Assembly (NCBI GenBank): GCA_963807605.1
Contig: CAWECG010000003.1
Location: 128,001 to 192,000, forward strand
Length of the DNA: 64,000 nucleotides
From: Candidatus Bathyarchaeota archaeon
GTDB lineage: Archaea; Thermoproteota; Bathyarchaeia; 40CM-2-53-6; RBG-13-38-9
Direction of reading: 5' to 3'
In this document: positions 1-64,000 of the stretch, one piece after another
How the letters are laid out: each line of letters opens with the position of its first letter
Position numbering within the stretch: the stretch's first letter is position 1
The notes under the pieces: generated by a model
Told to the model about the DNA's origin: nothing
Database searches by the model: none
The model's input: only the letters and a program-made list of their open reading frames with translations
Made by a program: the position numbers and the translations under genes

Positions 1-1
1 A

Positions 2-112
2 CACCCTAACCTTCTAAAGTGGGATGGAATGAAGTGGGAGGCTAGAAGGCCTGTGAATACTGGACCGTTGAACACTATAGAAGCTAGAATCACCCGAGCT
101 TCAACTGGGTGA
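2..112 (+). CDS. tnpB: 3' end of probable IS200/IS605-family TnpB (partial, runs off window)
   Basis: Frame 2 reads HPNLLKWDGMKWEARRPVNTGPLNTIEARITRASTG*, resembling archaeal TnpB C-terminal tails; it ends inside a right-end-like hairpin. Confidence 0.6.
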   Translation, partial: HPNLLKWDGMKWEARRPVNTGPLNTIEARITRASTG

Positions 113-119
113 GTGTCAA
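86..119 (+). mobile_element. IS200/IS605-type right end (subterminal hairpin followed by TCA/TCAA end motif)
   Basis: AGAA-TCACCC-GAGCTTCAACT-GGGTGA-GTG-TCAA; stem TCACCC/GGGTGA. Confidence 0.6.
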
Positions 120-598
120 GAGCTGTTGTGCGAATATACGGAGATTCTCCAATTCCTAGAACCTTCGGGAACAATCGAACTAAAAGTTCGGATGGTGTGG
201 GTGATGGCTTTGTCCATTTTTTTGCGCTCCTCCGGTATGAGTTTTCTAGGAGACGTAACTATCAACCTGCCTTTGCAGAAATGTTTGGGACCTATTGAGT
301 ACACTTCAACTGTTTCTGCTCGGTATTGGTGACCATTACGTTGTTTCGTCCACATCTCAAGATCTCGTTCAATATTCTCCACACGCCGCCTACCCGTATC
401 TGTAATGCTGTATTTTCCGTCTACTTTCCGAGCCATCGTGGGAATGAAACGCTTGAGGTGTTCTGCCAGCGTTCTGGAGGATACTGAAGACTTCTCCTGG
501 AGTTCATTGAAGCCTATGGGTGTATCTTCTGAAGCCGGTCCGCTTAGCACTCGATATTCTGCCTTCAGGTGCTTCTGCATATTCGGTAGTCCTCTCAT
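116..598 (-). CDS. Winged-helix (HxlR/ArsR-like) DNA-binding protein with C-terminal extension
   Basis: GFNELQEKSSVSSRTLAEHLK...KYSITDTGR wHTH pattern. Confidence 0.6.
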   Translation of the reverse strand: MRGLPNMQKHLKAEYRVLSGPASEDTPIGFNELQEKSSVSSRTLAEHLKRFIPTMARKVDGKYSITDTGRRRVENIERDLEMWTKQRNGHQYRAETVEVYSIGPKHFCKGRLIVTSPRKLIPEERKKMDKAITHTIRTFSSIVPEGSRNWRISVYSHNSS

Positions 599-655
599 AT
601 GTCAACCCTCCATTTCTCTACTTTTATCATCAAGTAAAGTAATAATGGAGGAATT

Positions 656-1192
656 GTGGATTTGACTGAACAAACCCTACCCAATAAATGGATTACTATT
701 AATGATTGGGAGCGGAGCCTTGGATCTGCTGGCATGGATTGGCTAGTGAATACTGTGAACTATCTACATAAGACTGTCAACCTTCGACTTCGTCAGACTG
801 CCATCGATATCTGGTGTGTAGGCAGAGTTCTAGCAAGGGAGAAGGAGTTGGTTGGGCATGGGAATTGGATGGACCACTGTAGGTGCTTTCACCCAGAGAT
901 CTCTCTTGATTCAATCGAGCGCTACATGAAGGTGGGTCAGATCTCAACAGACCAACTGCCAGCCTTATTGGACAAGACACCACAGCAGGCTTATACGATG
1001 CTGAGCCTGGCCAGGAAGAGATCATCTCTCCCCGCCCAGCCAGTAAAACAGGATAGAAGCAAAGCAAATTCCGCATACATGCGGAATTTCGAGGAGCGCT
1101 CCTGGAAAAGCGCTCTGACCGAGTGTCCGTACTGTTATAGAAGAATCAAGTTTGAGACTCAAGGCACTTGCGTGATTGCGAGACGTTTGTAA
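656..1192 (+). CDS. DUF3102-like mobile-element protein with C-terminal CPYC
   Basis: VGRVLAREKELVGHGNW...ISLDSIERYMKV resembles the DUF3102 consensus. Confidence 0.55.
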   Translation: MDLTEQTLPNKWITINDWERSLGSAGMDWLVNTVNYLHKTVNLRLRQTAIDIWCVGRVLAREKELVGHGNWMDHCRCFHPEISLDSIERYMKVGQISTDQLPALLDKTPQQAYTMLSLARKRSSLPAQPVKQDRSKANSAYMRNFEERSWKSALTECPYCYRRIKFETQGTCVIARRL

Positions 1193-1329
1193 ACCCTGAG
1201 CCTTCAACATATGCTGGCAGGGCACGGTTGACTAGAACCGTCGAATGACCAATGGGACCTAGTTCGAGGAACTGCAACAAATATTTGAGCGCGCGCGTAA
1301 AAGGTTCCAATATTGGATGTGAACACATA

Positions 1330-2067
1330 ATGAGTCGTTGCGACGGCAGGGCCTGGAAGTCTCCTGTTCTAGTGGAAAAATATCTTAAATGGGTTAGGAA
1401 AGCCGTACCTTTGAGTCCAGTTCAAATTGAGATGATGATGAGAGTCATATCTTCCAGGGAAGGTGGTGTCCATAGCTTTCTAGATCTCGGTTGTGGGAAT
1501 GGGATACTCGCCGCTGCGATTCTTCATTGCTTTCCAAAAGCTAAGGGCGTATTGCTTGACTTCTCTCTTCCAATGATTGAAGCCGCTCAAAGGAAGCTCA
1601 GAACATTTTCGCGCGCGTTAGAATATGTAATTGCTGATTATGGGGATCCTGGATGGATAGATTCTGTTGCCAGCTCCGTTCCATTTGATGTCGTTGTGTC
1701 AGGCTTTTCAATCCATCATCAACAGGATCGCCGCAAACAAACACTCTACAACGAGATCTACAAGGTATTGAAGCCGGGTGGAATATTTCTGAATCTTGAT
1801 CATGTCTCCTCGCCCACAAAATGGGTGAAAACCCTCTTTGACAATTACTTTATTGATTCTCTTCATTCTGTACTTGCAAAGAAGGGGTTCCGGAGGAGTC
1901 GAGAGCAGATTGTGAGTGAGTATTATGAACGCCCCGACAAAGCAGCCAACATACTTGCACCAGTCGAGGTGCAATGCCATTGGCTTCGACAGATAGGGTT
2001 TGAGGATGTGGACTGTTACTTCAAGGTGTTTGAGTTGGCTCTCTTTGGTGGAAGACGACCACTATAG
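1330..2067 (+). CDS. Class I SAM-dependent methyltransferase
   Basis: LDLGCGNG motif I, FDVVVSGFSIHH, LKPGG; ATG 1330 preferred over ORF-track 1252. Confidence 0.9.
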   Translation: MSRCDGRAWKSPVLVEKYLKWVRKAVPLSPVQIEMMMRVISSREGGVHSFLDLGCGNGILAAAILHCFPKAKGVLLDFSLPMIEAAQRKLRTFSRALEYVIADYGDPGWIDSVASSVPFDVVVSGFSIHHQQDRRKQTLYNEIYKVLKPGGIFLNLDHVSSPTKWVKTLFDNYFIDSLHSVLAKKGFRRSREQIVSEYYERPDKAANILAPVEVQCHWLRQIGFEDVDCYFKVFELALFGGRRPL

Positions 2068-2107
2068 CGCCGGCAGAAGTGGAGGGCAATACGCGACGTT
2101 ATGGTGA

Positions 2108-2473
2108 TCAACACGTAATATGAAAGAGGCCTATCACTCCACCCTTGGCTTTATTCCATACTTGGATTGCCTCAGGTGTAGGCAACAAGTCTACTTGGCA
2201 ATTCTTTCGCCGGAAGTAGTCAGCCGTTTCATCTGAAAGTCTTACCATGTCGCTTTGCCCCGTGCCTATGATTAGGCGTTCCGCCTCCCCTTCGTAGACG
2301 TATTTAGCTTCATCGAGAGAAATCGTGTGCGAGGTGCCGTAAACCGCCTTGGATAGCTTTTTCTTACGCTTTTTCGTCTTACCATCCAGCCGAATAATGA
2401 CATCATGCTCGAATACTTGCCCTTCAATGGTGATCGAGCCAAATTTTGTTTCATCGATTCGAGGCTTCATCAC
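2108..2473 (-). CDS. Mth938-like/DUF498 protein
   Basis: FGSITIEG..FEHDVII, LIIGTG, C-terminal HITC. Confidence 0.85.
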   Translation of the reverse strand: MMKPRIDETKFGSITIEGQVFEHDVIIRLDGKTKKRKKKLSKAVYGTSHTISLDEAKYVYEGEAERLIIGTGQSDMVRLSDETADYFRRKNCQVDLLPTPEAIQVWNKAKGGVIGLFHITC

Positions 2474-2625
2474 ATTCCCTTCCCTTTACACTCTACGTGC
2501 GCCTAGTTATTCATGTCCCCTCGCTGAGCGCGGTAGACACAATTACTATAGTCGCTCGCTAGCCAAGAAGGCCGATGATGACTAAATTGCGGTCAACCAT
2601 GTTGGATCATTTTTGCAGTAGTGTG

Positions 2626-3585
2626 CTATATTGAAAGAAACGTCCTTACCAAAGTAAAGGCAAGGATGCAACTCAGAAGGGTTGAGATCGTCGCTCCAGA
2701 TAAGATGACATATACTGTCCGTCTGTTTATCATAGCTATTTGCTTGGTTAAAGCCGCGCCAATAATGCTGCCCATCAACACATGAGTGATTGACATGGGT
2801 ATTCCCCATTGTGTGAGAATCCACACTAGCGTCGCGCTCACAGTCATACTTGTGAACACCCCTTGAGGACTTAAGACAATAAACTTCTCTCCGACCGACT
2901 TTGTTATTGTCTGACCGAGTAGAAAAATCCCCAGAATAGTCGATGCTGAAATTATCAGTATCACTATCGCTTGATATGACTGGGATACAAGAGGACCGTA
3001 CAGTCCATTTATGAATCCAACGTTATTCGCGCCTAATGCATAAGACACTACAAATATTCCCAGCACTACGCTGAGTTGAGTCACTAGATCGGCAATGGAG
3101 AGACTAAGTCTTGAAACAGTGACTACCACAAGTCGATATACGAACATGGTAAGAATGCCCGAGAGTAAAGGAAGCAAGAGCCATGATGCCACAACAACCA
3201 TCAGATAGTTTACTTGAAGGGCCAGATTCAACCCGATAATCGCACCTACTGATGCCCCCACAGCCAGTAGAGAAAGGCTAGAGGGAACGTGTATCATCGA
3301 GAATGCAAACAGAACCACAATGCTCGTCAAGAGGGTTGCGAGTACTATCGCCGTATTGATGGTCGAAGATGACGATTCAGAACTCATCAGACCCCCAAAC
3401 AGAGTATGACTCATCTTCGCACCTTCCATTAAGGCTCCAGCCATAACGCCCAGTCCTGCCATTATTCTGCCTCTGCTATATCCCAGGACTCCAGACCCGT
3501 AAGAAGCGGTAATGATCATCCCCGAATTATTCCAGCCCATGAGAAAGCCCAATATTGAACCGATCACAATTAAGATGTAAAACAC
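2626..3585 (-). CDS. pit: PiT-family inorganic phosphate transporter (divergent)
   Basis: Polytopic membrane protein with GWNNSG/GANNVG repeats and GIPMSITH; directly follows DUF47 gene. Confidence 0.8.
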   Translation of the reverse strand: MFYILIVIGSILGFLMGWNNSGMIITASYGSGVLGYSRGRIMAGLGVMAGALMEGAKMSHTLFGGLMSSESSSSTINTAIVLATLLTSIVVLFAFSMIHVPSSLSLLAVGASVGAIIGLNLALQVNYLMVVVASWLLLPLLSGILTMFVYRLVVVTVSRLSLSIADLVTQLSVVLGIFVVSYALGANNVGFINGLYGPLVSQSYQAIVILIISASTILGIFLLGQTITKSVGEKFIVLSPQGVFTSMTVSATLVWILTQWGIPMSITHVLMGSIIGAALTKQIAMINRRTVYVILSGATISTLLSCILAFTLVRTFLSI

Positions 3586-4278
3586 TTATCCATAACCTCG
3601 GATAATGAGGATAAATATCAAGTCACCTGCGTCCTTCGCGTTATCCGCTATTTGATCTGTAACATTAACAAAATTCCCTAATTGTATTATTCCAAGGGTA
3701 TCTCTGTTTTCAGATTTGCTGAAAAGGCTAGTCAAAAGGCGCGATTTGTATGCGTCTGCATCTTCCTCGACCTGCTTTATTTTATGCGTTCTTTCATAAG
3801 CTGTTTGTCTGTTTATGTTCAATCCTTTCACAGCAAAGTCCAAAGCATAGACCGTATCTCTGCACAGACTTAAAAATTTAACAAGATCATTTGTCCTAGT
3901 CAGACATTCAACGGTTGTTTTGTCGGGTTGCTCTTGAGTTAAGGTCGCCATTGCGTCTTTTGCAGTATCTGCGATGTCATCAATCTTGTTAATCAATTGG
4001 ATCAGTTCACTGAATATGCCTCCGAAATAGGAGCCCTCGCTAATCTTTTTGATGATGGATCTTTGTACTTCGTCAGCTTCATTTTCGAGAACATTCAATA
4101 CTCCGCCTATTCGATCCAGTTCCTGCCAATCCATGCGCTGTATTGGCTCGCAAATGCTCACCATCCGGTCTGCCATTTCCCTTACAATTTCTAAATGTCC
4201 TTCGATAAGATCGAATACAATATTCCTGCGATTGAGGGATTTGATCCATCTCATCATGCGCCTCACCAGCCATTTCAA
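3586..4278 (-). CDS. DUF47/PhoU-like phosphate transport regulator
   Basis: LENEADEV...DDIAD and EEDAD...DQIAD duplicated helical motifs. Confidence 0.85.
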   Translation of the reverse strand: MKWLVRRMMRWIKSLNRRNIVFDLIEGHLEIVREMADRMVSICEPIQRMDWQELDRIGGVLNVLENEADEVQRSIIKKISEGSYFGGIFSELIQLINKIDDIADTAKDAMATLTQEQPDKTTVECLTRTNDLVKFLSLCRDTVYALDFAVKGLNINRQTAYERTHKIKQVEEDADAYKSRLLTSLFSKSENRDTLGIIQLGNFVNVTDQIADNAKDAGDLIFILIIRGYG

Positions 4279-4367
4279 TGAACAACAGGGTCGTGTCTGT
4301 CACACATACTATAAACGGGCGCACACGTTACTGTCGCTATGGAGACTACCTTATAGTCCTCTGAGGC

Positions 4368-5177
4368 TTAATCTGGAATAACTATTTCATCAGCTGCCTT
4401 CTCTAGTTTGGGATAAGAGGGTTTCATCGCCTCTAGAGTTTCAACTATGATCTCACCGACAACAGAGTTGCGGTACCAATTATGATTGGCGGGGATAATG
4501 TGCCAAGGGGCATAAGAGGTGTGACATTCGGTAAGCATGCCTTCGAATGCTTTCACATAATCATCCCAGAGCTCACGCTCTTTAACATCGTTTGCGGAGA
4601 ACTTCCAATTCTTGTGAGGCGTCTGTCGCCGATCTTCTAATCGAACCTTCTGTTCGTCCTTTGAAATGTGTAAGAATAACTTCAGGATTGTTGTACCATT
4701 TTCTACGAGGTCACGCTCGAATTCGTTTATCATTCCATAACGCTTCCTCCATACTTTCTCAGGTACTAAATTGTGAACTCTTACAACGAGAACATCTTCG
4801 TATTGGGATCGATTGAATATGCCAATGAACCCCTTCTGGGGCACTTTTTGATGAATTCGCCATAGAAAATCATGAGATAATTCCTCAACTGAGGGCTGTT
4901 TGAAACTCGTTACTTGGACGCCTTGTGGGTTCACGCCACGAAAGATATGGCGGATCGTTCCATCTTTTCCGCCCGTATCGATCGCCTGCAGGATCACTAG
5001 AAGCGATTGCTTTCCTTCAGCATAGAGTGTCTCTTGGAGACGGTCCAATTTTTCTAGATTTTTTGTTAGTCTGGGCTCTATTTCATCTTTTTTCTTATAC
5101 GATCCTGTATAATTGGGATCATAGTCCTTAAGGGAGACTTTTTTATTGAAGGGAGGCACTATCGGTTGCTGAGGCAT
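4368..5177 (-). CDS. ppk2: Polyphosphate kinase 2 (class III-like)
   Basis: QAIDTGGKDG Walker A, FNRSQYEDVL, HISKDEQ. Confidence 0.95.
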   Translation of the reverse strand: MPQQPIVPPFNKKVSLKDYDPNYTGSYKKKDEIEPRLTKNLEKLDRLQETLYAEGKQSLLVILQAIDTGGKDGTIRHIFRGVNPQGVQVTSFKQPSVEELSHDFLWRIHQKVPQKGFIGIFNRSQYEDVLVVRVHNLVPEKVWRKRYGMINEFERDLVENGTTILKLFLHISKDEQKVRLEDRRQTPHKNWKFSANDVKERELWDDYVKAFEGMLTECHTSYAPWHIIPANHNWYRNSVVGEIIVETLEAMKPSYPKLEKAADEIVIPD

Positions 5178-5343
5178 AAGAGAATTCCTTCTGTTCTCTT
5201 ATTTAATTTTATTCTCGACAATTTGAACGACTATTCACACGACCGCGTTTCGCCTACGTTGTTGCAGTGAACCTCTTTCTATCTCTATTGTAGATGCTCT
5301 AGCGCGCGCTGGAACGATACTGGGATAAGTCCTTGCAAGGATT

Positions 5344-5667
5344 CTATTTCTTTTGTTCCCTTGCAGTAGCCAGATGGAGGCAGTATATTCCTAGTGCGAA
5401 GCTTCCTATCGAGAACACACCGATCGAGAATATGCCAATTGCAAAGATACCTATCGAGAAGATGCCTGCGGCGAAGATTCCAACTGAAAAAATGCCTGCG
5501 GCAAACACTCCTATCGCGAAGTTTCCAGCTGCAAGGTATCCAGCCGCGAACTGTCCAGCATCAGCAAGAGGGAGTCCACCTATTGTATAGACACCTGCAA
5601 GTCTAAGGACAAGGGCGATTAATAGAAGGACTACAGCCACAATTCCAGTAACGCTTTCCCACCTCAT
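5344..5667 (-). CDS. Small membrane protein with tandem [AS][AIV]G[IV]F pentapeptide repeats
   Basis: N-terminal hydrophobic helix followed by about 11 glycine-centred pentapeptides. Confidence 0.75.
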   Translation of the reverse strand: MRWESVTGIVAVVLLLIALVLRLAGVYTIGGLPLADAGQFAAGYLAAGNFAIGVFAAGIFSVGIFAAGIFSIGIFAIGIFSIGVFSIGSFALGIYCLHLATAREQKK

Positions 5668-5803
5668 GTTTCATCGTACCCCAAACTTGAAGGGATCTTT
5701 AGGAGTTATATCATTTTGCCATATGAATTCTATTGGCCATACTGAGTTCTCTAAGAGATTTCTGATAAGACTCCTACGCGCGCGTACTAATTGAGCGTGC
5801 ATT

Positions 5804-6214
5804 TCACATTCGCGAGTTGACATCTTCGAGTAATTTCGTAACCTTTCTTTCTATCTCGTCTCTTATCTCCCGGACCTTTTCTATCGGCAGTCCTTTCGGG
5901 TCTTCGAGATGCCAGTCCGTCACTTTTTTGAAGAGGGGTGCCGGACATATTTTCTCAACACTGCATCCCATCGTTATAACCTGGTCAGCTTCTTCCACCA
6001 TCTTGGGGGTTAGCAGCTTAGGCGCGTTCGAGGATATGTCAATTCCCCTCTCTTTCATAACCTCAACCACAATGGGATTCACCTTCTCAGCCAATCTAAC
6101 GCCGGCGCTCGAAGCGATCACCTTGCCTTTTCCATATTGGTTTGCGAAAGCCTCAGCCATTTGGCTCCTGCCAGCATTCTCAACACAGACGAATAACATT
6201 CGTTTCATGTCCAT
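5804..6214 (-). CDS. arsC: Arsenate reductase/low-molecular-weight phosphatase family
   Basis: LFVCVENAGRSQMAE P-loop, ITMGC, WHLEDP; start likely 6214 or 6208. Confidence 0.9.
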   Translation of the reverse strand: MDMKRMLFVCVENAGRSQMAEAFANQYGKGKVIASSAGVRLAEKVNPIVVEVMKERGIDISSNAPKLLTPKMVEEADQVITMGCSVEKICPAPLFKKVTDWHLEDPKGLPIEKVREIRDEIERKVTKLLEDVNSRM

Positions 6215-6255
6215 GCCATTTCCCTGCGTTCCAAGAATATGAGTGACGTTTGGTC

Positions 6256-6618
6256 CTACGCTCGTTTCCGCGTATACATACCGGTTAGGCATGTCGCCAC
6301 AAAGATCAAGACGAAAGGAATCCACGTTCCCAAAAGACTATCGAACATTCCAAGATTCTTGTTGACTAGTAGAGCTACAACAAAGAGGTCCGAAAGAATC
6401 ACAAAAGCGACAAATATGATTGCAGTCTGTAGCGGAGCAGTATAGCTGTATCTATTGAAGTAAACAAAAGATATTGCCACGGCAATGATTGGTGCAGCAA
6501 TTGCATGAATTATAATGGCATTCTGTAGAGACGTAATTTCCATGCCAATGCCCATAGTCATCCCGCAAAGCGCCCAAATTGCAAATGCAAATAATAGGAC
6601 AACGACAACCTTCCTCAT
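6256..6618 (-). CDS. Hypothetical 4-TM membrane protein
   Basis: 120 aa with four hydrophobic segments. Confidence 0.75.
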   Translation of the reverse strand: MRKVVVVLLFAFAIWALCGMTMGIGMEITSLQNAIIIHAIAAPIIAVAISFVYFNRYSYTAPLQTAIIFVAFVILSDLFVVALLVNKNLGMFDSLLGTWIPFVLIFVATCLTGMYTRKRA

Positions 6619-6902
6619 CGTCTTCTCCCGAAGTTTCAGTAATGAAAAAGGCTTATGAATCTTTCCTTGTGCTCAGGGCCTATGTGCCTCACATAGATTC
6701 ATATAATTACACATACTGTCTTTGTACAAGTTATTTATTGCGCTTGTGCGTTTTTTCTTACTGTATGTGCGTTCAAATCTTTGGTGTGTGTATGCAAAAT
6801 GAAAAATATTCAAAAGATAAGAGAAACCTTCAGACTTCACCGATCGTCTCTCAGTAAGCTCCTTGAAACTCTCAAAATGCGTGCTCGGTTTGTGGGTAAA
6901 GA

Positions 6903-7046
6903 ATGAAGAAAGAGATAAACAAATGCCCTAGGTGTCATACAGAGCTCGTCAGAAAGGCCTGGATAGCAGATTATACTGCTATTCTTGCAGACACATGTGA
7001 CCAATGCGGGTATACTGCGAAAATAAGATCCTTAGTGTATACTTGA
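6903..7046 (+). CDS. 47-aa zinc-ribbon microprotein (not in ORF track)
   Basis: MKKEINKCPRCHTEL...TCDQCGY...; two CxxC pairs. Confidence 0.55.
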   Translation: MKKEINKCPRCHTELVRKAWIADYTAILADTCDQCGYTAKIRSLVYT

Positions 7047-7088
7047 TTCCCTCCTGTATATGTGTCAAACTCAAGGCGGTGTAAAATC

Positions 7089-7400
7089 ATGACCCAAAAG
7101 GGGAGTATTCTATCAAAAATCTTTGCCGAAAACGTGTTCTACTTTTATGTTGATGTTGGTGTCTACGCAGATAGATATGCGACAAACCTAACAGATTTCT
7201 ATGATGCTTAGGGAGATGTCGACATCAGATCTACTGAATTCCACATGGGAAGAGGCGACTCTTAAAAGTGGATCAACTCTCTCGCAGAGTACGCGTTAGC
7301 AAAGGAGATTTTGAGGCTCACAAAAAAGGCATTAGGTGGAGAAAGCCTAACGTGTGAAACTCCGTGATACAGTTAACAAGAGACAAGCAATAGATCTTTG
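7089..7400 (+). pseudogene. DUF5752-like pseudogene
   Basis: FYFYVDVG...ATNLTDF...VDIRSTEFHMGRGD.KWI with in-frame stops at 7209 (TAG) and 7263 (TAA). Confidence 0.65.
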
Positions 7401-7621
7401 CGCTAAATGCAGCGTAACACGTCATCGGCAGATTTCTTCGGCAAACGTCGACAAAATATTCAGCAACAATATTCTTATTTTGTGCTGCGTCAGGCCAGTG
7501 CGCGCATATGAATTACTGTATGCATATAGATGCATCAATACTATGTGGCTAGAGCTTATGAAAGTGCCAGTGGCGTTATTATTCCACAATTGGAACTGGC
7601 GTCATAGGAGGTAGTTGAGGT

Positions 7622-7813
7622 TTGAACAGGTTGCTGATATGTCTTGGAGTCTGTGAGCACATTATCCTAACTGATCAGATTGAAGATGGATTCTGCCCTC
7701 GCTGCCAAAGTACCTTAGAGAGCCCTTTTGCTAGCCATAAATCCAGTCTTCATCCCGCGGATTTGTCAGATGGTGAAGATCACGTCACAGATATCCGAGA
7801 TGATCTCGCCTAG
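7622..7813 (+). CDS. Possible small Zn-binding protein
   Basis: CxxxCxH and CPRC; AGGAGGT upstream; overlaps next gene. Confidence 0.35.
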   Translation: MNRLLICLGVCEHIILTDQIEDGFCPRCQSTLESPFASHKSSLHPADLSDGEDHVTDIRDDLA

Positions 7814-8126
7814 GCGCTTCAGAGAGATTCTGCTTGAGGCTGTTGACTATGGCTTGGCCGTCCTTGGCGAGGGTGTCCGTCAAGCCATCTATGGTCATAT
7901 TGAGCGGAATTATGCCATCAGACGTGAAGAAATTCCTGAGCACCTTGAGACCTTTCATGAAGCTCTAAAGGAAATATTCGGCAGGGTAAGCAAGGTTGTT
8001 GAGAAGTTCATCGCCAAGCACCTCTATGAAAGGCTCGACCTGAACTTTTATGCACACCCAGACTGGACACTCCTCGAATATATTCGATGTGCGAGGAAAC
8101 AAGCCAGAATCCTGACAGAATTATAG
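7770..8126 (+). CDS. NitrOD5/DUF3227-like archaeal protein
   Basis: ILLEAVDYGLAVLGE..RQAIY.HIE...EIPE....F..ALKEIFG. Confidence 0.7.
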   Translation: MVKITSQISEMISPRRFREILLEAVDYGLAVLGEGVRQAIYGHIERNYAIRREEIPEHLETFHEALKEIFGRVSKVVEKFIAKHLYERLDLNFYAHPDWTLLEYIRCARKQARILTEL

Positions 8127-8612
8127 ATCGCTGTCAGCAATTTGATATCAGCTTTGATAAAACACGCAGATGAAAGGTATTTGAAAAAGGCTCGAAGATC
8201 AAAGGGAAAAGTATCGGACGCCCAGATGGGGAGGAACAATATCTGCCTAGACCATGCCCGGCGCTTGTCTAATCCTTTAGCTAGGTTCTTCGCTTTTTCT
8301 TTCTCGCGTACGGCGTGGAGGCATAACCCCCCCCTCATCTGTTCCGAGTATTTGTGAGATAGAATGCTACTGTACATATGCGTTAGATTCTGAGGATATG
8401 CCTAAGCATCTCGTGGAATTGCCAGGTCTTCTTAAGCACTCTCTATAGAATAGATATTTCATATATTTGCCATGACCAAATTCTAATACCACGGTGTCAT
8501 GAAATACATCAGAGATTTGACGCCAAGATAATGGACTACTAACTTCTGGGTTATGTGCTATTGAAGGTCTCCGATAACGTGATGCCTCTCAGTCTCTCTA
8601 CAAGAGCGTCAT

Positions 8613-10145
8613 CTGGGGGAAAGGAAAACGTCAACAGTCGCCGCAATTGATGTCGGCTCAAATGCTACGCGATTAGCGATAGCATCGGTCAACTACAATA
8701 ACCAGTTGAATGTGATTCAGACGTCTCGCGAACCAGTTCGCCTGGGACAGGATGTTTTTTCTGGCGGCAAGATATCAAACAAGAGATTGGACCAAGCAAT
8801 CGACGCATTTCTCGGATTTCGCAAGCAGATCGTTAGGAACAACGCAATGGTCACTAGAGCCGTGGCAACCAGCGCTTTAAGAGAGGCGACGAACCAAACC
8901 TATTTTGTCAATGAGATTGCAAAATCTACAGAAATCGAAATTGAAGTGATCAGCGCCGAGGAAGAAGCAAGGCTAATCCATCTTGCTGTATCAAGTAAAT
9001 TGAAACTGAATGGGAAACTAGCGATGCTTCTCGACATAGGCGGCGGGAGCGTAACAATGAGTTTCTCAAAAGACCGAAGAATCATTGCCTCACGAAGTTT
9101 TCCCCTGGGAACAGTTCGGCTCTTGAACATCTTTGAGGAGGAGAGAGGTAATGAAATCGTTTTGAATCAGTGGGTTGACAGGTACGTTGCGAATGCCTAC
9201 AAGACATTAAAAAAAGAAGTCAGCGGCCGAGAAATCGAAGTGTGTATCGGAACCGGAGGAAATCTTGAATCTCTAAGTGAACTGAGTGTAGAAGTCTGCT
9301 CGGCAGAAAAAGATGATCGCTTGACTTTTGATGAGTTAGACAGTATTCAAGATAGACTCAAAGAACTTACATACGAAGAACGAATCGAGAAGCTTGGATT
9401 ACGACCAGATCGTGCCGATGTCATAATTCCCGCTTCAATCGTTCTCAAGAGCATCCTTCATCATGTCCGAGCAAAGACGATCCTTGTTCCACACGTGGGA
9501 CTTAGAGAGGGCGTTCTACTGGGACTGATACCCAAGATAAATGGTGAGAAAGAGAGAATACCGCGCGAGCAGGTAATCTCATCCTCAAAGCAACTCGGGA
9601 AGAAGTATAATTATGATGAAAAGCATTCTCTAACCGTAGCGCACTTTGCGCTTCAGATATTTGATTCTACGAAGAGACTCCATGATCTGAATAATGACGA
9701 GAGGGTCATACTCGAAGCCGCCGCAATTCTTCATGATATTGGTCAATACGTACGAATGACAGATTATCCCAAACATTCATACTACTTGATTAACGCTTCG
9801 CCACTTATCGGGCTCAATGTCGTTCATAAATCAATTGTATCTAACATCGTTCGGTATCACGTCGACTTGCATCCGACCACGAAACACAAATCATTTCAAA
9901 ACCTCCCACCTAAGTACCGTCTTGTCGTCTCGAAGCTAGCGGCGATATTACGGGTAGCTGACGCATTGGATGAGGAACATACAGGTCACGTCAAGAAGCT
10001 GCACATTGATTACAGAAAGTCTGACCTTTTGATTCGGCTCGAAGGCAAGGGCGATCTATTACTAGAGAAATGGGCCGTGAGACGGAAGTCTAACTTATTT
10101 GAGAACGTTTTCGATACACGTGTACTGGTACTCGATGGGAACTAG
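8613..10145 (+). CDS. ppx: Exopolyphosphatase Ppx/GppA with C-terminal HD domain
   Basis: AAIDVGSN motif lies in frame upstream of ORF-track start 8706 (likely CTG start 8613); ATSALREA, DIGGGS, GLREG, LHDIG. Confidence 0.92.
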   Translation: MGERKTSTVAAIDVGSNATRLAIASVNYNNQLNVIQTSREPVRLGQDVFSGGKISNKRLDQAIDAFLGFRKQIVRNNAMVTRAVATSALREATNQTYFVNEIAKSTEIEIEVISAEEEARLIHLAVSSKLKLNGKLAMLLDIGGGSVTMSFSKDRRIIASRSFPLGTVRLLNIFEEERGNEIVLNQWVDRYVANAYKTLKKEVSGREIEVCIGTGGNLESLSELSVEVCSAEKDDRLTFDELDSIQDRLKELTYEERIEKLGLRPDRADVIIPASIVLKSILHHVRAKTILVPHVGLREGVLLGLIPKINGEKERIPREQVISSSKQLGKKYNYDEKHSLTVAHFALQIFDSTKRLHDLNNDERVILEAAAILHDIGQYVRMTDYPKHSYYLINASPLIGLNVVHKSIVSNIVRYHVDLHPTTKHKSFQNLPPKYRLVVSKLAAILRVADALDEEHTGHVKKLHIDYRKSDLLIRLEGKGDLLLEKWAVRRKSNLFENVFDTRVLVLDGN

Positions 10146-10276
10146 ATTCATATTAGAACATACTGAAAGTTCAACGTACGTATGTTCGAAACATGCGGCG
10201 GCCTAAAGCGAGGAAATAACTGTTCTTGCCTTCCTGATCTAAGGCCTCGGAGAAAATTCACATTCGATGTTCGACA

Positions 10277-12643
10277 TCATTGAGGGTATGTCCAAAGAAC
10301 AATCAGATTCTTCTTGAAGAAATCAACGAACATATCCTTCTTCTTATTCAATGACTGCTCTTCCAAGATCGGATTCTGATTTACTGTACATTCAATCGTA
10401 ACGCTCGTAGGATCGCAAGTCACTTCCATTTGTTTTACAATTGTTCCATGCGAGAAGTCTAGCGCATCAGCAATTCTCAGTATTGATGATAGAGTCGTTA
10501 CCCTACGCCTGTCCTCAGGATTCAACGCAGCGTAATTGTAGTGTCTTGTCTTCGGAGCGTTTTTTCGGTGATATCTGGCAATACTCCCGATTATGTACCT
10601 CCCAGTAGAGGTGAAGGGAAGTTCAGAATCATTCAGTATCAGCTTAAGTGAATTCTTATTGTGCGCACTAGCACCTCGAGACCAGCCAATATCATGAAGT
10701 ATAGCCGCATATTCTAGCCAGCGACGCTCAGTAGCTCGTAGTTTATGGACTCTCTTGAGGCTGTCAAATAATTCCAGAGCAAGCTTTCTCACTTGTTCAG
10801 AGTGGGAGGATTCATTTTCATACTTACGAGCGACTTTCCTGACAATCTCCACTGTCCCTTTTCTTCTCCAAGCCGCCTTCCGTTTTACAGCGTTTTCGTC
10901 CTTGATGATATCCGCAAGCGAGACCCCGCGGAGCACCATTTGCGCGAAATGTTCAGGTAGCCCCTTCTTCCTTATTGCCTGGACAGCAGCCTCTAAATCA
11001 TATCTAACTCTAGTGAGTTCAACAGATAATGGATCGAAACTGATAACCGCGTATCCTGCTTCTGGATTCCGGTCGTAAGGTCTCCCTACGCTTCCCGGAT
11101 TTACGAATGTTACCGCATCAACCCTTCTGTGGAACTGCCTGTGCGAGTGACCAACAACAATAATGTCTGCAGCTGCATTCTTAGCAATAGTCCTTAGCCT
11201 CTCTTTCGATGTATTACGATAGAGATGTTCGTCTATCGATTCGGGGCTACCATGAACGACAAGAAGTCTTTTTCCTTTAATCTCAAGCGCAATTTCTCGT
11301 GGCAATGAGTTGAGATAGAGTTTGTTAGCTCTCGACAATTCCTTTCTCGAAAATTTTAGGGCAACATCTTTTTCGCCGTCGGCTTCCTTCTTGGCTTCCA
11401 ATACTCTAAGATCATAATTTCCGATTATACTGAGGACTCCATTGGCGCGTAACGTCTCGACGACCTCATTAGGGAAGGCGCAATATCCAACTAAATCACC
11501 CGCGTTTAGAAAGACATCTATGCCTTTGCTCCTTGCATCCTCAATTACGGCATTGAGTGCGTGTTGATTTGCGTGCACATCTGCCAACACAGCCATCTTC
11601 GGATGCTCAGCTTCAAGAAGCGATTTCACTCCCTTTTCAGCGCCCATAAACCCAGCACCTGTAATCTGTCTGAGCTGTTCGAAAGCTCCCTTCTCCTTAA
11701 CCTTCTCCCAGAATGAGACAAACTCTCTATATTTTGACCGTCTCATTTCTTGTATGTCTTGCAGGAATTGCAGAAGACCCCTCTCTACCGTCATTATATG
11801 TTCCGTGTTCTCCCTGTTGGAGAAGAGTTCATATCTGATCTCAGAGATGAACTTTGGAATGTAACCTATCCAAACATCGTAATCATGAAGCTCGCCAAGA
11901 ATGTCTTGAAAGTGTTGTACCGTGGATATGTATTCTTCCAGTTTGTCATCGTAATTCGAAGAAAATATCTCCATCGTGTAGCGCAACCATTTTGCACGGA
12001 TCCTCATTTCGTGGTGGTCGAGGGCATCATTCTCACGATGAACACAATCCTCCATTGCCAGAAAATCGCTTAGTTTTTCTGATATGTGAGCATGCGCCTT
12101 CGCATATGTCGATGACGAGTCGATTGGGATGCCCTCAATGTTCGCTTGTTGCTTGACTTGTTCACAATAACTCCGCATGTTTTCAATTACATGTGAATTC
12201 TTCAAGTGATCGAGGCCATCGTTGATATCTGGCTGCATTCTTGCCCTGCGGTCTCTATGCCTGGAAAGAAGAAGTCTTACGCCATCGCCTATTTTCTCAT
12301 CTTTCAGTCTCTCCAAATAGTTCGTGACGAAAGCTATTTGGACGTCTGTGTCCCTAGCTGCGCCGAGAGATTTTGTGACTCTCCTTATCTCTTTCAACCA
12401 TTCTTTGAAGAGTTTCTTGGGGGAGCATTCTTTGAAAAGAGGTAGCGCTGCTCTTATTCTGCGTGAGGCAACCCTCATCTTGTGTATATACTCTATCTCA
12501 TCGCTCTCTCTGACACCATCCATTTGATTCTCGAGTGCCTTGAGAAGTTTGGTGAGGCTCTCGGCCCCATATAGGCAGTAACTGGGGTCCTTCCCAGCAT
12601 CAGGACCTCTAGGCGAAGCCATGCCAGATACCTTTGTTCTCAA
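10277..12643 (-). CDS. CHAD + metallophosphoesterase + HD three-domain protein
   Basis: IHKMRVASRR/HEMRIRAKWLRY (CHAD); DVH, GD, GNYD, HG, GHSH (MPP); LHDIG (HD). Confidence 0.88.
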   Translation of the reverse strand: MRTKVSGMASPRGPDAGKDPSYCLYGAESLTKLLKALENQMDGVRESDEIEYIHKMRVASRRIRAALPLFKECSPKKLFKEWLKEIRRVTKSLGAARDTDVQIAFVTNYLERLKDEKIGDGVRLLLSRHRDRRARMQPDINDGLDHLKNSHVIENMRSYCEQVKQQANIEGIPIDSSSTYAKAHAHISEKLSDFLAMEDCVHRENDALDHHEMRIRAKWLRYTMEIFSSNYDDKLEEYISTVQHFQDILGELHDYDVWIGYIPKFISEIRYELFSNRENTEHIMTVERGLLQFLQDIQEMRRSKYREFVSFWEKVKEKGAFEQLRQITGAGFMGAEKGVKSLLEAEHPKMAVLADVHANQHALNAVIEDARSKGIDVFLNAGDLVGYCAFPNEVVETLRANGVLSIIGNYDLRVLEAKKEADGEKDVALKFSRKELSRANKLYLNSLPREIALEIKGKRLLVVHGSPESIDEHLYRNTSKERLRTIAKNAAADIIVVGHSHRQFHRRVDAVTFVNPGSVGRPYDRNPEAGYAVISFDPLSVELTRVRYDLEAAVQAIRKKGLPEHFAQMVLRGVSLADIIKDENAVKRKAAWRRKGTVEIVRKVARKYENESSHSEQVRKLALELFDSLKRVHKLRATERRWLEYAAILHDIGWSRGASAHNKNSLKLILNDSELPFTSTGRYIIGSIARYHRKNAPKTRHYNYAALNPEDRRRVTTLSSILRIADALDFSHGTIVKQMEVTCDPTSVTIECTVNQNPILEEQSLNKKKDMFVDFFKKNLIVLWTYPQ

Positions 12644-14744
12644 TCAGCCAAGCCTGAGAATTCAGTTTCGGCTCATCTTTATTGGGAATAATTCTCTCGT
12701 AGCGGCCGTTCGGTAGAAGCTGCCTTGCCTTTACATTATCACTGAGATGAGCTTTCAACATATACTCTAGTATCGATCGCTTGAGTCTGTGATCCGGAAC
12801 TACGAAGAGCACCTCCACCCGTCTAGTTAAGTTTCTGGGCATCATGTCTGCGCTGCCGAGCAATAATTCTTCATCGTCGCCGTTCCTGAAATAATAGAGC
12901 CTGGCGTGTTCGAGGAACCGGCCAACTATGGATATTACTCTAATGTTTTCGCTTACACCTTTGATTCCGGGCCTAAGACAACATAGGCCCCTCACATTGA
13001 GATCGACCTTGACTCCTACCATTGAGGCTCGGTAAAGAGCTTGGATAATATCTTCGTCGACCAGTCCGTTCAGTTTGAAAGCGAGGTAGCCATTCCCATT
13101 TCTTCCATGACACATTATCTCTCTGTCGATGCGCTTCAAGATCTCGTTCTTGAGGTCTGAAGGAGCCACGAGCAGATATTTGTAATCCTCTTTTGGTGAG
13201 GCCCCAGCTAATAGGTCAAAGAGATTTGATATCTCGATGCCTATCTTGGGATTTGCAGTCAGGTAAGAGATGTCGCCGTAGATTCTCGTGGTGACTGCGT
13301 TATAGTTGCCTGTGCCTATATTTGAATACCTCACAATACGTTTGCCTTCTCTTTTGGTGACAAGACAAAGTTTTGCGTGTATTTTCAATTTAGGAAAGTT
13401 ATAAACAACATTTACGCCTGCCTTTTTCAGTTCATCTGTCACCAGCATATTGTGTTCTTCATCGAATTTTGCCTTCAATTCAACAATAGTTGTCACCTTC
13501 TTACCATGCCTTGCAGCCTCAACGAGCACGTCTATCAATGGTGACTTTTCATCTATTCGATAAAGAGTGAGACTAATCGAGACGACATCTGTATCCTGAG
13601 CTGCTTGTCTAAGCAGGCTAAGAATGATTTCAAAGCTGTCATATGGGTAGTAGAAAACATAATCTCTCTTGACAATCTCGTCGAATAAGTTTTTGTCTGG
13701 TTTCAGCTCTTCGGGAACAAATCGATGAAAAGCAGAGTCTTTGAGGTCGGGTCTATCTATTTTTAGTAGCTGCCAAAAGTCCACGAGACCCAGTGGTCCC
13801 CTTAGATTGTATACGAGGTAGGTGGGCAGACCGAACATATTTGCTAGGACTTCTCTCACACTCTCGGGCATCGAACTGTCCACCTCAAGTCTGCTGGGAG
13901 CGCCAGTCCTGCGGTGTTCCAGGCTTTTGTGCATGGTCCGAAGGAAATCTGAACCTTCGTCCACTAAGATCTCTATCTCCGCGTCCCGCGTCAGGCGGAA
14001 TAAGTATGCAGCTAACAAATCCCTGCCTGGAAGAAGAAGATCAAGATTTTGGGTTACAATGTCTTCAAGAAAAACAAGTTCAACAGTCTTTTCAATATTC
14101 GCTTTATTCTGCGAGGTCTTGACGTCGTGCGGAACTTCTATCAGCCTTTTGAATTGGTCGTTTGGTACATCGACCAAATAGTATTTCTCTTCCTGACCCT
14201 CCCTTGCGACAACAAAGAGGTTAAGTCTTAGGTTAGGGATGAACTCATGAAGAAAATCCTCGACGGGATTTTCAATATTCGGGAGTATCGTTTTTTTGAA
14301 ATACTCCCTAAGTATCGACTGTTTATTCTCATCAAGGTCACCCAGCCGGCGCAGATAAATGCCCTCTTTCGCCAGTTCCGGTAGCAACTCCTCCCTCCAA
14401 CACGTTGCGTGGCCTTCCAGAAGAGGAATTATCGCCTTTCTCGTAGTCTGAAGTTCATCGAATGCACCAAGTCCGTCCGGGCTCGTCTCCTTGATGCCAC
14501 GTTTTATCTTTTTTTGCATCTGAGAGACCCGAGTCATGAAGAATTCATCCAAGTTGCTGCCACATATCGCGAGAAATTTCACTCTCTCCAATAACGGGTG
14601 TGAGCGATCGTTTGCCTCTTCTAAGACACGCTCATTGAAGCTGATCCAGCTTAGCTCTCGATTGATGAACAGCTTAGGATCATTAAGAGACGGCCCCCCG
14701 CCTCCTTCGCCATTCCCTTTACGACCTGTTCCTCCCAGACTCAA
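12609..14744 (-). CDS. ppk1: Polyphosphate kinase 1
   Basis: NRELSWISFNERV, NLDEFFM, ELKAKFDE, KIHAK, RFLEHAR. Confidence 0.95.
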   Translation of the reverse strand: MSLGGTGRKGNGEGGGGPSLNDPKLFINRELSWISFNERVLEEANDRSHPLLERVKFLAICGSNLDEFFMTRVSQMQKKIKRGIKETSPDGLGAFDELQTTRKAIIPLLEGHATCWREELLPELAKEGIYLRRLGDLDENKQSILREYFKKTILPNIENPVEDFLHEFIPNLRLNLFVVAREGQEEKYYLVDVPNDQFKRLIEVPHDVKTSQNKANIEKTVELVFLEDIVTQNLDLLLPGRDLLAAYLFRLTRDAEIEILVDEGSDFLRTMHKSLEHRRTGAPSRLEVDSSMPESVREVLANMFGLPTYLVYNLRGPLGLVDFWQLLKIDRPDLKDSAFHRFVPEELKPDKNLFDEIVKRDYVFYYPYDSFEIILSLLRQAAQDTDVVSISLTLYRIDEKSPLIDVLVEAARHGKKVTTIVELKAKFDEEHNMLVTDELKKAGVNVVYNFPKLKIHAKLCLVTKREGKRIVRYSNIGTGNYNAVTTRIYGDISYLTANPKIGIEISNLFDLLAGASPKEDYKYLLVAPSDLKNEILKRIDREIMCHGRNGNGYLAFKLNGLVDEDIIQALYRASMVGVKVDLNVRGLCCLRPGIKGVSENIRVISIVGRFLEHARLYYFRNGDDEELLLGSADMMPRNLTRRVEVLFVVPDHRLKRSILEYMLKAHLSDNVKARQLLPNGRYERIIPNKDEPKLNSQAWLIENKGIWHGFA

Positions 14745-14791
14745 GGACGTCTCCAGAATAGTTCACCTCACCAGACGGACACACCCACACG

Positions 14792-15367
14792 CTAGCCATC
14801 TATCGAACGATCTAGTTTGGCCAATTGATTCACCCTCAACCGTTTCTTCCTCGAATAATGATTTATTAGGTCCGTTGTTGACCAAGGCCTACATTCTTTA
14901 ATTTCATATCCGAGCAATCTCGCGCACTTATGAATAATATTCACATTCTTCGCTTCTATCTCAAGAAACTCAGGAATATAGTCATATTCATCCAGGTACT
15001 TGTCAAATTCGAATCTTGCGCCATCCAGTACGTAGCTTGTCCGATGTTTCCTCATTCTTGCATGTGCCGATAGTCCCAATGATTCTAGGATTTTCTTCAT
15101 ATTTTCAAGATCTGAAACAAGAACCTCATACTCATCAGCTACCTTAGCTTCTCCAGTATCCAGCAATTTCTTGAAGGTAAGCATAGATCTCCGGCCGTCT
15201 TTTCTCAGCCTAATTAGACTCCTTGCTTTTCTTATGGAACCATCCCTGAAATCATAGAATAGCGTGTCGATATCTCTGTCAGAAACCCTCTTTGCACCTA
15301 AAGAAAGTAATTTCCTTTCTGTTTGTTCTCTATTGATTTCGGTTATTTTGACTTCGATTTCATTCAT
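14792..15367 (-). CDS. CYTH-domain protein (CyaB-like triphosphate tunnel enzyme)
   Basis: N-terminal EIEVK, RLR, KHR, FLEIE. Confidence 0.9.
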   Translation of the reverse strand: MNEIEVKITEINREQTERKLLSLGAKRVSDRDIDTLFYDFRDGSIRKARSLIRLRKDGRRSMLTFKKLLDTGEAKVADEYEVLVSDLENMKKILESLGLSAHARMRKHRTSYVLDGARFEFDKYLDEYDYIPEFLEIEAKNVNIIHKCARLLGYEIKECRPWSTTDLINHYSRKKRLRVNQLAKLDRSIDG

Positions 15368-15558
15368 TTATGACCGAACCATCTAGCAGATTACTGACAA
15401 GCCTAACTCACCCTGAAAATTCACTTAATACTTAGAAATAACGATCGAGATAACAATATGTCTGAACATTAAGATTAAGGCTTCGAACACGGAATATACG
15501 TGAGCCTCCGCTGAGTTGTCAAAAAAAAGGAAGAAGAAAGGTAAGATCCGTTCTTATC

Positions 15559-18500
15559 TTACCTTACTGGTATTGTTGCGCTTCTTCTCCAGCGTAGTAG
15601 GAACAGCGACGCAGCTAGAGCGGACACTAAGGCCACTAGTCCAGTTGCTGGGAACTCGGGTACCGGTACACCTGACTCATCAAGATAGAAGTTCTGGCCG
15701 CCGGCTACACCTCCCCAAGTTGCGACTACTGACTTTGCTGCGGTCTTGTACCCTGCACCTTGAGTTGTCACGCTGTAGGTGTCTGGCGTAACGTAGGTAT
15801 AGTATGTTCCGTCGTTGGGACCCCAAGCGTTCACGGTTGTATTGGAACCTTTTACTGTTGTTGTCTGCCAGGAGGCTAAGAGGTAGTCCCCTTGCCAGTT
15901 GCGCGTGTAGACTGTGCCTACGAGTCTGGATAAGAGATCCATCTCGAAGACCACGTTCGCCTTTCCTTCGCATGTCGTTGTGGCTGTAACTGTCGAAAGC
16001 TGGATGTATCTGCCCTGATAGTCGGGATACCAAGCCTCTGCGACGATTGTGTAAGTTCCAGGCTGTATTCCATAGCTTCTATAGTCACCTGAGTACCGGT
16101 TCTTAGAAGCACTCGGATAGTTCGCGAAAGGAGAGTAATAGCCGAACCTCTTCTTGTAGAGACCAGGGAAGCTGGATTTGTACCATAGGCCTCCTCCCGC
16201 CAAGGCAGATGCTGACGAACTGCCCGGGCCATTTGTGACTAGGTGGTTTTCTGGGGAGGTGAACTCGCCGAAGCCGAAGAGCTGGAAGACCCATGTTTGT
16301 ACGCCTGTTGGCTGGGCAGGATTAAGGTTTCCAGACCATGGCCACTGGCTAACAGTCCGGCTGGTATTCACGGGGACGCCTGTTATGTTCGCCGCGATGA
16401 GTGTACCATTCACATCGTACGCATTTATTCTGAACTGGAAGCTGTAAACATCGTTCGGCAGGGGCGCGGGGATCAGCTCCGTCTTAAAGTCCAAGGTGAC
16501 ATCGATCTCACTGCCCGTCAAGAGGTATATTGGAATGTCGCCTCCAGAGGAGCCTTGCTGGGCCCAAACTGAAGGGAACTGTTCCTGAACGTAGCCGATG
16601 GTGTAAGCATCCAGAGTATAGATGCCTGTTGGAAGCCCAGTTGGGACAAGGGCATCTCGTAGGTAATCGGCAGTACTTGTCTGCCAACCGTAGAATGCGT
16701 TGCTTCCTGAGAAGGTGATCGTGGAGGCCCCAGATACTTGATTCTGTTGGGTGTAGAAGCCTCCTGCAACCCAGTTATTCTTAGAGTCGAATACGTAGAC
16801 CCTTATTGGTGATGGAGGGTGAAGCCAGTTTACTGGTTGTGATGGGTCTTGGCAGTCGCGTGAATAGACTGTTGTTGTTATGTTGACTCCTTTGATCAGG
16901 TGGAAGCTGAGTGAGGCGTTCGTGCAATACGGGACTGTCACCTGCGGTAACTGCTCTTGGACATAGCCTGCATAGTATGCCTTGATAGTGTATGTGTCCT
17001 CCGGCATTCCGGATGGTGGCGCGTTTCTAGTCTTGGGCTCAGTGCCGTATCCGAGAAGCTCCAGACTCATCTCCGGCGTCCGCCGTGCTGCAGTCGCGAT
17101 ATTTGTGAAATTCCAGGCTCGGATTTTTCCGTAGGAATCCCAGGCCTCCATCACTAGCGGCGAGTTATCTATTGGTGCTACATCAGCCGAAGGCAGTTCT
17201 TGGTTGTGGAAGTGAACCGTCGCATTGATAGTTCCGCCCTTATAGAGATCCAAGAACTGGGAAACCACGCCGCCAGCAAACTCCACCGCTGGAAAGTTTA
17301 CCTGCAGAGGACCCACCGATTGCCAGTAACCGAAGACCCAGACATTGACATAATATTGTCCTGGGACGAGTCCGCATGTGAAGTGAGCGTTAGCATCCGG
17401 AACATGCCCGTCCCACTGGGTCTGGACTCCTGAATAGCCCGTAGGGTTGCCCAGGAATGTAGTGAAGTTCCTTGGGCTTGCAGATACGTTGAAATAATCG
17501 TCTCTCCAGCCCAGTCTGATACCGTCGGAGTCGTCGATCTCAACGCGATACAATGCGAATGGCCAACCTTTGAGCGGCTGTGGATTGGGGGGGTAAAGTG
17601 TGGCGAGCAGCTGGCCGACCTCTCCAAGACCAGCAGTTCCCGGTTTCGAACGTACTCCGAGAGTAGTATAGTCAGGCCAGTCAACTGGGCCTGTTGGACA
17701 CTTTGAATAGACAGTCAGACTGAACGGCGAATCCGGAAGAATGTAAATGTCGACTCCATGCACTGATTGACCTGTATTCACAGTGACTTGAGTAGCCAGA
17801 GTTGTGGGGACAAATCCTGCAGCACATGCTGTAAGCGTGTAGACGCCTGGTGCCAGACCCTCAATCTCATAGTAGCCGTCAGCGGTAGCGTTGAAGTAGC
17901 CTACGCCGGAGACAGATCTTCCTGTCGGCTGACCTGTTACTGGGTCTAGGGCTGTCCCGTTGGCGAAGACCTTGCCAGGAGTATTCACACCTAGGCCGTA
18001 ATAGGATCCGTAGTAGTAGGAGGAATGGCCTGCATACCTCACAGTACCTGTTATGTAACCTGGATCAACCTCCCCCTTCACAACCAGTTCCGGATAGTTC
18101 TCAGGCGGGAAAGACTCGTACTGCTCGTACAGGTCTGAGGGTAGGAGGTTCTTCGTGTAGAAGACTTTGAAGAAGTATTTCCCAGCAGTTGTTGGTGCCT
18201 GGATGTCGTAAGCTATTATCTCGTACATGCCGTAACGCCAGTCCGGCTTCTTGTACGGCTGCCTATCCTGGAATGGATCCTGTCCTGCGGAGTAGAGATA
18301 ATTTGATGATTTCTGGGTGGTGGGGTCGGTTACGTTTGGTGCTGAGATGGCTATGTACCACCAGTTTGGAGCCATAGGATGAGCCGCGTTGAATCTCCCA
18401 GTCGTGATGAAGCGATAATCACTGGTTATGCTTGTTACTACACGCCACTTTGAAGGTGTAGCTGCAACGGGGGTAAACTCTGGGGGGATAGCAATGTATA

Positions 18501-18921
18501 ACCATCTTCCTCTACCATTATGCTTCTCCCAGCTGATATTCAAGCCAGGCTGGTTAGGATTGGAGGCGTTGGCAGGGCTAGATATATTAATATAAAAGTA
18601 GAGCGGGCCAGTCGACCCGGTCACCACTGATCCGTTTGGGGAATAGTATTGATACTGGGCAGAGATCGGCTGATAGAATAGTCCTGGACTCACATATGCG
18701 AGATGTCCTGCCTCGAAACCCTGAGCCACAGCGTAAGAATTGTTAGCATGCTGATCAGGCATAGTATTTGTTGGATTCCCCATAGGCGCCTCAGGACCAC
18801 TCACTCCTTGATGCCCTAATGTATAGTGTGCCGAGACCTGCTGAACACCAGCAACGGCCGACAAAACCAGGATAGTCAAGATAGTTGTTGCTGCCATGAT
18901 TCTAGTATTCAAATGATTCAT
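15559..18921 (-). CDS. 1120-aa cell-surface glycoprotein with beta-sandwich repeats and PEF-CTERM sorting signal
   Basis: Signal peptide, many N-x-S/T sequons, repeated PG.Y..(A) modules, C-terminal VPEFP + TM + RWRR. Confidence 0.85.
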   Translation of the reverse strand: MNHLNTRIMAATTILTILVLSAVAGVQQVSAHYTLGHQGVSGPEAPMGNPTNTMPDQHANNSYAVAQGFEAGHLAYVSPGLFYQPISAQYQYYSPNGSVVTGSTGPLYFYINISSPANASNPNQPGLNISWEKHNGRGRWLYIAIPPEFTPVAATPSKWRVVTSITSDYRFITTGRFNAAHPMAPNWWYIAISAPNVTDPTTQKSSNYLYSAGQDPFQDRQPYKKPDWRYGMYEIIAYDIQAPTTAGKYFFKVFYTKNLLPSDLYEQYESFPPENYPELVVKGEVDPGYITGTVRYAGHSSYYYGSYYGLGVNTPGKVFANGTALDPVTGQPTGRSVSGVGYFNATADGYYEIEGLAPGVYTLTACAAGFVPTTLATQVTVNTGQSVHGVDIYILPDSPFSLTVYSKCPTGPVDWPDYTTLGVRSKPGTAGLGEVGQLLATLYPPNPQPLKGWPFALYRVEIDDSDGIRLGWRDDYFNVSASPRNFTTFLGNPTGYSGVQTQWDGHVPDANAHFTCGLVPGQYYVNVWVFGYWQSVGPLQVNFPAVEFAGGVVSQFLDLYKGGTINATVHFHNQELPSADVAPIDNSPLVMEAWDSYGKIRAWNFTNIATAARRTPEMSLELLGYGTEPKTRNAPPSGMPEDTYTIKAYYAGYVQEQLPQVTVPYCTNASLSFHLIKGVNITTTVYSRDCQDPSQPVNWLHPPSPIRVYVFDSKNNWVAGGFYTQQNQVSGASTITFSGSNAFYGWQTSTADYLRDALVPTGLPTGIYTLDAYTIGYVQEQFPSVWAQQGSSGGDIPIYLLTGSEIDVTLDFKTELIPAPLPNDVYSFQFRINAYDVNGTLIAANITGVPVNTSRTVSQWPWSGNLNPAQPTGVQTWVFQLFGFGEFTSPENHLVTNGPGSSSASALAGGGLWYKSSFPGLYKKRFGYYSPFANYPSASKNRYSGDYRSYGIQPGTYTIVAEAWYPDYQGRYIQLSTVTATTTCEGKANVVFEMDLLSRLVGTVYTRNWQGDYLLASWQTTTVKGSNTTVNAWGPNDGTYYTYVTPDTYSVTTQGAGYKTAAKSVVATWGGVAGGQNFYLDESGVPVPEFPATGLVALVSALAASLFLLRWRRSATIPVR

Positions 18922-19004
18922 CCTTCTGTTTGCGAGCCTAGAGCTAGTCCAGCCATATATTACTAGTTACATGAGATCACATGCCACTATACGAATCTAT
19001 GAGA

Positions 19005-19381
19005 ATGATGCTGTTATGATAGCCCAAAATGTCCAGACAATGAAACATGATACTAGGCCTAAGCTCATCGAAAAAAATTAGCAGAATGAGTGAATTTGTG
19101 GCCAGAGTACGTGAAGATTCAATAGCAGCATTATACAGACGTGACTATATTGGTGCAGAGAAGATTTTTGTAAACATGAGTCACACTGAAACTTTAGAAA
19201 AAAGGGCATACACGAGATAAACAAACAGGGGATCGACTCAAGCCATATGTCGGCTTTGAGATTGATACTCAAGAGTCTGAGGCGAATAGGCGAGTGCGGG
19301 AGTGATGTGGCAGAGACGGTATTGAACTTGACAGCCACTGAGCTTCCGGGATCTAGCAACGCTCCTAAGCGTGCCGAATAA
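19005..19381 (+). pseudogene. phoU: Frameshifted C-terminal fragment of an archaeal PhoU regulator
   Basis: EDSIAALYRRDY / SALRLILKSLRRIGECGSDVAETVLNLT aligns to the C-terminus of the 25042-26085 protein. Confidence 0.85.
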
Positions 19382-19475
19382 TATTCATTTGTTGCGGTGT
19401 CTCCGATCTGTAGGGCTGTCTATTGCCCCCGCGTCTACATGTTAAGTAATGCATTTTGCTTTGTAAACCTAAGGT

Positions 19476-20321
19476 TCATTCGGTCCCTCTGACTTTCGTC
19501 TTGGACACCGCTCTAACCGTGATGTTGATACCGAGGACGACGAGTAATAGGACTAAAGCAGCTCCCCATGCGAAGGTATGGGAGTTCGCGTAGGGCGATG
19601 TACCGAAGTCGTACATGAGGACAGTCAGTGAGGCAGCTGGATCGTTTAGACTTGTCATAAGGAATTGGCTTCCCAGCGCAGTGAAGAGTAACGGCGCGGT
19701 CTCACCCATTACACGCGCCACAGCCAGAGCGATCCCTGTAACGATGCCGCTCCTTGCACTTCCCAATGTGATGAAGAGAAGAGTTTTCGTTCTTGAGATT
19801 CCTAGCGCCAATCCCCCCTCTCTTACCGATGCTGAGACAACTCTGAGAGACTCATGAGAGGATATAGTGACTACAGGGATCATGATGAAGCCTAGCGCAA
19901 TTCCGCCGCTCAGAGCTGAGAATCGATGTTGGGTTGCTACAACTAGCTCGTAAACCACTATACCTGTGACAATTGAAGGGACACCTGTCAAAACCTCAGA
20001 TAGAAGCCTGATTTCAGAGGTGAGCCGGCCCGGGTACTCTGAAAGATACGCTCCACCTAATATCCCCAAGGGGATACCTATCATCGAAGCGAGGGCAACC
20101 ATTACCAAGCTACCTTCCAAGGCGTTGAGTATTCCACCACCGGTTCCTCCGATTGGAGGCGTGATTCTGGTGAAGAAATTTAGAGTCAAAGCTACGTAGC
20201 CTCGTGCAATAGTCTCGTATAGAATCGAGATAAGTGGAACCAAGGCAATGATAAATGATGTTGAGGCAAGCACGACGTAAAGAGCGTTGGTGAATCTTCG
20301 TTTTCGCTCTAGACCAGGCAA
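19476..20321 (-). CDS. pstA: Phosphate ABC transporter permease PstA
   Basis: GVPSIVTG, ARVMGETAPL. Confidence 0.95.
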   Translation of the reverse strand: MPGLERKRRFTNALYVVLASTSFIIALVPLISILYETIARGYVALTLNFFTRITPPIGGTGGGILNALEGSLVMVALASMIGIPLGILGGAYLSEYPGRLTSEIRLLSEVLTGVPSIVTGIVVYELVVATQHRFSALSGGIALGFIMIPVVTISSHESLRVVSASVREGGLALGISRTKTLLFITLGSARSGIVTGIALAVARVMGETAPLLFTALGSQFLMTSLNDPAASLTVLMYDFGTSPYANSHTFAWGAALVLLLVVLGINITVRAVSKTKVRGTE

Positions 20322-20326
20322 GATTT

Positions 20327-21328
20327 CTACCTCTTGATTTCAAAGCTGAATCTTCTGATCACAATTCGACCTGCGAGGTTCATGAGGAAAGTAATTAGGA
20401 TTAGGATCAACCCCAGTTCGAAAAGCGAGGCTAAATAAATGTTATTTCCCGCCACTTCAGTAAATTCATTGGCTATGACGCTCGGAATCGTGTATGCTGG
20501 CAGGAAGAGAGACGGCGATATTCTGGGAACGTTACCGATGACCATTGTAACTGCCATTGTCTCACCAATAGCTCGTCCCATTGCGAGCACTATCGCAGCC
20601 ACGATTCCTGATCGAGCAAAGGGCAGCACACTTGTCCGAATAGTCTCCCAGTTGGTTCCGCCGAGCGCGAGTGCAGCTTCTCTTTGGCTATGTGGGACCG
20701 CAGCTATGACTTCGCGCATGACCGATGATCCGTAAGGAATTATCATAATCGCGAGAATTGTTCCTGCGGTTAGCATGCCAAGGCCGGAGGTTGGTCCTGT
20801 GAAGAATGGAAGAAAGCCAAGATTTCTTCCTAGTTGGGGGTCTATGTAGTCACGCATGAAGGGTACAAGAACCAGGAGACCCCAGAGTCCATATACAACG
20901 CTGGGCACAGCTGCAAGCAACTCCACGATGAGAACAGAAGGAAGCTGTAAGCGCCGAGGGGTCGGTGGCTCAGACTGAAACAAAGCCACGCCGAGACTGA
21001 TGGGAACTGCAAGCATCAACGCGATCACTGTTGTTACGATTGACCCGTAGATTGCTGGTAGAGCGCCAAGCGACGGAGGTCCTCCGCTGGCAGGATTGGG
21101 TGTCCAATCTGTTCCAACTACGAATTGTAATCCGAACGCTCGAAACGCATCTAAGCTTCCGCTTGTAAGCGCATAAATTACAAATACTCCAATGAGGGGA
21201 ACTGAAAATGCTGTCACCATAACTAGTAGACGGAAAAAATCTGGGAAATGAATGGTCGACTTGGAGCGTTGCTTTGCCTGGGGCGTTGTGGAAGAAATCG
21301 TTGTCAAGAGCGCGCCAGCTTCTTGCAT
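20327..21328 (-). CDS. pstC: Phosphate ABC transporter permease PstC
   Basis: LAAVPSVVYGLWG, GRAIGETMAV. Confidence 0.95.
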   Translation of the reverse strand: MQEAGALLTTISSTTPQAKQRSKSTIHFPDFFRLLVMVTAFSVPLIGVFVIYALTSGSLDAFRAFGLQFVVGTDWTPNPASGGPPSLGALPAIYGSIVTTVIALMLAVPISLGVALFQSEPPTPRRLQLPSVLIVELLAAVPSVVYGLWGLLVLVPFMRDYIDPQLGRNLGFLPFFTGPTSGLGMLTAGTILAIMIIPYGSSVMREVIAAVPHSQREAALALGGTNWETIRTSVLPFARSGIVAAIVLAMGRAIGETMAVTMVIGNVPRISPSLFLPAYTIPSVIANEFTEVAGNNIYLASLFELGLILILITFLMNLAGRIVIRRFSFEIKR

Positions 21329-21347
21329 ATTGGGTTTTCTATAGCTT

Positions 21348-21722
21348 TTATTCTTCTCTGATTATGTATGGGCAGATGTGTGGGTGGCAGTCTCTCTTCT
21401 TTGTCCTGCAGAATCCGTCTTTGCTGTGTCTGCATATCTGCTTGAGCTTGGTGAAAGTCGATGTGACAAGGCTCGTGTAGCGTCCTTTTAGGGTGAGGTT
21501 AATATGTTGTGTAAGTTTTGGAGTTAAACAGTAGCTGTATTCTGGTCTACCACGCCTATTTTCGGCTTTTTCTGATCTTTGAACTAGGCCCTCATCCATC
21601 AAGTCTTTCCGGTAACGCTTCAACGTATTATGAGAGAGCCCACCTTTGGCCAGGATCTCCTTGAAAGTCTTTGATGAGTCATCTTTCAAGGAGTCTAGAA
21701 TAAGCTGATCAAAGGAGTCCAT
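21348..21722 (-). CDS. HTH regulator with Cys-rich C-terminus, between pstS and pstC
   Basis: LSHNTLKR...GLV...RGRPEYSY; C-x6-C-x6-C-x4-C tail. Confidence 0.75.
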   Translation of the reverse strand: MDSFDQLILDSLKDDSSKTFKEILAKGGLSHNTLKRYRKDLMDEGLVQRSEKAENRRGRPEYSYCLTPKLTQHINLTLKGRYTSLVTSTFTKLKQICRHSKDGFCRTKKRDCHPHICPYIIREE

Positions 21723-21795
21723 ACCATTAAGATATGAAAACATGGATATTAAAAAAACCGTTTTTAGCCATTTTAGCAAGAGGCTTGCGCGCTCT

Positions 21796-23031
21796 CTACC
21801 CCGTTATCAACTGGGCGCCGTTGAAGGTCAGTGAGAGTAGTAGCTTTTCGTCAGCTGCCACTATATTTGCTGGTAGAGGAACGTAGATCAGAGCAGGCGC
21901 ATACTGTTGGCCGTCGTGTATTGCCCACCAGAAGAATTTTGCTAAAGCTTGTGCCTTCACGTTGTTCATGCTTGGATTCGTGGACATCTCGTGGTAAAAC
22001 AGAAGATAAGTATAAGTCGCAATTGGATATGATTCAGCGCCCTGTGCGTTGACTATGTGTAGGCGAAGGTCGCTCCAGTTGGGGGTTCCTGTGGCATTTT
22101 CTGCTGCATATGCAATTGTCTGCAATGTTGGGACAACGAAGTTTTCTGCAGCGTTTTTTACGGCCCCTACTCCCAGGTTTTGGCTGACCGCATAAATGAC
22201 ATCGACGTATCCTATCGCTCCAGGGATGTTCGATACGGCTCCTGCTACTCCTGCATTACCCTTGGCCCCGACACCATTCGCTGTCTTGTCAACTGGCCAT
22301 GTCACTGAAGTGCTTCTGCCTACTATCTGTTTCCAATCGGGATTTACCGTTGAAAGGAAGTCTGTGAAAGCATAAGTTGTCCCGCTACCGTCAGACCTAT
22401 GCACTGCGGTTATTGTTGCGTCAGGCAGCTTCAGACCTGGATTGACCTGTTGAAGTGTAGGCGCGTCCCACTTAGTAATTCGACCTCGGTAGATGTCCGC
22501 AAGTATGGCCCCTGTGAAATTGATGTGTATGCTATTTGACACGCCGCTAGGCACTAGGTTGTACGTTATTGCTACGCCACCTAGCGTTTCAGGCATTAAG
22601 ACTATGCCTGTGGCATTAGCTAGCTGAGTGTCGGACAGGGGTGCGTCCGATGCTCCGAAGTCTACCGTCTTCTTAGTAATTTGCTGTATTCCTCCGCCGC
22701 TCCCGATAGGGTTGTAGTTTATTTTTACTGATGGGTTGAGTGTGTTGTACTGCACTGTCCAATTTTGGATGAGTGGTGCTGGAAATGTGGCTCCGGCACC
22801 TTGCAACATGACAGATTGATTCCCTCCTGACGAGGTCGATGGTGTAGACATAGTGTTCGTAGGCACAGTGCTCGTAAACGTTGTTGTCGGAGACTCGGTA
22901 CTGGTCTGCATACCGGGTTTGTACTGATATTCAAATGCGCCTGCGATTATCGCAACTGCTACAATAACGATAACTGCAAGCCGAGTAAGATTTCGCTTTG
23001 TCAGATTTCCCTTTGTCTCTTTGTTTGACAA
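21796..23031 (-). CDS. pstS: Phosphate-binding protein PstS
   Basis: GAGATFP, GSGGG, DFGASD, RSDGSGTT. Confidence 0.97.
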   Translation of the reverse strand: MSNKETKGNLTKRNLTRLAVIVIVAVAIIAGAFEYQYKPGMQTSTESPTTTFTSTVPTNTMSTPSTSSGGNQSVMLQGAGATFPAPLIQNWTVQYNTLNPSVKINYNPIGSGGGIQQITKKTVDFGASDAPLSDTQLANATGIVLMPETLGGVAITYNLVPSGVSNSIHINFTGAILADIYRGRITKWDAPTLQQVNPGLKLPDATITAVHRSDGSGTTYAFTDFLSTVNPDWKQIVGRSTSVTWPVDKTANGVGAKGNAGVAGAVSNIPGAIGYVDVIYAVSQNLGVGAVKNAAENFVVPTLQTIAYAAENATGTPNWSDLRLHIVNAQGAESYPIATYTYLLFYHEMSTNPSMNNVKAQALAKFFWWAIHDGQQYAPALIYVPLPANIVAADEKLLLSLTFNGAQLITG

Positions 23032-23074
23032 ATTCTTTCATCTCAACAATTCTAATGAGCGCCACTATTTGTTC

Positions 23075-23138
23075 AGATCTATTTGTATAGATCTCACAGA
23101 ATCTATATGCCTCAAATGTAGATATATGATCTATATGC
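23075..23138. promoter_or_regulatory. Candidate phosphate-regulon operator in the pstS/pstB divergent promoter
   Basis: Inverted repeat AGATCTAT-4-ATAGATCT plus direct repeat ATCTATATGC at 23101 and 23129. Confidence 0.5.
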
Positions 23139-23189
23139 AATAAGTTGAACTAGAATTCATTTCCCCAAGAAGGGTAACGGTTAACCTTT

Positions 23190-24018
23190 ATGACAAGCCA
23201 ACTCACTTTTGTAGAGGAGAGCGAAAGCAATCTGGACAGCGCGGTCACACTCGACAGTCTGAAATCAAAATTGTCGGTTGAGGGGCTAACAGCAGGCTTT
23301 GGAAGGAAGACTGCAGTGGAGGGTGTCACGATCGCCTTCAACGAGAATCTTGTTACAGCCATAATCGGCCCTTCTGGATGTGGAAAGTCAACACTAATTC
23401 GCTGTTTAAATAGGATGCAGGAGGTAACGCCCGGCGCTTGGGTTAAAGGTCGAGTGCTGCTGGATGGTGAGGATGTTTACGCTGACAACGTAGATCCAGT
23501 TAGCGTGCGTCGAAGAATCGGGATGGTTTTTCAGCGACCCAATCCATTCCCTACAATGTCAATCTACGACAATGTCGCGGTGGGGCTAAGACTTAATGGA
23601 GTAAGAGACCGCAAATTGATCTCTGAGAAGGTTGAGGAGAACCTCAAGAAGGCCTTTCTGTGGGACGAGATTGGAGACCAACTCCACGAATCTGGAGCAA
23701 GCATTTCGGGCGGTCAGCAACAGAGACTATGTATCGCACGGGCTCTCAGCGATCGAACCTGAGGTAATACTGATGGACGAGCCGTGCTCATCACTAGATC
23801 CAGTGGCCACTGCAAAGATTGAAGAACTTATCATAAAACTGAAGGAGAATTACACAATAATCACCGTCACTCATAACATGCAGCAGGCCGCCAGAATATC
23901 AGATTTGACAGGTCTCATGTACTTGGGAAGATTAATCGAGTATGGGTCGACTCGGCAGATATTCTCGAAACCAAGCAACGAGCTTACCGAGCGATACATC
24001 AGCGGAAAGTTCGGGTGA
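23190..24018 (+). pseudogene. pstB: PstB ATPase with a +1 frameshift near 23748 (or sequencing error)
   Basis: GPSGCGKS and SGGQQQR in one frame, [12 protein letters not shown] in the next. Confidence 0.9.
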
Positions 24019-24021
24019 TAA

Positions 24022-24651
24022 GTGTTACCGCGATTAATGGATATGGGATTGGATAGGCTCTCCAACGCAATAACAGACATGGCCAACCTCGCGGAAGAGT
24101 CTGTAGTCAAGGCGATTCAAGCCTATGCCAGTGGCGAGGGCGTACGTGAGGAGGCGTATAACCGTGCCAACCAGCTTTCCTTACTAGGTTCTGAGGTGGA
24201 AGATTTGGCTGTCGAACTTCTAGCCCGGTATCAGCCTGTTTCCATGGATCTACGGTTCGTAAAATCCTGCTTGGAGATCGCTTACGGTTTCTCCAGGTTC
24301 GGCCGATACGCCTACGACATCGCCCAAGTACTCACATTGTATGGGGACCTTTCCGAGTGCGACAAATCCTTCCTGAAAGACCTAAGTGACAAAGTCATCA
24401 GCATGATCAAAACAAGCATCAGGTCATTTAATTCAAGAGATGAAAAGTTGGCACGATCCCTTCGGAACGCCGATGATGAGGTGGATAGAACATATCTCCA
24501 ATATATGAAAGCCCTTTCCGATTCAAATTCGATCTCTCTGAAATGCGCTGTGGCATCTACGCTAGTGTTGAGATACCTTGAGCGAATCGCTGACCATGCA
24601 TGTTATATTGGCGATTCAGTGATATACATTACAACTGGCAGTAAGGCGTGA
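24022..24651 (+). CDS. phoU: Phosphate uptake regulator PhoU
   Basis: QPVSMDLR, DDEVD, LERIADHA. Confidence 0.9.
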   Translation: MLPRLMDMGLDRLSNAITDMANLAEESVVKAIQAYASGEGVREEAYNRANQLSLLGSEVEDLAVELLARYQPVSMDLRFVKSCLEIAYGFSRFGRYAYDIAQVLTLYGDLSECDKSFLKDLSDKVISMIKTSIRSFNSRDEKLARSLRNADDEVDRTYLQYMKALSDSNSISLKCAVASTLVLRYLERIADHACYIGDSVIYITTGSKA

Positions 24652-25041
24652 TTTCGCAGAGAAAGGGCAGCGCATGCCGACGTAAGATGCGCACATGTTA
24701 TGTTCTCTATATGCTGCGAATTGCCGCTAAAGGAAAAACTAGCCCACTGTGAATCGTACACAGACGCGTAGCACTCCTTGCGCATGTACCGACCTCAAAT
24801 AGACTAATCACACATCCAGTCACCAGCAGGATCACGGTAATCCGGAGAACAACATCCAGACCACCAACGAAGGCAGTGCGCAGCGAAACGCATACTCAAA
24901 GTAGTTATGGGTCCTAGTTAAGTGGGGTCGAACAACAAGGGCGCTTCGGTTCTAGCGCCCGCTAATGTCAATTATGACCCAGTCAGATGCATGCTGTCTG
25001 ATTAGCGTTCTTTGAGGCAAGCGAATCAAAGTCGCTAGGCT

Positions 25042-26085
25042 CTAGGGAGGTTCATCGACGGTCAAGTTCAATACTACCTCAGCAACATCGGTCCCGTACT
25101 CTCCCACGCGTCTCAAACTTTCGAGTATTAATCGTAAAGCCGACACATCGATTGGCTCAACCTTCTGTTTGTTGACTTCAAGTATAGCCTCACGTTCTAA
25201 TGCTTCAACCTGGTTCATCCTTTTCAAAACATCTTCCGCTGAGTTGTAGTCACGCTTATAGAGCGCTGTCATTGAATCTTCAAAGATCTTGAAAGTAAAC
25301 TCACTCATTTTAGTGATCTTCTCGATCAGTCTTGGCGTAGGAGTCTGTTTCAACGTCCGAACGTTTTCAGCTATCAGGACTGCATGGTCTGCGCTCCTTT
25401 CAACACTCTTTGTGACTAGTCGGTATCCAATGATGTCCCTTCCTGAGCCGAGTCCAACCTGTTGAATGGCTGATCTGTTTTGTACCGCGGTCTTAAGCTG
25501 TCGGACAATGTAAAAGCCGAATCTGTCCACTTCATCATCCATTTTTAGTACTTCGTCGGCCAGAGCAGGTTTGTTTTCCACCAGAGCTGATATGGCGTCC
25601 CTGAGCATAGAGAGTGCAATTATAACCATTCTTCGTAACGCATTTTCGACAGAGAGTTCTGGATAGCTTATAAGAACTTGAAGAGCTATCTCGTTGGGCG
25701 ACTCAGTCACCACCTCTGTGCCAACCAACTTCTTTCTAACAAAATCCCTTGCATAATCCGACTGGGCTGTATCAAACCTTGCCCGAATTGCTTTCAATCT
25801 GATAAAATTGAAACCTGTAAGGTAAAGAGATACTATTCTTCGGGCAAGGGACACCGGACTCATGTTATCCGGAACAACGATTATCGTCTCCTCCGGTTTT
25901 ATCTTCTTGAGCTTTGTTCTAGCGGTTATGCGGAGCGAACCGTCATCTTCAGTCGAGAAGACAACCTGTTCTCCACGGTCGAGATGTCGTTCCTTAACCC
26001 AATTCTTCGGAAGCGAGACTATGTACGAACCTCGGCCTGTAACTTGAATTCTTCTTACGTCTCCGGGTTTCTCATCTGCGTTCAC
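25042..26085 (-). CDS. phoU: Archaeal AbrB-PhoU phosphate regulator
   Basis: RRIQVTGRGSYIVSLPKNWV AbrB domain plus two PhoU repeats. Confidence 0.93.
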   Translation of the reverse strand: MNADEKPGDVRRIQVTGRGSYIVSLPKNWVKERHLDRGEQVVFSTEDDGSLRITARTKLKKIKPEETIIVVPDNMSPVSLARRIVSLYLTGFNFIRLKAIRARFDTAQSDYARDFVRKKLVGTEVVTESPNEIALQVLISYPELSVENALRRMVIIALSMLRDAISALVENKPALADEVLKMDDEVDRFGFYIVRQLKTAVQNRSAIQQVGLGSGRDIIGYRLVTKSVERSADHAVLIAENVRTLKQTPTPRLIEKITKMSEFTFKIFEDSMTALYKRDYNSAEDVLKRMNQVEALEREAILEVNKQKVEPIDVSALRLILESLRRVGEYGTDVAEVVLNLTVDEPP

Positions 26086-26600
26086 AATTAGTTACCTTCA
26101 TTTCTTGTCGGTGTTGATTCTGTCTTACACACATCTAGCATGAGTTACAGTACCGACGTTGCGATCGGTCGCATATCAATGTGACGTATATAGATATCGT
26201 ACCATTCACATGTATCATTTACAAGTAACATATCAGGGAACGAATTAGTTGGAAACAACGTAAAGTTACAATGGAACAGAATAAAGAGAAGAATCCGGCA
26301 CATGGAGATAGACAAGAATCTTGGCGTGTGAGAATTTCTTCAACTGTTCTTGACATTGACTTTCCTTGGCAAGAGTAGACAGATCGCTGCAGTTGTGACT
26401 GCAAGACGGATGTTGCAGCATACCTTTCTCCAGTCCCCAGTGATCCTCGGCAGTCCAAGAATAATGGAGCCCAGACTCCACCGCCACTTTCCAAACCTGA
26501 AAAGCATCCCCAATGTGTGCTTATTGATTCCTTGGAAACATGATCTCCGATAACAGCGAAAAGTAAGTATGTAACCACACTGTAGATTGGTTAGATCGTT

Positions 26601-26789
26601 ATGTGCGAGTTTCAAGTCTATCTAGGCTCCGAGAAGGTTTTCGAAGGAGCAGTCTACGCAAATGCATCTGGAAGTCAGGTATCTGTCAAAGACATCCTAG
26701 GAATATCGAAGAAGATTGAGAACGCCAAGATAGTAGAGGTCGACGTCACATCTGAGAGGCTCATCTTATCCGCTCTCGCAAACCCCTGA
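26601..26789 (+). CDS. CooT-family small protein
   Basis: MCE..VY...V.DILG...I.EVD. Confidence 0.8.
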   Translation: MCEFQVYLGSEKVFEGAVYANASGSQVSVKDILGISKKIENAKIVEVDVTSERLILSALANP

Positions 26790-26983
26790 ATGTCAAGAAA
26801 TAATCAACTTTGACCATTCTGATTTTGCTGAGAGAACCTTTAGCTCAAGTAGGAGTCATCTAGATGTTTCGAGAAGATGTGACTGCCCCGCATGAACTAA
26901 GTCCTGGCGGTGCTTTTAGTCACCCTTATATATGATGGGGAAAAATCTTCAGCAAACTTGTCACCGTGTAGTATGGGGTCGCA

Positions 26984-27172
26984 TTGTTGAGTGAGCTTAA
27001 GACGGCTAAGATGCCAGATTGCAACTGGTGTGGCAGAATAATACTTCCAGGTGAAGCAGCTGTAAAGTTCTCATGTCCCAGCTGCGGTGATGTCATGATC
27101 TGGCGCTGCGAAAAATGCAGATTGTTCGGTAGAGACTACAAGTGTCCTAAGTGCGGATCAATCGGACCCTGA
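26984..27172 (+). CDS. Zn-ribbon protein (DUF1610-like)
   Basis: FSCPSCG..IWRCEKCR...YKCPKCG; canonical position upstream of EF-1beta. Confidence 0.9.
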   Translation: MLSELKTAKMPDCNWCGRIILPGEAAVKFSCPSCGDVMIWRCEKCRLFGRDYKCPKCGSIGP

Positions 27173-27183
27173 GAGGCATCAAC

Positions 27184-27453
27184 ATGGCCAAGGTATTAGC
27201 CGCAATCAAGATATTCCCTTCAAACCCATCAGATGACCTTTCACAATTAAAGGCTCAGATAGAGAAGAATCTCCCAAAGGACGTCTCGATTCTAAAATAT
27301 CAAGAGGAGCCCATAGCCTTCGGGCTTGTTGCGCTGATAGCTAATGTGCTGATGCCGGAAGAGGTCAGCGGCAAGATGGATGAGGTGGAAGAGCGTCTAA
27401 AATCGACTGAAGGCGTCAGCGAGATACAGGTAATGTCGGTTACTCGAACCTAA
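27184..27453 (+). CDS. ef1b: Translation elongation factor aEF-1beta
   Basis: EEPIAFGLVAL motif. Confidence 0.95.
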   Translation: MAKVLAAIKIFPSNPSDDLSQLKAQIEKNLPKDVSILKYQEEPIAFGLVALIANVLMPEEVSGKMDEVEERLKSTEGVSEIQVMSVTRT

Positions 27454-27551
27454 AGTGCAACCTTCGGCCCTATTTCAAAACCTCATTCTGTTACTTTAAG
27501 TAACACTTATAAGCTCATAGAGCAGTTACTGGAAGCGACAGGCAGTTTATC

Positions 27552-28286
27552 ATGTACATGGAACTTGGACCGAGCGCTCGGAGAGCTGACCCTGAGCTCG
27601 TAAGCAGCTACCAAGCCTTCCAAGAATGGTTTGAGAACTCAGTCCAAGAATCAGAGCTGCGGAGATTCCAGAAGTATAATGCCATCAAGAAATTACTGAA
27701 TTCCGGACTCGATGAAGTCTACGTGAACCCGCCGGTCATATTCCTTCCAGACAGTCTGGAGAGGCGCATAGATGCCTGCGGTTTCGGTGATGACAAGTTC
27801 ACGACGGTTCTTTGCGAGGCGGGAGTTGGCAAGGATGCGTTCTTCGAACTCTTGGAACTTCTGGGCGAATCAACGAATGTTGAGTCAGTATGGGTGTACC
27901 CTCTCTTCGACAGCAAGCGTGGAGCCTATAGGAAGTCCCTCCAATCGCAGTCGAGAGGGAAGTTGATGATAGAAATGGGCACACTTGAGCATCTTGAGGA
28001 TTTCTTGGAGGGCGCTCTTGAGATACTTGATCTTTTTGAGAGTGAAGCCAGAAGGACAATGCTTTTGGCAATGTTGGACAGTCCAAGAGACAAGAGATTC
28101 TTCAGGGAGCTTGTTAATCCAAAGTTACTTTATGAGAACCTTGCCACTCTTCAGAGGATTCGTCTTGTAGAGGAGGTTTCCGTTGGTTTCTATGGCCTAA
28201 GCCGGCACGGAGAGAATCTCATGCGAGAGTATCTTCTCTTCTTGGACAGGATAAGAAGAGTGATGAAAGAACAGGAGGAGATTTGA
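27552..28286 (+). CDS. Hypothetical protein with C-terminal winged helix
   Basis: ...LVEEV..FYGLSRHGE wHTH-like end; operon position. Confidence 0.65.
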   Translation: MYMELGPSARRADPELVSSYQAFQEWFENSVQESELRRFQKYNAIKKLLNSGLDEVYVNPPVIFLPDSLERRIDACGFGDDKFTTVLCEAGVGKDAFFELLELLGESTNVESVWVYPLFDSKRGAYRKSLQSQSRGKLMIEMGTLEHLEDFLEGALEILDLFESEARRTMLLAMLDSPRDKRFFRELVNPKLLYENLATLQRIRLVEEVSVGFYGLSRHGENLMREYLLFLDRIRRVMKEQEEI

Positions 28287-28423
28287 GTCTATGTCTGTAA
28301 GCCTAGTCACTATCGTACATGGACTGAGGAATCGATTCAAACTTATATTCGTTATCAGGGAGATATTTCCATTGACTATTGGAACCTCCAGCCCATCTCG
28401 ATCTACAAGAGGATTGAACATAC

Positions 28424-30598
28424 TTGGTTAGGGAAGAAATCCAGTTAAGAGTGGCCGACGCGAAGCAAAGAGACGTAGGTCATGGAAAAGTAAGAGTCGA
28501 CAATGAATCCATGCGAAAGTTGTCGGTGACTGCAGGGGACTTTGTCGAGATACGCGGCAAGAAGACTACCACCGCAGTCGTCTGGCCCGCTTATACTGAG
28601 GATCAAGGCCAGGATATCATCCGCATGGACGGGCTTCTCAGGCGCAACGCAGGCGTTGCCCTCAACGAATACGTGAACTTAAGGAAGGGCGAGGTCAAAG
28701 AGGCTCAGAGCATAATCTTCTCCCCCACTGACGTACGCCTGAACATAGATGAGGAGTTTGTGAGTTTCGTCAAGAGAAGATTCATGGATATGCCCTTTGT
28801 GGAAGGGGACACCGCGATGCTCTCAATATTTGGCAGCGCAGTCCCCCTCGTTGTAACCAGAACCAAGCCCAAGGGCCCAGTCCGCATCACAGAGGAGAGC
28901 ATGGTTCAGGTTCTCAGTGAACCAGCACCAGAGAGGAAGGGCATCCAAATAGTGACATACGAGGACATTGGCGACCTCCACGCACAGATACAGCGAATAC
29001 GTGAGATGGTTGAGCTGCCGCTGAGACACCCTGAACTCTTCCAGAAACTCGGCATAGACCCGCCAAGAGGTATTTTCCTCTACGGTCCACCAGGGTGCGG
29101 CAAGACCTTGCTTGCCAAGGCCGTCGCGAACGAGTCAGACGCAAACTTCTACGTAATCTCAGGCCCGGAGATAATGTCGAAGTTCTACGGTGAATCTGAG
29201 GCGAGACTCAGGGAGATATTCCAGAAGGCCCAGGAGACGTCGCCGAGCATAATATTCATCGACGAAATGGACGCGATAGCGCCCAAGAGAGAAGAGGTCA
29301 CAGGCGAGGTTGAGAGAAGGGTCGTCGCCCAGCTACTCTCACTCATGGACGGAATGAGCTCCAGAGAGAACATAATAGTGATAGGCGCGACAAACAGGCC
29401 CAACGCTATAGACCCAGCCCTACGCAGACCAGGAAGATTCGACAGAGAGATAGAGATCGGAGTCCCTGACAAACAGGGAAGAACTGAGATGCTCCAAATC
29501 CACACCAGGAACATGCCCATGGCAGGAGACGTCGACTTCAAGAAATTGTCAGACATCACACATGGATACACAGGTGCCGACACAGCAGCCCTATGCAGAG
29601 AGGCAGCGATGAAATGCCTCCGCAGATATCTTCCAGAACTCAACCTAGAGGAGGAACGGATCCCCGCAGCCATCCTTGACAAGATGGAGGTGAAGATGGA
29701 TGACTTTATGCAGGGCTACCGTGACATCACTCCCACAGCTATGCGTGAGGTCTACATCGAGGTCCCGACCGTTCACTGGCAGGATGTGGGAGGCTTAGAC
29801 CAGGTCAAGGCTGAGCTTATCGAGGCTGTCGAGTGGCCGATCAAGAACTCTGAAATGTACAAGAGAATGGGAATCAACCCACCAAAAGGAATCCTATTAT
29901 ACGGGCCCCCAGGATGCGGAAAGACGATGCTTGCGAGAGCTGTTGCTACAGAGAGCGAAGCCAACTTCATATCGATAAAGGGCCCAGAGGTCTTCTCAAA
30001 GTGGGTTGGAGAAAGCGAGAAGGCGATACGCGAGGTCTTCAGAAAAGGACGTTCCGCAGCACCCTCAATAATATTCTTCGACGAGCTTGACGCAATAGCT
30101 CCAAGAAGAGGCATGGGCTACGCAGACTCTGGAGCCACCGAGCGCGTCATAAGCCAACTCCTAACGGAACTCGACGGCATAGAATCCCTGGAGAACGTCG
30201 TCGTGATAGCCGCATCGAATAGACCGGACATAATAGATCCAGCAGTTCTCAGGCCTGGAAGATTTGACAGGCTCATATTCGTCCCATCACCAGACCAGAA
30301 GACGGTAAAACAAATCTTAAAGATACACACAGCCAAAATGCCTCTCTCACCAGATGTTGATCTCGACCAGCTAGCAAGATCATCTGTCGGCTACTCCGGC
30401 GCAGACATCGAAGCGACGTGCCGAGAAGCAGCCGTGTATGCTCTGAGAAGAGACGTCAATGCAAAAGAGGTCACATGGATAGATTTCAAAGACGCTATGG
30501 CCAAGATCAGGCCGAGCATAAGCTCAGACATGAACGTATGGTATCAGAGCTTCACGAAGAGACATACAGGCGAGAGAGCGTCTATACCAGTAACCTAG
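28424..30598 (+). CDS. cdc48: Cdc48/VAT AAA+ ATPase
   Basis: Two GPPGCGKT Walker A motifs, DPA.RRPGRFDR. Confidence 0.97.
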   Translation: MVREEIQLRVADAKQRDVGHGKVRVDNESMRKLSVTAGDFVEIRGKKTTTAVVWPAYTEDQGQDIIRMDGLLRRNAGVALNEYVNLRKGEVKEAQSIIFSPTDVRLNIDEEFVSFVKRRFMDMPFVEGDTAMLSIFGSAVPLVVTRTKPKGPVRITEESMVQVLSEPAPERKGIQIVTYEDIGDLHAQIQRIREMVELPLRHPELFQKLGIDPPRGIFLYGPPGCGKTLLAKAVANESDANFYVISGPEIMSKFYGESEARLREIFQKAQETSPSIIFIDEMDAIAPKREEVTGEVERRVVAQLLSLMDGMSSRENIIVIGATNRPNAIDPALRRPGRFDREIEIGVPDKQGRTEMLQIHTRNMPMAGDVDFKKLSDITHGYTGADTAALCREAAMKCLRRYLPELNLEEERIPAAILDKMEVKMDDFMQGYRDITPTAMREVYIEVPTVHWQDVGGLDQVKAELIEAVEWPIKNSEMYKRMGINPPKGILLYGPPGCGKTMLARAVATESEANFISIKGPEVFSKWVGESEKAIREVFRKGRSAAPSIIFFDELDAIAPRRGMGYADSGATERVISQLLTELDGIESLENVVVIAASNRPDIIDPAVLRPGRFDRLIFVPSPDQKTVKQILKIHTAKMPLSPDVDLDQLARSSVGYSGADIEATCREAAVYALRRDVNAKEVTWIDFKDAMAKIRPSISSDMNVWYQSFTKRHTGERASIPVT

Positions 30599-30611
30599 GA
30601 GCAACACGACT

Positions 30612-30851
30612 GTGGAGAAGCTGTGGGGGCCGCGACCAATACAGAACGTGGTTGTAGAGATCCTCCAGAAGAAAGGAGCCATGACCGATGAGGATCTCGT
30701 CAGTGAACTTCGAGAATCATACGGGGATGTAAGCTTCAGAGAAGTGAACAGTATCCTGATGAAGCTGGAAGTTCAAGGAGTCGTCAGGGTCTCAAGACTT
30801 CTCAAGAAGAAGAGAAGGGTTGAATTAGTAACGGCCTCCTCAACCAACTAA
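30612..30851 (+). CDS. Small winged-helix protein
   Basis: 79 aa, LMKLEVQGVVRV. Confidence 0.7.
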   Translation: MEKLWGPRPIQNVVVEILQKKGAMTDEDLVSELRESYGDVSFREVNSILMKLEVQGVVRVSRLLKKKRRVELVTASSTN

Positions 30852-30860
30852 CCATCAAGC

Positions 30861-31568
30861 TTAGCACTTCCTCTTTCTCAAGACATCCTTTCCATAACGA
30901 ACAAGCGCCACCTCAAAATCTGTGAACGACCTGCCTTTTACTCCGCTCCTCACCCAGAGATTCTGAAGCTCTCTAAGAATCGCCCTCTTGTCACCATCAT
31001 TCTTGACCTTTTTCCTAGTCAAACCTAGACTTTCGGCAGACTTAATCGCCAGTTCCTGCAATGGGGGATCGGCCATACCCCAGATTCCTCTCAGTTCTCT
31101 TAGAAAGATACTCGCAGTCACATCGCCTATTCCTTTGCCAAGCTCCTTAATCTTTGCCTCTAGATCTCCAGGAGTTGTAGCATCTAGATATAATCGGTTG
31201 AGATCACCCTGGTATCTTCTCTCAAGGTTGTTCACCACCTCAAGTAGCTTGGTGGCAGTCTTGAAATCATAGCGGGCATAACCGCCAGAGTCGAGGACCT
31301 CAACCAGTCTATCCCAACCAGCTTTCACTATACTCTTAGGGGTCGTAAGATCATTCGCAGCGAATTTGTAGTAGGTGTTAACGGCGATCTTCTCCGATAT
31401 TCTTGCTCCAAACAGGATTGAGGCGAGGAACCATTTGAAGACCTCACTCCTACTCGAGTCTTCTAGTGTGATGCCCAGTTCTGTCGAGAATCTATTCCCG
31501 AACCTATCTACCAGTTCGTCCACAGTCTCTCGAAGAGAATGCCTCTTTCGTATTTCAGAGTTCTTCAT
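30861..31568 (-). CDS. HhH-GPD-like DNA-binding/glycosylase-fold protein
   Basis: WFLASILFGARI, GGYARYD, KGIGDVTASIFLRE. Confidence 0.8.
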   Translation of the reverse strand: MKNSEIRKRHSLRETVDELVDRFGNRFSTELGITLEDSSRSEVFKWFLASILFGARISEKIAVNTYYKFAANDLTTPKSIVKAGWDRLVEVLDSGGYARYDFKTATKLLEVVNNLERRYQGDLNRLYLDATTPGDLEAKIKELGKGIGDVTASIFLRELRGIWGMADPPLQELAIKSAESLGLTRKKVKNDGDKRAILRELQNLWVRSGVKGRSFTDFEVALVRYGKDVLRKRKC

Positions 31569-32119
31569 TTTCTCTGATCTTTTCGTTAATGTGTCGTCAA
31601 CTATTTTAGGCGCGCGCGCTGTCCAAACACAAATGGATTCCCCGGTTAGTTGGGTCAAAGCGCGGGCTGAGATATGAACCCACTATTTATTGGGGTTAAT
31701 CCCCTTTTATCGTCGGTTCGAGTAAGTGGGGGGTCACTTATCGTTGGGCGAAAGCTTAGGGTTTACCATCCGGAATTCGTATGACAGTTTTGGTCCACCT
31801 GTCGCGTGATACAACGCTGCAACGTCTACTTGAAGCCAAAAATTGATCCCAAGAGACAACGTCGCCTCTCGTTTGAACGTTTCAGAACTGAGCGCGTTTC
31901 AACGAGTCTCTAAGGGCCTTTCGTCCAAAAACTTCCGCATGCATTGCGAGAATGCCAAGCAATCTCTCTTCCCATTCTTTCTGAGATTCTCTAATTCGTT
32001 TCGATAGTCTTTCCTGGGTTTCTCTGTCTCGTCTAGTTATTAAATACTTAGGGCAGCTATCTCATAGCATCGAATCGATATAGAGGTACATCGGAAAAAA
32101 AGAGATAGGAGATTGAGTA

Positions 32120-32986
32120 ATGGTCATTCAAGGGACGAAAACTCATGCTGTCCCATTGACCAGCGAGCCGATTTTTCCGGAGAGTAGCGATGCCCTAGAC
32201 ATGGTGTCTGAGGCAATTGAGACTCATCGTCTAACGAAACGATTCAACAGCTTCACTGCGGTTGACCGCGTTGACCTCAGCGTGCACAAGGGAGAGATTT
32301 ACGGATTTCTTGGCCCAAACGGAGCGGGCAAGACCACAACGATAAGAATGCTTTGTACCTTGTTGACCCCCTCATTCGGAAGCGCCAAGGTTGCCGGATA
32401 CGATATTACTCGCCAAGCAAATGAGGTCAGGAAGAAAATCGGGCTGGTTTCCGAGAAGCTGATAATGTACCCTCGGCTAACGGCTTTTGAGAACTTGATG
32501 TTCTTTGGCAGCCTATACGGAATAAATCAGGATGCACTGCGAAAAAGGACAGACGAACTCTTAGACATGGTTCAGCTTACTCCATTCAAGGATAACCCTG
32601 TGGGCGGTTACTCAAGTGGAATGAGACAGAGGGTTAATGTTATTCGAGCGCTGCTGCACGATCCGGAAATAATCTTCTTAGACGAGCCCACGATGGCACT
32701 TGATCCTCAAAGCACGCGCTTCGTTAGGGATCTCGTAAAAGAACTGAAGGAAATGGGGCACACTATCGTCCTGACCACACACATAATGGAAGAAGCTGAT
32801 GAACTCTCAGACAGAATTAGCATAATTGACCATGGCAAGATGATAGCGACAGACACGCCTCAAGAACTCAAGAACAAATACAAAGCGGACAATCTACTCG
32901 ATGTCTTCTTGACTCTCACAGGTCGCGAATTAAGAGACTCAGCCTCTGATCGCATTCCCATGCGCAGGGTGATGGGGAGGATATAG
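32120..32986 (+). CDS. ABC exporter ATPase (DrrA-like)
   Basis: GPNGAGKT, YSSGM, FLDEPT. Confidence 0.95.
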   Translation: MVIQGTKTHAVPLTSEPIFPESSDALDMVSEAIETHRLTKRFNSFTAVDRVDLSVHKGEIYGFLGPNGAGKTTTIRMLCTLLTPSFGSAKVAGYDITRQANEVRKKIGLVSEKLIMYPRLTAFENLMFFGSLYGINQDALRKRTDELLDMVQLTPFKDNPVGGYSSGMRQRVNVIRALLHDPEIIFLDEPTMALDPQSTRFVRDLVKELKEMGHTIVLTTHIMEEADELSDRISIIDHGKMIATDTPQELKNKYKADNLLDVFLTLTGRELRDSASDRIPMRRVMGRI

Positions 32987-32990
32987 CCAC

Positions 32991-34202
32991 ATGCTCAGCG
33001 AACTTCGAACTTTTTTGATAGCTCTCAAGATAGCACGGCGTGACCTCCTGGACCTGTGGAGGGCAAAGATGCTTCTGTTCAGTTTCCTTTTGATGCCCCT
33101 CTTGCTGATGGCGATGTTTGGATATATGTTCCCGACCACGCCGAAAGCAAACCTTGCAGTCGGTAACATGCCCACAGCTTACCCCAACCTACCGATAGCT
33201 TTGGTCCAGGTAGACCAAGGTTCCCTTGCAAACGCTGTTGCGAATCAATTCGTAAACATTGCCCAGGCACAACAGCTATTCCGAGTATCGGAAATGGTTA
33301 GCTATCAGACGGCAAGGGATGGCATCGTACGGGGTACAATTTCCGGAATTGTCGTCATACCTGAGGGGTTCACAGCCGCGATCAGGTCTGGGATGCAAGC
33401 AACTGTGCAAGTAACCGTCGATGAAACTAACCCGCAGATTGCGGTAGTCGTCCAAGCTGAAATAGCCACAGTCTTCGGCGTGATATCATCAAGTATTTCG
33501 ACAACGACTATGAGGAATACTATGGGCAACCACATCAACCCGATCTTTCTTCTTGAACCAATTTCCATTGCCCATGAACCGTTGATTTCTGGGTCTTCTA
33601 CGACATTCCAATTCCTGGCGCCGGGGTTTATGGCGCTTACTGTGGTCTTCGGGGCTTTGTCAGGAGTTGGTTTTGCGATATCACGAGAAAGAGAGCAAGG
33701 CACCATGGACGGTCTTTTGGTCTCCCCCATAACTAGGAGTGCGGTGATTTTCGGCAAAGTTCTTTCTCAGACTGTGAGAGGATTGATTCAAGCTTTTCTA
33801 ATCTTGGGGCTTTCGATGCTGCTCTTTGGAGTGAGGATCTACGGGAGCCCGTTACTGATGGTGCTCACAATGGTCCTGGGGGTGACGAGTTTTGTGGGGG
33901 TTGGGATAATTCTCACATCGTTTGCGCCAGAACAAGAGACTGCCCAAATGATGGTTATCCTGCTGCAATTTCCTATGATGTTTCTCAGTGGCATAATATT
34001 CCCGGTGAGCTCGCTTCCAGACTGGATGCAGTGGATAGGAAAATCTATGCCGCTGTATTATGCTGCTGACGCACTCAGAAAAGTAGTCATATTAAACGCT
34101 GGCCTCAACGTGATAGGAATGGATCTAATGATCCTTGTTGCCTATGCGCTCGTAACATTGACAGTAGCGGTACCCCTCTTCGAGAAAGCAATGACTCGCT
34201 AA
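32991..34202 (+). CDS. ABC-2 type permease
   Basis: EREQGT..LLVSP, FLSG..FP. Confidence 0.92.
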   Translation: MLSELRTFLIALKIARRDLLDLWRAKMLLFSFLLMPLLLMAMFGYMFPTTPKANLAVGNMPTAYPNLPIALVQVDQGSLANAVANQFVNIAQAQQLFRVSEMVSYQTARDGIVRGTISGIVVIPEGFTAAIRSGMQATVQVTVDETNPQIAVVVQAEIATVFGVISSSISTTTMRNTMGNHINPIFLLEPISIAHEPLISGSSTTFQFLAPGFMALTVVFGALSGVGFAISREREQGTMDGLLVSPITRSAVIFGKVLSQTVRGLIQAFLILGLSMLLFGVRIYGSPLLMVLTMVLGVTSFVGVGIILTSFAPEQETAQMMVILLQFPMMFLSGIIFPVSSLPDWMQWIGKSMPLYYAADALRKVVILNAGLNVIGMDLMILVAYALVTLTVAVPLFEKAMTR

Positions 34203-34250
34203 ACCGGAAATTTACGGTGATGAACATCGGGGGTCCGCCTGTGTGAGTGC

Positions 34251-34309
34251 GCCCGTATGCACCTAGAAAATTAAGTGAATCCAACAAGAAAATGCAATCC
34301 TAATTGCAC
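34251..34309 (-). repeat. Dispersed repeat family A, copy 1
   Basis: Reverse complement matches 39265-39322 and 62376-62433 (core TTGGATTCACTTAA.TTTCTA). Confidence 0.85.
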
Positions 34310-34341
34310 TGCTTGGAAGAGTATTTGAGTTTTAGGAAGGA

Positions 34342-34565
34342 AGAGTCCGACGGGATTCGATGCGTTATTGTTACCGGATTTAGACTCAATTCAATTAAGT
34401 TTTGTACCTGTTTTCAGGAACGTTAATGTGGTGGACCGGGCGGGATTCACACCGTTTTCGGTGCTAGAATCGGGTACAAAAATCACGCAGGTTCAAATCC
34501 CAACGGATTCAAACTTGTTATAAGACCTGAACCTTATTGATGGCGGGCCCGCAGGTATTTCACCA
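34342..34565 (-). repeat. Cluster of tRNA-3'-end-tagged repeat B copies and fragments
   Basis: Minus strand GAATCCCGCCCGGTCCACCA (34429-34448) and CCTGCGGGCCCGCCA (34541-34555); body matches 39356-39440 and 55083-55150. Confidence 0.75.
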
Positions 34566-34632
34566 TATAAATGGTCAGATACGTGCTGAATTTGCATCCA
34601 GACGTGTACAAATCAGTACAATACTAGCGCGC

Positions 34633-35737
34633 GGGGTTGTCCCGTTATTAGCGTTTTCATGTTAGGTTTGTCCAGTAGGTTATGCTTCTGGTTTTGGTGG
34701 GTTGTTTGGTGTTGTGTGAGGCTTCTATGGTGTAGAGGAGGCATAGTATGCAGTAGCTGATGTGGATGGTGATGTTTTCTAGTCCTCGTGTCTTGTGGTT
34801 GTTGAGGTTGAGGTGTTCTTTGAGTGATGCGAAGACCAACTCGATGATGGAGCGTTTATTGTAGATGTGTTTGAGGTTTTCTGGGCCGTGTGTTTTGAAG
34901 TCGCTGGTTACTCTGAGGATGTTTTGTCTTTCAGGTTTCTGGTTGGCTGGGTAGGGTATCGCGGTCTTGATTCTGTGTTTTTTAGCGGTCTCTCTGAGTC
35001 TGTTGCTGGAGTATTGACTGTCAGCGGTTAGCTGTCGGATTCTGGTTGCTGTGGTTTTAACTGTCATTTTGAGGAGTGGTATGCTCGGTTTCTTCTCGTT
35101 AGTGTTTGCTGGTGTCACTAGGAATGTTAGGGGTGTGGCTGTGTCTGTATCGACTGTTAGGTGTAGTTTGTAGCCTAACCCGTATGTGCGGTAGGCTCTT
35201 CCTACACGTGCTTGAGGGTCACTGAAGCCTGTTCTATTGTTTATGTTTCGTCTGCTGTAGGCTTTGATGAAGGTGGCGTCCATAGCAACTATTCTTGGTG
35301 TTACATAGCGCTTCTTCAGCAATTTCTTGACCTGTTTGTTTACTATGCGTCTTAGTCTTCTTGTTCCTAGTCGCTGGTTGAATCTTGAGAGTACCGTCCT
35401 ACCGTAGGCTGGCTCCTCATATCTTATGTCGCATATGTCACGTAGCCGCTCATCGATCCATAAGCGATGTTCAAGCTCACGCAGACTGTTTATTCTGAGG
35501 TAGCGTCTGGCAAGGTGTGCCTTGAAGAGTCCTAGAGGGTTACGTGGAGGTTTACCTGGACCTTCTTGATGATAGCAACTAACAACTAGACGTTCAACAA
35601 ATGATAAATCCAGATTACTCAGCAGTGACTCCAGAGTCTCGTACCCTTCTATCTGGAATCTCCTCCAAGTAGAAGGGTGCGGGGCTCAACCCTTATGGAT
35701 CTTTCCGTGTCAACTCAAAGAATATCGGGACAACCCT
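34633..35737 (-). mobile_element. IS5/IS4-superfamily insertion sequence (~1.1 kb)
   Basis: TIRs GGGTTGTCCCG(T/A)TATT at both ends; GCGCGC on both flanks. Confidence 0.9.
34657..35634 (-). CDS. DDE transposase (DUF772-like N-terminus + DDE_Tnp_1-like domain)
   Basis: DAT, GYKLH, ADSQY, YNKRSIIELVF; frame stays open upstream of 35322 (GPGKPPRNP); CTG start inferred. Confidence 0.9.
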   Translation of the reverse strand: MESLLSNLDLSFVERLVVSCYHQEGPGKPPRNPLGLFKAHLARRYLRINSLRELEHRLWIDERLRDICDIRYEEPAYGRTVLSRFNQRLGTRRLRRIVNKQVKKLLKKRYVTPRIVAMDATFIKAYSRRNINNRTGFSDPQARVGRAYRTYGLGYKLHLTVDTDTATPLTFLVTPANTNEKKPSIPLLKMTVKTTATRIRQLTADSQYSSNRLRETAKKHRIKTAIPYPANQKPERQNILRVTSDFKTHGPENLKHIYNKRSIIELVFASLKEHLNLNNHKTRGLENITIHISYCILCLLYTIEASHNTKQPTKTRSITYWTNLT

Positions 35738-35983
35738 GCGCGCTACATTATTGAAAAAAATATCGTGTATAGAAGCATGCAGATGCACCCGCAGTGGGAT
35801 ACCTTTTAGTGTTTTTACCAAAACAGTGGCTGAAATAAAAACTGGTACATGTAAATAAGCAGTTGACACAGACAACCAGTACAGGAAATAAGTATTGCAT
35901 AAACGTAAGATAAGTATGTAGCGCGCGAGAGTCAGAGGTACTTCCTCACAAGTATCTTGCTGTTTACTGTCAGTCGGCAGGTA

Positions 35984-36118
35984 TAGTCTACAAACTTCTA
36001 TTAGGTTTACTTCTTTTACGGGCGGTGTTGTTTCTTTTTTCTTCTGTTATATGGGAAACTGCTAATTTTTCTATTGGAAATTTGCACTTATACTTCTTTT
36101 ATGGTGTCTGCAGCCTAT
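35984..36118 (-). repeat. AT-rich diverged repeat, inverted copy of 62137-62276
   Basis: TACAAACTTCTATTAGGTTTACTTCTTTT is shared; the remainder is moderately diverged. Confidence 0.85.
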
Positions 36119-36163
36119 ACTCGTTTACTTGTTTGCTTCTTCACTTCTTTTTTAGCGCGCGCG

Positions 36164-36562
36164 CAACTAGCTTGATTGTAGGAAAACACGGAATGAAACT
36201 AGAAAGAACTGCCATCTTAGATGGTTTATCGCATTTAGGGAGTTTATCCAAAGAAAATCTTTGATATTTCATATATCTCGCGGTCAACTGTCTTAAGTCT
36301 TGAAACAGCTTTTTTCAGAGGCACGGGCACAATCCTATTACCCTTTAAGCTTACCATGTAGCCGAACTTCTTCTTAGCCACAAGGTCTATCGTCGCCACC
36401 CCAAATCTTGTCCCTAGAACCCTGTCAAAGGCCGTCGGTTCACCACCCCGTTGTATGTGACCTAGAATTGTGGCTCTGGTTTCAAGCCCTGTTTTTTTCT
36501 CTATCTCTCTCGCCAAATAGCCTCCTACCCCCCCAAACCTGGCGTGGTCGAATTCGTCCATC
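36164..36562 (-). pseudogene. pfkA: Near-identical inverted duplicate of the pfkA 3' end and downstream DNA (61532-61930)
   Basis: 399 bp with 4 mismatches seen. Confidence 0.95.
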
Positions 36563-36609
36563 GTACACTGCTGGTTTCCATTTCATGTAGCTCAAACGCA
36601 TAGCGCGCG

Positions 36610-37635
36610 CTAGAGTTTCTGGAATAATTCGATGTATCTCTCAGCTATCTTCTCGGCCGTACTCTTCCTGACATACTTTTCCGCTGCTTGGATAGTTTCC
36701 GCCAACATGTCACCGCTTTCCATCACCTCAATGACGCATGCCTCGAATTCATCCGCTGTTCTGTACTTTAGGATCTCCTTATGGAAGTTCTCAAAGAATG
36801 GTGAGTCCAACGCTATGATTGGGCAGCCTGAACCAAGGCATTGATGGGCTGTGCTCGAAACGACTGCTTTCGTCTCAACCTGTCTATTGAGAATAAGAGC
36901 GTCGGAGGCGTGCAAGTAGTCGTAGAGCCTCCCTATATTCGGAGCTTCGTTCCTGATATCCACCTGAATGTTGCTGGCCACTATCCGATTTGGTGCATGG
37001 ATGCTGACTACTAGGAGTAGAATGGGGTAGCGTCTTCCCAGCGTTGAGATGCTCTGCAGCAACTCAAGGTCTTCCTTGACGTGTTGACCGAATACCAGCA
37101 GGATTTCCCTATTCAGCGGCAGACCCAGTTTCTGTCTGACCTCCATTTTATTCCCTTTTACAACAGGGTGACATGGGAAGGGTATGACATCGATTATCTC
37201 TTCCGGGAAGGCCTCCCGAAGAAACTTCCTGTATCTCTGGTCGAAGCAGACTATCGATTCCCATTGAAACTGGTAGAATGAAGGGTCGGAGGGAAGTTTA
37301 GCCTCATGTATTATGTTCACGGTTCTAGCTTTTTTTCTAATGTGGTGAAAGATCTTCTTCAACTCGTCTCTTGGAAGCATACCGAGGTTCTGAACCACGA
37401 AAATATCGTGATCAGAACTCAATATTGGTCGAGGATCAAGGTATCTACTGACTCGGAAACACCTGGTGACGTAGGTCTCATCCTCTCCCACGAATGTGGT
37501 TCCATGGAAACCTGATTGAAGATAGGAATAGAGCCGGAGATCATGCCCTTCTCTAACCCATTCTCTTCCTATCAGCTCGGCGTGAACGGAGGAACCTGCA
37601 TCAAGGTTCCAAGCGCCCATCATACCAATCTTCAA
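36610..37635 (-). CDS. GT-B fold (GT4-like) glycosyltransferase, paralog 1
   Basis: HAELIGREW, RQKLGLP, YLHASDA, LGSGCPII. Confidence 0.8.
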   Translation of the reverse strand: MKIGMMGAWNLDAGSSVHAELIGREWVREGHDLRLYSYLQSGFHGTTFVGEDETYVTRCFRVSRYLDPRPILSSDHDIFVVQNLGMLPRDELKKIFHHIRKKARTVNIIHEAKLPSDPSFYQFQWESIVCFDQRYRKFLREAFPEEIIDVIPFPCHPVVKGNKMEVRQKLGLPLNREILLVFGQHVKEDLELLQSISTLGRRYPILLLVVSIHAPNRIVASNIQVDIRNEAPNIGRLYDYLHASDALILNRQVETKAVVSSTAHQCLGSGCPIIALDSPFFENFHKEILKYRTADEFEACVIEVMESGDMLAETIQAAEKYVRKSTAEKIAERYIELFQKL

Positions 37636-37826
37636 ACGTTACATCTTCTAGGCATAAGCGTTCAATTCAGGAACTCCGGCACTACAATGTCTGCACGTTG
37701 ATGGAGTTTCCAAAAGGTTTCTTAGTTCCTGCGTTATGAAATAGTGTGAACGAGAAAGATAAAGATGTGAAAACAGAAGATTTGGAATGCAGTAACCTTC
37801 CTTGGTAGGGCTCTAATCGACGAAGA

Positions 37827-38870
37827 CTAGATGGTCTGGAAAAGTTCAATAAACATTTTTGCGATTCTCCCGCTTTCACACTCTTCGCTGCATCTCTTCG
37901 CCGCTTCTCTAGCTTTCCTCCATTCATCTCCCTGTTCGAAAGCCTCTACCAGGCACCTCCTGAACTCTTCTTGATTGGCGTAATGGAGAACCGCGTCCTG
38001 CATCCCATACAGGAAATTTGATTCTCTAGCCGTCGCTATGCATCCTGACCCCAAAGCGAAGTGGAGCGTGCTGGAGAGAACTGCGTGGGCATTCGTAGGT
38101 CTCTTCGGATAGAGCCACGTATCGCTTGCATGTAGATATTTGTATAGTTCGTCTCTTTCCAGAACCTCCTTCTTGAAGTTGTAGTTACAGGTCGACGGAT
38201 CGAGTCCCGTTATCCTCTGGCTCTCACTTATGATGATTACCCGAAGGTTGTACTCGTCGTTTAGTTCGGACAGGACTTGGATCTCCTCTTTTTGCAGGTG
38301 CCTCCACTTCTGACCGAAGATGAGGATGATCTTGGCGTCCAGGGGAAGACTCAGCTGCTTTCTAGCCTCTTCCTTGTCCCCAGAATTCCATCCGGTGCAG
38401 GGAAAGGGTATGATATGTATCATCTCCTCAGGGTAGACCCGCGTAAGCATGTTCTTGAATCGCATGTCGAAGCAGACCAAGGCGTCCCAGTCATGCTGGT
38501 AGAATGAGGTATCCTTCGATAGCTCACTGTCATGGACCACGTGGATGGTCTTGCCTTTACGCTTGATGATATGAAATATTTTCTGCAGTTTATCCATTGG
38601 AACCATGCCTATGTCTTGAGCAACAAATATTTCATACTCATTTTCTAGGAATGGTGTTGGATCGAGAAAATTGGTTAGCTTACCGGTTCCGAAACAACGA
38701 GTCACATAGTCTTCATCCTGTCCTACGAGCGAGCGACCATGATAATCCTTCTCTATGAAAGAGAACACTCTGAGAGGATGACCTTGCTCCACCCACCCTC
38801 TACCAACAAGTTCAGCATGAATAGAAACTCCGGAGGTCTGATTCCACGCAGCCATCATACCTATCTTCAT
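37827..38870 (-). CDS. GT-B fold (GT4-like) glycosyltransferase, paralog 2
   Basis: MKIGMMAAWN start, colinear with paralog 1. Confidence 0.8.
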   Translation of the reverse strand: MKIGMMAAWNQTSGVSIHAELVGRGWVEQGHPLRVFSFIEKDYHGRSLVGQDEDYVTRCFGTGKLTNFLDPTPFLENEYEIFVAQDIGMVPMDKLQKIFHIIKRKGKTIHVVHDSELSKDTSFYQHDWDALVCFDMRFKNMLTRVYPEEMIHIIPFPCTGWNSGDKEEARKQLSLPLDAKIILIFGQKWRHLQKEEIQVLSELNDEYNLRVIIISESQRITGLDPSTCNYNFKKEVLERDELYKYLHASDTWLYPKRPTNAHAVLSSTLHFALGSGCIATARESNFLYGMQDAVLHYANQEEFRRCLVEAFEQGDEWRKAREAAKRCSEECESGRIAKMFIELFQTI

Positions 38871-39204
38871 GGTTGGGATCACTGCCAGCATATCCAAGAT
38901 GATCCTCAACCCGTTCTTCAAGTATTCGCTGTTCAAATGGTGGTCTGAGGGTAAGGGACATGGCTTGAGGACGATACAAAACCAATCCTGAAGCCATCTA
39001 ATGCTATTCCGAAGTATTGGTCATAATGCTCTGGATTCAAAACTTTCGCTCATTAGCAGACATGAGTTTGGTCCACATCACACCAATCTTCTTTTTCAGA
39101 GATAATTGACTGGAGAAGTCGGCTGCCAATACTCTACCTCCGAGGTTCAGCTGCTTATTTTGGGATCAAGGAACATGATTTCAAAGCGCGCGCTACCCGT
39201 GCTT

Positions 39205-39441
39205 TATCGAGCGACCGTATCCCGTCAAACTCTTGCTCACTAAGCCTCAATATCGCACAAAGATGTGCAATCAGGTTTGCATTTCATATTGGATTCACTT
39301 AATTTTCTAATCGAATACGGGCGGGCCTTCAACAGAGAGGGTTCGGATAATTTTTGTGGTGGACCGGTCGGGGTCCGCACCGTTTTCGGTGCTAGAATTG
39401 GTTTCAAAATTCGCGCGGGTTCAGGCCCCGCAGGGTTTGAA
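39205..39441. repeat. Repeat A (39205-39327, +) followed by repeat B (39356-39441), tRNA-like ends facing
   Basis: A ends CGGGCGGGCC; B begins GTGGTGGACCGG; flanked by CG runs at 39186 and 39442. Confidence 0.8.
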
Positions 39442-39516
39442 GCGCGCGTGAGTGCCAGAGATCGGGTGGAACACACACGGCAAAAATCAAATAGGGCTAC
39501 TAGCTAACACTACCTT

Positions 39517-40074
39517 ATGGTGGCTTCTGCAGTCCTTATTCCCGGACTGGCTGGCCTATTTAGCGGATCAATCTTTCTGGTGGTAGCGTACTGCAGGTTT
39601 GCGAAGGCCCCTGACGGTACCCTCAGCTGGGCAAATGTCCAACTCATAACCTGGACGGGGGTGATTCTTGGTGGCTATGTGGCCATCGCAGTGCATAAGG
39701 GAGGGTTTCCAGATTCGGTTCCAGACAACTTGCTGCTGTTGATGGGAGTGAGCGTCGGCACACAGGCTGGTTCAAGGCTCGTTAGGGCAGGACAGAACCA
39801 GGACGCAGCCGAGAAGAAGCCCGAACCCGTCCGTGCGGCAGGCTTCAGAGGGCTTGTCGCTTCCGAGAAAATCCCAACCGAAGTTAGCGTGGCGAAGCTT
39901 CAACATCTCGCATGGACTGTAGTCGGAGTATTGGTATACATTGTGGCTATCATTTCAGCTTTGGGCTCAGGAGCGAGTTCGCTTCCTGATGTTGGCAACG
40001 GCCTTCCAGCCCTCATGCTGATCAGCGCAAGCGGTTACATAGCCAATAAGATCGGAGACAAGCCAGCCCAATAA
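39517..40074 (+). CDS. Membrane protein with duplicated Q...WT / P.....LM..S motif
   Basis: Internal two-fold repeat of TM hairpins. Confidence 0.7.
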   Translation: MVASAVLIPGLAGLFSGSIFLVVAYCRFAKAPDGTLSWANVQLITWTGVILGGYVAIAVHKGGFPDSVPDNLLLLMGVSVGTQAGSRLVRAGQNQDAAEKKPEPVRAAGFRGLVASEKIPTEVSVAKLQHLAWTVVGVLVYIVAIISALGSGASSLPDVGNGLPALMLISASGYIANKIGDKPAQ

Positions 40075-40158
40075 TGACGTACTTATTCACTATGAACAAA
40101 ATGTCCGCTAAGTCAAATCGCTGATGTCTGCTCAAGTAGATGGCTGTGTTTCAACTTG

Positions 40159-40794
40159 ATGGTATCCACTCATATGGGCTACGGTTTCGCGCTCGCATTC
40201 TTGTTGTTCTTGCTTGGAACAACCCTCTTTCCATGGAACTCATCTGAGATAGCGTCTTTCAGTGCTTGTTTTGTGTTACTGGGTTTGGTAGGGGGTGTTC
40301 TACCCGACATAGATTGATTGGAGCAGTTTGGTTTTAGTCACAGAAAGACGCTCCATTTTGTTTCGGGATATGGCATGTTAGCTATCTTTCTGATTATTCT
40401 AGGTTATGTTGTCCCACATGGTCTTGTGGTTTGGATTATTGGGTCTTCCTGTTTCTTCGCCGGAGCTTGGTTGCACTCTTTCATGGACATTTTTGATGGT
40501 TTTTGGGCCGACGATGTGAACAAAGGTGTTTACGAACATCTCACGAAAAGATGGATAAGGGCATTAAACTGGATTCCTTTCGCGAGTCTGCAAGAATGGA
40601 GCATGCAGGCTTTTTCTACAGTGCTTGTCATAGGCATTTCACCGCAGCTTACTGCCTTAACGGTGATTCCGGGCTGGGGTGTAGCTATGTTGAGTTTCTT
40701 TGCTGCCTGGCTGTTTTCTACGGTCTATGAGTTCCGCAAGTCAGTACCAAAGAGATGGGAAATGGAGAAAAGAGCACGCAAAACTCAGGCCTAG
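40159..40794 (+). pseudogene. YdjM-like membrane metal-dependent hydrolase with in-frame TGA at 40315
   Basis: MVSTH...LPDID*LE...HRKTLH...HSFMD. Confidence 0.75.
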
Positions 40795-41151
40795 AATCCA
40801 GAAGCGCAACTCACCCGCGAACCAAGTAACTAGACCTGCAAAAGAATCGATTGAAGAATTATACTGACTTCGTCTGACGCGCGCTAATTCATGCTACGGG
40901 TAAGAGGGGAAACAAGATCCTGCATCTGCCTAAAGACCTCGTTCTTCCAAACGGATCTGTGCGTCCAGAGGATTTCGTTCCACCAGGGACTGCGGCGTTG
41001 TACCTTGGTCTTGAAGTTGCCAAGCAGGTGTTAGGTGTCTAGGCTGCCACTGCCTGCGCGCGCGGGCTTATCGTTTGCTCCTAAACAGAGAGGCTGGGAG
41101 CTTGATGCCTTGAAGGCCTTCGCTCGAGGCTTGGGCTTCCTGAGATAACTT

Positions 41152-41332
41152 GTGGTCGTTTTCGCCATTTTAGTCGTCAAGAAAGTCGTCACTGTCGTCG
41201 TCAAATAATAATTAGCAAAGATTTTTTTGTATTGTGCGCTGCATGATTTCTTGCGAGTAGATGGTGACGACCATGACGACGTTGACGGATTAGTTGACGG
41301 TGAAAGTGACGAAAACAACTACACTACCGAGT
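41152..41332. repeat. Long imperfect inverted repeat of iterated CGTCA/TGACG units around an AT-rich core
   Basis: Left arm 41152-41203, right arm 41275-41332. Confidence 0.75.
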
Positions 41333-41898
41333 AGCACGCGCTGATAATGGTGAGTGGAAGTTAGATATCGTCAGAAACCAAAACAGTTATTCATCAAACA
41401 ATTGGATGGCGGGTTAATAGTCACCGAAGAATGCTACTGCCATGTTAGTGTGCGTGAGGTACAGTGCAGAGCCTTATCATGGGGGGTATAGTGCATATCG
41501 CTACCGCATTTGAGGCACGTAAGCGCGCGCGTATTGCTCTGGTCCGATTCAAGGTGGATTACTCTTTCGACATGGAATTGGGCCTGACTCGCGCATCAGG
41601 GATCAAGAAAAGCCAGGTTCGGAGATCTGGTCTTTTACTATAGGACGAGTGACTTTTCAAGAAACCATGTTGCACAAAGCAAGAAAAAGTCATTCTCGTT
41701 GTCGAATTGTCCTGGTAGCGCTCGCAATACCATTCTGCATATCCAATACTATCAGAGCGGATCTGCCGTAATCAACATCTTCCCTGCCCATTAGGCTCAC
41801 ATCATACGTTTCTGGAGCACCCACAATTATTGGGTGTTTCTTTACAATGCGAATATCTTACTTGCAAGTTACTCTCCTGCCTGTTTGAGGCATGCGCA

Positions 41899-42849
41899 TT
41901 GAGGGCTGAGATTGGGGTTAAAACGTCCCAGGGTAGGCTGCTTGGACGTTATGAGAATCTCAGGAATGTTTGGGTTGAAGCTGATAGACTAGGTTTCCAT
42001 TCCGGATGGCTCTTTGACCATCTTTTCGAACTTCCACTCTTTGGGCCGTCACGGAAGCCTTGTTTGGAGGCTTGGACTGTTCTGTCTGCGCTCTCGAGAG
42101 AAACAAAGCAATTGAAGCTAGGCGTAACGTGCCTCTGCGTTACGTATCGGAATCCCGCCATGTTGGCCAAGATGTCAAGCACATTAGATGTGATTAGTGG
42201 AGGAAGATTTGAACTCGGCATCGGAGCGGGCTGGGCTAAGACAGAGCATGAAAGCTATGGCATACCTTTCGGAAAGCCGCGAGAAAGAGTTCGGAGACTC
42301 GAGGAAGCGGTCACAATAGTAAAGAAGATGTGGACAGAAGACAGCGCATCATTCCGAGGAAAATACTACACCGTAAATGGGGCTGTCTGCGAACCAAAAC
42401 CGTTACAGAAACCGAGGCCACTGATATGGATTGGTGGCGGCGGCGAGAAGCTGACATTAAGGGCTGTTGCAAAACTTGCCGATGGATGCAATTTCATAGG
42501 CCTAAGTCCAGACGAGTACAAGCACAAGATCGAGGTACTCGCCAAACACTGCGACTCCATTGGGAGAAGACTGAGCGATGTCCGAAAATCTTGGCAAGGA
42601 CCCGTTATAATTGGAAGAACCAATGCCGAAGTGAAAAATAAGATGGAGCGAGCGGTTCGCAGCGGAGACGTCAGAAGCGAATACGTAAAAGATCACACTA
42701 TCGCCGGAACACCCGAACAATGCGTTCAACGGATTGGCGAGTACGTTGACCTTGGGGTGGATAGGTTCATGCTATCATTTCCAGAATCAGCCACCGACCT
42801 AAGCGGAATAAGACTAGTCGGAGAAAAAGTGTTACTAAGCTTCAAGTAG
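41899..42849 (+). CDS. LLM-class (probably F420-dependent) oxidoreductase
   Basis: WLFDH, YRNPAMLAK...LDVISGGR..LGIGAGW, WIGGGGEK. Confidence 0.92.
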   Translation: MRAEIGVKTSQGRLLGRYENLRNVWVEADRLGFHSGWLFDHLFELPLFGPSRKPCLEAWTVLSALSRETKQLKLGVTCLCVTYRNPAMLAKMSSTLDVISGGRFELGIGAGWAKTEHESYGIPFGKPRERVRRLEEAVTIVKKMWTEDSASFRGKYYTVNGAVCEPKPLQKPRPLIWIGGGGEKLTLRAVAKLADGCNFIGLSPDEYKHKIEVLAKHCDSIGRRLSDVRKSWQGPVIIGRTNAEVKNKMERAVRSGDVRSEYVKDHTIAGTPEQCVQRIGEYVDLGVDRFMLSFPESATDLSGIRLVGEKVLLSFK

Positions 42850-43579
42850 CAGCAAATCCAACTCTACTCATACGCGCATGCTAATAGAAGAGAAAGCCCA
42901 AGGCAACTGCAAGACCTAACAGTCGCAATCTACCAAACATGACTCTATTCTCACTGGGGAAAACAGGGTTCAACAACAAGCTTCTGTCTTGATCTTTCAG
43001 TGTAAGCAACCAGTATTCTGAAGGGGCAACTGCTTTTGCCTTCTCAACATACAATGAGAGATCTTCGGGAGCCGGATCCTGTGGCAAGAAACCCAAGTAG
43101 ATCTGTCGATTGGGCAGTGTCAATTCAGCATCGAACTCCGTGTGCGTGATGTTGGAAGTGGCAGGATTCTAAAGGGTGTACCAATCGCTATGCCTTTGAC
43201 AAACATTTTTTCCAAATACTTGTGCACAAAAGCAAGTGCCGTCTCTCTGTCAAGTGAGATGGGCGCGCCCCGTTCTCAAAGCCGACGTTGAATTCATCAT
43301 CGAAAAGAGATCGCAGAGAGTGTTGTGGGATAGTCGTTTCATTTTCCCTCCCTTGTACTCTTCAAACGTTCGTACGAGGATCGTGGCTGGACTGAGATAG
43401 CGGTGTGCTTTTGTGTAAACACTCACCAAATGGGGGATAAGGCCGACGAGAAACTTTCTGCGAATGAAGTCATCCTTTTACCATCGACCTATTCATCTAA
43501 TTAGATCTCACTAGGGCCCCTTATCTTATCTCCCCATTGTACGTGCGTCGATGCGATCTTGAAGACTTGTCTTCACTTG

Positions 43580-44662
43580 TCATTCCAGTCTTTTCTTAAA
43601 GAGCAGTATTGCCAGAGCCATTACGGAACTTGAGTAGACGCTTAGGGCTGCAAAGTCTCCGAAGACGACTTCTGGACCTGCACCCCTTGTGATTAGCGCT
43701 CGTAATGCGTGGTTCATATAAGTCAGAGGAACGAGGTAGGTAACTGGCCGAAGAAAGGTAGGCATCGACTCCAAAGGATAGAAGACTCCCGAGAGGAAGA
43801 TGGAGAGGTAGAGGAACGGTATAATCTGTTGCATAGCCTGAATCTGGTTCTTTGCGAAGACTGAACTGAGTGCCCCAACACTCATGGAGGCTAACGTGAA
43901 GATCGCGATGAAGGCAGCAACGAGGATGAGGTTTCCGCGAATCTGTAATCCGAAGAGTGCGACTGCAACACCTAACCCGAGAGCAGCCTCGAATGTGCCT
44001 ATGAGAGAGTACGTTGCCATTTTGCCGAGAAGTATCTCTGAACCTCCAATAGGTGTGACCACAAGCTGCTCTATAGTGCCTCTTTCCCTTTCGCCCGCCA
44101 GAGAGATGGCCATCAGGAATGTTGGGAGAAATTGGATAATGAGGCCGACGATTGAAGGAGCGAGGAAATCCACGTATCTGAGCTTAGGGTTGAACATCAC
44201 TAGTGAGACGGTACTTATTCTAATTCCAGGAGCAAACGCACGTGCTACTGTATCGAGTGTCGGGCCGGCTATCCCTGCCACGACTGGATCGGAACCGTCA
44301 AGATACAGGTAGATTGTTCCATGCCCGGCCTTGAGATCTGACTGAAAACCCTGCGGCAGAATCACCGCTGCCTTAACCTTTCCATCACGGATTAAGACCT
44401 CAGCATGTTCTCTGTCAAAGGTCGTATAGGTGATATGGAAGGTATCGACTTCTTGGAGGTGAGACGTAAAGGAGAGACTTGCGGGAGACAGATCCTCATC
44501 AGCAATGGCGAGCGCTACGTGTTTTATCTCGCCGCTGAAAGCATACCCGACCAAAGTCATGAGAAAAGCTGGCATCAGCAGCGAGATCAGGACGACTCTT
44601 TTGTTTCGTGCTATCTGACGGAATTCCTTCATAATAATCAAGAAGAGTCGGTCGAGTCTCAG
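43580..44662 (-). CDS. ABC-2 type permease
   Basis: ERERGTIEQL..TP; CTG start 44662 inferred. Confidence 0.9.
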   Translation of the reverse strand: MRLDRLFLIIMKEFRQIARNKRVVLISLLMPAFLMTLVGYAFSGEIKHVALAIADEDLSPASLSFTSHLQEVDTFHITYTTFDREHAEVLIRDGKVKAAVILPQGFQSDLKAGHGTIYLYLDGSDPVVAGIAGPTLDTVARAFAPGIRISTVSLVMFNPKLRYVDFLAPSIVGLIIQFLPTFLMAISLAGERERGTIEQLVVTPIGGSEILLGKMATYSLIGTFEAALGLGVAVALFGLQIRGNLILVAAFIAIFTLASMSVGALSSVFAKNQIQAMQQIIPFLYLSIFLSGVFYPLESMPTFLRPVTYLVPLTYMNHALRALITRGAGPEVVFGDFAALSVYSSSVMALAILLFKKRLE

Positions 44663-45589
44663 CTGTATCCCCTCTCTGGACTAAGTTTAGGAAGACATCT
44701 TCAAGGGTCAACTGGGAAATCTTAACATCATAGACGGTCAAGCCAGCAGTTGACAAAGTGGAGATGACTGTCGGTATCGTTGACCCGTAGTCTTCAACAA
44801 CTAGCCGTAGCCAACTGCCCTGAATGACAGCTGAGAATACCTGCGGATCCTTCTCGAGAAGTGGCTTTGCAGCTTGGGCGTCAGAGCAGAGCACGTCCAA
44901 GCAATCTCCACGCATAGCTTTGTGCTTGAGCTCCTCCGGGTTTCCAACAGCGATCAGCTTTCCTTTACTCAATATGGCCAGTCTATCACATCGACCGCTT
45001 CATCCATGTAGTGGGTGTTAACACAGATCGTGATTCCCTCGCCATTCAGTTTCCTAAAGTAATCCCAGAATATCCTTCTAAGAGGTGGGTCGACTCCTGC
45101 TGTAGGCTCATCTAGAAAGAGAAGCCTTGGACTATGGACAAGGGCACACGCAAGGCCAAGCCTCTGTTTGAACCCTCCTGACAACGTTCTCACGAGACGG
45201 TTCCTCATCTCGATCATCTGCACAATACCAAGAACGTCATCTATCCGCCGTCTCGCCTCTGCCCTCTGACGGTTGTATATGCGCGCAAAGAAGTCGAGGT
45301 TTTCTGTGACTGTGAGGTCGTCGTAAAGACTGAATCTTTGTGGCATATATCCAATGCTCTCTTTGACCCTTTCGGGCTGCGAGGTTACGTCATATCCAAC
45401 TACCGTTGCACTTCCATACGATGGTGACAGGAGCTCGCAGAGCATCCGAACCATCGTTGTCTTGCCCGAGCCATTGGGACCGAGGAGACCGATGATCTCG
45501 CCTTCGGCCACCCTCAAGTTCACATGATCTATGGCTAAGACATCGCCGAAACGTTTGGTCAGTTCTTCGGTAGAGACGATTTTATTCAA
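44499..45589 (-). pseudogene. ABC ATPase with a 1-nt deletion near 44995 (or sequencing error)
   Basis: THYMDEA in one frame, RCDRLAILSKG in the other. Confidence 0.85.
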
Positions 45590-46009
45590 AGTAATGACCG
45601 CGTTTCATAACTGTAAACCCACGAAGGGTGTCCACAGATGACGGAGAGACATTCTCGATATTCCTAGCTAGATTCTCGTAAGTCGATCCTTTTTACGGCT
45701 TTTCCCGTTTCCTCGAAGCGCGCGCAAACTGTCATAAATTGTGGCTTAAACTCAAGGATTATGGAGAGTCGCATTCGCGTCGACTGCTATATCGGTTTGT
45801 CGCGTTTGGTTAATGAGGTTCCCACGATAGCCTTCAGTTTCCCCGATTATGTTTCCTAGTGTTTGGAGGTCTCTCTCAAGTTATTCCACTTACTTGTAGG
45901 ACATAGTATGACTAACTTGAATAGGAGAACGATATGCCACCGGTAGTAAATAAGAAGTCGAATCAAAAGACCTTAATTCTTCAAGGCAAGATACCTAACT
46001 GTAACATTC

Positions 46010-46828
46010 ATGTCAAAGATTCTTCGAGATGAGTTCTCGTCGATTTTTGAAACTGTCTTTCGAGAATACGAGAAGTATCTTTATGTTTCAAACATAATGA
46101 GCACACCGGTTTTAACTATAGATCTTGAGGCCTCCTTGGAAGATGCGGTAAGGATAATGGGCGAGCGGCACATAGGCAGCCTCGTAGTCACAGAAAAAGA
46201 TATTCCAGCGGGCATAGTGACTGAGCGAGATCTTCTCAGCAAAGTGATAGCGCAAGACAGGGATCCGGCCAAGATCAAAGTGAGGGAAGTCATGTCGGCC
46301 CGGCTAATAACTGTCAAACCTACGAATACAATCAAGCAGGCAGCTCAAAGGATGATCAAAGAGAAGGGAAGGCTTGTAGTTCTCGAAGAAGGAAAAGTTT
46401 GCGGAATAATTACCGCATCAGATCTGATTCTGTCGATACCCAAGATTCCACAGACAATGGCCAGAGTTGATGATGCTATAACGAAGAAGATTGTGGCAGT
46501 CGAACCGGAGACATCAGTTAGGGAGGCCGCCAAGTTGATGGGGAGATTGAGGATTGGTAGCGTCTTGATCAAAGACGACGGCAAGCCCAATGGAATATTC
46601 ACGGAGCGCGACCTATTGACCAAGATTCTAGCCCGTAAACTTCCACTGGAGGCAAGAATAGGAGAACTGGCATCGAGACCGCTCATAACCATCCCCTCAG
46701 GAAGCAGCATCCACAGAACCGCTGTCACGATGGCGGCGCGGCACGTCAGGAGACTCCCAGTAACCAAGAACAATGTGATAGTTGGGATAATCACAGCTAG
46801 AGACCTGGTAGAGGCCTACTCCAAGTAA
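46010..46828 (+). CDS. Tandem CBS-pair protein (4 CBS domains)
   Basis: GIVTERD / GIITASD / GIFTERD / GIITARD. Confidence 0.92.
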   Translation: MSKILRDEFSSIFETVFREYEKYLYVSNIMSTPVLTIDLEASLEDAVRIMGERHIGSLVVTEKDIPAGIVTERDLLSKVIAQDRDPAKIKVREVMSARLITVKPTNTIKQAAQRMIKEKGRLVVLEEGKVCGIITASDLILSIPKIPQTMARVDDAITKKIVAVEPETSVREAAKLMGRLRIGSVLIKDDGKPNGIFTERDLLTKILARKLPLEARIGELASRPLITIPSGSSIHRTAVTMAARHVRRLPVTKNNVIVGIITARDLVEAYSK

Positions 46829-47116
46829 CAAAATTATCAGGAGAAGCGCATGCTCGTAGTGGGATAGAACCTAGACTACTGGACTCCAAACCCAATAAGA
46901 CATTCAAGACACAGTAATGATATTCAAGAAAGGAAAGCGTTAGGATCGATGGGAACAGAGGAAGTTCCTAAAGGCTGGGCTAGGATGCTGGATTAGATCA
47001 TCGGCTGCGACAGTTCTACTGATCTTAATGGTAGTAGCAGTTGTGGTAGCAGGATATGCTGTGTATATATCCTACAAGTCACAAGCGACAGCCTCTACTC
47101 CCAAGAACGCGCGCGC

Positions 47117-47398
47117 TTTGGAGCCCCAAACAGCTTCGGTGGCGTCGCCGGAGCTTTGAAGGACTTCTTCGACAGGGCATGGAAGATGCATGACAAGATT
47201 GCTGGTAAACCTGCTGTAGCCTTCACTATGGAAAGGCCTGGAGAGACAAAGGCCCTTCAGGAGATAGAGAGATTCTTCAATTATTACAAACTTAGAAAGA
47301 TTGCGGACGGAATAGCCTTAGGTGACAAGCCCGGAGAAAAGGAATTAGATGCCTGTAAGAAGCTGGGAAAAACGTTAGCTGAATCAGCTGAGAGATAG
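47117..47398 (+). pseudogene. 5'-truncated flavodoxin/WrbA-like gene
   Basis: FGAPNSFGGVAGALKDFFDR...GKPAVAF...CKKLGKTLA, beginning right after the CG run. Confidence 0.8.
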
Positions 47399-47496
47399 GT
47401 GGAACTCTGTCTCTCAGATTTCTTACTTGTCCTCAATCATCACCTAAATGCTTGCAGCCGCTCATTATGCTATCAAGCAATCCCCGTCTTTAATTT

Positions 47497-48126
47497 TTGG
47501 TTAACGTGAATGGCATGAAATTATTTTATGTTCGTGGCTTAGAGAGAGAGGGTGCCAAGTTTTGGTTGAAGAGAGTTGGCTGGGAACCAAGTGATGTGGC
47601 AAGAGAAATTGCTCAAGAAAATGATTCCAAAAAGATAAGTTATGTTGCCGATGTTGGTGGGGCGCACGGGCGCGAGGCTCTATGGCTCGCTGAACAGGGG
47701 TTTTCCTCGATTCTAGTCGAACCAAATAATTACTCTTTAAGATCCGCGAGGAAGAGAGCGAAGAATAAGAGGCTAAATGTGTACCTGATAAACGCTACGC
47801 TACCATATTTGCCTATAAGGTCTCAGACTATAGACGTCATCGATTTCTACTGGACTCTGCACCAAATCCCAGATGAGCACAAGCTTGAGTCTTTAAAAGA
47901 AATTCAGAGAATATTGAAGCCTAACGGAATAGTGTATTCAACCAGCTTTGGATACTGGGAAGGACATAGCATGCCAAGCAGCATACATCCAATCATGAAA
48001 AAAGAAGTTTTCATATATCTCCATGTTTCTGCCGGTTTTAAACCTCGGGGTAAAATCGAAGAGAGATCTGACGATACTAGACCCTTCGAGAAGTTTTGGT
48101 ATGGAATATTTCAAAAAGATCTTTGA
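47497..48126 (+). CDS. Class I SAM-dependent methyltransferase
   Basis: DVGGAHG, WTLHQI, LKPNG. Confidence 0.8.
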   Translation: MVNVNGMKLFYVRGLEREGAKFWLKRVGWEPSDVAREIAQENDSKKISYVADVGGAHGREALWLAEQGFSSILVEPNNYSLRSARKRAKNKRLNVYLINATLPYLPIRSQTIDVIDFYWTLHQIPDEHKLESLKEIQRILKPNGIVYSTSFGYWEGHSMPSSIHPIMKKEVFIYLHVSAGFKPRGKIEERSDDTRPFEKFWYGIFQKDL

Positions 48127-48177
48127 CTCCATTGCTATCATCTTTGTGAGATAGATCGTGCGAGAGGAGGTGATTGG

Positions 48178-48468
48178 TTGTCGGAATATCCTTTGAAGAT
48201 TCTGGAGAAGCTCGATCCAGAACTTCTTAAACTTGTTGAAAATACTAGCGCAGCGCGCGCTGCTCTGCTGAAGAAGTTTAAGCTTCTGATCGCGATGGCT
48301 CTGGGTGCGTCTCAAGGAGCGGTTCAAGGTGTAAAGTCGTTATCTCAAGCGGCAATACAGGCTGGAGTTACAATAGAAGAGATCGCAGAAACGCTGAGGG
48401 TTGCCCAATATATAAGCGGAGTAGGCAGCATCTACACAGCTGCACAAGCTCTCAGAGAATTGTTCTAG
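48178..48468 (+). CDS. Carboxymuconolactone decarboxylase/AhpD-like protein
   Basis: KFKLLIAMAL...A..AGVT.EEI.ETLRVA. Confidence 0.8.
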   Translation: MSEYPLKILEKLDPELLKLVENTSAARAALLKKFKLLIAMALGASQGAVQGVKSLSQAAIQAGVTIEEIAETLRVAQYISGVGSIYTAAQALRELF

Positions 48469-48558
48469 ACTAAACGATCATGAAGACGATATTCGTGAGA
48501 GATATTTCATCACATAAGGAATCAACAATGATTAGTTTCAAACAGGGGAATTTAACCG

Positions 48559-49314
48559 ATGGATATGAACGTCAAACAGAAATTCAGCGTGCTCTGGAAA
48601 AAGTACTTTGATAATGCTGAACTCCCCATCATTTTTTATTACACCAATGAGGAGGGACATGCTGACTTTGTCAAACCGGGATCAATGTCTAGATGCATAA
48701 TTGAGGCGCTATCAGATGTGAGGGATGGAAAGGCGCTCTGTTTCGACGCCAATTCAATCGCCTGTTTTGGGGGGAAAAGATACCTCGGCTTCACTGAAGA
48801 AGTTATGCCTGACTTCGAGTATTTTCTGTCCTGTGGGATCCTTGGTAAACTTGATGGCGAACGCTATAAGAAGACACCTCAACTTGTTAAGGAGGTGATG
48901 AAACATTCAGTTTCATTCAAGGCGCCAGCTCGATTCATCGTATTCAAGAGGTGGGACATGCTCAAAGAGTCAGATGAGCCTGAGGTTGTGATCTTCTTTG
49001 CCGAACCTGACGTTGTCTCAGGCCTCTTTACTCTCGCAAATTTCGAGGAAGCAGAACCGAATGGGGTGTTTACACCATTTGGCTCTGGCTGCGCCACAAT
49101 TGTGCAGTATCCTTATCTTGAGAAAGGTTCTGATCGTCCCAGAAGTGTCATCGGAATGTTCGACGTTTCAGCGCGTCCTTTTGTTCCCGAGAAAACAATC
49201 ACATTCTCGGTGCCAATGAACAAGTTCGTCAGAATGGTTGATGATATGGACGACAGTTTTCTTATCACAGATTCATGGCAGAGAGTTCGGAAAAGAATTA
49301 GGTCGAGCGGTTAA
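48559..49314 (+). CDS. DUF169 protein
   Basis: CFGG..YLG, FLSCG...GERY, GSGC, GMFD.SAR. Confidence 0.85.
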   Translation: MDMNVKQKFSVLWKKYFDNAELPIIFYYTNEEGHADFVKPGSMSRCIIEALSDVRDGKALCFDANSIACFGGKRYLGFTEEVMPDFEYFLSCGILGKLDGERYKKTPQLVKEVMKHSVSFKAPARFIVFKRWDMLKESDEPEVVIFFAEPDVVSGLFTLANFEEAEPNGVFTPFGSGCATIVQYPYLEKGSDRPRSVIGMFDVSARPFVPEKTITFSVPMNKFVRMVDDMDDSFLITDSWQRVRKRIRSSG

Positions 49315-49385
49315 CATTTTCGTTTGGGATCTCTAGAATCCGTACTTGTTTCTGTTTATCGTGGAACGTGCTCGGTATTGATTGC

Positions 49386-49946
49386 TTAACTCCAAGCCTT
49401 CAATATCTCCTCATTACTAAGAACGGGCATCAGCTTTCCCATGTTGATCAAGGATCTGAGATGGGCATCTCTGTCGCTGGAAGAGACGGCTTCCTTGGCT
49501 ATCACAGGGAGGAAGCCCAGATTCAGAGCGTGTCTAGCGGAACTTTCTACACCCATCTCAGTCGCTATGCCTGTGAAGACAAGTGAAGACAAAGAGGCGT
49601 TCCTCACCATGTATTCAAAATTCGTCCCCACGAATATGCTGGCCGTATTCTTGTTCAACACCACCTCCCCCTCCTGTGGATAAATTTCCTTGACTATATC
49701 GCCCGGCTCGAACCTCTTTCCTTTCCACATGACCAAGCGGGCCTTTGACTCGAACTTTTCCGGGAGAGGAGTTATCTTCGTGTAGAAGATGTTGATCCCC
49801 TTTATCCTTGCGGCATCTACCAACTGGAATGTTTTTCTCAAGAAATCTTCCCTGTTAAATATCGAGGCAACTAGCGCTTCCTGCACATCCCACACTATGA
49901 GAGCAGTCCGAGTAGGTGACAAGTAATCCCTTATTTGGGACAACAT
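49386..49946 (-). CDS. Isochorismatase-like cysteine hydrolase family protein
   Basis: [29 protein letters not shown]. Confidence 0.88.
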
Positions 49947-50152
49947 GGGCAATTTCCTTAGTTTCACGTGTTGCTGGTTAAAGCTTCTCGCTTCACCAGC
50001 CTTTTGCATACTACAGACTTTTTAAGTTGCTGTCAACTTCGTGCGCGCTAGAGTCTCTCTTCACACACGACCAGGAAGAGTACGAGAACGAAGGAAATTG
50101 ATAACGAAACCGATAATAAAATTAGGCGAATGTGGACACGCTATATGTGGAT

Positions 50153-50255
50153 GGGCTCGTGGTCTAGCGGTTAGGACGCCACCCTCACAAATCGGTCAAT
50201 CAAATCTATTTGGGAACGGTGGAAGTCCCCGGTTCAAATCCGGGCGGGCCCACCA
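50153..50255 (+). tRNA. tRNA-Val(CAC) with 27-nt canonical-position intron (50190-50216) and encoded CCA
   Basis: Acceptor GGGCTCG/CGGGCCC, anticodon stem CCACC/GGTGG, GGTTCAAATCC T-arm; BHB helix CTCA/TGGG with two 3-nt bulges. Confidence 0.95.
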
Positions 50256-50505
50256 TTGAACCGACACGCTGTCTAGGGGTAGCCTTCCTGGTGAGGCCAC
50301 GCACTCAATTGAGTCCGAACGCGCGCGTAGAACTACTATAGCGCAGAACTACTACTCACTCGCTGGAACAGTATCCAGCGCAGCCAATTTCAATTCCACC
50401 GCCAACAACAGGAGCGGTGATGTGGCCGCTCTTCCATCTTTGTATGTGTTTACTCTCTTGTCAGCTTAACGGCCTCCGTCTTCGCGAATTCTTAGACATC
50501 AGCCT

Positions 50506-51597
50506 CTAGCCCTTAACTTTGTCAGCCTCGAACTCTTTTGAGAGCTCCTCGATCAGTTTTCTCTCCTTAGGCGTCAGCGTCTCAGGAGTTCGCACATTTA
50601 TGTGGACTAGTTCGTCTCCTTGACCTGAGCTACTTTTGATCCCTTCTCCTCTCAGTCTGAGGGTGGTGCCGCTTTGCGTCCCTGGCGGCACTCGGACTAT
50701 TCTTTCGCCTTTGAGTGCCGGGACTCTTATCTCAGCACCTAAAGTAGCTTGGGCAAGATTAACATTAGCCTCATACACGAAATCCAAGCCTCTCCTGTTT
50801 AGATACGGGTGGGGTTTGATTCTTATCCTCACGTAAAAGTCTCCGGGCGGACCGCCATAAGGGCCATCTTCGCCCTGTCCTCGAAGGACCAGATGATCGC
50901 CATTGTCAATACCTGCGGGCACTTTCACCTCAAGCCGCACGCTCCTTTCCTCGAGTCCATTGCCTCCACATGTCCTGCATTGCTTCTGCGCTACTTTTCC
51001 TCTGCCATTGCAACGATCACAGGAAACGATCACCCGCCCGAAACCTGAGACGGCTTCGTGCTCGATTCTTCCTGAGCCCTCGCATTTTGGACAAGTCGCC
51101 AAATGACTGCCCGGCTCAACGCCTGAACCGCCGCATCTAGTGCACTTCTTCATTCTTGGTAAAGTGACTTCTAGCTTAGTTCCGAAAGCAGCTTGTTCTA
51201 ACGTGATCTCTATTTGGGCCGTGAAGTCGCGGCCGCGAGGGGATTCAGACTCTTGGCTAAAGGTGAAGCCCCCGCCGAAGATTCGATTGAGGAGATCGTT
51301 AGCATCGAAGCCAAATTCTGAAAAGACTTCATGGAAGTTCTTGCGGTTGAAGATGTCTTCCTGTTTGTATTGTTTGTCTATTCCTTCGAAGCCTGAAGCA
51401 TCGTACTCGCGTCTCTTCTCGGGGTCGGAGAGTATGGCGTAGGCTTCTGAAACTTCCTTGAATTTTTCTTCAGCTTCAGGCATCTTGTTCCTGTCTGGGT
51501 GATATTTCAAAGCGAGGCTGCGGTAAGCGTTCTTGATTTCTTCTTGCGACGCATTCCGACTGAGCCCTAGTTGGTCGTAATAATCAAGCTTCGCCAA
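50506..51597 (-). CDS. dnaJ: DnaJ chaperone
   Basis: J-domain HPD, four CxxCxGxG repeats. Confidence 0.95.
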
Positions 51598-51696
51598 GCT
51601 AAGCTACCATCGAAATACATCATAGATCGCAAGTGAAAAAAGCTATTCTTTCTCCTACGCGCGCGTCTACAGCCTAAACAGTAGGATCCTTCTCAG

Positions 51697-52053
51697 TTAG
51701 AAGTTATTCCTATAGAATTGTTCAAGCTGCTTGACTTCTTCCTCTATCTTATCATGTTTAATCCAAAGCTGTTCTTTCTGTTTCCACCCTTTTAGATGCT
51801 CCACGTATCCATCAATGATTTCTCTTAAAAGCTCCGGGTTGATTTCTATCTGTCTTCCCTCATTAATCCATAGTTCCAATTTAGGAATCAAACTATGGGC
51901 TGGATTAAGTATGAAATCTTCAATTCCCTTATCTTTGAGTACCTGATCTTTGATGTACCATTGTATTGAGTGCAAGAGCGGCTCCTTGTTTTGTGCGACT
52001 TGCTCCTTTGGGATGATCAAAGGTTTCACAAATATTAGATGGACGGATGGCAT
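51697..52053 (-). CDS. Hypothetical protein
   Basis: Protein-like composition; bounded by CG runs. Confidence 0.5.
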   Translation of the reverse strand: MPSVHLIFVKPLIIPKEQVAQNKEPLLHSIQWYIKDQVLKDKGIEDFILNPAHSLIPKLELWINEGRQIEINPELLREIIDGYVEHLKGWKQKEQLWIKHDKIEEEVKQLEQFYRNNF

Positions 52054-52164
52054 TCTTGAGTCTTTCCTCCTGCATAGCCGGCGACGCGCGCGTCTTCCAA
52101 CCAATGTCCTTATCGCTAAAGTAGTATTGGCGCGCGGTGTCCCATTCCTATTACCGTGGTTAGT

Positions 52165-52506
52165 TTAGTCGTTACAGGGTGGATTGTAACGGTTGATCAG
52201 TAGGTGTTCAACTCTTTTCCGATCACCTTGTGTTGAATCAGGCATCCTATAGAAAGCTACATACAACTTCTGAATCGAACCTGCATGCCTTTCCCAACAA
52301 TCGTATCTATGGTGAGTACGATAGAAACCCCTGTATGAAAGTTTCTCGGATTCACCAACATACAATACGTGATAGGTCTTTTCTTCTACTGAAAGCATCA
52401 TAATGGCGTATACAGCCGCCATATAGGGAGGTCCCCACTGAAGAAGAGGATGAGGCCCCTCAAACTCTATGTCGCCCAATTTGATAGGCACGTCTGCCTC
52501 CCCCAT
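52165..52506 (-). CDS. Small GIY-YIG-like protein
   Basis: AVYAI...LYVGES...R...E..LI..YNP..N. Confidence 0.7.
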   Translation of the reverse strand: MGEADVPIKLGDIEFEGPHPLLQWGPPYMAAVYAIMMLSVEEKTYHVLYVGESEKLSYRGFYRTHHRYDCWERHAGSIQKLYVAFYRMPDSTQGDRKRVEHLLINRYNPPCND

Positions 52507-52810
52507 GACTCATAGGTTTTTCAAACATAAGAAGTTAGGACTGTCGAGTTGCGTTCTGTATCAAGGTCAGCAACTTGTTACGCACACGCATCGCGAATTA
52601 CTGTTAGCCCTTTGCTCGGAAACGTTGTAGTGATCTGTAACTTGCCTTTGAATACGCGCGCGTTCACGTATTTGCACCTAATAAGCGCGCGCTAGCTCTA
52701 TTTTTGAGAGCCTGAAGTATTAGATCTTGTTGGTGGTGCTCACCAGCTACGGATTCTTTCCCCAACATGAGGGGGAGGAATTGTGTGTGTGCTCACTGGC
52801 TGAGGAGGGA

Positions 52811-52890
52811 TATAGATATCCGACTGTTTTGTGTGGTCACGTGGATACTGGTTTTTTTGACGCGGACATCCACATGGATATTTCTAGGAT
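52811..52890 (+). repeat. Direct repeat C, copy 1
   Basis: CTGTTTTGTGTGGTCACGTGGAT.CTGGTTTT..GACG.GGACATCCAC also at 59153-59231. Confidence 0.9.
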
Positions 52891-52991
52891 GCGCTAGGTG
52901 GCGCGCGCCAGCCCAAAATACCTATAACAAATTAGGAAGGCTCTAGGCCACAGGAAAAACTGTCTAGCATGTACTCGAAGACTGCTCCGAA

Positions 52992-53212
52992 ATGAGCCGC
53001 GAAATCATGGAAAAGAAGAAATGGTGGAGCTTAGAGACAATCACCCAAGGGCTCTTGAATCCGAGAAACTGGAGGTGATGGGAGAAAAAATGATAGAAGA
53101 AACAGATGAAGAAGAAATGGAGGAAGATGAAGATGATGAGGTTGAAGAAGAGGAAGACCACACGCATAGAGATGGCATCTTCCGAAAAAGAATATTCACT
53201 GCCATTAGATAA
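52992..53212 (+). CDS. Two coupled microproteins: 28-aa basic/Trp-rich (52992-53078) and very acidic (53078-53212)
   Basis: TGATG overlap and GGAGGTGA SD-like sequence. Confidence 0.45.
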
Positions 53213-53453
53213 CCTAGATTTTTAAGAGAGACTAACGCGCCTATGTTAAGGTCTCTTCTCTACCTTTTGTTCCTGGATGAGTATGTTTGGCAGCGCGCGC
53301 GGCATATGCGGCGGTAGCCCGGGGGAGACTGTAGTCTAGATTAGAATTCACACTCTAACCGGTACGATTCTAGGCGAACTGGCCAAGAGACAAATTTGTT
53401 TTTTGTCGGTCAAAAAAAGAGAGAAAATAGGGATGATATTCTGCCTGCTTAGT

Positions 53454-54122
53454 CTAACCTGTAACCTTTATGTTGTTCTCGACTTCAGAGACGCCGGGAG
53501 CACAATAAGCAGCGTATCCCGCTTCATCATAGTCTGCCCAGGAGCCTACGCTGCCACTAAGAATCACCTTGCTACCTGAAATTTCCACCTGAATCTTTTC
53601 GGCATCTCGAAGCAATCTGGCATTTCGTTTAAGTGCCTCTTGGATGTCGTTTTTCACCTCGAACGCCTTAACCGTCGGCACCGGCGGTTTAATAGTAATC
53701 GAGTTGATGACTCCCAAAACCCCTATCAAGTGACGTACGGCATCCTCTGCATACACTTTTTGGTAATACCAATCCACATCGCCACTCAGAGTGATCAAAC
53801 CGTTCTTCACCATGACCTTGACGCGGTCACGCGGTACCCAAACATTCCAGTCGATATTATTTTTTGCCAATCGGGCAATATCCTCGTCGGGCCGCTTGTA
53901 AGAGCTGGGCAGGCTGACCTTGATGCCTTCACCTACCTCCTTGACGCCTGAAACCCGCCTGGCAGCATGCTCCGCAGCCCACTTCTTACCGTAGCTGTCA
54001 ACAACGCCGGTCAACATAACCACTCCATCCTTGACACCAACACCAATCTCCGCCGCACGGATGGTCGGCTCCCACTTGAGCTCATCCATAACATCTTGCT
54101 GCAATTCTGAATCCGTCTTCAC
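53454..54122 (-). CDS. Triple BON-domain (OsmY-like) protein
   Basis: DSELQQDVMDELKWEP, three V...G.V.L.G.V repeats. Confidence 0.92.
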   Translation of the reverse strand: MKTDSELQQDVMDELKWEPTIRAAEIGVGVKDGVVMLTGVVDSYGKKWAAEHAARRVSGVKEVGEGIKVSLPSSYKRPDEDIARLAKNNIDWNVWVPRDRVKVMVKNGLITLSGDVDWYYQKVYAEDAVRHLIGVLGVINSITIKPPVPTVKAFEVKNDIQEALKRNARLLRDAEKIQVEISGSKVILSGSVGSWADYDEAGYAAYCAPGVSEVENNIKVTG

Positions 54123-54401
54123 AATTCCACCTCCTCGCGCCCTTAACCCGCACTCTGATATCTTGACGCGACCCGATATGTACTTATTGCATCTGAACGA
54201 TGCGAACAGGATTATTCTAATAGGTCGGATGCGGATAGATGATCATTGGCGAAGAGAAAGGCGGGATCTTGCTTGTCACCTGATTTGGAATCTATGACTC
54301 TCCCGTATGCACGAGAGGATAGCAAGTATCATCTCAAGTGTGACAGGCATCCAGCATTGGTAGGGGAAGATTGGTTATGGATTTTTGTGGAGGTGATTTA
54401 G

Positions 54402-54926
54402 ATGGTTGAAAAGAAGGAGAAAACATCAGTTAGGGAGAAGAAGAAAATTGGGGAGATTGCACCATGGCATCCCACAGATTATCTGCAGTATATGGATCGA
54501 ATGTTCGGAGACCCTTTGAGGGGTTTTGGAAGCATGCTTGCTCCGATCGGAGCCAGCTTGATGAGACCCTGGTCATCATTGTTCGAACTACCTGAAGTGA
54601 GAGAGCCTTCGACGGACCTAGTCGATGCCGGCAAAGAATATCTAATCCGTGCCGAGATTCCTGGCATCCCGAAGGAGAATCTAAACATCACTGTAACTGC
54701 AAGAGGCATCGAGATAGAAGGCGAGGCCAAAACAGACATCGAGCAAGACAAGTTGGGGTTCGTGCGTAGGGAGAGAAGTTACTCTATGGTTCATAGGAGC
54801 CTAGCGTTCCCTGAAGAGGTCATCCCAGATAAAGCTGAGGCAACGCTGAAAGACGGTCTGCTGGAAGTTAAAATTCCCAAGAAGACGCCTACTGAAATCA
54901 AGAAGTACAAGCTAGAGATCAAATAG
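54402..54926 (+). CDS. Small heat shock protein Hsp20
   Basis: AEIPG..KE, A.LKDGLLEV.IPK; GGAGGTGA SD. Confidence 0.93.
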   Translation: MVEKKEKTSVREKKKIGEIAPWHPTDYLQYMDRMFGDPLRGFGSMLAPIGASLMRPWSSLFELPEVREPSTDLVDAGKEYLIRAEIPGIPKENLNITVTARGIEIEGEAKTDIEQDKLGFVRRERSYSMVHRSLAFPEEVIPDKAEATLKDGLLEVKIPKKTPTEIKKYKLEIK

Positions 54927-55082
54927 GCCTTGCGTATCTCTCTTGGTGTGCTCATGCACGACAGGAATACAGCAGCTGTACCTTACAGAGGCACATTTCG
55001 CAAGTATAGTGTGGATACGCTTCCATGTATCAATACGCAGTCAAGTAGAGCGCGCGCGCCGAAAAAGGACCTGGATAAAAAG

Positions 55083-55150
55083 TGTGGCGGGCCCGACGGG
55101 CTTCGGAGCGTTATTGGTTCTAGATTTGGTTTCATAATTCGACCGGGTTC
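55083..55150 (-). repeat. Repeat B copy with tRNA-like 3' end
   Basis: Minus strand GAAGCCCGTCGGGCCCGCCA. Confidence 0.7.
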
Positions 55151-55238
55151 ATATCTCGGAAGCGAGAGCGCTATCTAGCTCTAAAGGTGTCTTGGTTACC
55201 TCCTATGTGAGTGGTATCCATTAACAAAGACTAAGAAC

Positions 55239-56351
55239 ATGCAGTTAGGATTTATGGGTGATGCAGTGTTGCCAAGCTTTACAGAATCATCGAAGTTGAA
55301 AATTCGCCAATATATAGACGTCCTAAACTTTGGCCATTTTCTGGCAATTACGGACGAAACTGGTATGCTTCAATTCTCAAAGTTCAGCATTCCAGATAGA
55401 AGGCTTGGCTACACAACAGATGATAATGCACGTGCCTTGGTTGTATCTACAAGGCAGTATGAGCTGAAAATGGGCGATAACTGGTCAGCTCTGGCCGCCA
55501 AGTTTCTCGCTTTCCTCATGTGGATGCAGAGGCCAGACGGACGTTTCCACAACTTCATGAGCTACACGCGTGAAGTCAGTGACGATTATGATTCAGGCGA
55601 TCATCTGGGCAGGGTTCTGTGGGCTACAGGCTGCGTTGTCGATTCGCGTCTTCCAAGCGGTACTCGAGCTTCCGCAAAAGAAGTTTTTGACAAAGCCCTG
55701 CCATGGGCGCTTCAATCGACATCTCCCAGAGTTATCGCACATGCAATCAAAGGCCTATGCAGTTACCTACGCCAACATAGTGAAGACGAGAATGCCAGGC
55801 GAGATTTATCTTACTTGATGAACCAGCTCGTCAAGTTACATGGACAAAATTCCTTTGGCGAGTGGCAATGGTTTGAGGGCATACTCTCTTATGAGAATTG
55901 GCGGCTACCCGAGAGTCTCTTTGAAGCTTTTCTAGCTGGAGAAAAATGCTTGGAAATTGCAGTGAAATCCCTCGAATTTCTGATCGATATCGAATTCAGC
56001 GGGGATATGCTGATTCCAGTAGGATCCGAAGGCTGGTACCCGCGAAACGGGGTTAGGGCCGAATTTGATCAGCTACCAGTGGAGGCTGGATCGGCTGTTG
56101 AAGCATTGGCGACTGCAGCCAAAGCAGTGGGTTCTTCACATTACTGGGATCTGGCGTCGAAAGCCATGGAATGGTACCATGGGACAAACCAGAAAGAGGT
56201 TGAGTTATATGATGCTAGAACTGGCGCATGTTACGACGGGATAACTCCAGAAGGTTTGAACCTGAACCAAGGGGCTGAGTCGACACTCTCATATCTACTA
56301 GCTGTGACCCGGCTCCAAAGCATAGCACTGGGTCAAGCTAGGAGCTACTAA
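55239..56351 (+). CDS. Six-hairpin glycosidase-like protein (GY.TDDNARAL family)
   Basis: GYTTDDNARAL, FDQ.P.E, CYDG, NQGAESTL. Confidence 0.75.
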   Translation: MQLGFMGDAVLPSFTESSKLKIRQYIDVLNFGHFLAITDETGMLQFSKFSIPDRRLGYTTDDNARALVVSTRQYELKMGDNWSALAAKFLAFLMWMQRPDGRFHNFMSYTREVSDDYDSGDHLGRVLWATGCVVDSRLPSGTRASAKEVFDKALPWALQSTSPRVIAHAIKGLCSYLRQHSEDENARRDLSYLMNQLVKLHGQNSFGEWQWFEGILSYENWRLPESLFEAFLAGEKCLEIAVKSLEFLIDIEFSGDMLIPVGSEGWYPRNGVRAEFDQLPVEAGSAVEALATAAKAVGSSHYWDLASKAMEWYHGTNQKEVELYDARTGACYDGITPEGLNLNQGAESTLSYLLAVTRLQSIALGQARSY

Positions 56352-57283
56352 TTCTGATTGACAAGCCATCTGAGAAGCTCATCAAGGGGTGCTGTTGCCA
56401 GACAGGTCACAGTGTCCGCCGCACCGTAGAAGACATGAAGAAATCCATCCAACACCATTGAAGCTTCTGGAAACACAACCATCTTAACAAACCCATACTT
56501 CTCGTAGGGCTCGGTCGGCTCTAGTATAGGCGTCTTCGATCTGGCCACGATCTTGAAAGGTTCATCAAGATCCGCTAGTGCTATACCGACTCTGTAGGTA
56601 AGGTTGTCGTCAACACCGTGGTATATCATTAGCCAGCCCTCTGGCGTCTTGATTGGGGGAGGGCCCAGTCCGATCTTCTTGTGTTCCCAAGACTCCTCTG
56701 GCTTCATAATCGTATATGTTTCTAAGTTGCGAAGATATTCAGACCAGTATTGAGATCGGATCTCATAATTGGACAGAGCCTCAAATTGAGTTTCGTTGAA
56801 ATATGCAATCTGTATTGAAGGCTCAATTCGATGAATCATCACAAAATTTTCATTGATAGTTTCAGGAAAAAGTGCTGCATCTTTGTCCGCCAGTTCGGGT
56901 CCTATGATACCCCTCTTCTCAAATTTCTTGAGATCGGAACCTAATGCCAAGGCCACTCTTGTTCCCGTCCTCGAATAAGCGGTGTATAGCATATAGTATC
57001 CATTGCCGATCCTGGTTATTCTTGGATCTTCGCAACCTAACTCTTCCCATCGATATTTTGGAGCCATGATCGGATGGTCCGATCTCTCAATGGACTTCAT
57101 GTTGCGATCAAATGAAGCGTATCCTATGGATGAAATCATTTTTTCGTCGACTGATCTATAGAACAAGTAGAATGTATCATTCTCAAGAATTCCGCCTGGA
57201 TTGAATGTAGCCTTCTCTTCCCAACTGTTTTTTGGACGCGGTTCTATCAGGGGATTCAGATGAGACCTTTGGAGGGTAAACAG
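56348..57283 (-). CDS. GH130-like glycosidase/mannoside phosphorylase
   Basis: FNPG (upstream of ORF-track start; CTG 57283 inferred), GCEDPRI, KDAALFPE, YGAAD. Confidence 0.88.
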   Translation of the reverse strand: MFTLQRSHLNPLIEPRPKNSWEEKATFNPGGILENDTFYLFYRSVDEKMISSIGYASFDRNMKSIERSDHPIMAPKYRWEELGCEDPRITRIGNGYYMLYTAYSRTGTRVALALGSDLKKFEKRGIIGPELADKDAALFPETINENFVMIHRIEPSIQIAYFNETQFEALSNYEIRSQYWSEYLRNLETYTIMKPEESWEHKKIGLGPPPIKTPEGWLMIYHGVDDNLTYRVGIALADLDEPFKIVARSKTPILEPTEPYEKYGFVKMVVFPEASMVLDGFLHVFYGAADTVTCLATAPLDELLRWLVNQN

Positions 57284-57463
57284 TCTGATTACCTACTGTG
57301 AATAGTGCGCGCTATACTGCATGACCTCAACGGTCAAACTGACCAACCTCTTAAGCTTTTTCTCGACAAGAACCCTTCTTTATTTACAGATGTCTTACCA
57401 TTCATGTAACTGCGATGTTCTTGCATACCAAGATTTTGGATTGTCAGGTGACATTAATAGGCG

Positions 57464-59074
57464 TCAAAGTCCAAGGGCTTGATAGAACAGGTTAACGTAC
57501 CTCATACCAACGCTTGGCCATATCATGTCTCTGCTATACTCATATGCCCTTTTCTCGAGCCCTTGACGAAGCTTGCTGTCTTTGAGGATCATCATTACGC
57601 TATCTGCGATGGAGTTAGGGTTCTTGAATTCACATGCAAGGGCTGCACCGTTGTTTATCACTTCTTCAGCATGAAGAAAAGGAGTTGCAACAATTGCTTT
57701 GCCTGTGCTCAGAGCATATGAGAGTGTTCCACTACTGATCTGTTCCCGATTGGGATAGGGGGTTATATAGATGTCTGTCGCCTGTAGGTATCTGAGCAAC
57801 TCATTTTCAGGTAGAAAACGGTTTACGAATCTGACGTTCTTCTGCAATCCCAGAGAATCAACCAAGTCAAGCAAGGATTCTCGATATGTTTCACCTTCGT
57901 GTTTTCTGACTTCTGGATGGGTCTCTCCAATGATCAAATAGAGAGTCTGTGGATTCTCTTTCACGATTTGCGGCAGCGCCTCAATAACATATTCCATCCC
58001 TTTTCCACGGCTCAGCAATCCGAAAGTTGATAGTACGACGCGATCTTTCAAACCCAAGCTTTGCTTAAGCACTGTAGTTCCCATATATGGTACGTTCGGG
58101 CATCCATGAGGGATATGTCTGATCTTGTCTGTAAAACTACCGTAGAGTTGTCCCAATATTTGTATGCCAATCCGAGCCATCACTACAACAGAATCACTGT
58201 ACTGAAGGATCTGCTCGAGAACTCTTCTTGCTTCGGGCACTGGATCTTGTAGGACTGTGTGGAGCGTAGTAATAAGAGGCTTCTCTAGACTTTCCAACAA
58301 CGTGATTACATGCTTGCCCCAAACTCCCTCGAATAGGCCGTACTCGTGTTGAAGATTCACAATGTCGATGTCGGACCCGTTGATATATTCAGCCGCCTTC
58401 TCATACGATTCAATTTCGTCTGTGTCGATCTGGAATTTCACTGTGGATCCATAATTGTAGTGGCCGCCTCTATCATTTATTGCAACAATAGCTGGTGACT
58501 TTACAGCGCGAGCACGAAGCGTAGATACAGCATCAACGAGATCTTTTGTATATGTTGCTATCCCACATTCGCGTGGGGGATATGTACTCACATAGGCGAC
58601 TCTTATCATCTGGGTCTCATAGTCAACTGCGTTTTTGGGAAGACCGTAATCTTTCATCATATAGTGGCCATAAGCGATCTGTAGCAGTATCTTTTCCGTA
58701 GTAAGGCCGATAAGCGACCCGTTTTTGATTATAATCAGTCTTCTAATGTTGTGGTTGCGCATTGCTTCTATTGCGTCAGCTATTGACCGCTCAGCTTCGA
58801 TCGTTACAAGAGGTTTGGACATTATGTCTTTGACAGGCGTTACCTCAAGATCTCTCCTTGGCTTGATAACTCTCTGTAGTACATCTTTTTCTGTAATTAT
58901 ACCCACAGGATGATTATTCTCCACAACTACTACGGATCCGACATTTTCCTTCATCATCAAATCCATTACAGTAGAGATTGAATTTAGAGGAGAGACGGTG
59001 GGTGGATTAGGCCTCATGTTTGTCTGGACGGATAGGCTGAGAACTTCCTTTAGATAAGAATCTGATTTTTCCAT
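57464..59074 (-). CDS. CBS-pair fused to a GT4 glycosyltransferase
   Basis: GIITEKD CBS; STYPPRECGIATY, QHEYG, FGLL...KG.E, SSGTLSYA. Confidence 0.88.
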   Translation of the reverse strand: MEKSDSYLKEVLSLSVQTNMRPNPPTVSPLNSISTVMDLMMKENVGSVVVVENNHPVGIITEKDVLQRVIKPRRDLEVTPVKDIMSKPLVTIEAERSIADAIEAMRNHNIRRLIIIKNGSLIGLTTEKILLQIAYGHYMMKDYGLPKNAVDYETQMIRVAYVSTYPPRECGIATYTKDLVDAVSTLRARAVKSPAIVAINDRGGHYNYGSTVKFQIDTDEIESYEKAAEYINGSDIDIVNLQHEYGLFEGVWGKHVITLLESLEKPLITTLHTVLQDPVPEARRVLEQILQYSDSVVVMARIGIQILGQLYGSFTDKIRHIPHGCPNVPYMGTTVLKQSLGLKDRVVLSTFGLLSRGKGMEYVIEALPQIVKENPQTLYLIIGETHPEVRKHEGETYRESLLDLVDSLGLQKNVRFVNRFLPENELLRYLQATDIYITPYPNREQISSGTLSYALSTGKAIVATPFLHAEEVINNGAALACEFKNPNSIADSVMMILKDSKLRQGLEKRAYEYSRDMIWPSVGMRYVNLFYQALGL

Positions 59075-59152
59075 AGCAGTAAGTTAGTTCGAGGTCTCAG
59101 ATATCTATTCGTAAGTACTTCTAAGTGATCTTATCACGCGCAAAGCGCGCGC

Positions 59153-59231
59153 TATAGATAACTGGCTGTTTTGTGTGGTCACGTGGATGCTGGTTTTCCG
59201 ACGTGGACATCCACGCGGACATTTCTGGGAT
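59153..59231 (+). repeat. Direct repeat C, copy 2
   Basis: Matches 52811-52890; starts right after the CG run at 59145. Confidence 0.9.
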
Positions 59232-59319
59232 AATGTTAGCTTGCGTGCGTTACGTATGTCGTGTCTTAGAACCAAAGCTTCACCTGCGGAGATGAAGATA
59301 GAATACTGCTGAACCTGTC

Positions 59320-59559
59320 ATGCCGAGAAGAAAGACTTCTAACACAATATCAGACGTTTTGAATTCTGCTGAGAATCTCAAGAATAGCATTGCGGCTGTT
59401 CCAGCTGACATTCAAGATGGAATCAGAGACTTGGCTCTTGCAATAATCAGCAAGCCTGTAAAGAGGCGTGGTCGTCCACCGAAGAAAAGAGTAAGACCAA
59501 AGACGAGAGTTAGGATGCCGAAGCCCAGGGCGCGCGCTAGCTGGTGGGACTTCAAGTGA
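59320..59559 (+). CDS. Small basic protein with AT-hook-like KRRGRPPK
   Basis: Helical N-terminus and Lys/Arg/Pro-rich tail; CG run at 59530 near the end. Confidence 0.6.
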   Translation: MPRRKTSNTISDVLNSAENLKNSIAAVPADIQDGIRDLALAIISKPVKRRGRPPKKRVRPKTRVRMPKPRARASWWDFK

Positions 59560-59829
59560 TGGCCAATGTTCAATACTAGAGGTTAAGCCGAGGAGTTTAG
59601 ACCAAAGAATTCCAGCCTATGTTGGGAATAAGCATTTAATTGAACAGTTGGAAAAACATCTTTACAAGTAATGCTTTCAAGGTTAATATGTTGAGGTCGT
59701 ACGTTGTAATCATGCCGCATGATCAATCGTAACTTAGCTTGTTTGCAACAGTTTCAGCACGCTATGTTTAATAATGGTTAAAAATCTACGTTTTCAGTTG
59801 GGGCTAATTATTACTTAGGTGGTTTAAGA

Positions 59830-60804
59830 ATGCCTAGGATCTACGCAGAGTTAGGTCTGGTGAACACTAAGGAAATGTTCAGTAAAGCCTACGAAGGAGG
59901 CTACGCTATTCCAGGTTACAACTTCAATAACATGGAGCAACTGCAAGCCATCATAATTGGATGCGCAGAAACAAGCTCCCCAGGGATTCTTCAGGTGTCT
60001 AAAGGAGCTCGGACTTATACCAATCAGGCTCTACTGAGGTATATGGCGATAGGAGCCGTTAAGATGGTACGGGAAATGAATAGTCAAATTCCTATTGTTT
60101 TGCACCTAGATCACGGTGACACCTCTGAATTATGCAAGGCTTGCGTGAACAACGGTTTCTCATCTATAATGATAGACGGATCATTTTTGCCTTACGAAGA
60201 GAACGTTGCATTGACAAGGAAGGTTGTAGAATACGCGCATAACTTTGACGTGAGCGTTGAGGGCGAGCTTGGAGTTCTGGCAGGCATCGAAGAGGAAATC
60301 GGTTCCAAAGAAATCCATTACACCAAACCTGAAGAAGTCAGGGACTTCGTCGAGAGAACAGGGCTAGATAGCCTAGCAATCTCAATAGGAACCTCCCACG
60401 GAGCATACAAGTTCAAGTTGAAGCCTGGAGAACCTGCACCAACATTAAGGTTTGACATCTTAGATGAGGTAGCTAGAAGGTTACCGGGATTCCCAATAGT
60501 TCTACATGGAGCTTCCTCTATCCTCACGAAATATGTGGAGATCATAGATGACTTCGGAGGAAACTTGGAGGGTGCTGCCGGGATACCTGAGGATCAGCTC
60601 AGAAGGGCAGCTAGGTCTGCAGTTTGTAAAATAAACATTGACACCGACGGCCGATTGGTATTTACCGCCATGGTTAGAAAATATCTTGCGGAAAACCCTA
60701 AGGAGTTTGACCCAAGAAAATACTTGGGAGTAGCTCGGCAAGAACTTATCGAGGTCATAAAGCAGAAAAACATCAATGTGTTCGGTTCAGCATGGAAGGC
60801 ATGA
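59830..60804 (+). CDS. fba: Class II fructose-bisphosphate aldolase
   Basis: HLDHG, VEGELG, GTSHG, VLHGAS, KINIDT. Confidence 0.95.
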   Translation: MPRIYAELGLVNTKEMFSKAYEGGYAIPGYNFNNMEQLQAIIIGCAETSSPGILQVSKGARTYTNQALLRYMAIGAVKMVREMNSQIPIVLHLDHGDTSELCKACVNNGFSSIMIDGSFLPYEENVALTRKVVEYAHNFDVSVEGELGVLAGIEEEIGSKEIHYTKPEEVRDFVERTGLDSLAISIGTSHGAYKFKLKPGEPAPTLRFDILDEVARRLPGFPIVLHGASSILTKYVEIIDDFGGNLEGAAGIPEDQLRRAARSAVCKINIDTDGRLVFTAMVRKYLAENPKEFDPRKYLGVARQELIEVIKQKNINVFGSAWKA

Positions 60805-61850
60805 ATTTGAAGACTAATGCTGGCAAAGTCGGAATCTTGACAGGCGGAGGGGACTGCCCTGGCATGAACGCCGTTATAAGGGCCATAGTACGGAAAGGGA
60901 TACAAGACTACAACTATACAGTCATGGGCATTAGGAACGGGTGGAAGGGTCTACTCGACCAGGATTTCTGTGATTTAGACCCGAAATCAATTTCGGGAAT
61001 ACTGAATAAAGGCGGAACAATACTTGGGACATCAAGAACCAACCCCGGAAAGATCCCGAAAGGATACGAGAAAGCTCGCAAGAACCTGAACAAACTCAGT
61101 TTAACATCTCTCATAGCCATAGGGGGAGACGACACGCTAGGGGTAGCTTACAGGCTTTACGAGATGGGGTGCCCGATTGTAGGCGTCCCCAAGACCATCG
61201 ACAATGACCTATATGCCACCGACCTCACTTTTGGCTTCGACACTGCCATAAACGTCGTCATGGAAGCCCTAGACAGGCTCCACTCGACAGCTGAATCTCA
61301 TCACAGAGTCTTGGTAGTTGAAGTTATGGGCAGGAATACTGGCTGGATAGCAGTGTACGGCGGTATCGCGGGAGGAGCAGATGCAATACTAATTCCAGAG
61401 GACCCTTTCGACGTAGACGACGTCTGCTGTATTATAAGGAAGAGGCAATCTCGAGGAAAGAATTTCAGCATAGTCGTGGTTGCTGAAGGAGCCATTCCTA
61501 AACAGATAGGTAAAGCCGTCGCGGCAGATGAGATGGACGAATTCGGCCACGCCAGGTTTGGGGGGGTAGGAGGCTATTTGGCGAGAGAGATAGAGAAAAA
61601 AACAGGGCTTGAAACCAGAGCCACAATTCTAGGTCACATACAACGGGGTGGTGAACCGACGGCCTTTGACAGGGTTCTAGGGACAAGATTTGGGGTGGCG
61701 GCGATAGACCTTGTGGCTAAGAAGAAGTTCGGCTACATGGTAAGCTTAAAGGGTAATAGGATTGTGCCCGTGCCTCTGAAAAAAGCTGTTTCAAGACTTA
61801 AGACAGTTGACCGCGAGATATATGAAATATCAAAGATTTTCTTTGGATAA
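60801..61850 (+). CDS. pfkA: PfkA-family 6-phosphofructokinase (GGDD/PKTIDND signature)
   Basis: GGGDCPG, GGDDT, PKTIDND, MGR, GHIQRGG. Confidence 0.95.
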   Translation: MNLKTNAGKVGILTGGGDCPGMNAVIRAIVRKGIQDYNYTVMGIRNGWKGLLDQDFCDLDPKSISGILNKGGTILGTSRTNPGKIPKGYEKARKNLNKLSLTSLIAIGGDDTLGVAYRLYEMGCPIVGVPKTIDNDLYATDLTFGFDTAINVVMEALDRLHSTAESHHRVLVVEVMGRNTGWIAVYGGIAGGADAILIPEDPFDVDDVCCIIRKRQSRGKNFSIVVVAEGAIPKQIGKAVAADEMDEFGHARFGGVGGYLAREIEKKTGLETRATILGHIQRGGEPTAFDRVLGTRFGVAAIDLVAKKKFGYMVSLKGNRIVPVPLKKAVSRLKTVDREIYEISKIFFG

Positions 61851-62007
61851 ACTCCCTAAATGCGATAAACCATCTAAGATGGCAGTTCTTTCTAGTTTCA
61901 TTCCATGTTTTCCTACAATCAAACTAGTTGAAACATTTATACTATTGTGCTCTTCATGTGCTTTTTCTTAGTAGCAAACCCGAGTCGTTCATTTAGCAAG
62001 CGCGCGC

Positions 62008-62136
62008 TAAGAAAAGCAGAATTGAAAGCTGTTTGCGACCCAATGTATGGGACAGCTAGGGGATACTTGGATCTTATCTTGCGCAGTATCGGTTGTGAGG
62101 TCACGGTAATTCACGATGAGCTTGACCCTGACTTCG
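62008..62136 (+). pseudogene. Internal fragment of a phosphoglucomutase/phosphomannomutase
   Basis: LKAVCDPMYGTARGYL...IH...DPDF. Confidence 0.75.
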
Positions 62137-62276
62137 ATAGGCTACAGACACCAGATAAGAAGTAAGAGTGTAAATTTCTAATAGAAAAATTACCTATTTT
62201 CTGTATAATAGAAGAAAAAAGAAGAACCAATATCATCCGTAAAAAAGAAGTAAACCTAATAGAAGTTTGTAAACTA
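62137..62276 (+). repeat. AT-rich diverged repeat (partner of 35984-36118)
   Basis: Ends exactly at the CG run at 62277. Confidence 0.85.
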
Positions 62277-62315
62277 GCGCGCGCTCAGGAATGATAGAGT
62301 GTTGAACCAATGCGC

Positions 62316-62441
62316 TATCGCTGGATAATATCCAGTCAAACTCGTCCTTACCAAGCCTCAATAACGCACAAATATGTGCAATCAGGTTTGCATTTCTTAT
62401 TGGATTCACTTAACTTTCTAAGTGCATACGGGCGGGCCCAC
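62316..62441 (+). repeat. Repeat family A, copy 3, ending in tRNA-Val 3'-end sequence
   Basis: About 120 bp shared with 39205-39327; ends CGGGCGGGCCCAC, identical to 50241-50253. Confidence 0.85.
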
Positions 62442-62505
62442 TACGTTAATGTAGCTGGAAATGGGCTCACGCGCACATGCTATTACTCAACTAGCGCGAC
62501 CGGAG

Positions 62506-63279
62506 TCAATGAGTCTCGCGCACACTTCTGAGGAATAAGAATCTTGCGACCTCGAAGATTACGATAAACGGTATCAGCATTATCACAGAGCTTATTGGTG
62601 TGGGGTCGGGAGGGATAGGACTAATTGTGAGAATCAGTAGAAGTGCAAGATACATAGTCCTTCTTTTTCCAACATTGAATTCTGCCAGATATTTCGCCGG
62701 CAGGATTCCTGCTTGGGCGACAAGCATGACCATTACAGGCGCCGTATAGAAGAGCCCACACACCAGCATGAGCCCTATTATAACACTGTAGAAATCCTGT
62801 ATATTTATGAAAGGAGCCGCTCCACCAGATTTAATGAACCAGATCAGGACTCTGAACGTAAGCGGAAGGATCATAAAATATGCTAGGGCAACTCCGAAGG
62901 CGAAGGTCACAATAAATGCGGAAATGAATGTCTTGACATGTCGCTTTTCATGTGGATAAAGGGCGGGGCCGATAAAGGCGGCAAGTTCGTACCCAATGAT
63001 TGGAGATGAAACTATAATACCTATCAGAAATGACAGGTACATGTAGACCCAAATTGTATCAGTCAATCCCCCGGCAATAAGCGTAGCATCGCTGGGCAGA
63101 AGATCGCTCCTCATCCTCTGCATTATGACTGATATGACTGGCCTGTAGACGCCTGTGGGATCAAGAAACCCTCTTGGATCCACTGGCCAGAAGCCAATCA
63201 GCATCCCTGATACTACGATTGCAATTATTATTATCCTAAGTCGACTAAGAAGCTCATCCAGGTGGTCCCAGAAGTTCAT
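62506..63279 (-). CDS. tatC: Twin-arginine translocase TatC
   Basis: FWDHLDELLSRL, FIGPALYPHEK, PPDP. Confidence 0.92.
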   Translation of the reverse strand: MNFWDHLDELLSRLRIIIIAIVVSGMLIGFWPVDPRGFLDPTGVYRPVISVIMQRMRSDLLPSDATLIAGGLTDTIWVYMYLSFLIGIIVSSPIIGYELAAFIGPALYPHEKRHVKTFISAFIVTFAFGVALAYFMILPLTFRVLIWFIKSGGAAPFINIQDFYSVIIGLMLVCGLFYTAPVMVMLVAQAGILPAKYLAEFNVGKRRTMYLALLLILTISPIPPDPTPISSVIMLIPFIVIFEVARFLFLRSVRETH

Positions 63280-63345
63280 CCTTTTTTCTTCAACGGGAAG
63301 AATGTCTGGTCACGCTCTGCTGCACTGTTTGGCCTATGATAAGAC

Positions 63346-63834
63346 TTATCCTTGGGCTCTTCCGCATGCTGGGCAGAAGAATTCGCCTGCATCAATCTTG
63401 GCTCCACAGAATTTGCAGACAAACTGTTGCACTAACCGCTGCGGCGAACTGGCTGAAGATTGCAGCGTCTGAACTGATGACTGTAATGCTTGAATTGTTG
63501 ACTGAAGTGCATGAAAACTCTGTGCATCGACTTCTTGAGCAGCAACTCCACTGATAGCAATGATCAAGCCGATAATCGCTAGAATGCCCCCCCCAAACTT
63601 CATAATAATCACCGACAGACCTGTAGGCTGTCCAGGTGAAACGAAGGCCAGAATAGCAGTTGCCGCTCCACCTAGCCAGCTTGTTGGTTGTTCAGCCATG
63701 AAGATACTGAGCTGGTAAACAAAGAAGCCCAGTATCAATAGGGCTGAGCCTAATGCGATTTTAGCCCTCGTAATCTGTTCCCACCAAGTCCGGTTGCATA
63801 GTCTTTTTCTAATTCTTCTTTGAAGAGATCTCAA
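63346..63834 (-). CDS. 2-TM protein with coiled coil and C-terminal Zn ribbon (true start probably downstream)
   Basis: CKFCG...FCPACG. Confidence 0.7.
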   Translation of the reverse strand: MRSLQRRIRKRLCNRTWWEQITRAKIALGSALLILGFFVYQLSIFMAEQPTSWLGGAATAILAFVSPGQPTGLSVIIMKFGGGILAIIGLIIAISGVAAQEVDAQSFHALQSTIQALQSSVQTLQSSASSPQRLVQQFVCKFCGAKIDAGEFFCPACGRAQG

Positions 63835-64000
63835 CTATCTCTTTGGAGATCTGATCCATCGTCTTGCCTTCAGTCTGGATCCCAAGATTCTTGGCGGTTT
63901 GAATGAGTAGATCGCCTGACCTTGATTGTACTGTTGCAACTGGAGTTTGTGGCAGTGCTTGTGCAGGTGTTCCAGGTATCAGTCCGCCTACGCCTTCTGA
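63809..64000 (-). CDS. tatA: C-terminus of archaeal TatA (partial)
   Basis: LLIQTAKNLGIQTEGKTMDQISKEI; upstream of tatC. Confidence 0.75.
   Translation of the reverse strand, partial: SEGVGGLIPGTPAQALPQTPVATVQSRSGDLLIQTAKNLGIQTEGKTMDQISKEIVEISSKKN

Follow-up and report, generated by a model that had tools for sequence, protein, structure and literature searches.

A short alternating G/C palindrome present in hundreds of copies between the genes of an uncultured soil archaeon of the Bathyarchaeia

The stretch analysed here (the window, 64 kb, 46.8% GC) comes from an uncultured soil archaeon of the Bathyarchaeia whose genome carries, between its genes, hundreds of copies of (T)A-GCGCGCGC-T(A), that is (T)A(GC)4T(A), a palindrome of 10-12 bases. 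A maximal-run search of the window recovers 25 alternating C/G runs of 8-10 nt, with starts exactly as listed in the first-pass annotation, together with the 6-7-nt runs cited there. The gap it had reported between about 6 and 31.5 kb stands as well, no run of 8 nt or more lying between 5784 and 31610. The features are as follows, with the strand where one is assigned.

1289..1297, 9-nt run GCGCGCGCG; end of homology with the same-genus genome G001, which has GCGCACGCC here
1610..1617, run CGCGCGCG, genic copy within ORF 1252-2067
5302..5309, intergenic run ctaGCGCGCGCt, close to the left end of 5.3 kb (~5.04-10.33 kb) missing from genus g3
5777..5784, intergenic run taCGCGCGCGta
31610..31619, 10-nt run, ~75 nt inside the left edge of an island specific to G000
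34627..34633, left half-run (taGCGCGCG) flanking the IS-A copy
34634..35736, minus strand, IS-A, IS1182/IS5-like insertion sequence of 1103 bp; terminal inverted repeats start GGGTTGTCCCG
34660-35685, IS-A transposase frame, 342 aa, DDE_Tnp_1 domain
35738..35743, right half-run (GCGCGCta) flanking the IS-A copy
36155..36164, 10-nt run directly abutting the captured pfk fragment
36164..36562, minus strand, inverted 399-bp copy of the pfk 3' end, 99% identical to its source at 61532-61930
36603..36610, newly born run AGCGCGCGCT at the end of gene 36610-37635, creating that gene's TAG stop codon
39186..39193, intergenic run; orthologous place conserved in metagenome contig L086
41056..41064, run opening a 393-bp segment whose duplicate, at C4:12110-12506, is closed by a second run
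41523..41531, intergenic run upstream of a luciferase-like monooxygenase gene
45718..45725, intergenic run between an ABC ATPase gene and a CBS gene
47108..47116, intergenic run after the CBS gene
48253..48260, genic run within the CMD-family gene 48178-48468, whose G002 homologue lacks it
50153..50252, plus strand, tRNA gene adjoining the right edge of the island
50320..50327, run downstream of the tRNA at a distance of 68 nt; in G003 a run likewise lies downstream of the tRNA, at 26 nt
51658..51665, intergenic run upstream of dnaJ
52085..52092, run at the 5' end of ORF 51697-52104
52130..52136, 7-nt run closing a 423-bp block
52655..52662, intergenic run
52685..52692, intergenic run, 22 nt from the preceding one
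52901..52908, intergenic run
53293..53301, intergenic run before the BON gene
55050..55059, 10-nt intergenic run following the Hsp20 gene; G001 contig C147 is homologous from 55218 on
59145..59152, intergenic run upstream of a CBS-glycosyltransferase gene
59530..59537, run upstream of fba, within a weak 79-aa ORF
62000..62007, intergenic run after pfk
62277..62284, intergenic run between homologues of both flanks of the IS-A locus

The genome-wide enrichment that had been anticipated is borne out. In the 2.65-Mb genome GCGCGCGC ranks first among all octamers, with 596 both-strand counts against 28 under a dinucleotide model, an excess of ~20x, and CGCGCGCG reaches 428 against 24; from the model counts, ~0.6 runs are expected per 64 kb. 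The tetramers GCGC and CGCG occur at their expected frequency. Run lengths from 6 to 10 nt number 321, 127, 198, 74 and 36, and this non-monotonic distribution, peaking at 8, indicates that the octamer is the preferred unit, more than slippage noise. By a crude home-made gene caller, on which the split between genic and intergenic rests, 276 of the 320 runs of 8 nt or more (86%) are intergenic, compared with 21% of the genome. The base before the run is A in 79% and the one before that T in 42%, with no conservation further out. We find no palindrome extending beyond the run, no excess of direct repeats at lone runs (those without a flanking IS), which show no target duplication, and no flanks shared between runs over more than 3 nt against a matched null; the unit is free-standing, without a wider repeat, a longer palindrome or a target duplication. 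The earlier worry that the runs might be chimeric assembly joins is answered by independent metagenome assemblies, in which runs occupy orthologous positions (39186 in L086, and the pairs L084/L098 and L086/L115); the motif is therefore not an assembly artefact. A literature search found no description of it.

Runs cluster in accessory DNA, lie somewhat nearer to stop codons than to starts, are densest between convergent genes and, with their flanks, supply TAG stop codons on both strands. These properties and the strong intergenic bias would suit a selected signal, be it a terminator or insulator, a site for an abundant DNA-binding protein, or a Z-DNA former relieving supercoils. Yet the runs keep no fixed spacing to starts or stops, core regions such as 6-31.5 kb of the window do without them, close relatives lack the run at the same place, and one-mismatch copies are as frequent as perfect ones: intergenic AGCGCGCGCT occurs in 98 exact copies and 94 with one core mismatch, mostly transitions, where six shuffled words used as a control give 6-17. 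The motif decays like neutral DNA, by ordinary point mutation. Given also that it is missing from sister genera and from some species within one genus, we consider a selected function quite improbable.

How runs arise can be seen at 36603, where alignment places AGCGCGCGCT in the position of 21 ancestral nucleotides, with intact flanks on both sides. The ancestral sequence is retained in 14 of 14 aligned metagenomic relatives, including L086, which is 95.9% identical over 2.77 kb at this locus and lacks the patch. A separate run of ~10 nt is inserted 17 nt away in L085, and L098 has (GC)5 at a place where L084 has none. A run appears as a fixed ~10-nt patch that replaces or interrupts unrelated sequence, without target duplication. 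The explanation we tentatively favour, and which may quite possibly be correct, is that such a patch is left at repaired breaks and thereafter forms a fragile, recombinogenic site targeted by insertion sequences. Only three births are seen, all near one gene; a 5-nt direct repeat at one of them is suggestive of a staggered cut or a transposition-like step and counts against a repair patch. Indels free of runs also occur in the same spacer, for example a 15-nt deletion in L087/L088.

Two families of IS1182-like elements, IS-A and IS-B, with transposases of ~340 aa, are arranged as GCGCGC-IS-GCGCGC. Runs of 6-7 nt flank both sides of all 14 copies in G000 and both ends of ~30 copies of diverged subfamilies in other MAGs; in the motif-poor genomes G008, G012 and G018 both ends of the IS are still run-flanked, and in L085 a 115-nt MITE sits inside a run. 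IS1182 is the best-scoring model for these elements, at 140 bits, below its cut-off of 270. The runs are a specific landing site, entered mid-run, for one family of jumping genes, the IS1182-like elements and their miniature derivative. Elements of the IS1182 family are known to target palindromes, sometimes replacing them, without target duplication, and IS1272 inserts into palindromic sites (PMC5678879); here, unlike in the palindrome-replacing elements, the palindrome is split and partly duplicated (6+6). Hundreds of intergenic palindromes that serve as specific landing sites for insertion sequences recall REP/BIME elements. REPs, which are mobilised by RAYT transposases, have conserved heads and form imperfect palindromes of 20-40 nt, whereas the present motif is perfect, 10-12 nt long and without arm extension.

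The elements might themselves make and spread the runs, carrying or duplicating GCGCGC at their ends, re-using lone runs as targets and leaving them behind, like a solo LTR or an excision footprint, when the IS is lost by slippage between its flanking runs. Run-flanked ends in every copy, subfamily and genome examined, including the motif-poor ones, the MITE within a run, the behaviour of the family at palindromes (PMC5678879) and a patchy, burst-like spread all fit this origin, as does the fact that the 21 nt replaced at 36603 lie at the 3' end of a gene. Two or three IS copies have direct repeats of 6-8 nt outside the runs, unpredicted by a simple target model, and the 6-nt ones imply that the runs may have moved with the IS. 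The youngest IS-A copies (99.8-100% identical), however, lack any duplication beyond the runs, and their flanks are consistent with an 8-mer target of which 4 bp, GCGC, were duplicated. Lone runs lack a target duplication, and neither G000 nor 80 kb of G107 contains a partly deleted IS between runs. Moreover, the IS is present in 7 of 20 motif-rich genomes and missing from 13, a count to be read knowing that most relatives are fragmented MAGs from which IS copies are easily lost; G107 is a single contig with 601 GCGCGCGC matches and no IS. Conversely, genus g8 and many f17/f22 genomes bear the IS and few sites. The motif is independent of the IS in both directions, which counts in favour of a repair patch, and an origin from the IS appears unlikely.

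Are the runs involved in rearrangement? The ends of paralogous and orthologous homology fall on runs 4-6 times more often than at matched intergenic positions. With IS excluded and a hit defined as 3 nt or less from a run, 31 of 433 intergenic repeat ends in G000 lie at runs against 5.7 expected (at most 14 in 300 trials), 21 against 3.3 when runs of 8 nt or more are taken, and 8 of 138 against 2.0 at metagenome loci. The association with accessory DNA and breakpoints put forward in the first-pass annotation is in this respect confirmed, and island edges likewise lie near runs. The island at ~31.5-50.1 kb, an insertion relative to three other genera, starts ~75 nt before the 31610 run, and ~90 nt inward from its right edge there is a 6-nt run, at 50043; in G001, G002 and G003 the tRNA and the gene of window ~28.4-31.5 kb are 86-199 nt apart. 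The 31610 run itself is 2 nt shorter on one metagenome contig, and on another the following 50 nt are missing. Still, only ~7% of repeat ends are on runs and ~93% are elsewhere, which counts against a repair patch as well.

At single sites, an existing run stays while the DNA on one side is exchanged repeatedly. The 36603 patch is common to L098 and L084, with unrelated DNA beyond it, and another run, placed 78 nt upstream of gene 36610-37635, is joined to three different upstream contexts. The 423-bp block ending at the 52130 run has an inverted orientation with respect to its neighbour in G003, and there again its end falls on a run. Copies of genes and gene fragments have been linked to new surroundings right at runs, often with GCG/CGC microhomology; the cargo is ordinary genes and one dead pfk fragment, the copy at 36164..36562, a C-terminal piece of PFK between two runs.

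Such observations could reflect dedicated shuffling, in which a site-specific recombinase, a nuclease or a telomere-resolvase-like enzyme exchanges, inverts or captures modules as integrons do at attC. Runs do bracket modules of 1-3 genes; of the labels first given to these, Pfam supports ABC, LLM, CBS, DnaJ, BON+Hsp20, GH130, CBS-GT and fba-pfk, and the 'GT pair' and 'GIY-YIG' have no Pfam match. Among the duplications are single ordinary genes that have a run at one end or at both, one run meets three contexts, a block inverts between genera with its run kept, and a palindromic site is usable in either orientation. With integron cassettes the array shares small promoter-poor modules, a recurring palindromic separator and a place in accessory DNA. 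The attC sites measure 57-141 bp and have imperfect arms. Here, in contrast, the conserved site is 10-12 bp, shorter than known recombinase sites need, no integrase adjoins the array, modules lie on both strands, and sites arise de novo and then decay. Source copies of the duplicated segments are usually without runs, so that exchange is not run-to-run; births are patches at simple deletions with no cassette. We found no recombinase or nuclease that tracks the motif, and all five tyrosine recombinase genes of G000 lie outside the window. The motif does not look like an organised cassette-capture system, an explanation we regard as improbable. The earlier proposal of motif-guided capture, recombination or end joining holds in so far as new runs appear at repaired breaks; its dedicated capture system is unsupported, given neutral decay, the small share of repeat ends on runs and the lack of a tracking enzyme.

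An analogy had also been drawn with HIP1 (GCGATCGC) of cyanobacteria. Both are lineage-specific, G+C-rich, perfect 8-bp palindromes and the commonest word of their genomes, and HIP1 has been observed at deletion end-points. HIP1 is found within genes as well as between them, is associated with orphan methyltransferases and reportedly spreads by substitution. A cytosine methyltransferase with biased mismatch repair, or restriction-modification at GCGC, CGCG or GCGCGC, could likewise produce the palindrome, by substitution or by cutting, fill-in and religation. The site at 1289 differs from GCGCACGCC of G001 by two substitutions and nothing else, runs slip in 2-nt steps, and restriction-modification systems are as patchy and mobile as the motif. 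But the likeness to HIP1 does not extend past abundance: the runs are nearly restricted to spacers, the tetramers are not in excess, and observed births are 10-nt patches at breaks, none by substitution. C5 methyltransferase (PF00145) is found in a single motif-rich family-f1 genome, G002. G107 lacks N4/N6 methyltransferase (PF01555), whose signal in G003 is weak. This makes a methylation-driven origin very improbable.

In a comparison of 401 Bathyarchaeia genomes the distribution of the motif is patchy, even inside genera, with sister genera, and species of one genus, lacking it. Of seven enzyme families tested (IS transposase, C5 and N4 methyltransferases, Ku, reverse transcriptase, Prim-Pol and PolX), none is tracked by the motif; the last four were not found in the motif-rich genomes searched, with Ku in G000 as the sole exception. 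We found no enzyme or template able to write a fixed 10-nt patch, a further point against repair as its source.

If the runs are indeed patches left by repair, the palindrome would be written into non-coding DNA when a broken chromosome is rejoined, as filler set in an end-joining-type reaction. Being perfect, self-complementary and all G+C, a run would later make a fragile, sticky site. Any two runs would be 8-10-bp repeats of each other, direct as well as inverted, and the IS transposase may cut at them, so that rearrangements would concentrate on runs and leave the accessory DNA punctuated. Filler DNA of NHEJ and synthesis-dependent MMEJ, and vertebrate interstitial telomeric repeats, are likewise short insertions exactly at a repaired break, often with a small deletion and microhomology and no target duplication. 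Known fillers are variable in sequence or copied from nearby DNA, and telomeric filler requires telomerase; the motif, in contrast, is one fixed palindrome, which Ku, PolX, Prim-Pol and reverse transcriptase do not follow. The motif's spread is patchy and burst-like, and distant families share both its unit and its flanks, a pattern suggestive either of an agent that moves horizontally or of self-propagation from copies already present.

The word GCGCGCGC ranks first among all octamers of the window's own genome (G000; five contigs, 2.65 Mb, 47% G+C), counted 596 times on the two strands where a dinucleotide model predicts 28, which bears out the enrichment that the first-pass annotation had suspected. 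Under the same model CGCGCGCG is counted 428 times against 24 expected; the tetramers GCGC and CGCG occur at their expected frequency. Enumeration of all maximal alternating C/G runs in the window returns, start for start, the 25 runs of 8 to 10 nt that had been read by eye, as well as the shorter runs of 6 and 7 nt named with them, and no run of at least 8 nt lies between 5784 and 31610, the stretch that had been described as run-free. The impression that the runs are mostly intergenic likewise holds genome-wide, as 276 of 320 runs of at least 8 nt (86%) fall between genes called by a home-made caller (79% coding). Run lengths peak at 8 nt (6 nt, 321 runs; 7, 127; 8, 198; 9, 74; 10, 36; 11 or more, 12). 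Among the 8-mers the GC phase prevails about 3:1 over the CG phase, and the 9-mers are 8-mers extended by one chance base. Going outward, the first flanking base is A in 79% of cases and the second T in 42%, with no conservation further out, so the unit can be written (T)A(GC)4T(A). Runs cluster in portions of contigs C1, C3 and C4. They reach their highest density between convergent genes and tend to lie a little closer to stops than to starts. No fixed spacing to gene starts or stops was found, which excludes a promoter or terminator element of fixed position.

Several conventional origins were considered for the lone runs, those that do not flank an insertion sequence (IS). A larger repeat or miniature element (MITE) is rejected, since conservation stops at two flanking nucleotides and full IS copies are the sole inverted-repeat elements between runs in G000. 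A fold-back or hairpin origin is rejected too, as palindromic arms extend past the run no more than chance allows; REP/BIME elements are imperfect stem-loop palindromes of 20-40 nt, whereas here the arms are of chance length and only two flanking nucleotides are conserved. Direct repeats at lone runs show no excess over chance, and so neither transposon-like insertion nor the footprint of an excised element, which would carry the parent's terminal inverted repeats and a target-site duplication, accounts for them. Copying of other runs, flanks included, is rejected as well: against intergenic words with the same first 3 nt as a control, different runs share no more than 3 nt of flank.

How runs arise can be followed at the 3' end of gene 36610-37635, which has 34 relatives on JGI metagenome contigs. 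Fourteen aligned relatives have CTCT-TGGCGCAAAGTTTGACGACAC-ATGG, or something close to it, where the window has CTCT-AGCGCGCGCT-ATGC, and homology is back for the following ~45 nt. Given that these relatives carry the ancestral form and that homology resumes downstream, the run at 36603 is a 10-nt patch in place of 21 nt. The run creates a TAG stop and thereby shortens the protein; the product of 36610-37635, an unannotated protein of 341 aa, is ~11 residues shorter than most relatives. The ancestral form is kept in contig L086, 95.9% identical to the window across 2.77 kb, and in contigs of relatives from public runs (sharing at most 0.17 of words), one of which has the run at 31610 shortened by 2 nt and another a 50-nt skip adjoining it. 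The patch at 36603 is also present in contigs L098 and L084, in the latter with one mismatch, and is followed immediately by unrelated DNA. Contig L085 has a separate ~10-nt run inserted 17 nt beyond the patch site, and L098 has a (GC)5 with a 5-nt repeat on its flanks where L084 has nothing. Run-less indels occur in the same spacer too, for example a 15-nt deletion in L087/L088. The births observed are insertions or replacements of ~10 nt, not substitutions. On the upstream side of gene 36610-37635, a run 78 nt before the start is present in four contigs from the lineage rich in runs, in three different contexts; run-free relatives share one conserved upstream context.

Once present, the word appears to erode. 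Intergenic AGCGCGCGCT is found in 98 exact copies and 94 with one mismatch in the 8-nt core, mainly transitions; for six shuffled control words, intergenic matches with one mismatch total 6-17. It seems, then, that copies start out perfect and afterwards decay in a neutral-like manner, a series that argues against runs maintained by selection or homogenisation.

The first-pass annotation had described the runs as bracketing gene modules and had suggested mapping them against synteny breakpoints, and several rearranged segments do end on them. In three other Bathyarchaeia genomes (G001, G002 and G003) only 86-199 nt separate the gene at ~28.4-31.5 kb from the tRNA gene 50153-50252, and therefore the window's ~31.5-50.1 kb (31540-50140) is an ~18.6-kb insertion specific to G000. 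From its left edge it is ~75 nt to the 10-nt run at 31610, and its right edge has a 6-nt run (50043) ~90 nt to the inside. The adjoining tRNA gene contains an intron, and the island holds two ABC-2 transporter pairs (ATPase and permease) on opposite strands, at 32120-34202 and 43580-45589. Genus g3 is without the window's ~5.04-10.33 kb, a stretch whose left edge carries the runs 5302 and 5777. A run marks the end of a 423-bp block both in G000 (52130) and in G003; with respect to its neighbour the block is inverted. Many duplicated segments of G000 (93-99.9% identity) have one copy that ends exactly at a run and another that is run-less, and several joints make use of a GCG or CGC that the source itself contains. 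The duplicated cargo is ordinary in gene content (a CBS-domain ClC channel; a membrane protein of the VTT/DedA type; TBP together with an SSB-like protein; an FMN reductase; a VWA protein). A dead pfk fragment at 36164-36562, placed between two runs and adjoining that at 36155, is a 99% inverted copy of 61532-61930; the open frame of 105 aa at 36244-36561 holds just the last ~50 phosphofructokinase residues, copied in inverted orientation from the intact pfk at 60792-61850.

The association was quantified on intergenic ends only, with IS ends excluded and random intergenic positions as the null.

Repeat or locus ends lying within 3 nt of a run
Repeat ends of G000, runs of at least 6 nt: 31 of 433 on a run; 5.7 expected; maximum 14 in 300 trials
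Repeat ends of G000, runs of at least 8 nt: 21 of 433 on a run; 3.3 expected; maximum 9 in 300 trials
Metagenome loci, runs of at least 6 nt: 8 of 138 on a run; 2.0 expected; maximum 7 in 500 trials

The association between runs and breakpoints is real, 4-6 times over the intergenic null, but covers only ~7% of ends.

Insertion sequences enter the runs. Two families in G000, IS-A (one of its seven copies at window 34634-35736, minus strand) and IS-B (seven copies, 43% identical to IS-A at the aa level), have ~340-aa transposases that carry a DDE_Tnp_1 domain (PF01609). All 14 copies stand in the arrangement (t)A-GCGCGC-[IS]-GCGCGC-T(a). Diverged subfamilies in other Bathyarchaeia metagenome-assembled genomes (MAGs), with 30-50% identity and inverted repeats that differ, show the same: ~30 of their 35 copies have a GCGCGC(G) run on either side. 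This fits insertion at the centre of the 8-mer, the 4 bp GCGC being duplicated. None of the four youngest copies (99.8-100% identical) has a repeat beyond its runs; unexpectedly on this reading, direct repeats of 6-8 nt stand there in two or three copies (TAGACT in G008, TACAAA in L164). Insertion into palindromic targets is a trait of the IS1182 family, of which IS1272 is an example (PMC5678879), and the copies here share it. Their transposases, by contrast, remain below the family-model cut-off: the best NCBIfam match is the IS1182 model NF033551 at 140 bits against a cut-off of 270, and matches to IS5 models are likewise below theirs. A 115-nt miniature IS-B derivative with both inverted repeats lies between GCGCGC and CGCGCGC at L085:2858-2981 (Ga0315289_10014974), 78 nt upstream of a homologue of gene 36610-37635. 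Clean empty sites were not recovered: G000 has no paralogous ones, contigs of G001 break within the IS with the single usable flank mapping to a rearranged place in G000, and the IS flanks of G008 have no contiguous counterpart in five relatives; among the public-run contigs, all from relatives, no empty site turned up where there was cover. An unrelated element, IS-C (1081 bp; eight copies, at G000:C3:532249-533329 and seven other places, 99.9-100% identity, clean 8-bp target duplications), is rejected as run-targeting. One of its copies stands between two CGCGCG runs, two short runs made from one because the copy duplicated CGCGCGTA, an ordinary 8-bp target duplication of a 6-mer. Window 1-125 is the end of another repeat, of 1.38 kb (G000:C3:126743-128125), which recurs ~15 times in G000 and many times in G001 and G002. 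This repeat, presumably one more insertion sequence, shows no link to runs.

The strongest rival explanation is that the IS itself is the origin of the runs. We consider this unlikely, as the IS and the motif do not match phyletically. The IS family is present in 82 of 401 genomes of the class and in only 7 of 20 motif-rich genomes, and some IS-rich genomes have few sites. IS-B ends occur in genera g1, g2 and g8 and not in g3, g4 and g7; in the family of G000 the 10-mer is abundant in g1-g4 and g7 (16-119 per genome), absent in g5 and rare in g8. Weakening it further, G107, a single 1.98-Mb contig from a different family with ~40% G+C, has 601 matches to GCGCGCGC with the same tA...Ta flanks and no IS. 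Across the 401 genomes the distribution is patchy, with 24-131 counts in scattered genera of five families and large differences within genera (83 against 0-10 in g16; 104 against 3-10 in g117). In family f22 (e.g. G135, G132, G090) A(GC)4T is low and the reversed control word TCGCGCGCGA, the palindrome T(CG)4A, is enriched at 13-26 per genome; about half of the f22 genomes carry the IS family. Because the spread is burst-like, it suggests a mobile agent or self-propagation.

None of the seven enzyme families compared with the motif follows it; methyltransferases and NHEJ polymerases had been proposed for such a search by the first-pass annotation. PF00145, Ku, RVT_1, PF01555, Prim-Pol, the PolX palm and the IS transposase all fail to track it, and G107 is without RVT_1, PF01555, Prim-Pol and PolX palm. 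Among motif-rich genomes of the window's family f1 the cytosine methyltransferase PF00145 is found in G002 only; PF01555 is absent from G107 and weak in G003. A Ku gene lies at G000:C1:590767-591306, yet Ku was found in no other motif-rich f1 genome, G000 being the only one of its family in which it was detected, and Ku is present in all four searched genomes of the motif-poor family f2; a filler of Ku-dependent end joining would call for Ku, with LigD, in the genomes that show it. The likeness to cyanobacterial HIP1 is therefore partial. Like HIP1, GCGCGCGC is an octamer palindrome and the most over-represented word of its genome; HIP1, however, is tied to a cognate cytosine methyltransferase and is reported to spread by substitution through coding and non-coding DNA, whereas here neither methyltransferase family searched for tracks the word, the bias is intergenic and births are patch-like. 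Integrons have an adjacent integrase gene and cassettes in one orientation, each with an attC of 57-141 bp; here modules occur in either orientation, the site measures 10-12 bp, and none of the five tyrosine recombinase genes (PF00589) of G000 falls within C3:128001-192000. A selected signal, a HIP1-like methylation process and an integron-like system do not fit.

How, then, would one word come to stand in so many spacers? Our preferred reading, held tentatively and with somewhat less than even confidence, is that a fixed patch would be written into spacers at repaired breaks; the patch would later decay, slip, and break or recombine anew, and IS1182-like elements would target it. A more specific version is possible though doubtful: some Bathyarchaeia lineages would seal breaks with a fixed self-complementary 10-bp A(GC)4T patch and others with variants such as T(CG)4A, specified by a horizontally moving enzyme or small template, and the scars would become interchangeable recombination points genome-wide. 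In the literature searched we found no account of a (GC)n joint motif in archaea, where end joining is poorly understood. If a specific repair activity writes the patch, an end-joining filler of fixed sequence would be known for the first time other than in telomere healing, and a new archaeal DNA-repair route would come to light. Read more modestly, hundreds of identical palindromes acting at once as fragile sites, microhomology and IS landing pads would explain how the flexible genome is reshuffled in a very abundant soil and sediment lineage. The motif also serves as a practical marker in MAGs of accessory DNA, recent joints and truncated genes, such as the gene that lost 11 codons to the run at 36603 and the dead pfk fragment.

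A further family of short repeats is present in the window: ~70-90-nt elements at 34427-34517, 39344-39439 and 62353-62438, on the minus strand, resemble the 3' end of a tRNA (T-arm, acceptor stem, CCA). ARAGORN calls one of them a tRNA of unknown type, and many copies are found in G001, G002 and G007.

Follow-up and report, generated by a model that had tools for sequence, protein, structure and literature searches.

A 64,000-nucleotide stretch of DNA from an uncultured Bathyarchaeia archaeon (hereafter the window) contains an ordinary-looking insertion sequence (IS) of 1.1 kb whose insertion site is the centre of a short GCGCGCGC palindrome; the IS appears to use the intergenic copies of this palindrome and does not appear to create them. 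The explanation that we regard as probable is that an IS of an undescribed clade captures a GC-run target, that GCGC is duplicated on insertion, and that the palindrome serves as a harmless landing site. With this result the most obvious conventional explanation of the GC palindromes falls away, since the transposon sits in them and does not account for them. It also defines a widespread clade with a simple, strict target (GCGC inside an alternating GC run) and provides a natural case of an IS5-type transposase that captures palindromic targets.

The Element, Its Transposase, and Its Copies

The IS occupies positions 34633–35737 of the window (1105 bp, minus strand, as delimited by copy comparison). 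A sequence-only reading had placed it in the centre of a dispersed CG palindrome, and both the sequence and all seven genomic copies confirm this. The order is TAGCGCGC (34625–34632), then GGGGTTGTCCCGTTATT ... AATATCGGGACAACCCT, then GCGCGCTA (35738–35745), the outer segments being, from the sequence and the flanks of the copies, the left and right halves of an interrupted target palindrome. Each flank is the reverse complement of the other, which gives an apparent inverted repeat of 25 nt (34625–34649 and 35721–35745, 92% complementary). The true ends of the element are imperfect inverted repeats of 17 nt: one downstream of the transposase gene (34633–34649, plus strand), whose first base varies among copies, and one upstream of it (35721–35737, plus strand), identified by inverted-repeat search and from the copies. 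Annotation should benefit from this distinction, part of the apparent 25-nt repeat being target DNA.

ORF and domain searches identified the open frame at 34657–35685 (minus strand; 342 codons from stop to stop) as a transposase with DUF772 (PF05598, 7.9e-8, residues 44–116) and DDE_Tnp_1 (PF01609, 1.8e-26, residues 130–317). IS5-family transposases likewise carry DDE_Tnp_1, commonly with an N-terminal DUF772, and the size and layout of that family (0.8–1.5 kb, one ORF, terminal inverted repeats) agree with the 1105 bp, the 342-codon frame, and the 17-nt repeats found here. The best NCBIfam model is that of IS1182 (NF033551), which gives 140.1 bits in three separate stretches and does not reach its cut-off of 270; for the IS5 model NF033581 the score is 81.6 (cut-off 140), and it is lower still for the other IS5 models. 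Elements of the IS1182 family measure approximately 1.3–1.95 kb, so that the window element falls outside that family in both score and size. Among annotated plasmid relatives, the nearest are transposases labelled "IS5 family", with at most 29% identity. Since the domains and size are those of the IS5 family and the curated score cut-offs are not reached, we file the element as an undescribed branch whose target specificity is new, a Bathyarchaeia clade of IS5/IS1182-type DDE insertion sequences. The clade is present in 31 of 151 sampled Bathyarchaeia genomes, and a literature search for GC-run-targeting archaeal ISs found nothing relevant.

No in-frame ATG, GTG, or TTG occurs upstream of codon 122 in the subgroup of the window copy. 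Throughout this subgroup a conserved ATA codon (35650–35652, minus strand) takes the place of the ATG start of related IS groups with which it aligns, and no canonical start lies ahead of the conserved N-terminus. We infer that translation begins at this ATA, which would give a likely product of 331 amino acids (35652–35650 to the stop at 34659–34657, minus strand), and the codon is probably a weak start that limits transposase synthesis.

The 2.65-Mb assembly contains seven copies, each of 1105 bp with an intact frame, in two subfamilies that are approximately 92% alike and internally 99.7–100% identical. The window element is thus one of seven, apparently intact and recently active. As the sequence-only reading had anticipated, collecting all copies with their flanks revealed CG flanks at every one: AGCGCGC on one side, and on the other GCGCGC and then T in six copies and G in one. 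Copies A2, A3, and A6 are 100% identical over 1105 bp and differ in their outer flanks (TA..TA, GA..TA, and TA..GA, respectively), which assigns those bases to the insertion sites, not to the mobile unit. Mismatches at three of the seven copies, including A3 and A6 of this identical trio, ruled out a duplication of 2 bp (TA) outside the runs. A long ORF is split by none of the seven, whatever duplication length is assumed.

Two shortened forms keep the same borders, AGCGCGC and GCGCGCTA. One is a 55-nt end fragment (G000:C3:384650–384706) that has lost the second inverted repeat and still abuts GCGCGCTA, as expected if the GC run is flank; the other, in the sister genome, is a non-autonomous derivative of approximately 205 bp (L029:327–546, G001:C251).

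GC Runs as Probable Target DNA

More than 60 relatives with about 40–90% protein identity and several different end sequences were examined, drawn from a second family in the same genome (seven copies), 80 metagenomic loci, and copies from other Bathyarchaeia families. Alternating GC runs lie directly outside both ends of these relatives despite several unrelated-looking inverted-repeat cores, the exception being copy e of the second family, one side of which lacks a proper GC run. Run lengths were tabulated for 46 distinct metagenomic insertions with both ends. The pair 6/6 occurs in 29 of them, and the remaining pairs (4/6, 5/5, 5/6, 6/7, 6/8, 8/4, 8/5, 8/7, 9/8, and 8/10) span 4–10 bases, with sides that are sometimes unequal. 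A run is exactly 6 bases long at 73 of 101 ends; extensions to at least 8 bases (11 ends) outnumber those to 7 (four ends), the opposite of chance continuation. Copies in genomes without motif enrichment have GC runs too, and the base outside the run is often not A/T there, so the A..T or TA..TA context belongs to the palindromes of this genome, not to the element. Copies also differ in the first base inside the GC run, which is unusual for a transposon tip.

The second family (IS-B) shares 41% protein identity with the window transposase, has a 360-codon frame with a normal ATG, and is flanked by GC runs of variable length at its seven copies (G000:C1:381535–382676 [L042:1001–2142], C1:359512, C1:343574, C3:1079162, C3:246500, C4:41595, and C5:37839). 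In copies a and e of this family one end is longer by the same two bases (AC), which looks like an outward shift of the cleavage point.

The origin of the runs is clearest at L078, a relative (47% protein identity to the window transposase) that interrupts a conserved gene. Its left flank encodes a peptide ending ..QEILNEAR and its right flank resumes with RAAKKAEQELV.., whereas uninterrupted homologues (325–333 amino acids, 94–96% identity) read NEARAAKK across the site, ..ILNEARAAKKAEQ.. with one R. In the uninterrupted DNA of L131, the left flank of L078 aligns at 821–1011 and the right flank from 1008, an overlap of 4 bases, and the frame is kept only with the 8-base run, deletion of both runs breaking it. 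The pre-insertion allele was therefore ..GAA GCG CGC GCT GCA.., which holds the 10-bp consensus in frame, and insertion duplicated GCGC. It follows that the GC runs at this site are target DNA and that the duplication is of 4 bp, as in the IS5 group.

By analogy, the unoccupied window site would likely have been TAGCGCGCGCTA, restored through a 4-bp duplication with GCGC at 34629–34632 and again at 35738–35741. A duplication of this size, as opposed to one of 6 bp, had been put forward from the sequence, and it matches the one empty site recovered, that of L078; its extension to the window copy is drawn from homology and identical flank architecture, with a relative of only 47% protein identity. 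The window flanks themselves are compatible with 4 bp, although a palindromic flank cannot separate 2, 4, or 6 bp.

We propose that a transposase multimer would bind a symmetric target, an alternating GC run and preferably the 10-bp palindrome AGCGCGCGCT, and would cut it with a 4-nt stagger around the central GCGC. Joining of the element ends and repair of the gaps would then duplicate GCGC and leave each end beside GCGCGC, which would make the inverted repeat look 25 nt long. Direct recognition of the target by the transposase is the reading that we adopt, and the strong 6/6 preference suggests that approximately 8–10 bp are recognised.

Empty sites in related genomes, which the sequence-only reading had proposed to seek, were thus forthcoming for L078 and not for the window copy or copies of its own subgroup. 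In G001, the only same-genus genome, the flanks of all seven copies were missing or split between contigs, or their homology broke off precisely at the motif. Conversely, the flanks of copies in G001, G012, and G014, compared with this genome, gave usable junctions only from L037 and L033, at sites without a GC run, and a same-genus search for the G152 copies returned no flank matches. Contigs from the source sample, found through exact-protein matches of neighbouring genes, break at the IS; other neighbouring proteins had no exact match. None of the public runs held more than 13% of words; contigs from two sediment runs carry relatives that are approximately 91% alike and end at the IS borders, none bridging the site. 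Among ORFs across the joined flanks of all copies, L078 was the sole informative case, the frames at L085 looking non-coding.

The principal alternative takes GCGCGC (or AGCGCGC) to be the tip of the inverted repeat, in which case the element would measure approximately 1117–1119 bp, would make no regular duplication, and would merely resemble the motif. The run at both ends of every member examined (copy e aside), motif-poor genomes included, is what such a tip would produce, as is its exact length of 6 bases at nearly three-quarters of the ends (73/101), and the variable base would then separate the run from the conserved core. The absence of any GC run at two orthologous sites of this genome points the same way. 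One of these sites (C3:1022400–1022960) is collinear with the locus of a related IS, L033:1440–2620 (G008:C6), where TAGACT forms a 6-bp direct repeat outside the two GC runs; this genome has neither the runs nor the repeat there. The other is the place matching the left junction of the G001:C166 copy. Both comparisons would fit GC runs that arrive together with the element. Direct repeats outside the runs are, however, no commoner than in shuffled pairs across 42 other insertions, and the G008 case is therefore an outlier. The tip interpretation also has to contend with run lengths of 4–10 that are sometimes unequal between sides, with the excess of long extensions (11 versus 4) contrary to chance, and with identical copies that differ at the outer flank bases. 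Above all, the run at L078 corresponds by homology to coding sequence within the uninterrupted gene of L131, with only 4 bases extra. We consider this alternative unlikely, and the caution that the motif might simply be part of the terminal inverted repeat went the same way, the flanks at L078 being target DNA.

The Dispersed Palindrome and DNA Joins

The window contains 16 occurrences of the half-palindrome TAGCGCGC; shuffles predict 0.98, and none of 100 shuffles reaches 16. Genome-wide (2.65 Mb), AGCGCGCGCT occurs 106 times, whereas base composition would predict approximately 1.8; its surroundings show no conservation beyond (T/A)A..T(A). Only two of the 106 lie inside ORFs of at least 150 amino acids, although such ORFs cover 73% of the genome. 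Being abundant and almost never in genes, the palindrome is a harmless landing site for the IS in this genome, and the earlier suggestion of a safe harbour accords with the 104 of 106 solo motifs outside these ORFs.

The converse suggestion, that the IS makes the dispersed palindromes, holds that excision footprints, adjacent deletions, or carried flanks seed or lengthen CG runs and so explain rearrangement junctions. We compared motif and clade in the same class-wide sample of 151 Bathyarchaeia genomes, counting a genome as motif-rich if it had at least 10 copies with a low control count. Fifteen genomes are motif-rich, and a clade match was found in only five of them; the 10 without a match include G113 (131 motifs), G107 (94), G136 (65), and G003 (63). 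Conversely, 26 genomes carry the clade and are motif-poor. G075 has five clade matches and no motif, and G152 has 14 matches with 16 motifs against 14 occurrences of the reversed control pattern. Metagenome-assembled genomes under-assemble IS copies, which makes absence weak evidence, and the pattern is still far from tracking. IS presence and motif abundance thus appear unlinked, contrary to the expectation that one would follow the other across genomes, and the idea that the IS creates the motif is not supported. We conclude that the GCGC specificity of the clade is old and independent of the motif, the palindromes merely offering many neutral targets in motif-rich genomes.

Several copies nevertheless lie exactly at breaks in synteny or paralogy, as an element that makes the motif might. 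For A3, the same gene is truncated differently in the sister genome, where the join lies at a solo AGCGCGCGCT. When L028:150–800 (G001:C67) is compared with L023:2900–4400, the sister genome is seen to carry an ACT-domain gene that a solo AGCGCGCGCT connects to the 3' portion of a second gene. This genome lacks the ACT-domain gene, its copy of the second gene is cut short approximately 140 bases further on, and the IS lies at the junction. The paralogous copy of the left flank of A2 stops at a solo TAGCGCGCTA, and at A5 and IS-B copy b homology too ends at the junction. These copies fit a palindrome that marks DNA joins, with the IS arriving later. The direct repeat at L033 could in addition mark an insertion that brought its GC flanks along. 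Set against an IS origin of the motif are the two-way mismatch between genomes just described, the 106 solo motifs against 14 IS copies, the presence of only four 12-base runs in the genome where accumulating footprints would be expected to yield more, and solo runs without flanking direct repeats, in which they do not differ from controls. We give an IS origin very little credence, and the footprints and adjacent deletions that had been suggested to create or extend CG runs are not supported by these data, both kinds of mismatch being common: motif-rich genomes that lack the IS, and IS-rich genomes that show no enrichment.

It could also be supposed that the GC runs at the IS ends are patches made by the host, written as an excised IS is end-joined into broken DNA, a view to which the copies at synteny breakpoints and the orthologous sites without a GC run would lend themselves. 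L078, however, is an exact 4-bp duplication in a pre-existing in-frame run with no other base gained or lost, and the 6/6 pattern is more regular than the length spectrum of solo runs; we accord host patching hardly any probability. A slight chance, no better than that of an IS origin of the motif, is left for a mechanistic link between the IS clade and the GC palindromes, in which elements would move with GC flanks into run-free sites and later excision would leave solo palindromes, or in which the transposase would take part in the process that writes palindromes. We retain it because the G008 copy at L033 has its 6-bp direct repeat outside the runs. The capture of pre-existing GC runs by the transposase is the reading that we prefer to all of these.

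In a separate observation, a clade transposase fragment at G012:C123:8218–8592 (residues 218–342 only) starts directly at a solo AGCGCGCGCT, so that the palindrome there marks a truncation inside an IS.

Known Systems and Adjoining Sequence

Members of the IS5 group (E. coli IS5, in the ISfinder descriptions) duplicate a palindromic 4-bp target, which is of the CTAG type in IS5. The window element resembles them in its length (approximately 1.1–1.2 kb), its single DDE_Tnp_1 transposase of approximately 330 amino acids, its short inverted repeats, and probably in a palindromic 4-bp duplication, here of GCGC. It differs in that its transposase is at most 29% identical to annotated plasmid transposases and scores below the NCBIfam cut-offs, in that it targets a GC run and prefers an extended palindrome, and in its archaeal host and likely ATA start.

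Dispersed intergenic palindromes are also the targets of the ISs that insert into REP/BIME sequences, namely IS1397 and ISKpn1 (IS3 family) and IS621 and ISPpu9/10 (IS110 family). The likeness lies in the specific use of a dispersed, intergenic palindromic repeat as neutral ground for insertion, all seven copies here interrupting the motif. The REP/BIME-targeting elements belong to other transposase families, however, and the target here is a bare 8–10-bp GC palindrome that, unlike REP/BIME-type targets, has no conserved surroundings past the (T/A)A..T(A) context and is also hit when it lies in a gene by chance, as at L078.

IS1272 of Staphylococcus (IS1182 family) replaces its target inverted repeat without making a duplication (PMC5678879). 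Palindromic DNA is targeted in both cases, and IS1182 is the best-scoring NCBIfam model for the window transposase; L078, in contrast, keeps its target and duplicates 4 bp, and the window element is shorter, so that insertion here is not of the IS1272 type.

The sequence adjoining the window IS shows further features. Approximately 130 bases from it, at 34427–34499, lies a tRNA-like 3' fragment that matches many sites in related genomes at 80–92% and for which ARAGORN made no tRNA call. At 35919–35985, at the TAGCGCGC beginning at 35919, the contig of a relative has 21 other bases, including AGCGCGCGCC, in place of 64. A full TAGCGCGCGCTA stands at 36601–36612, at the end of the gene at 36610–37635 (minus strand); in relatives' contigs from three public runs homology is lost exactly at 36612, where those contigs have no GC run. 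Finally, the motif-rich stretch next to the IS holds a 105-amino-acid ORF (36244–36561, minus strand) that presumably resembles the C-terminal piece of a phosphofructokinase-type enzyme, as judged by a GHIQRGG motif, and is probably a gene fragment.
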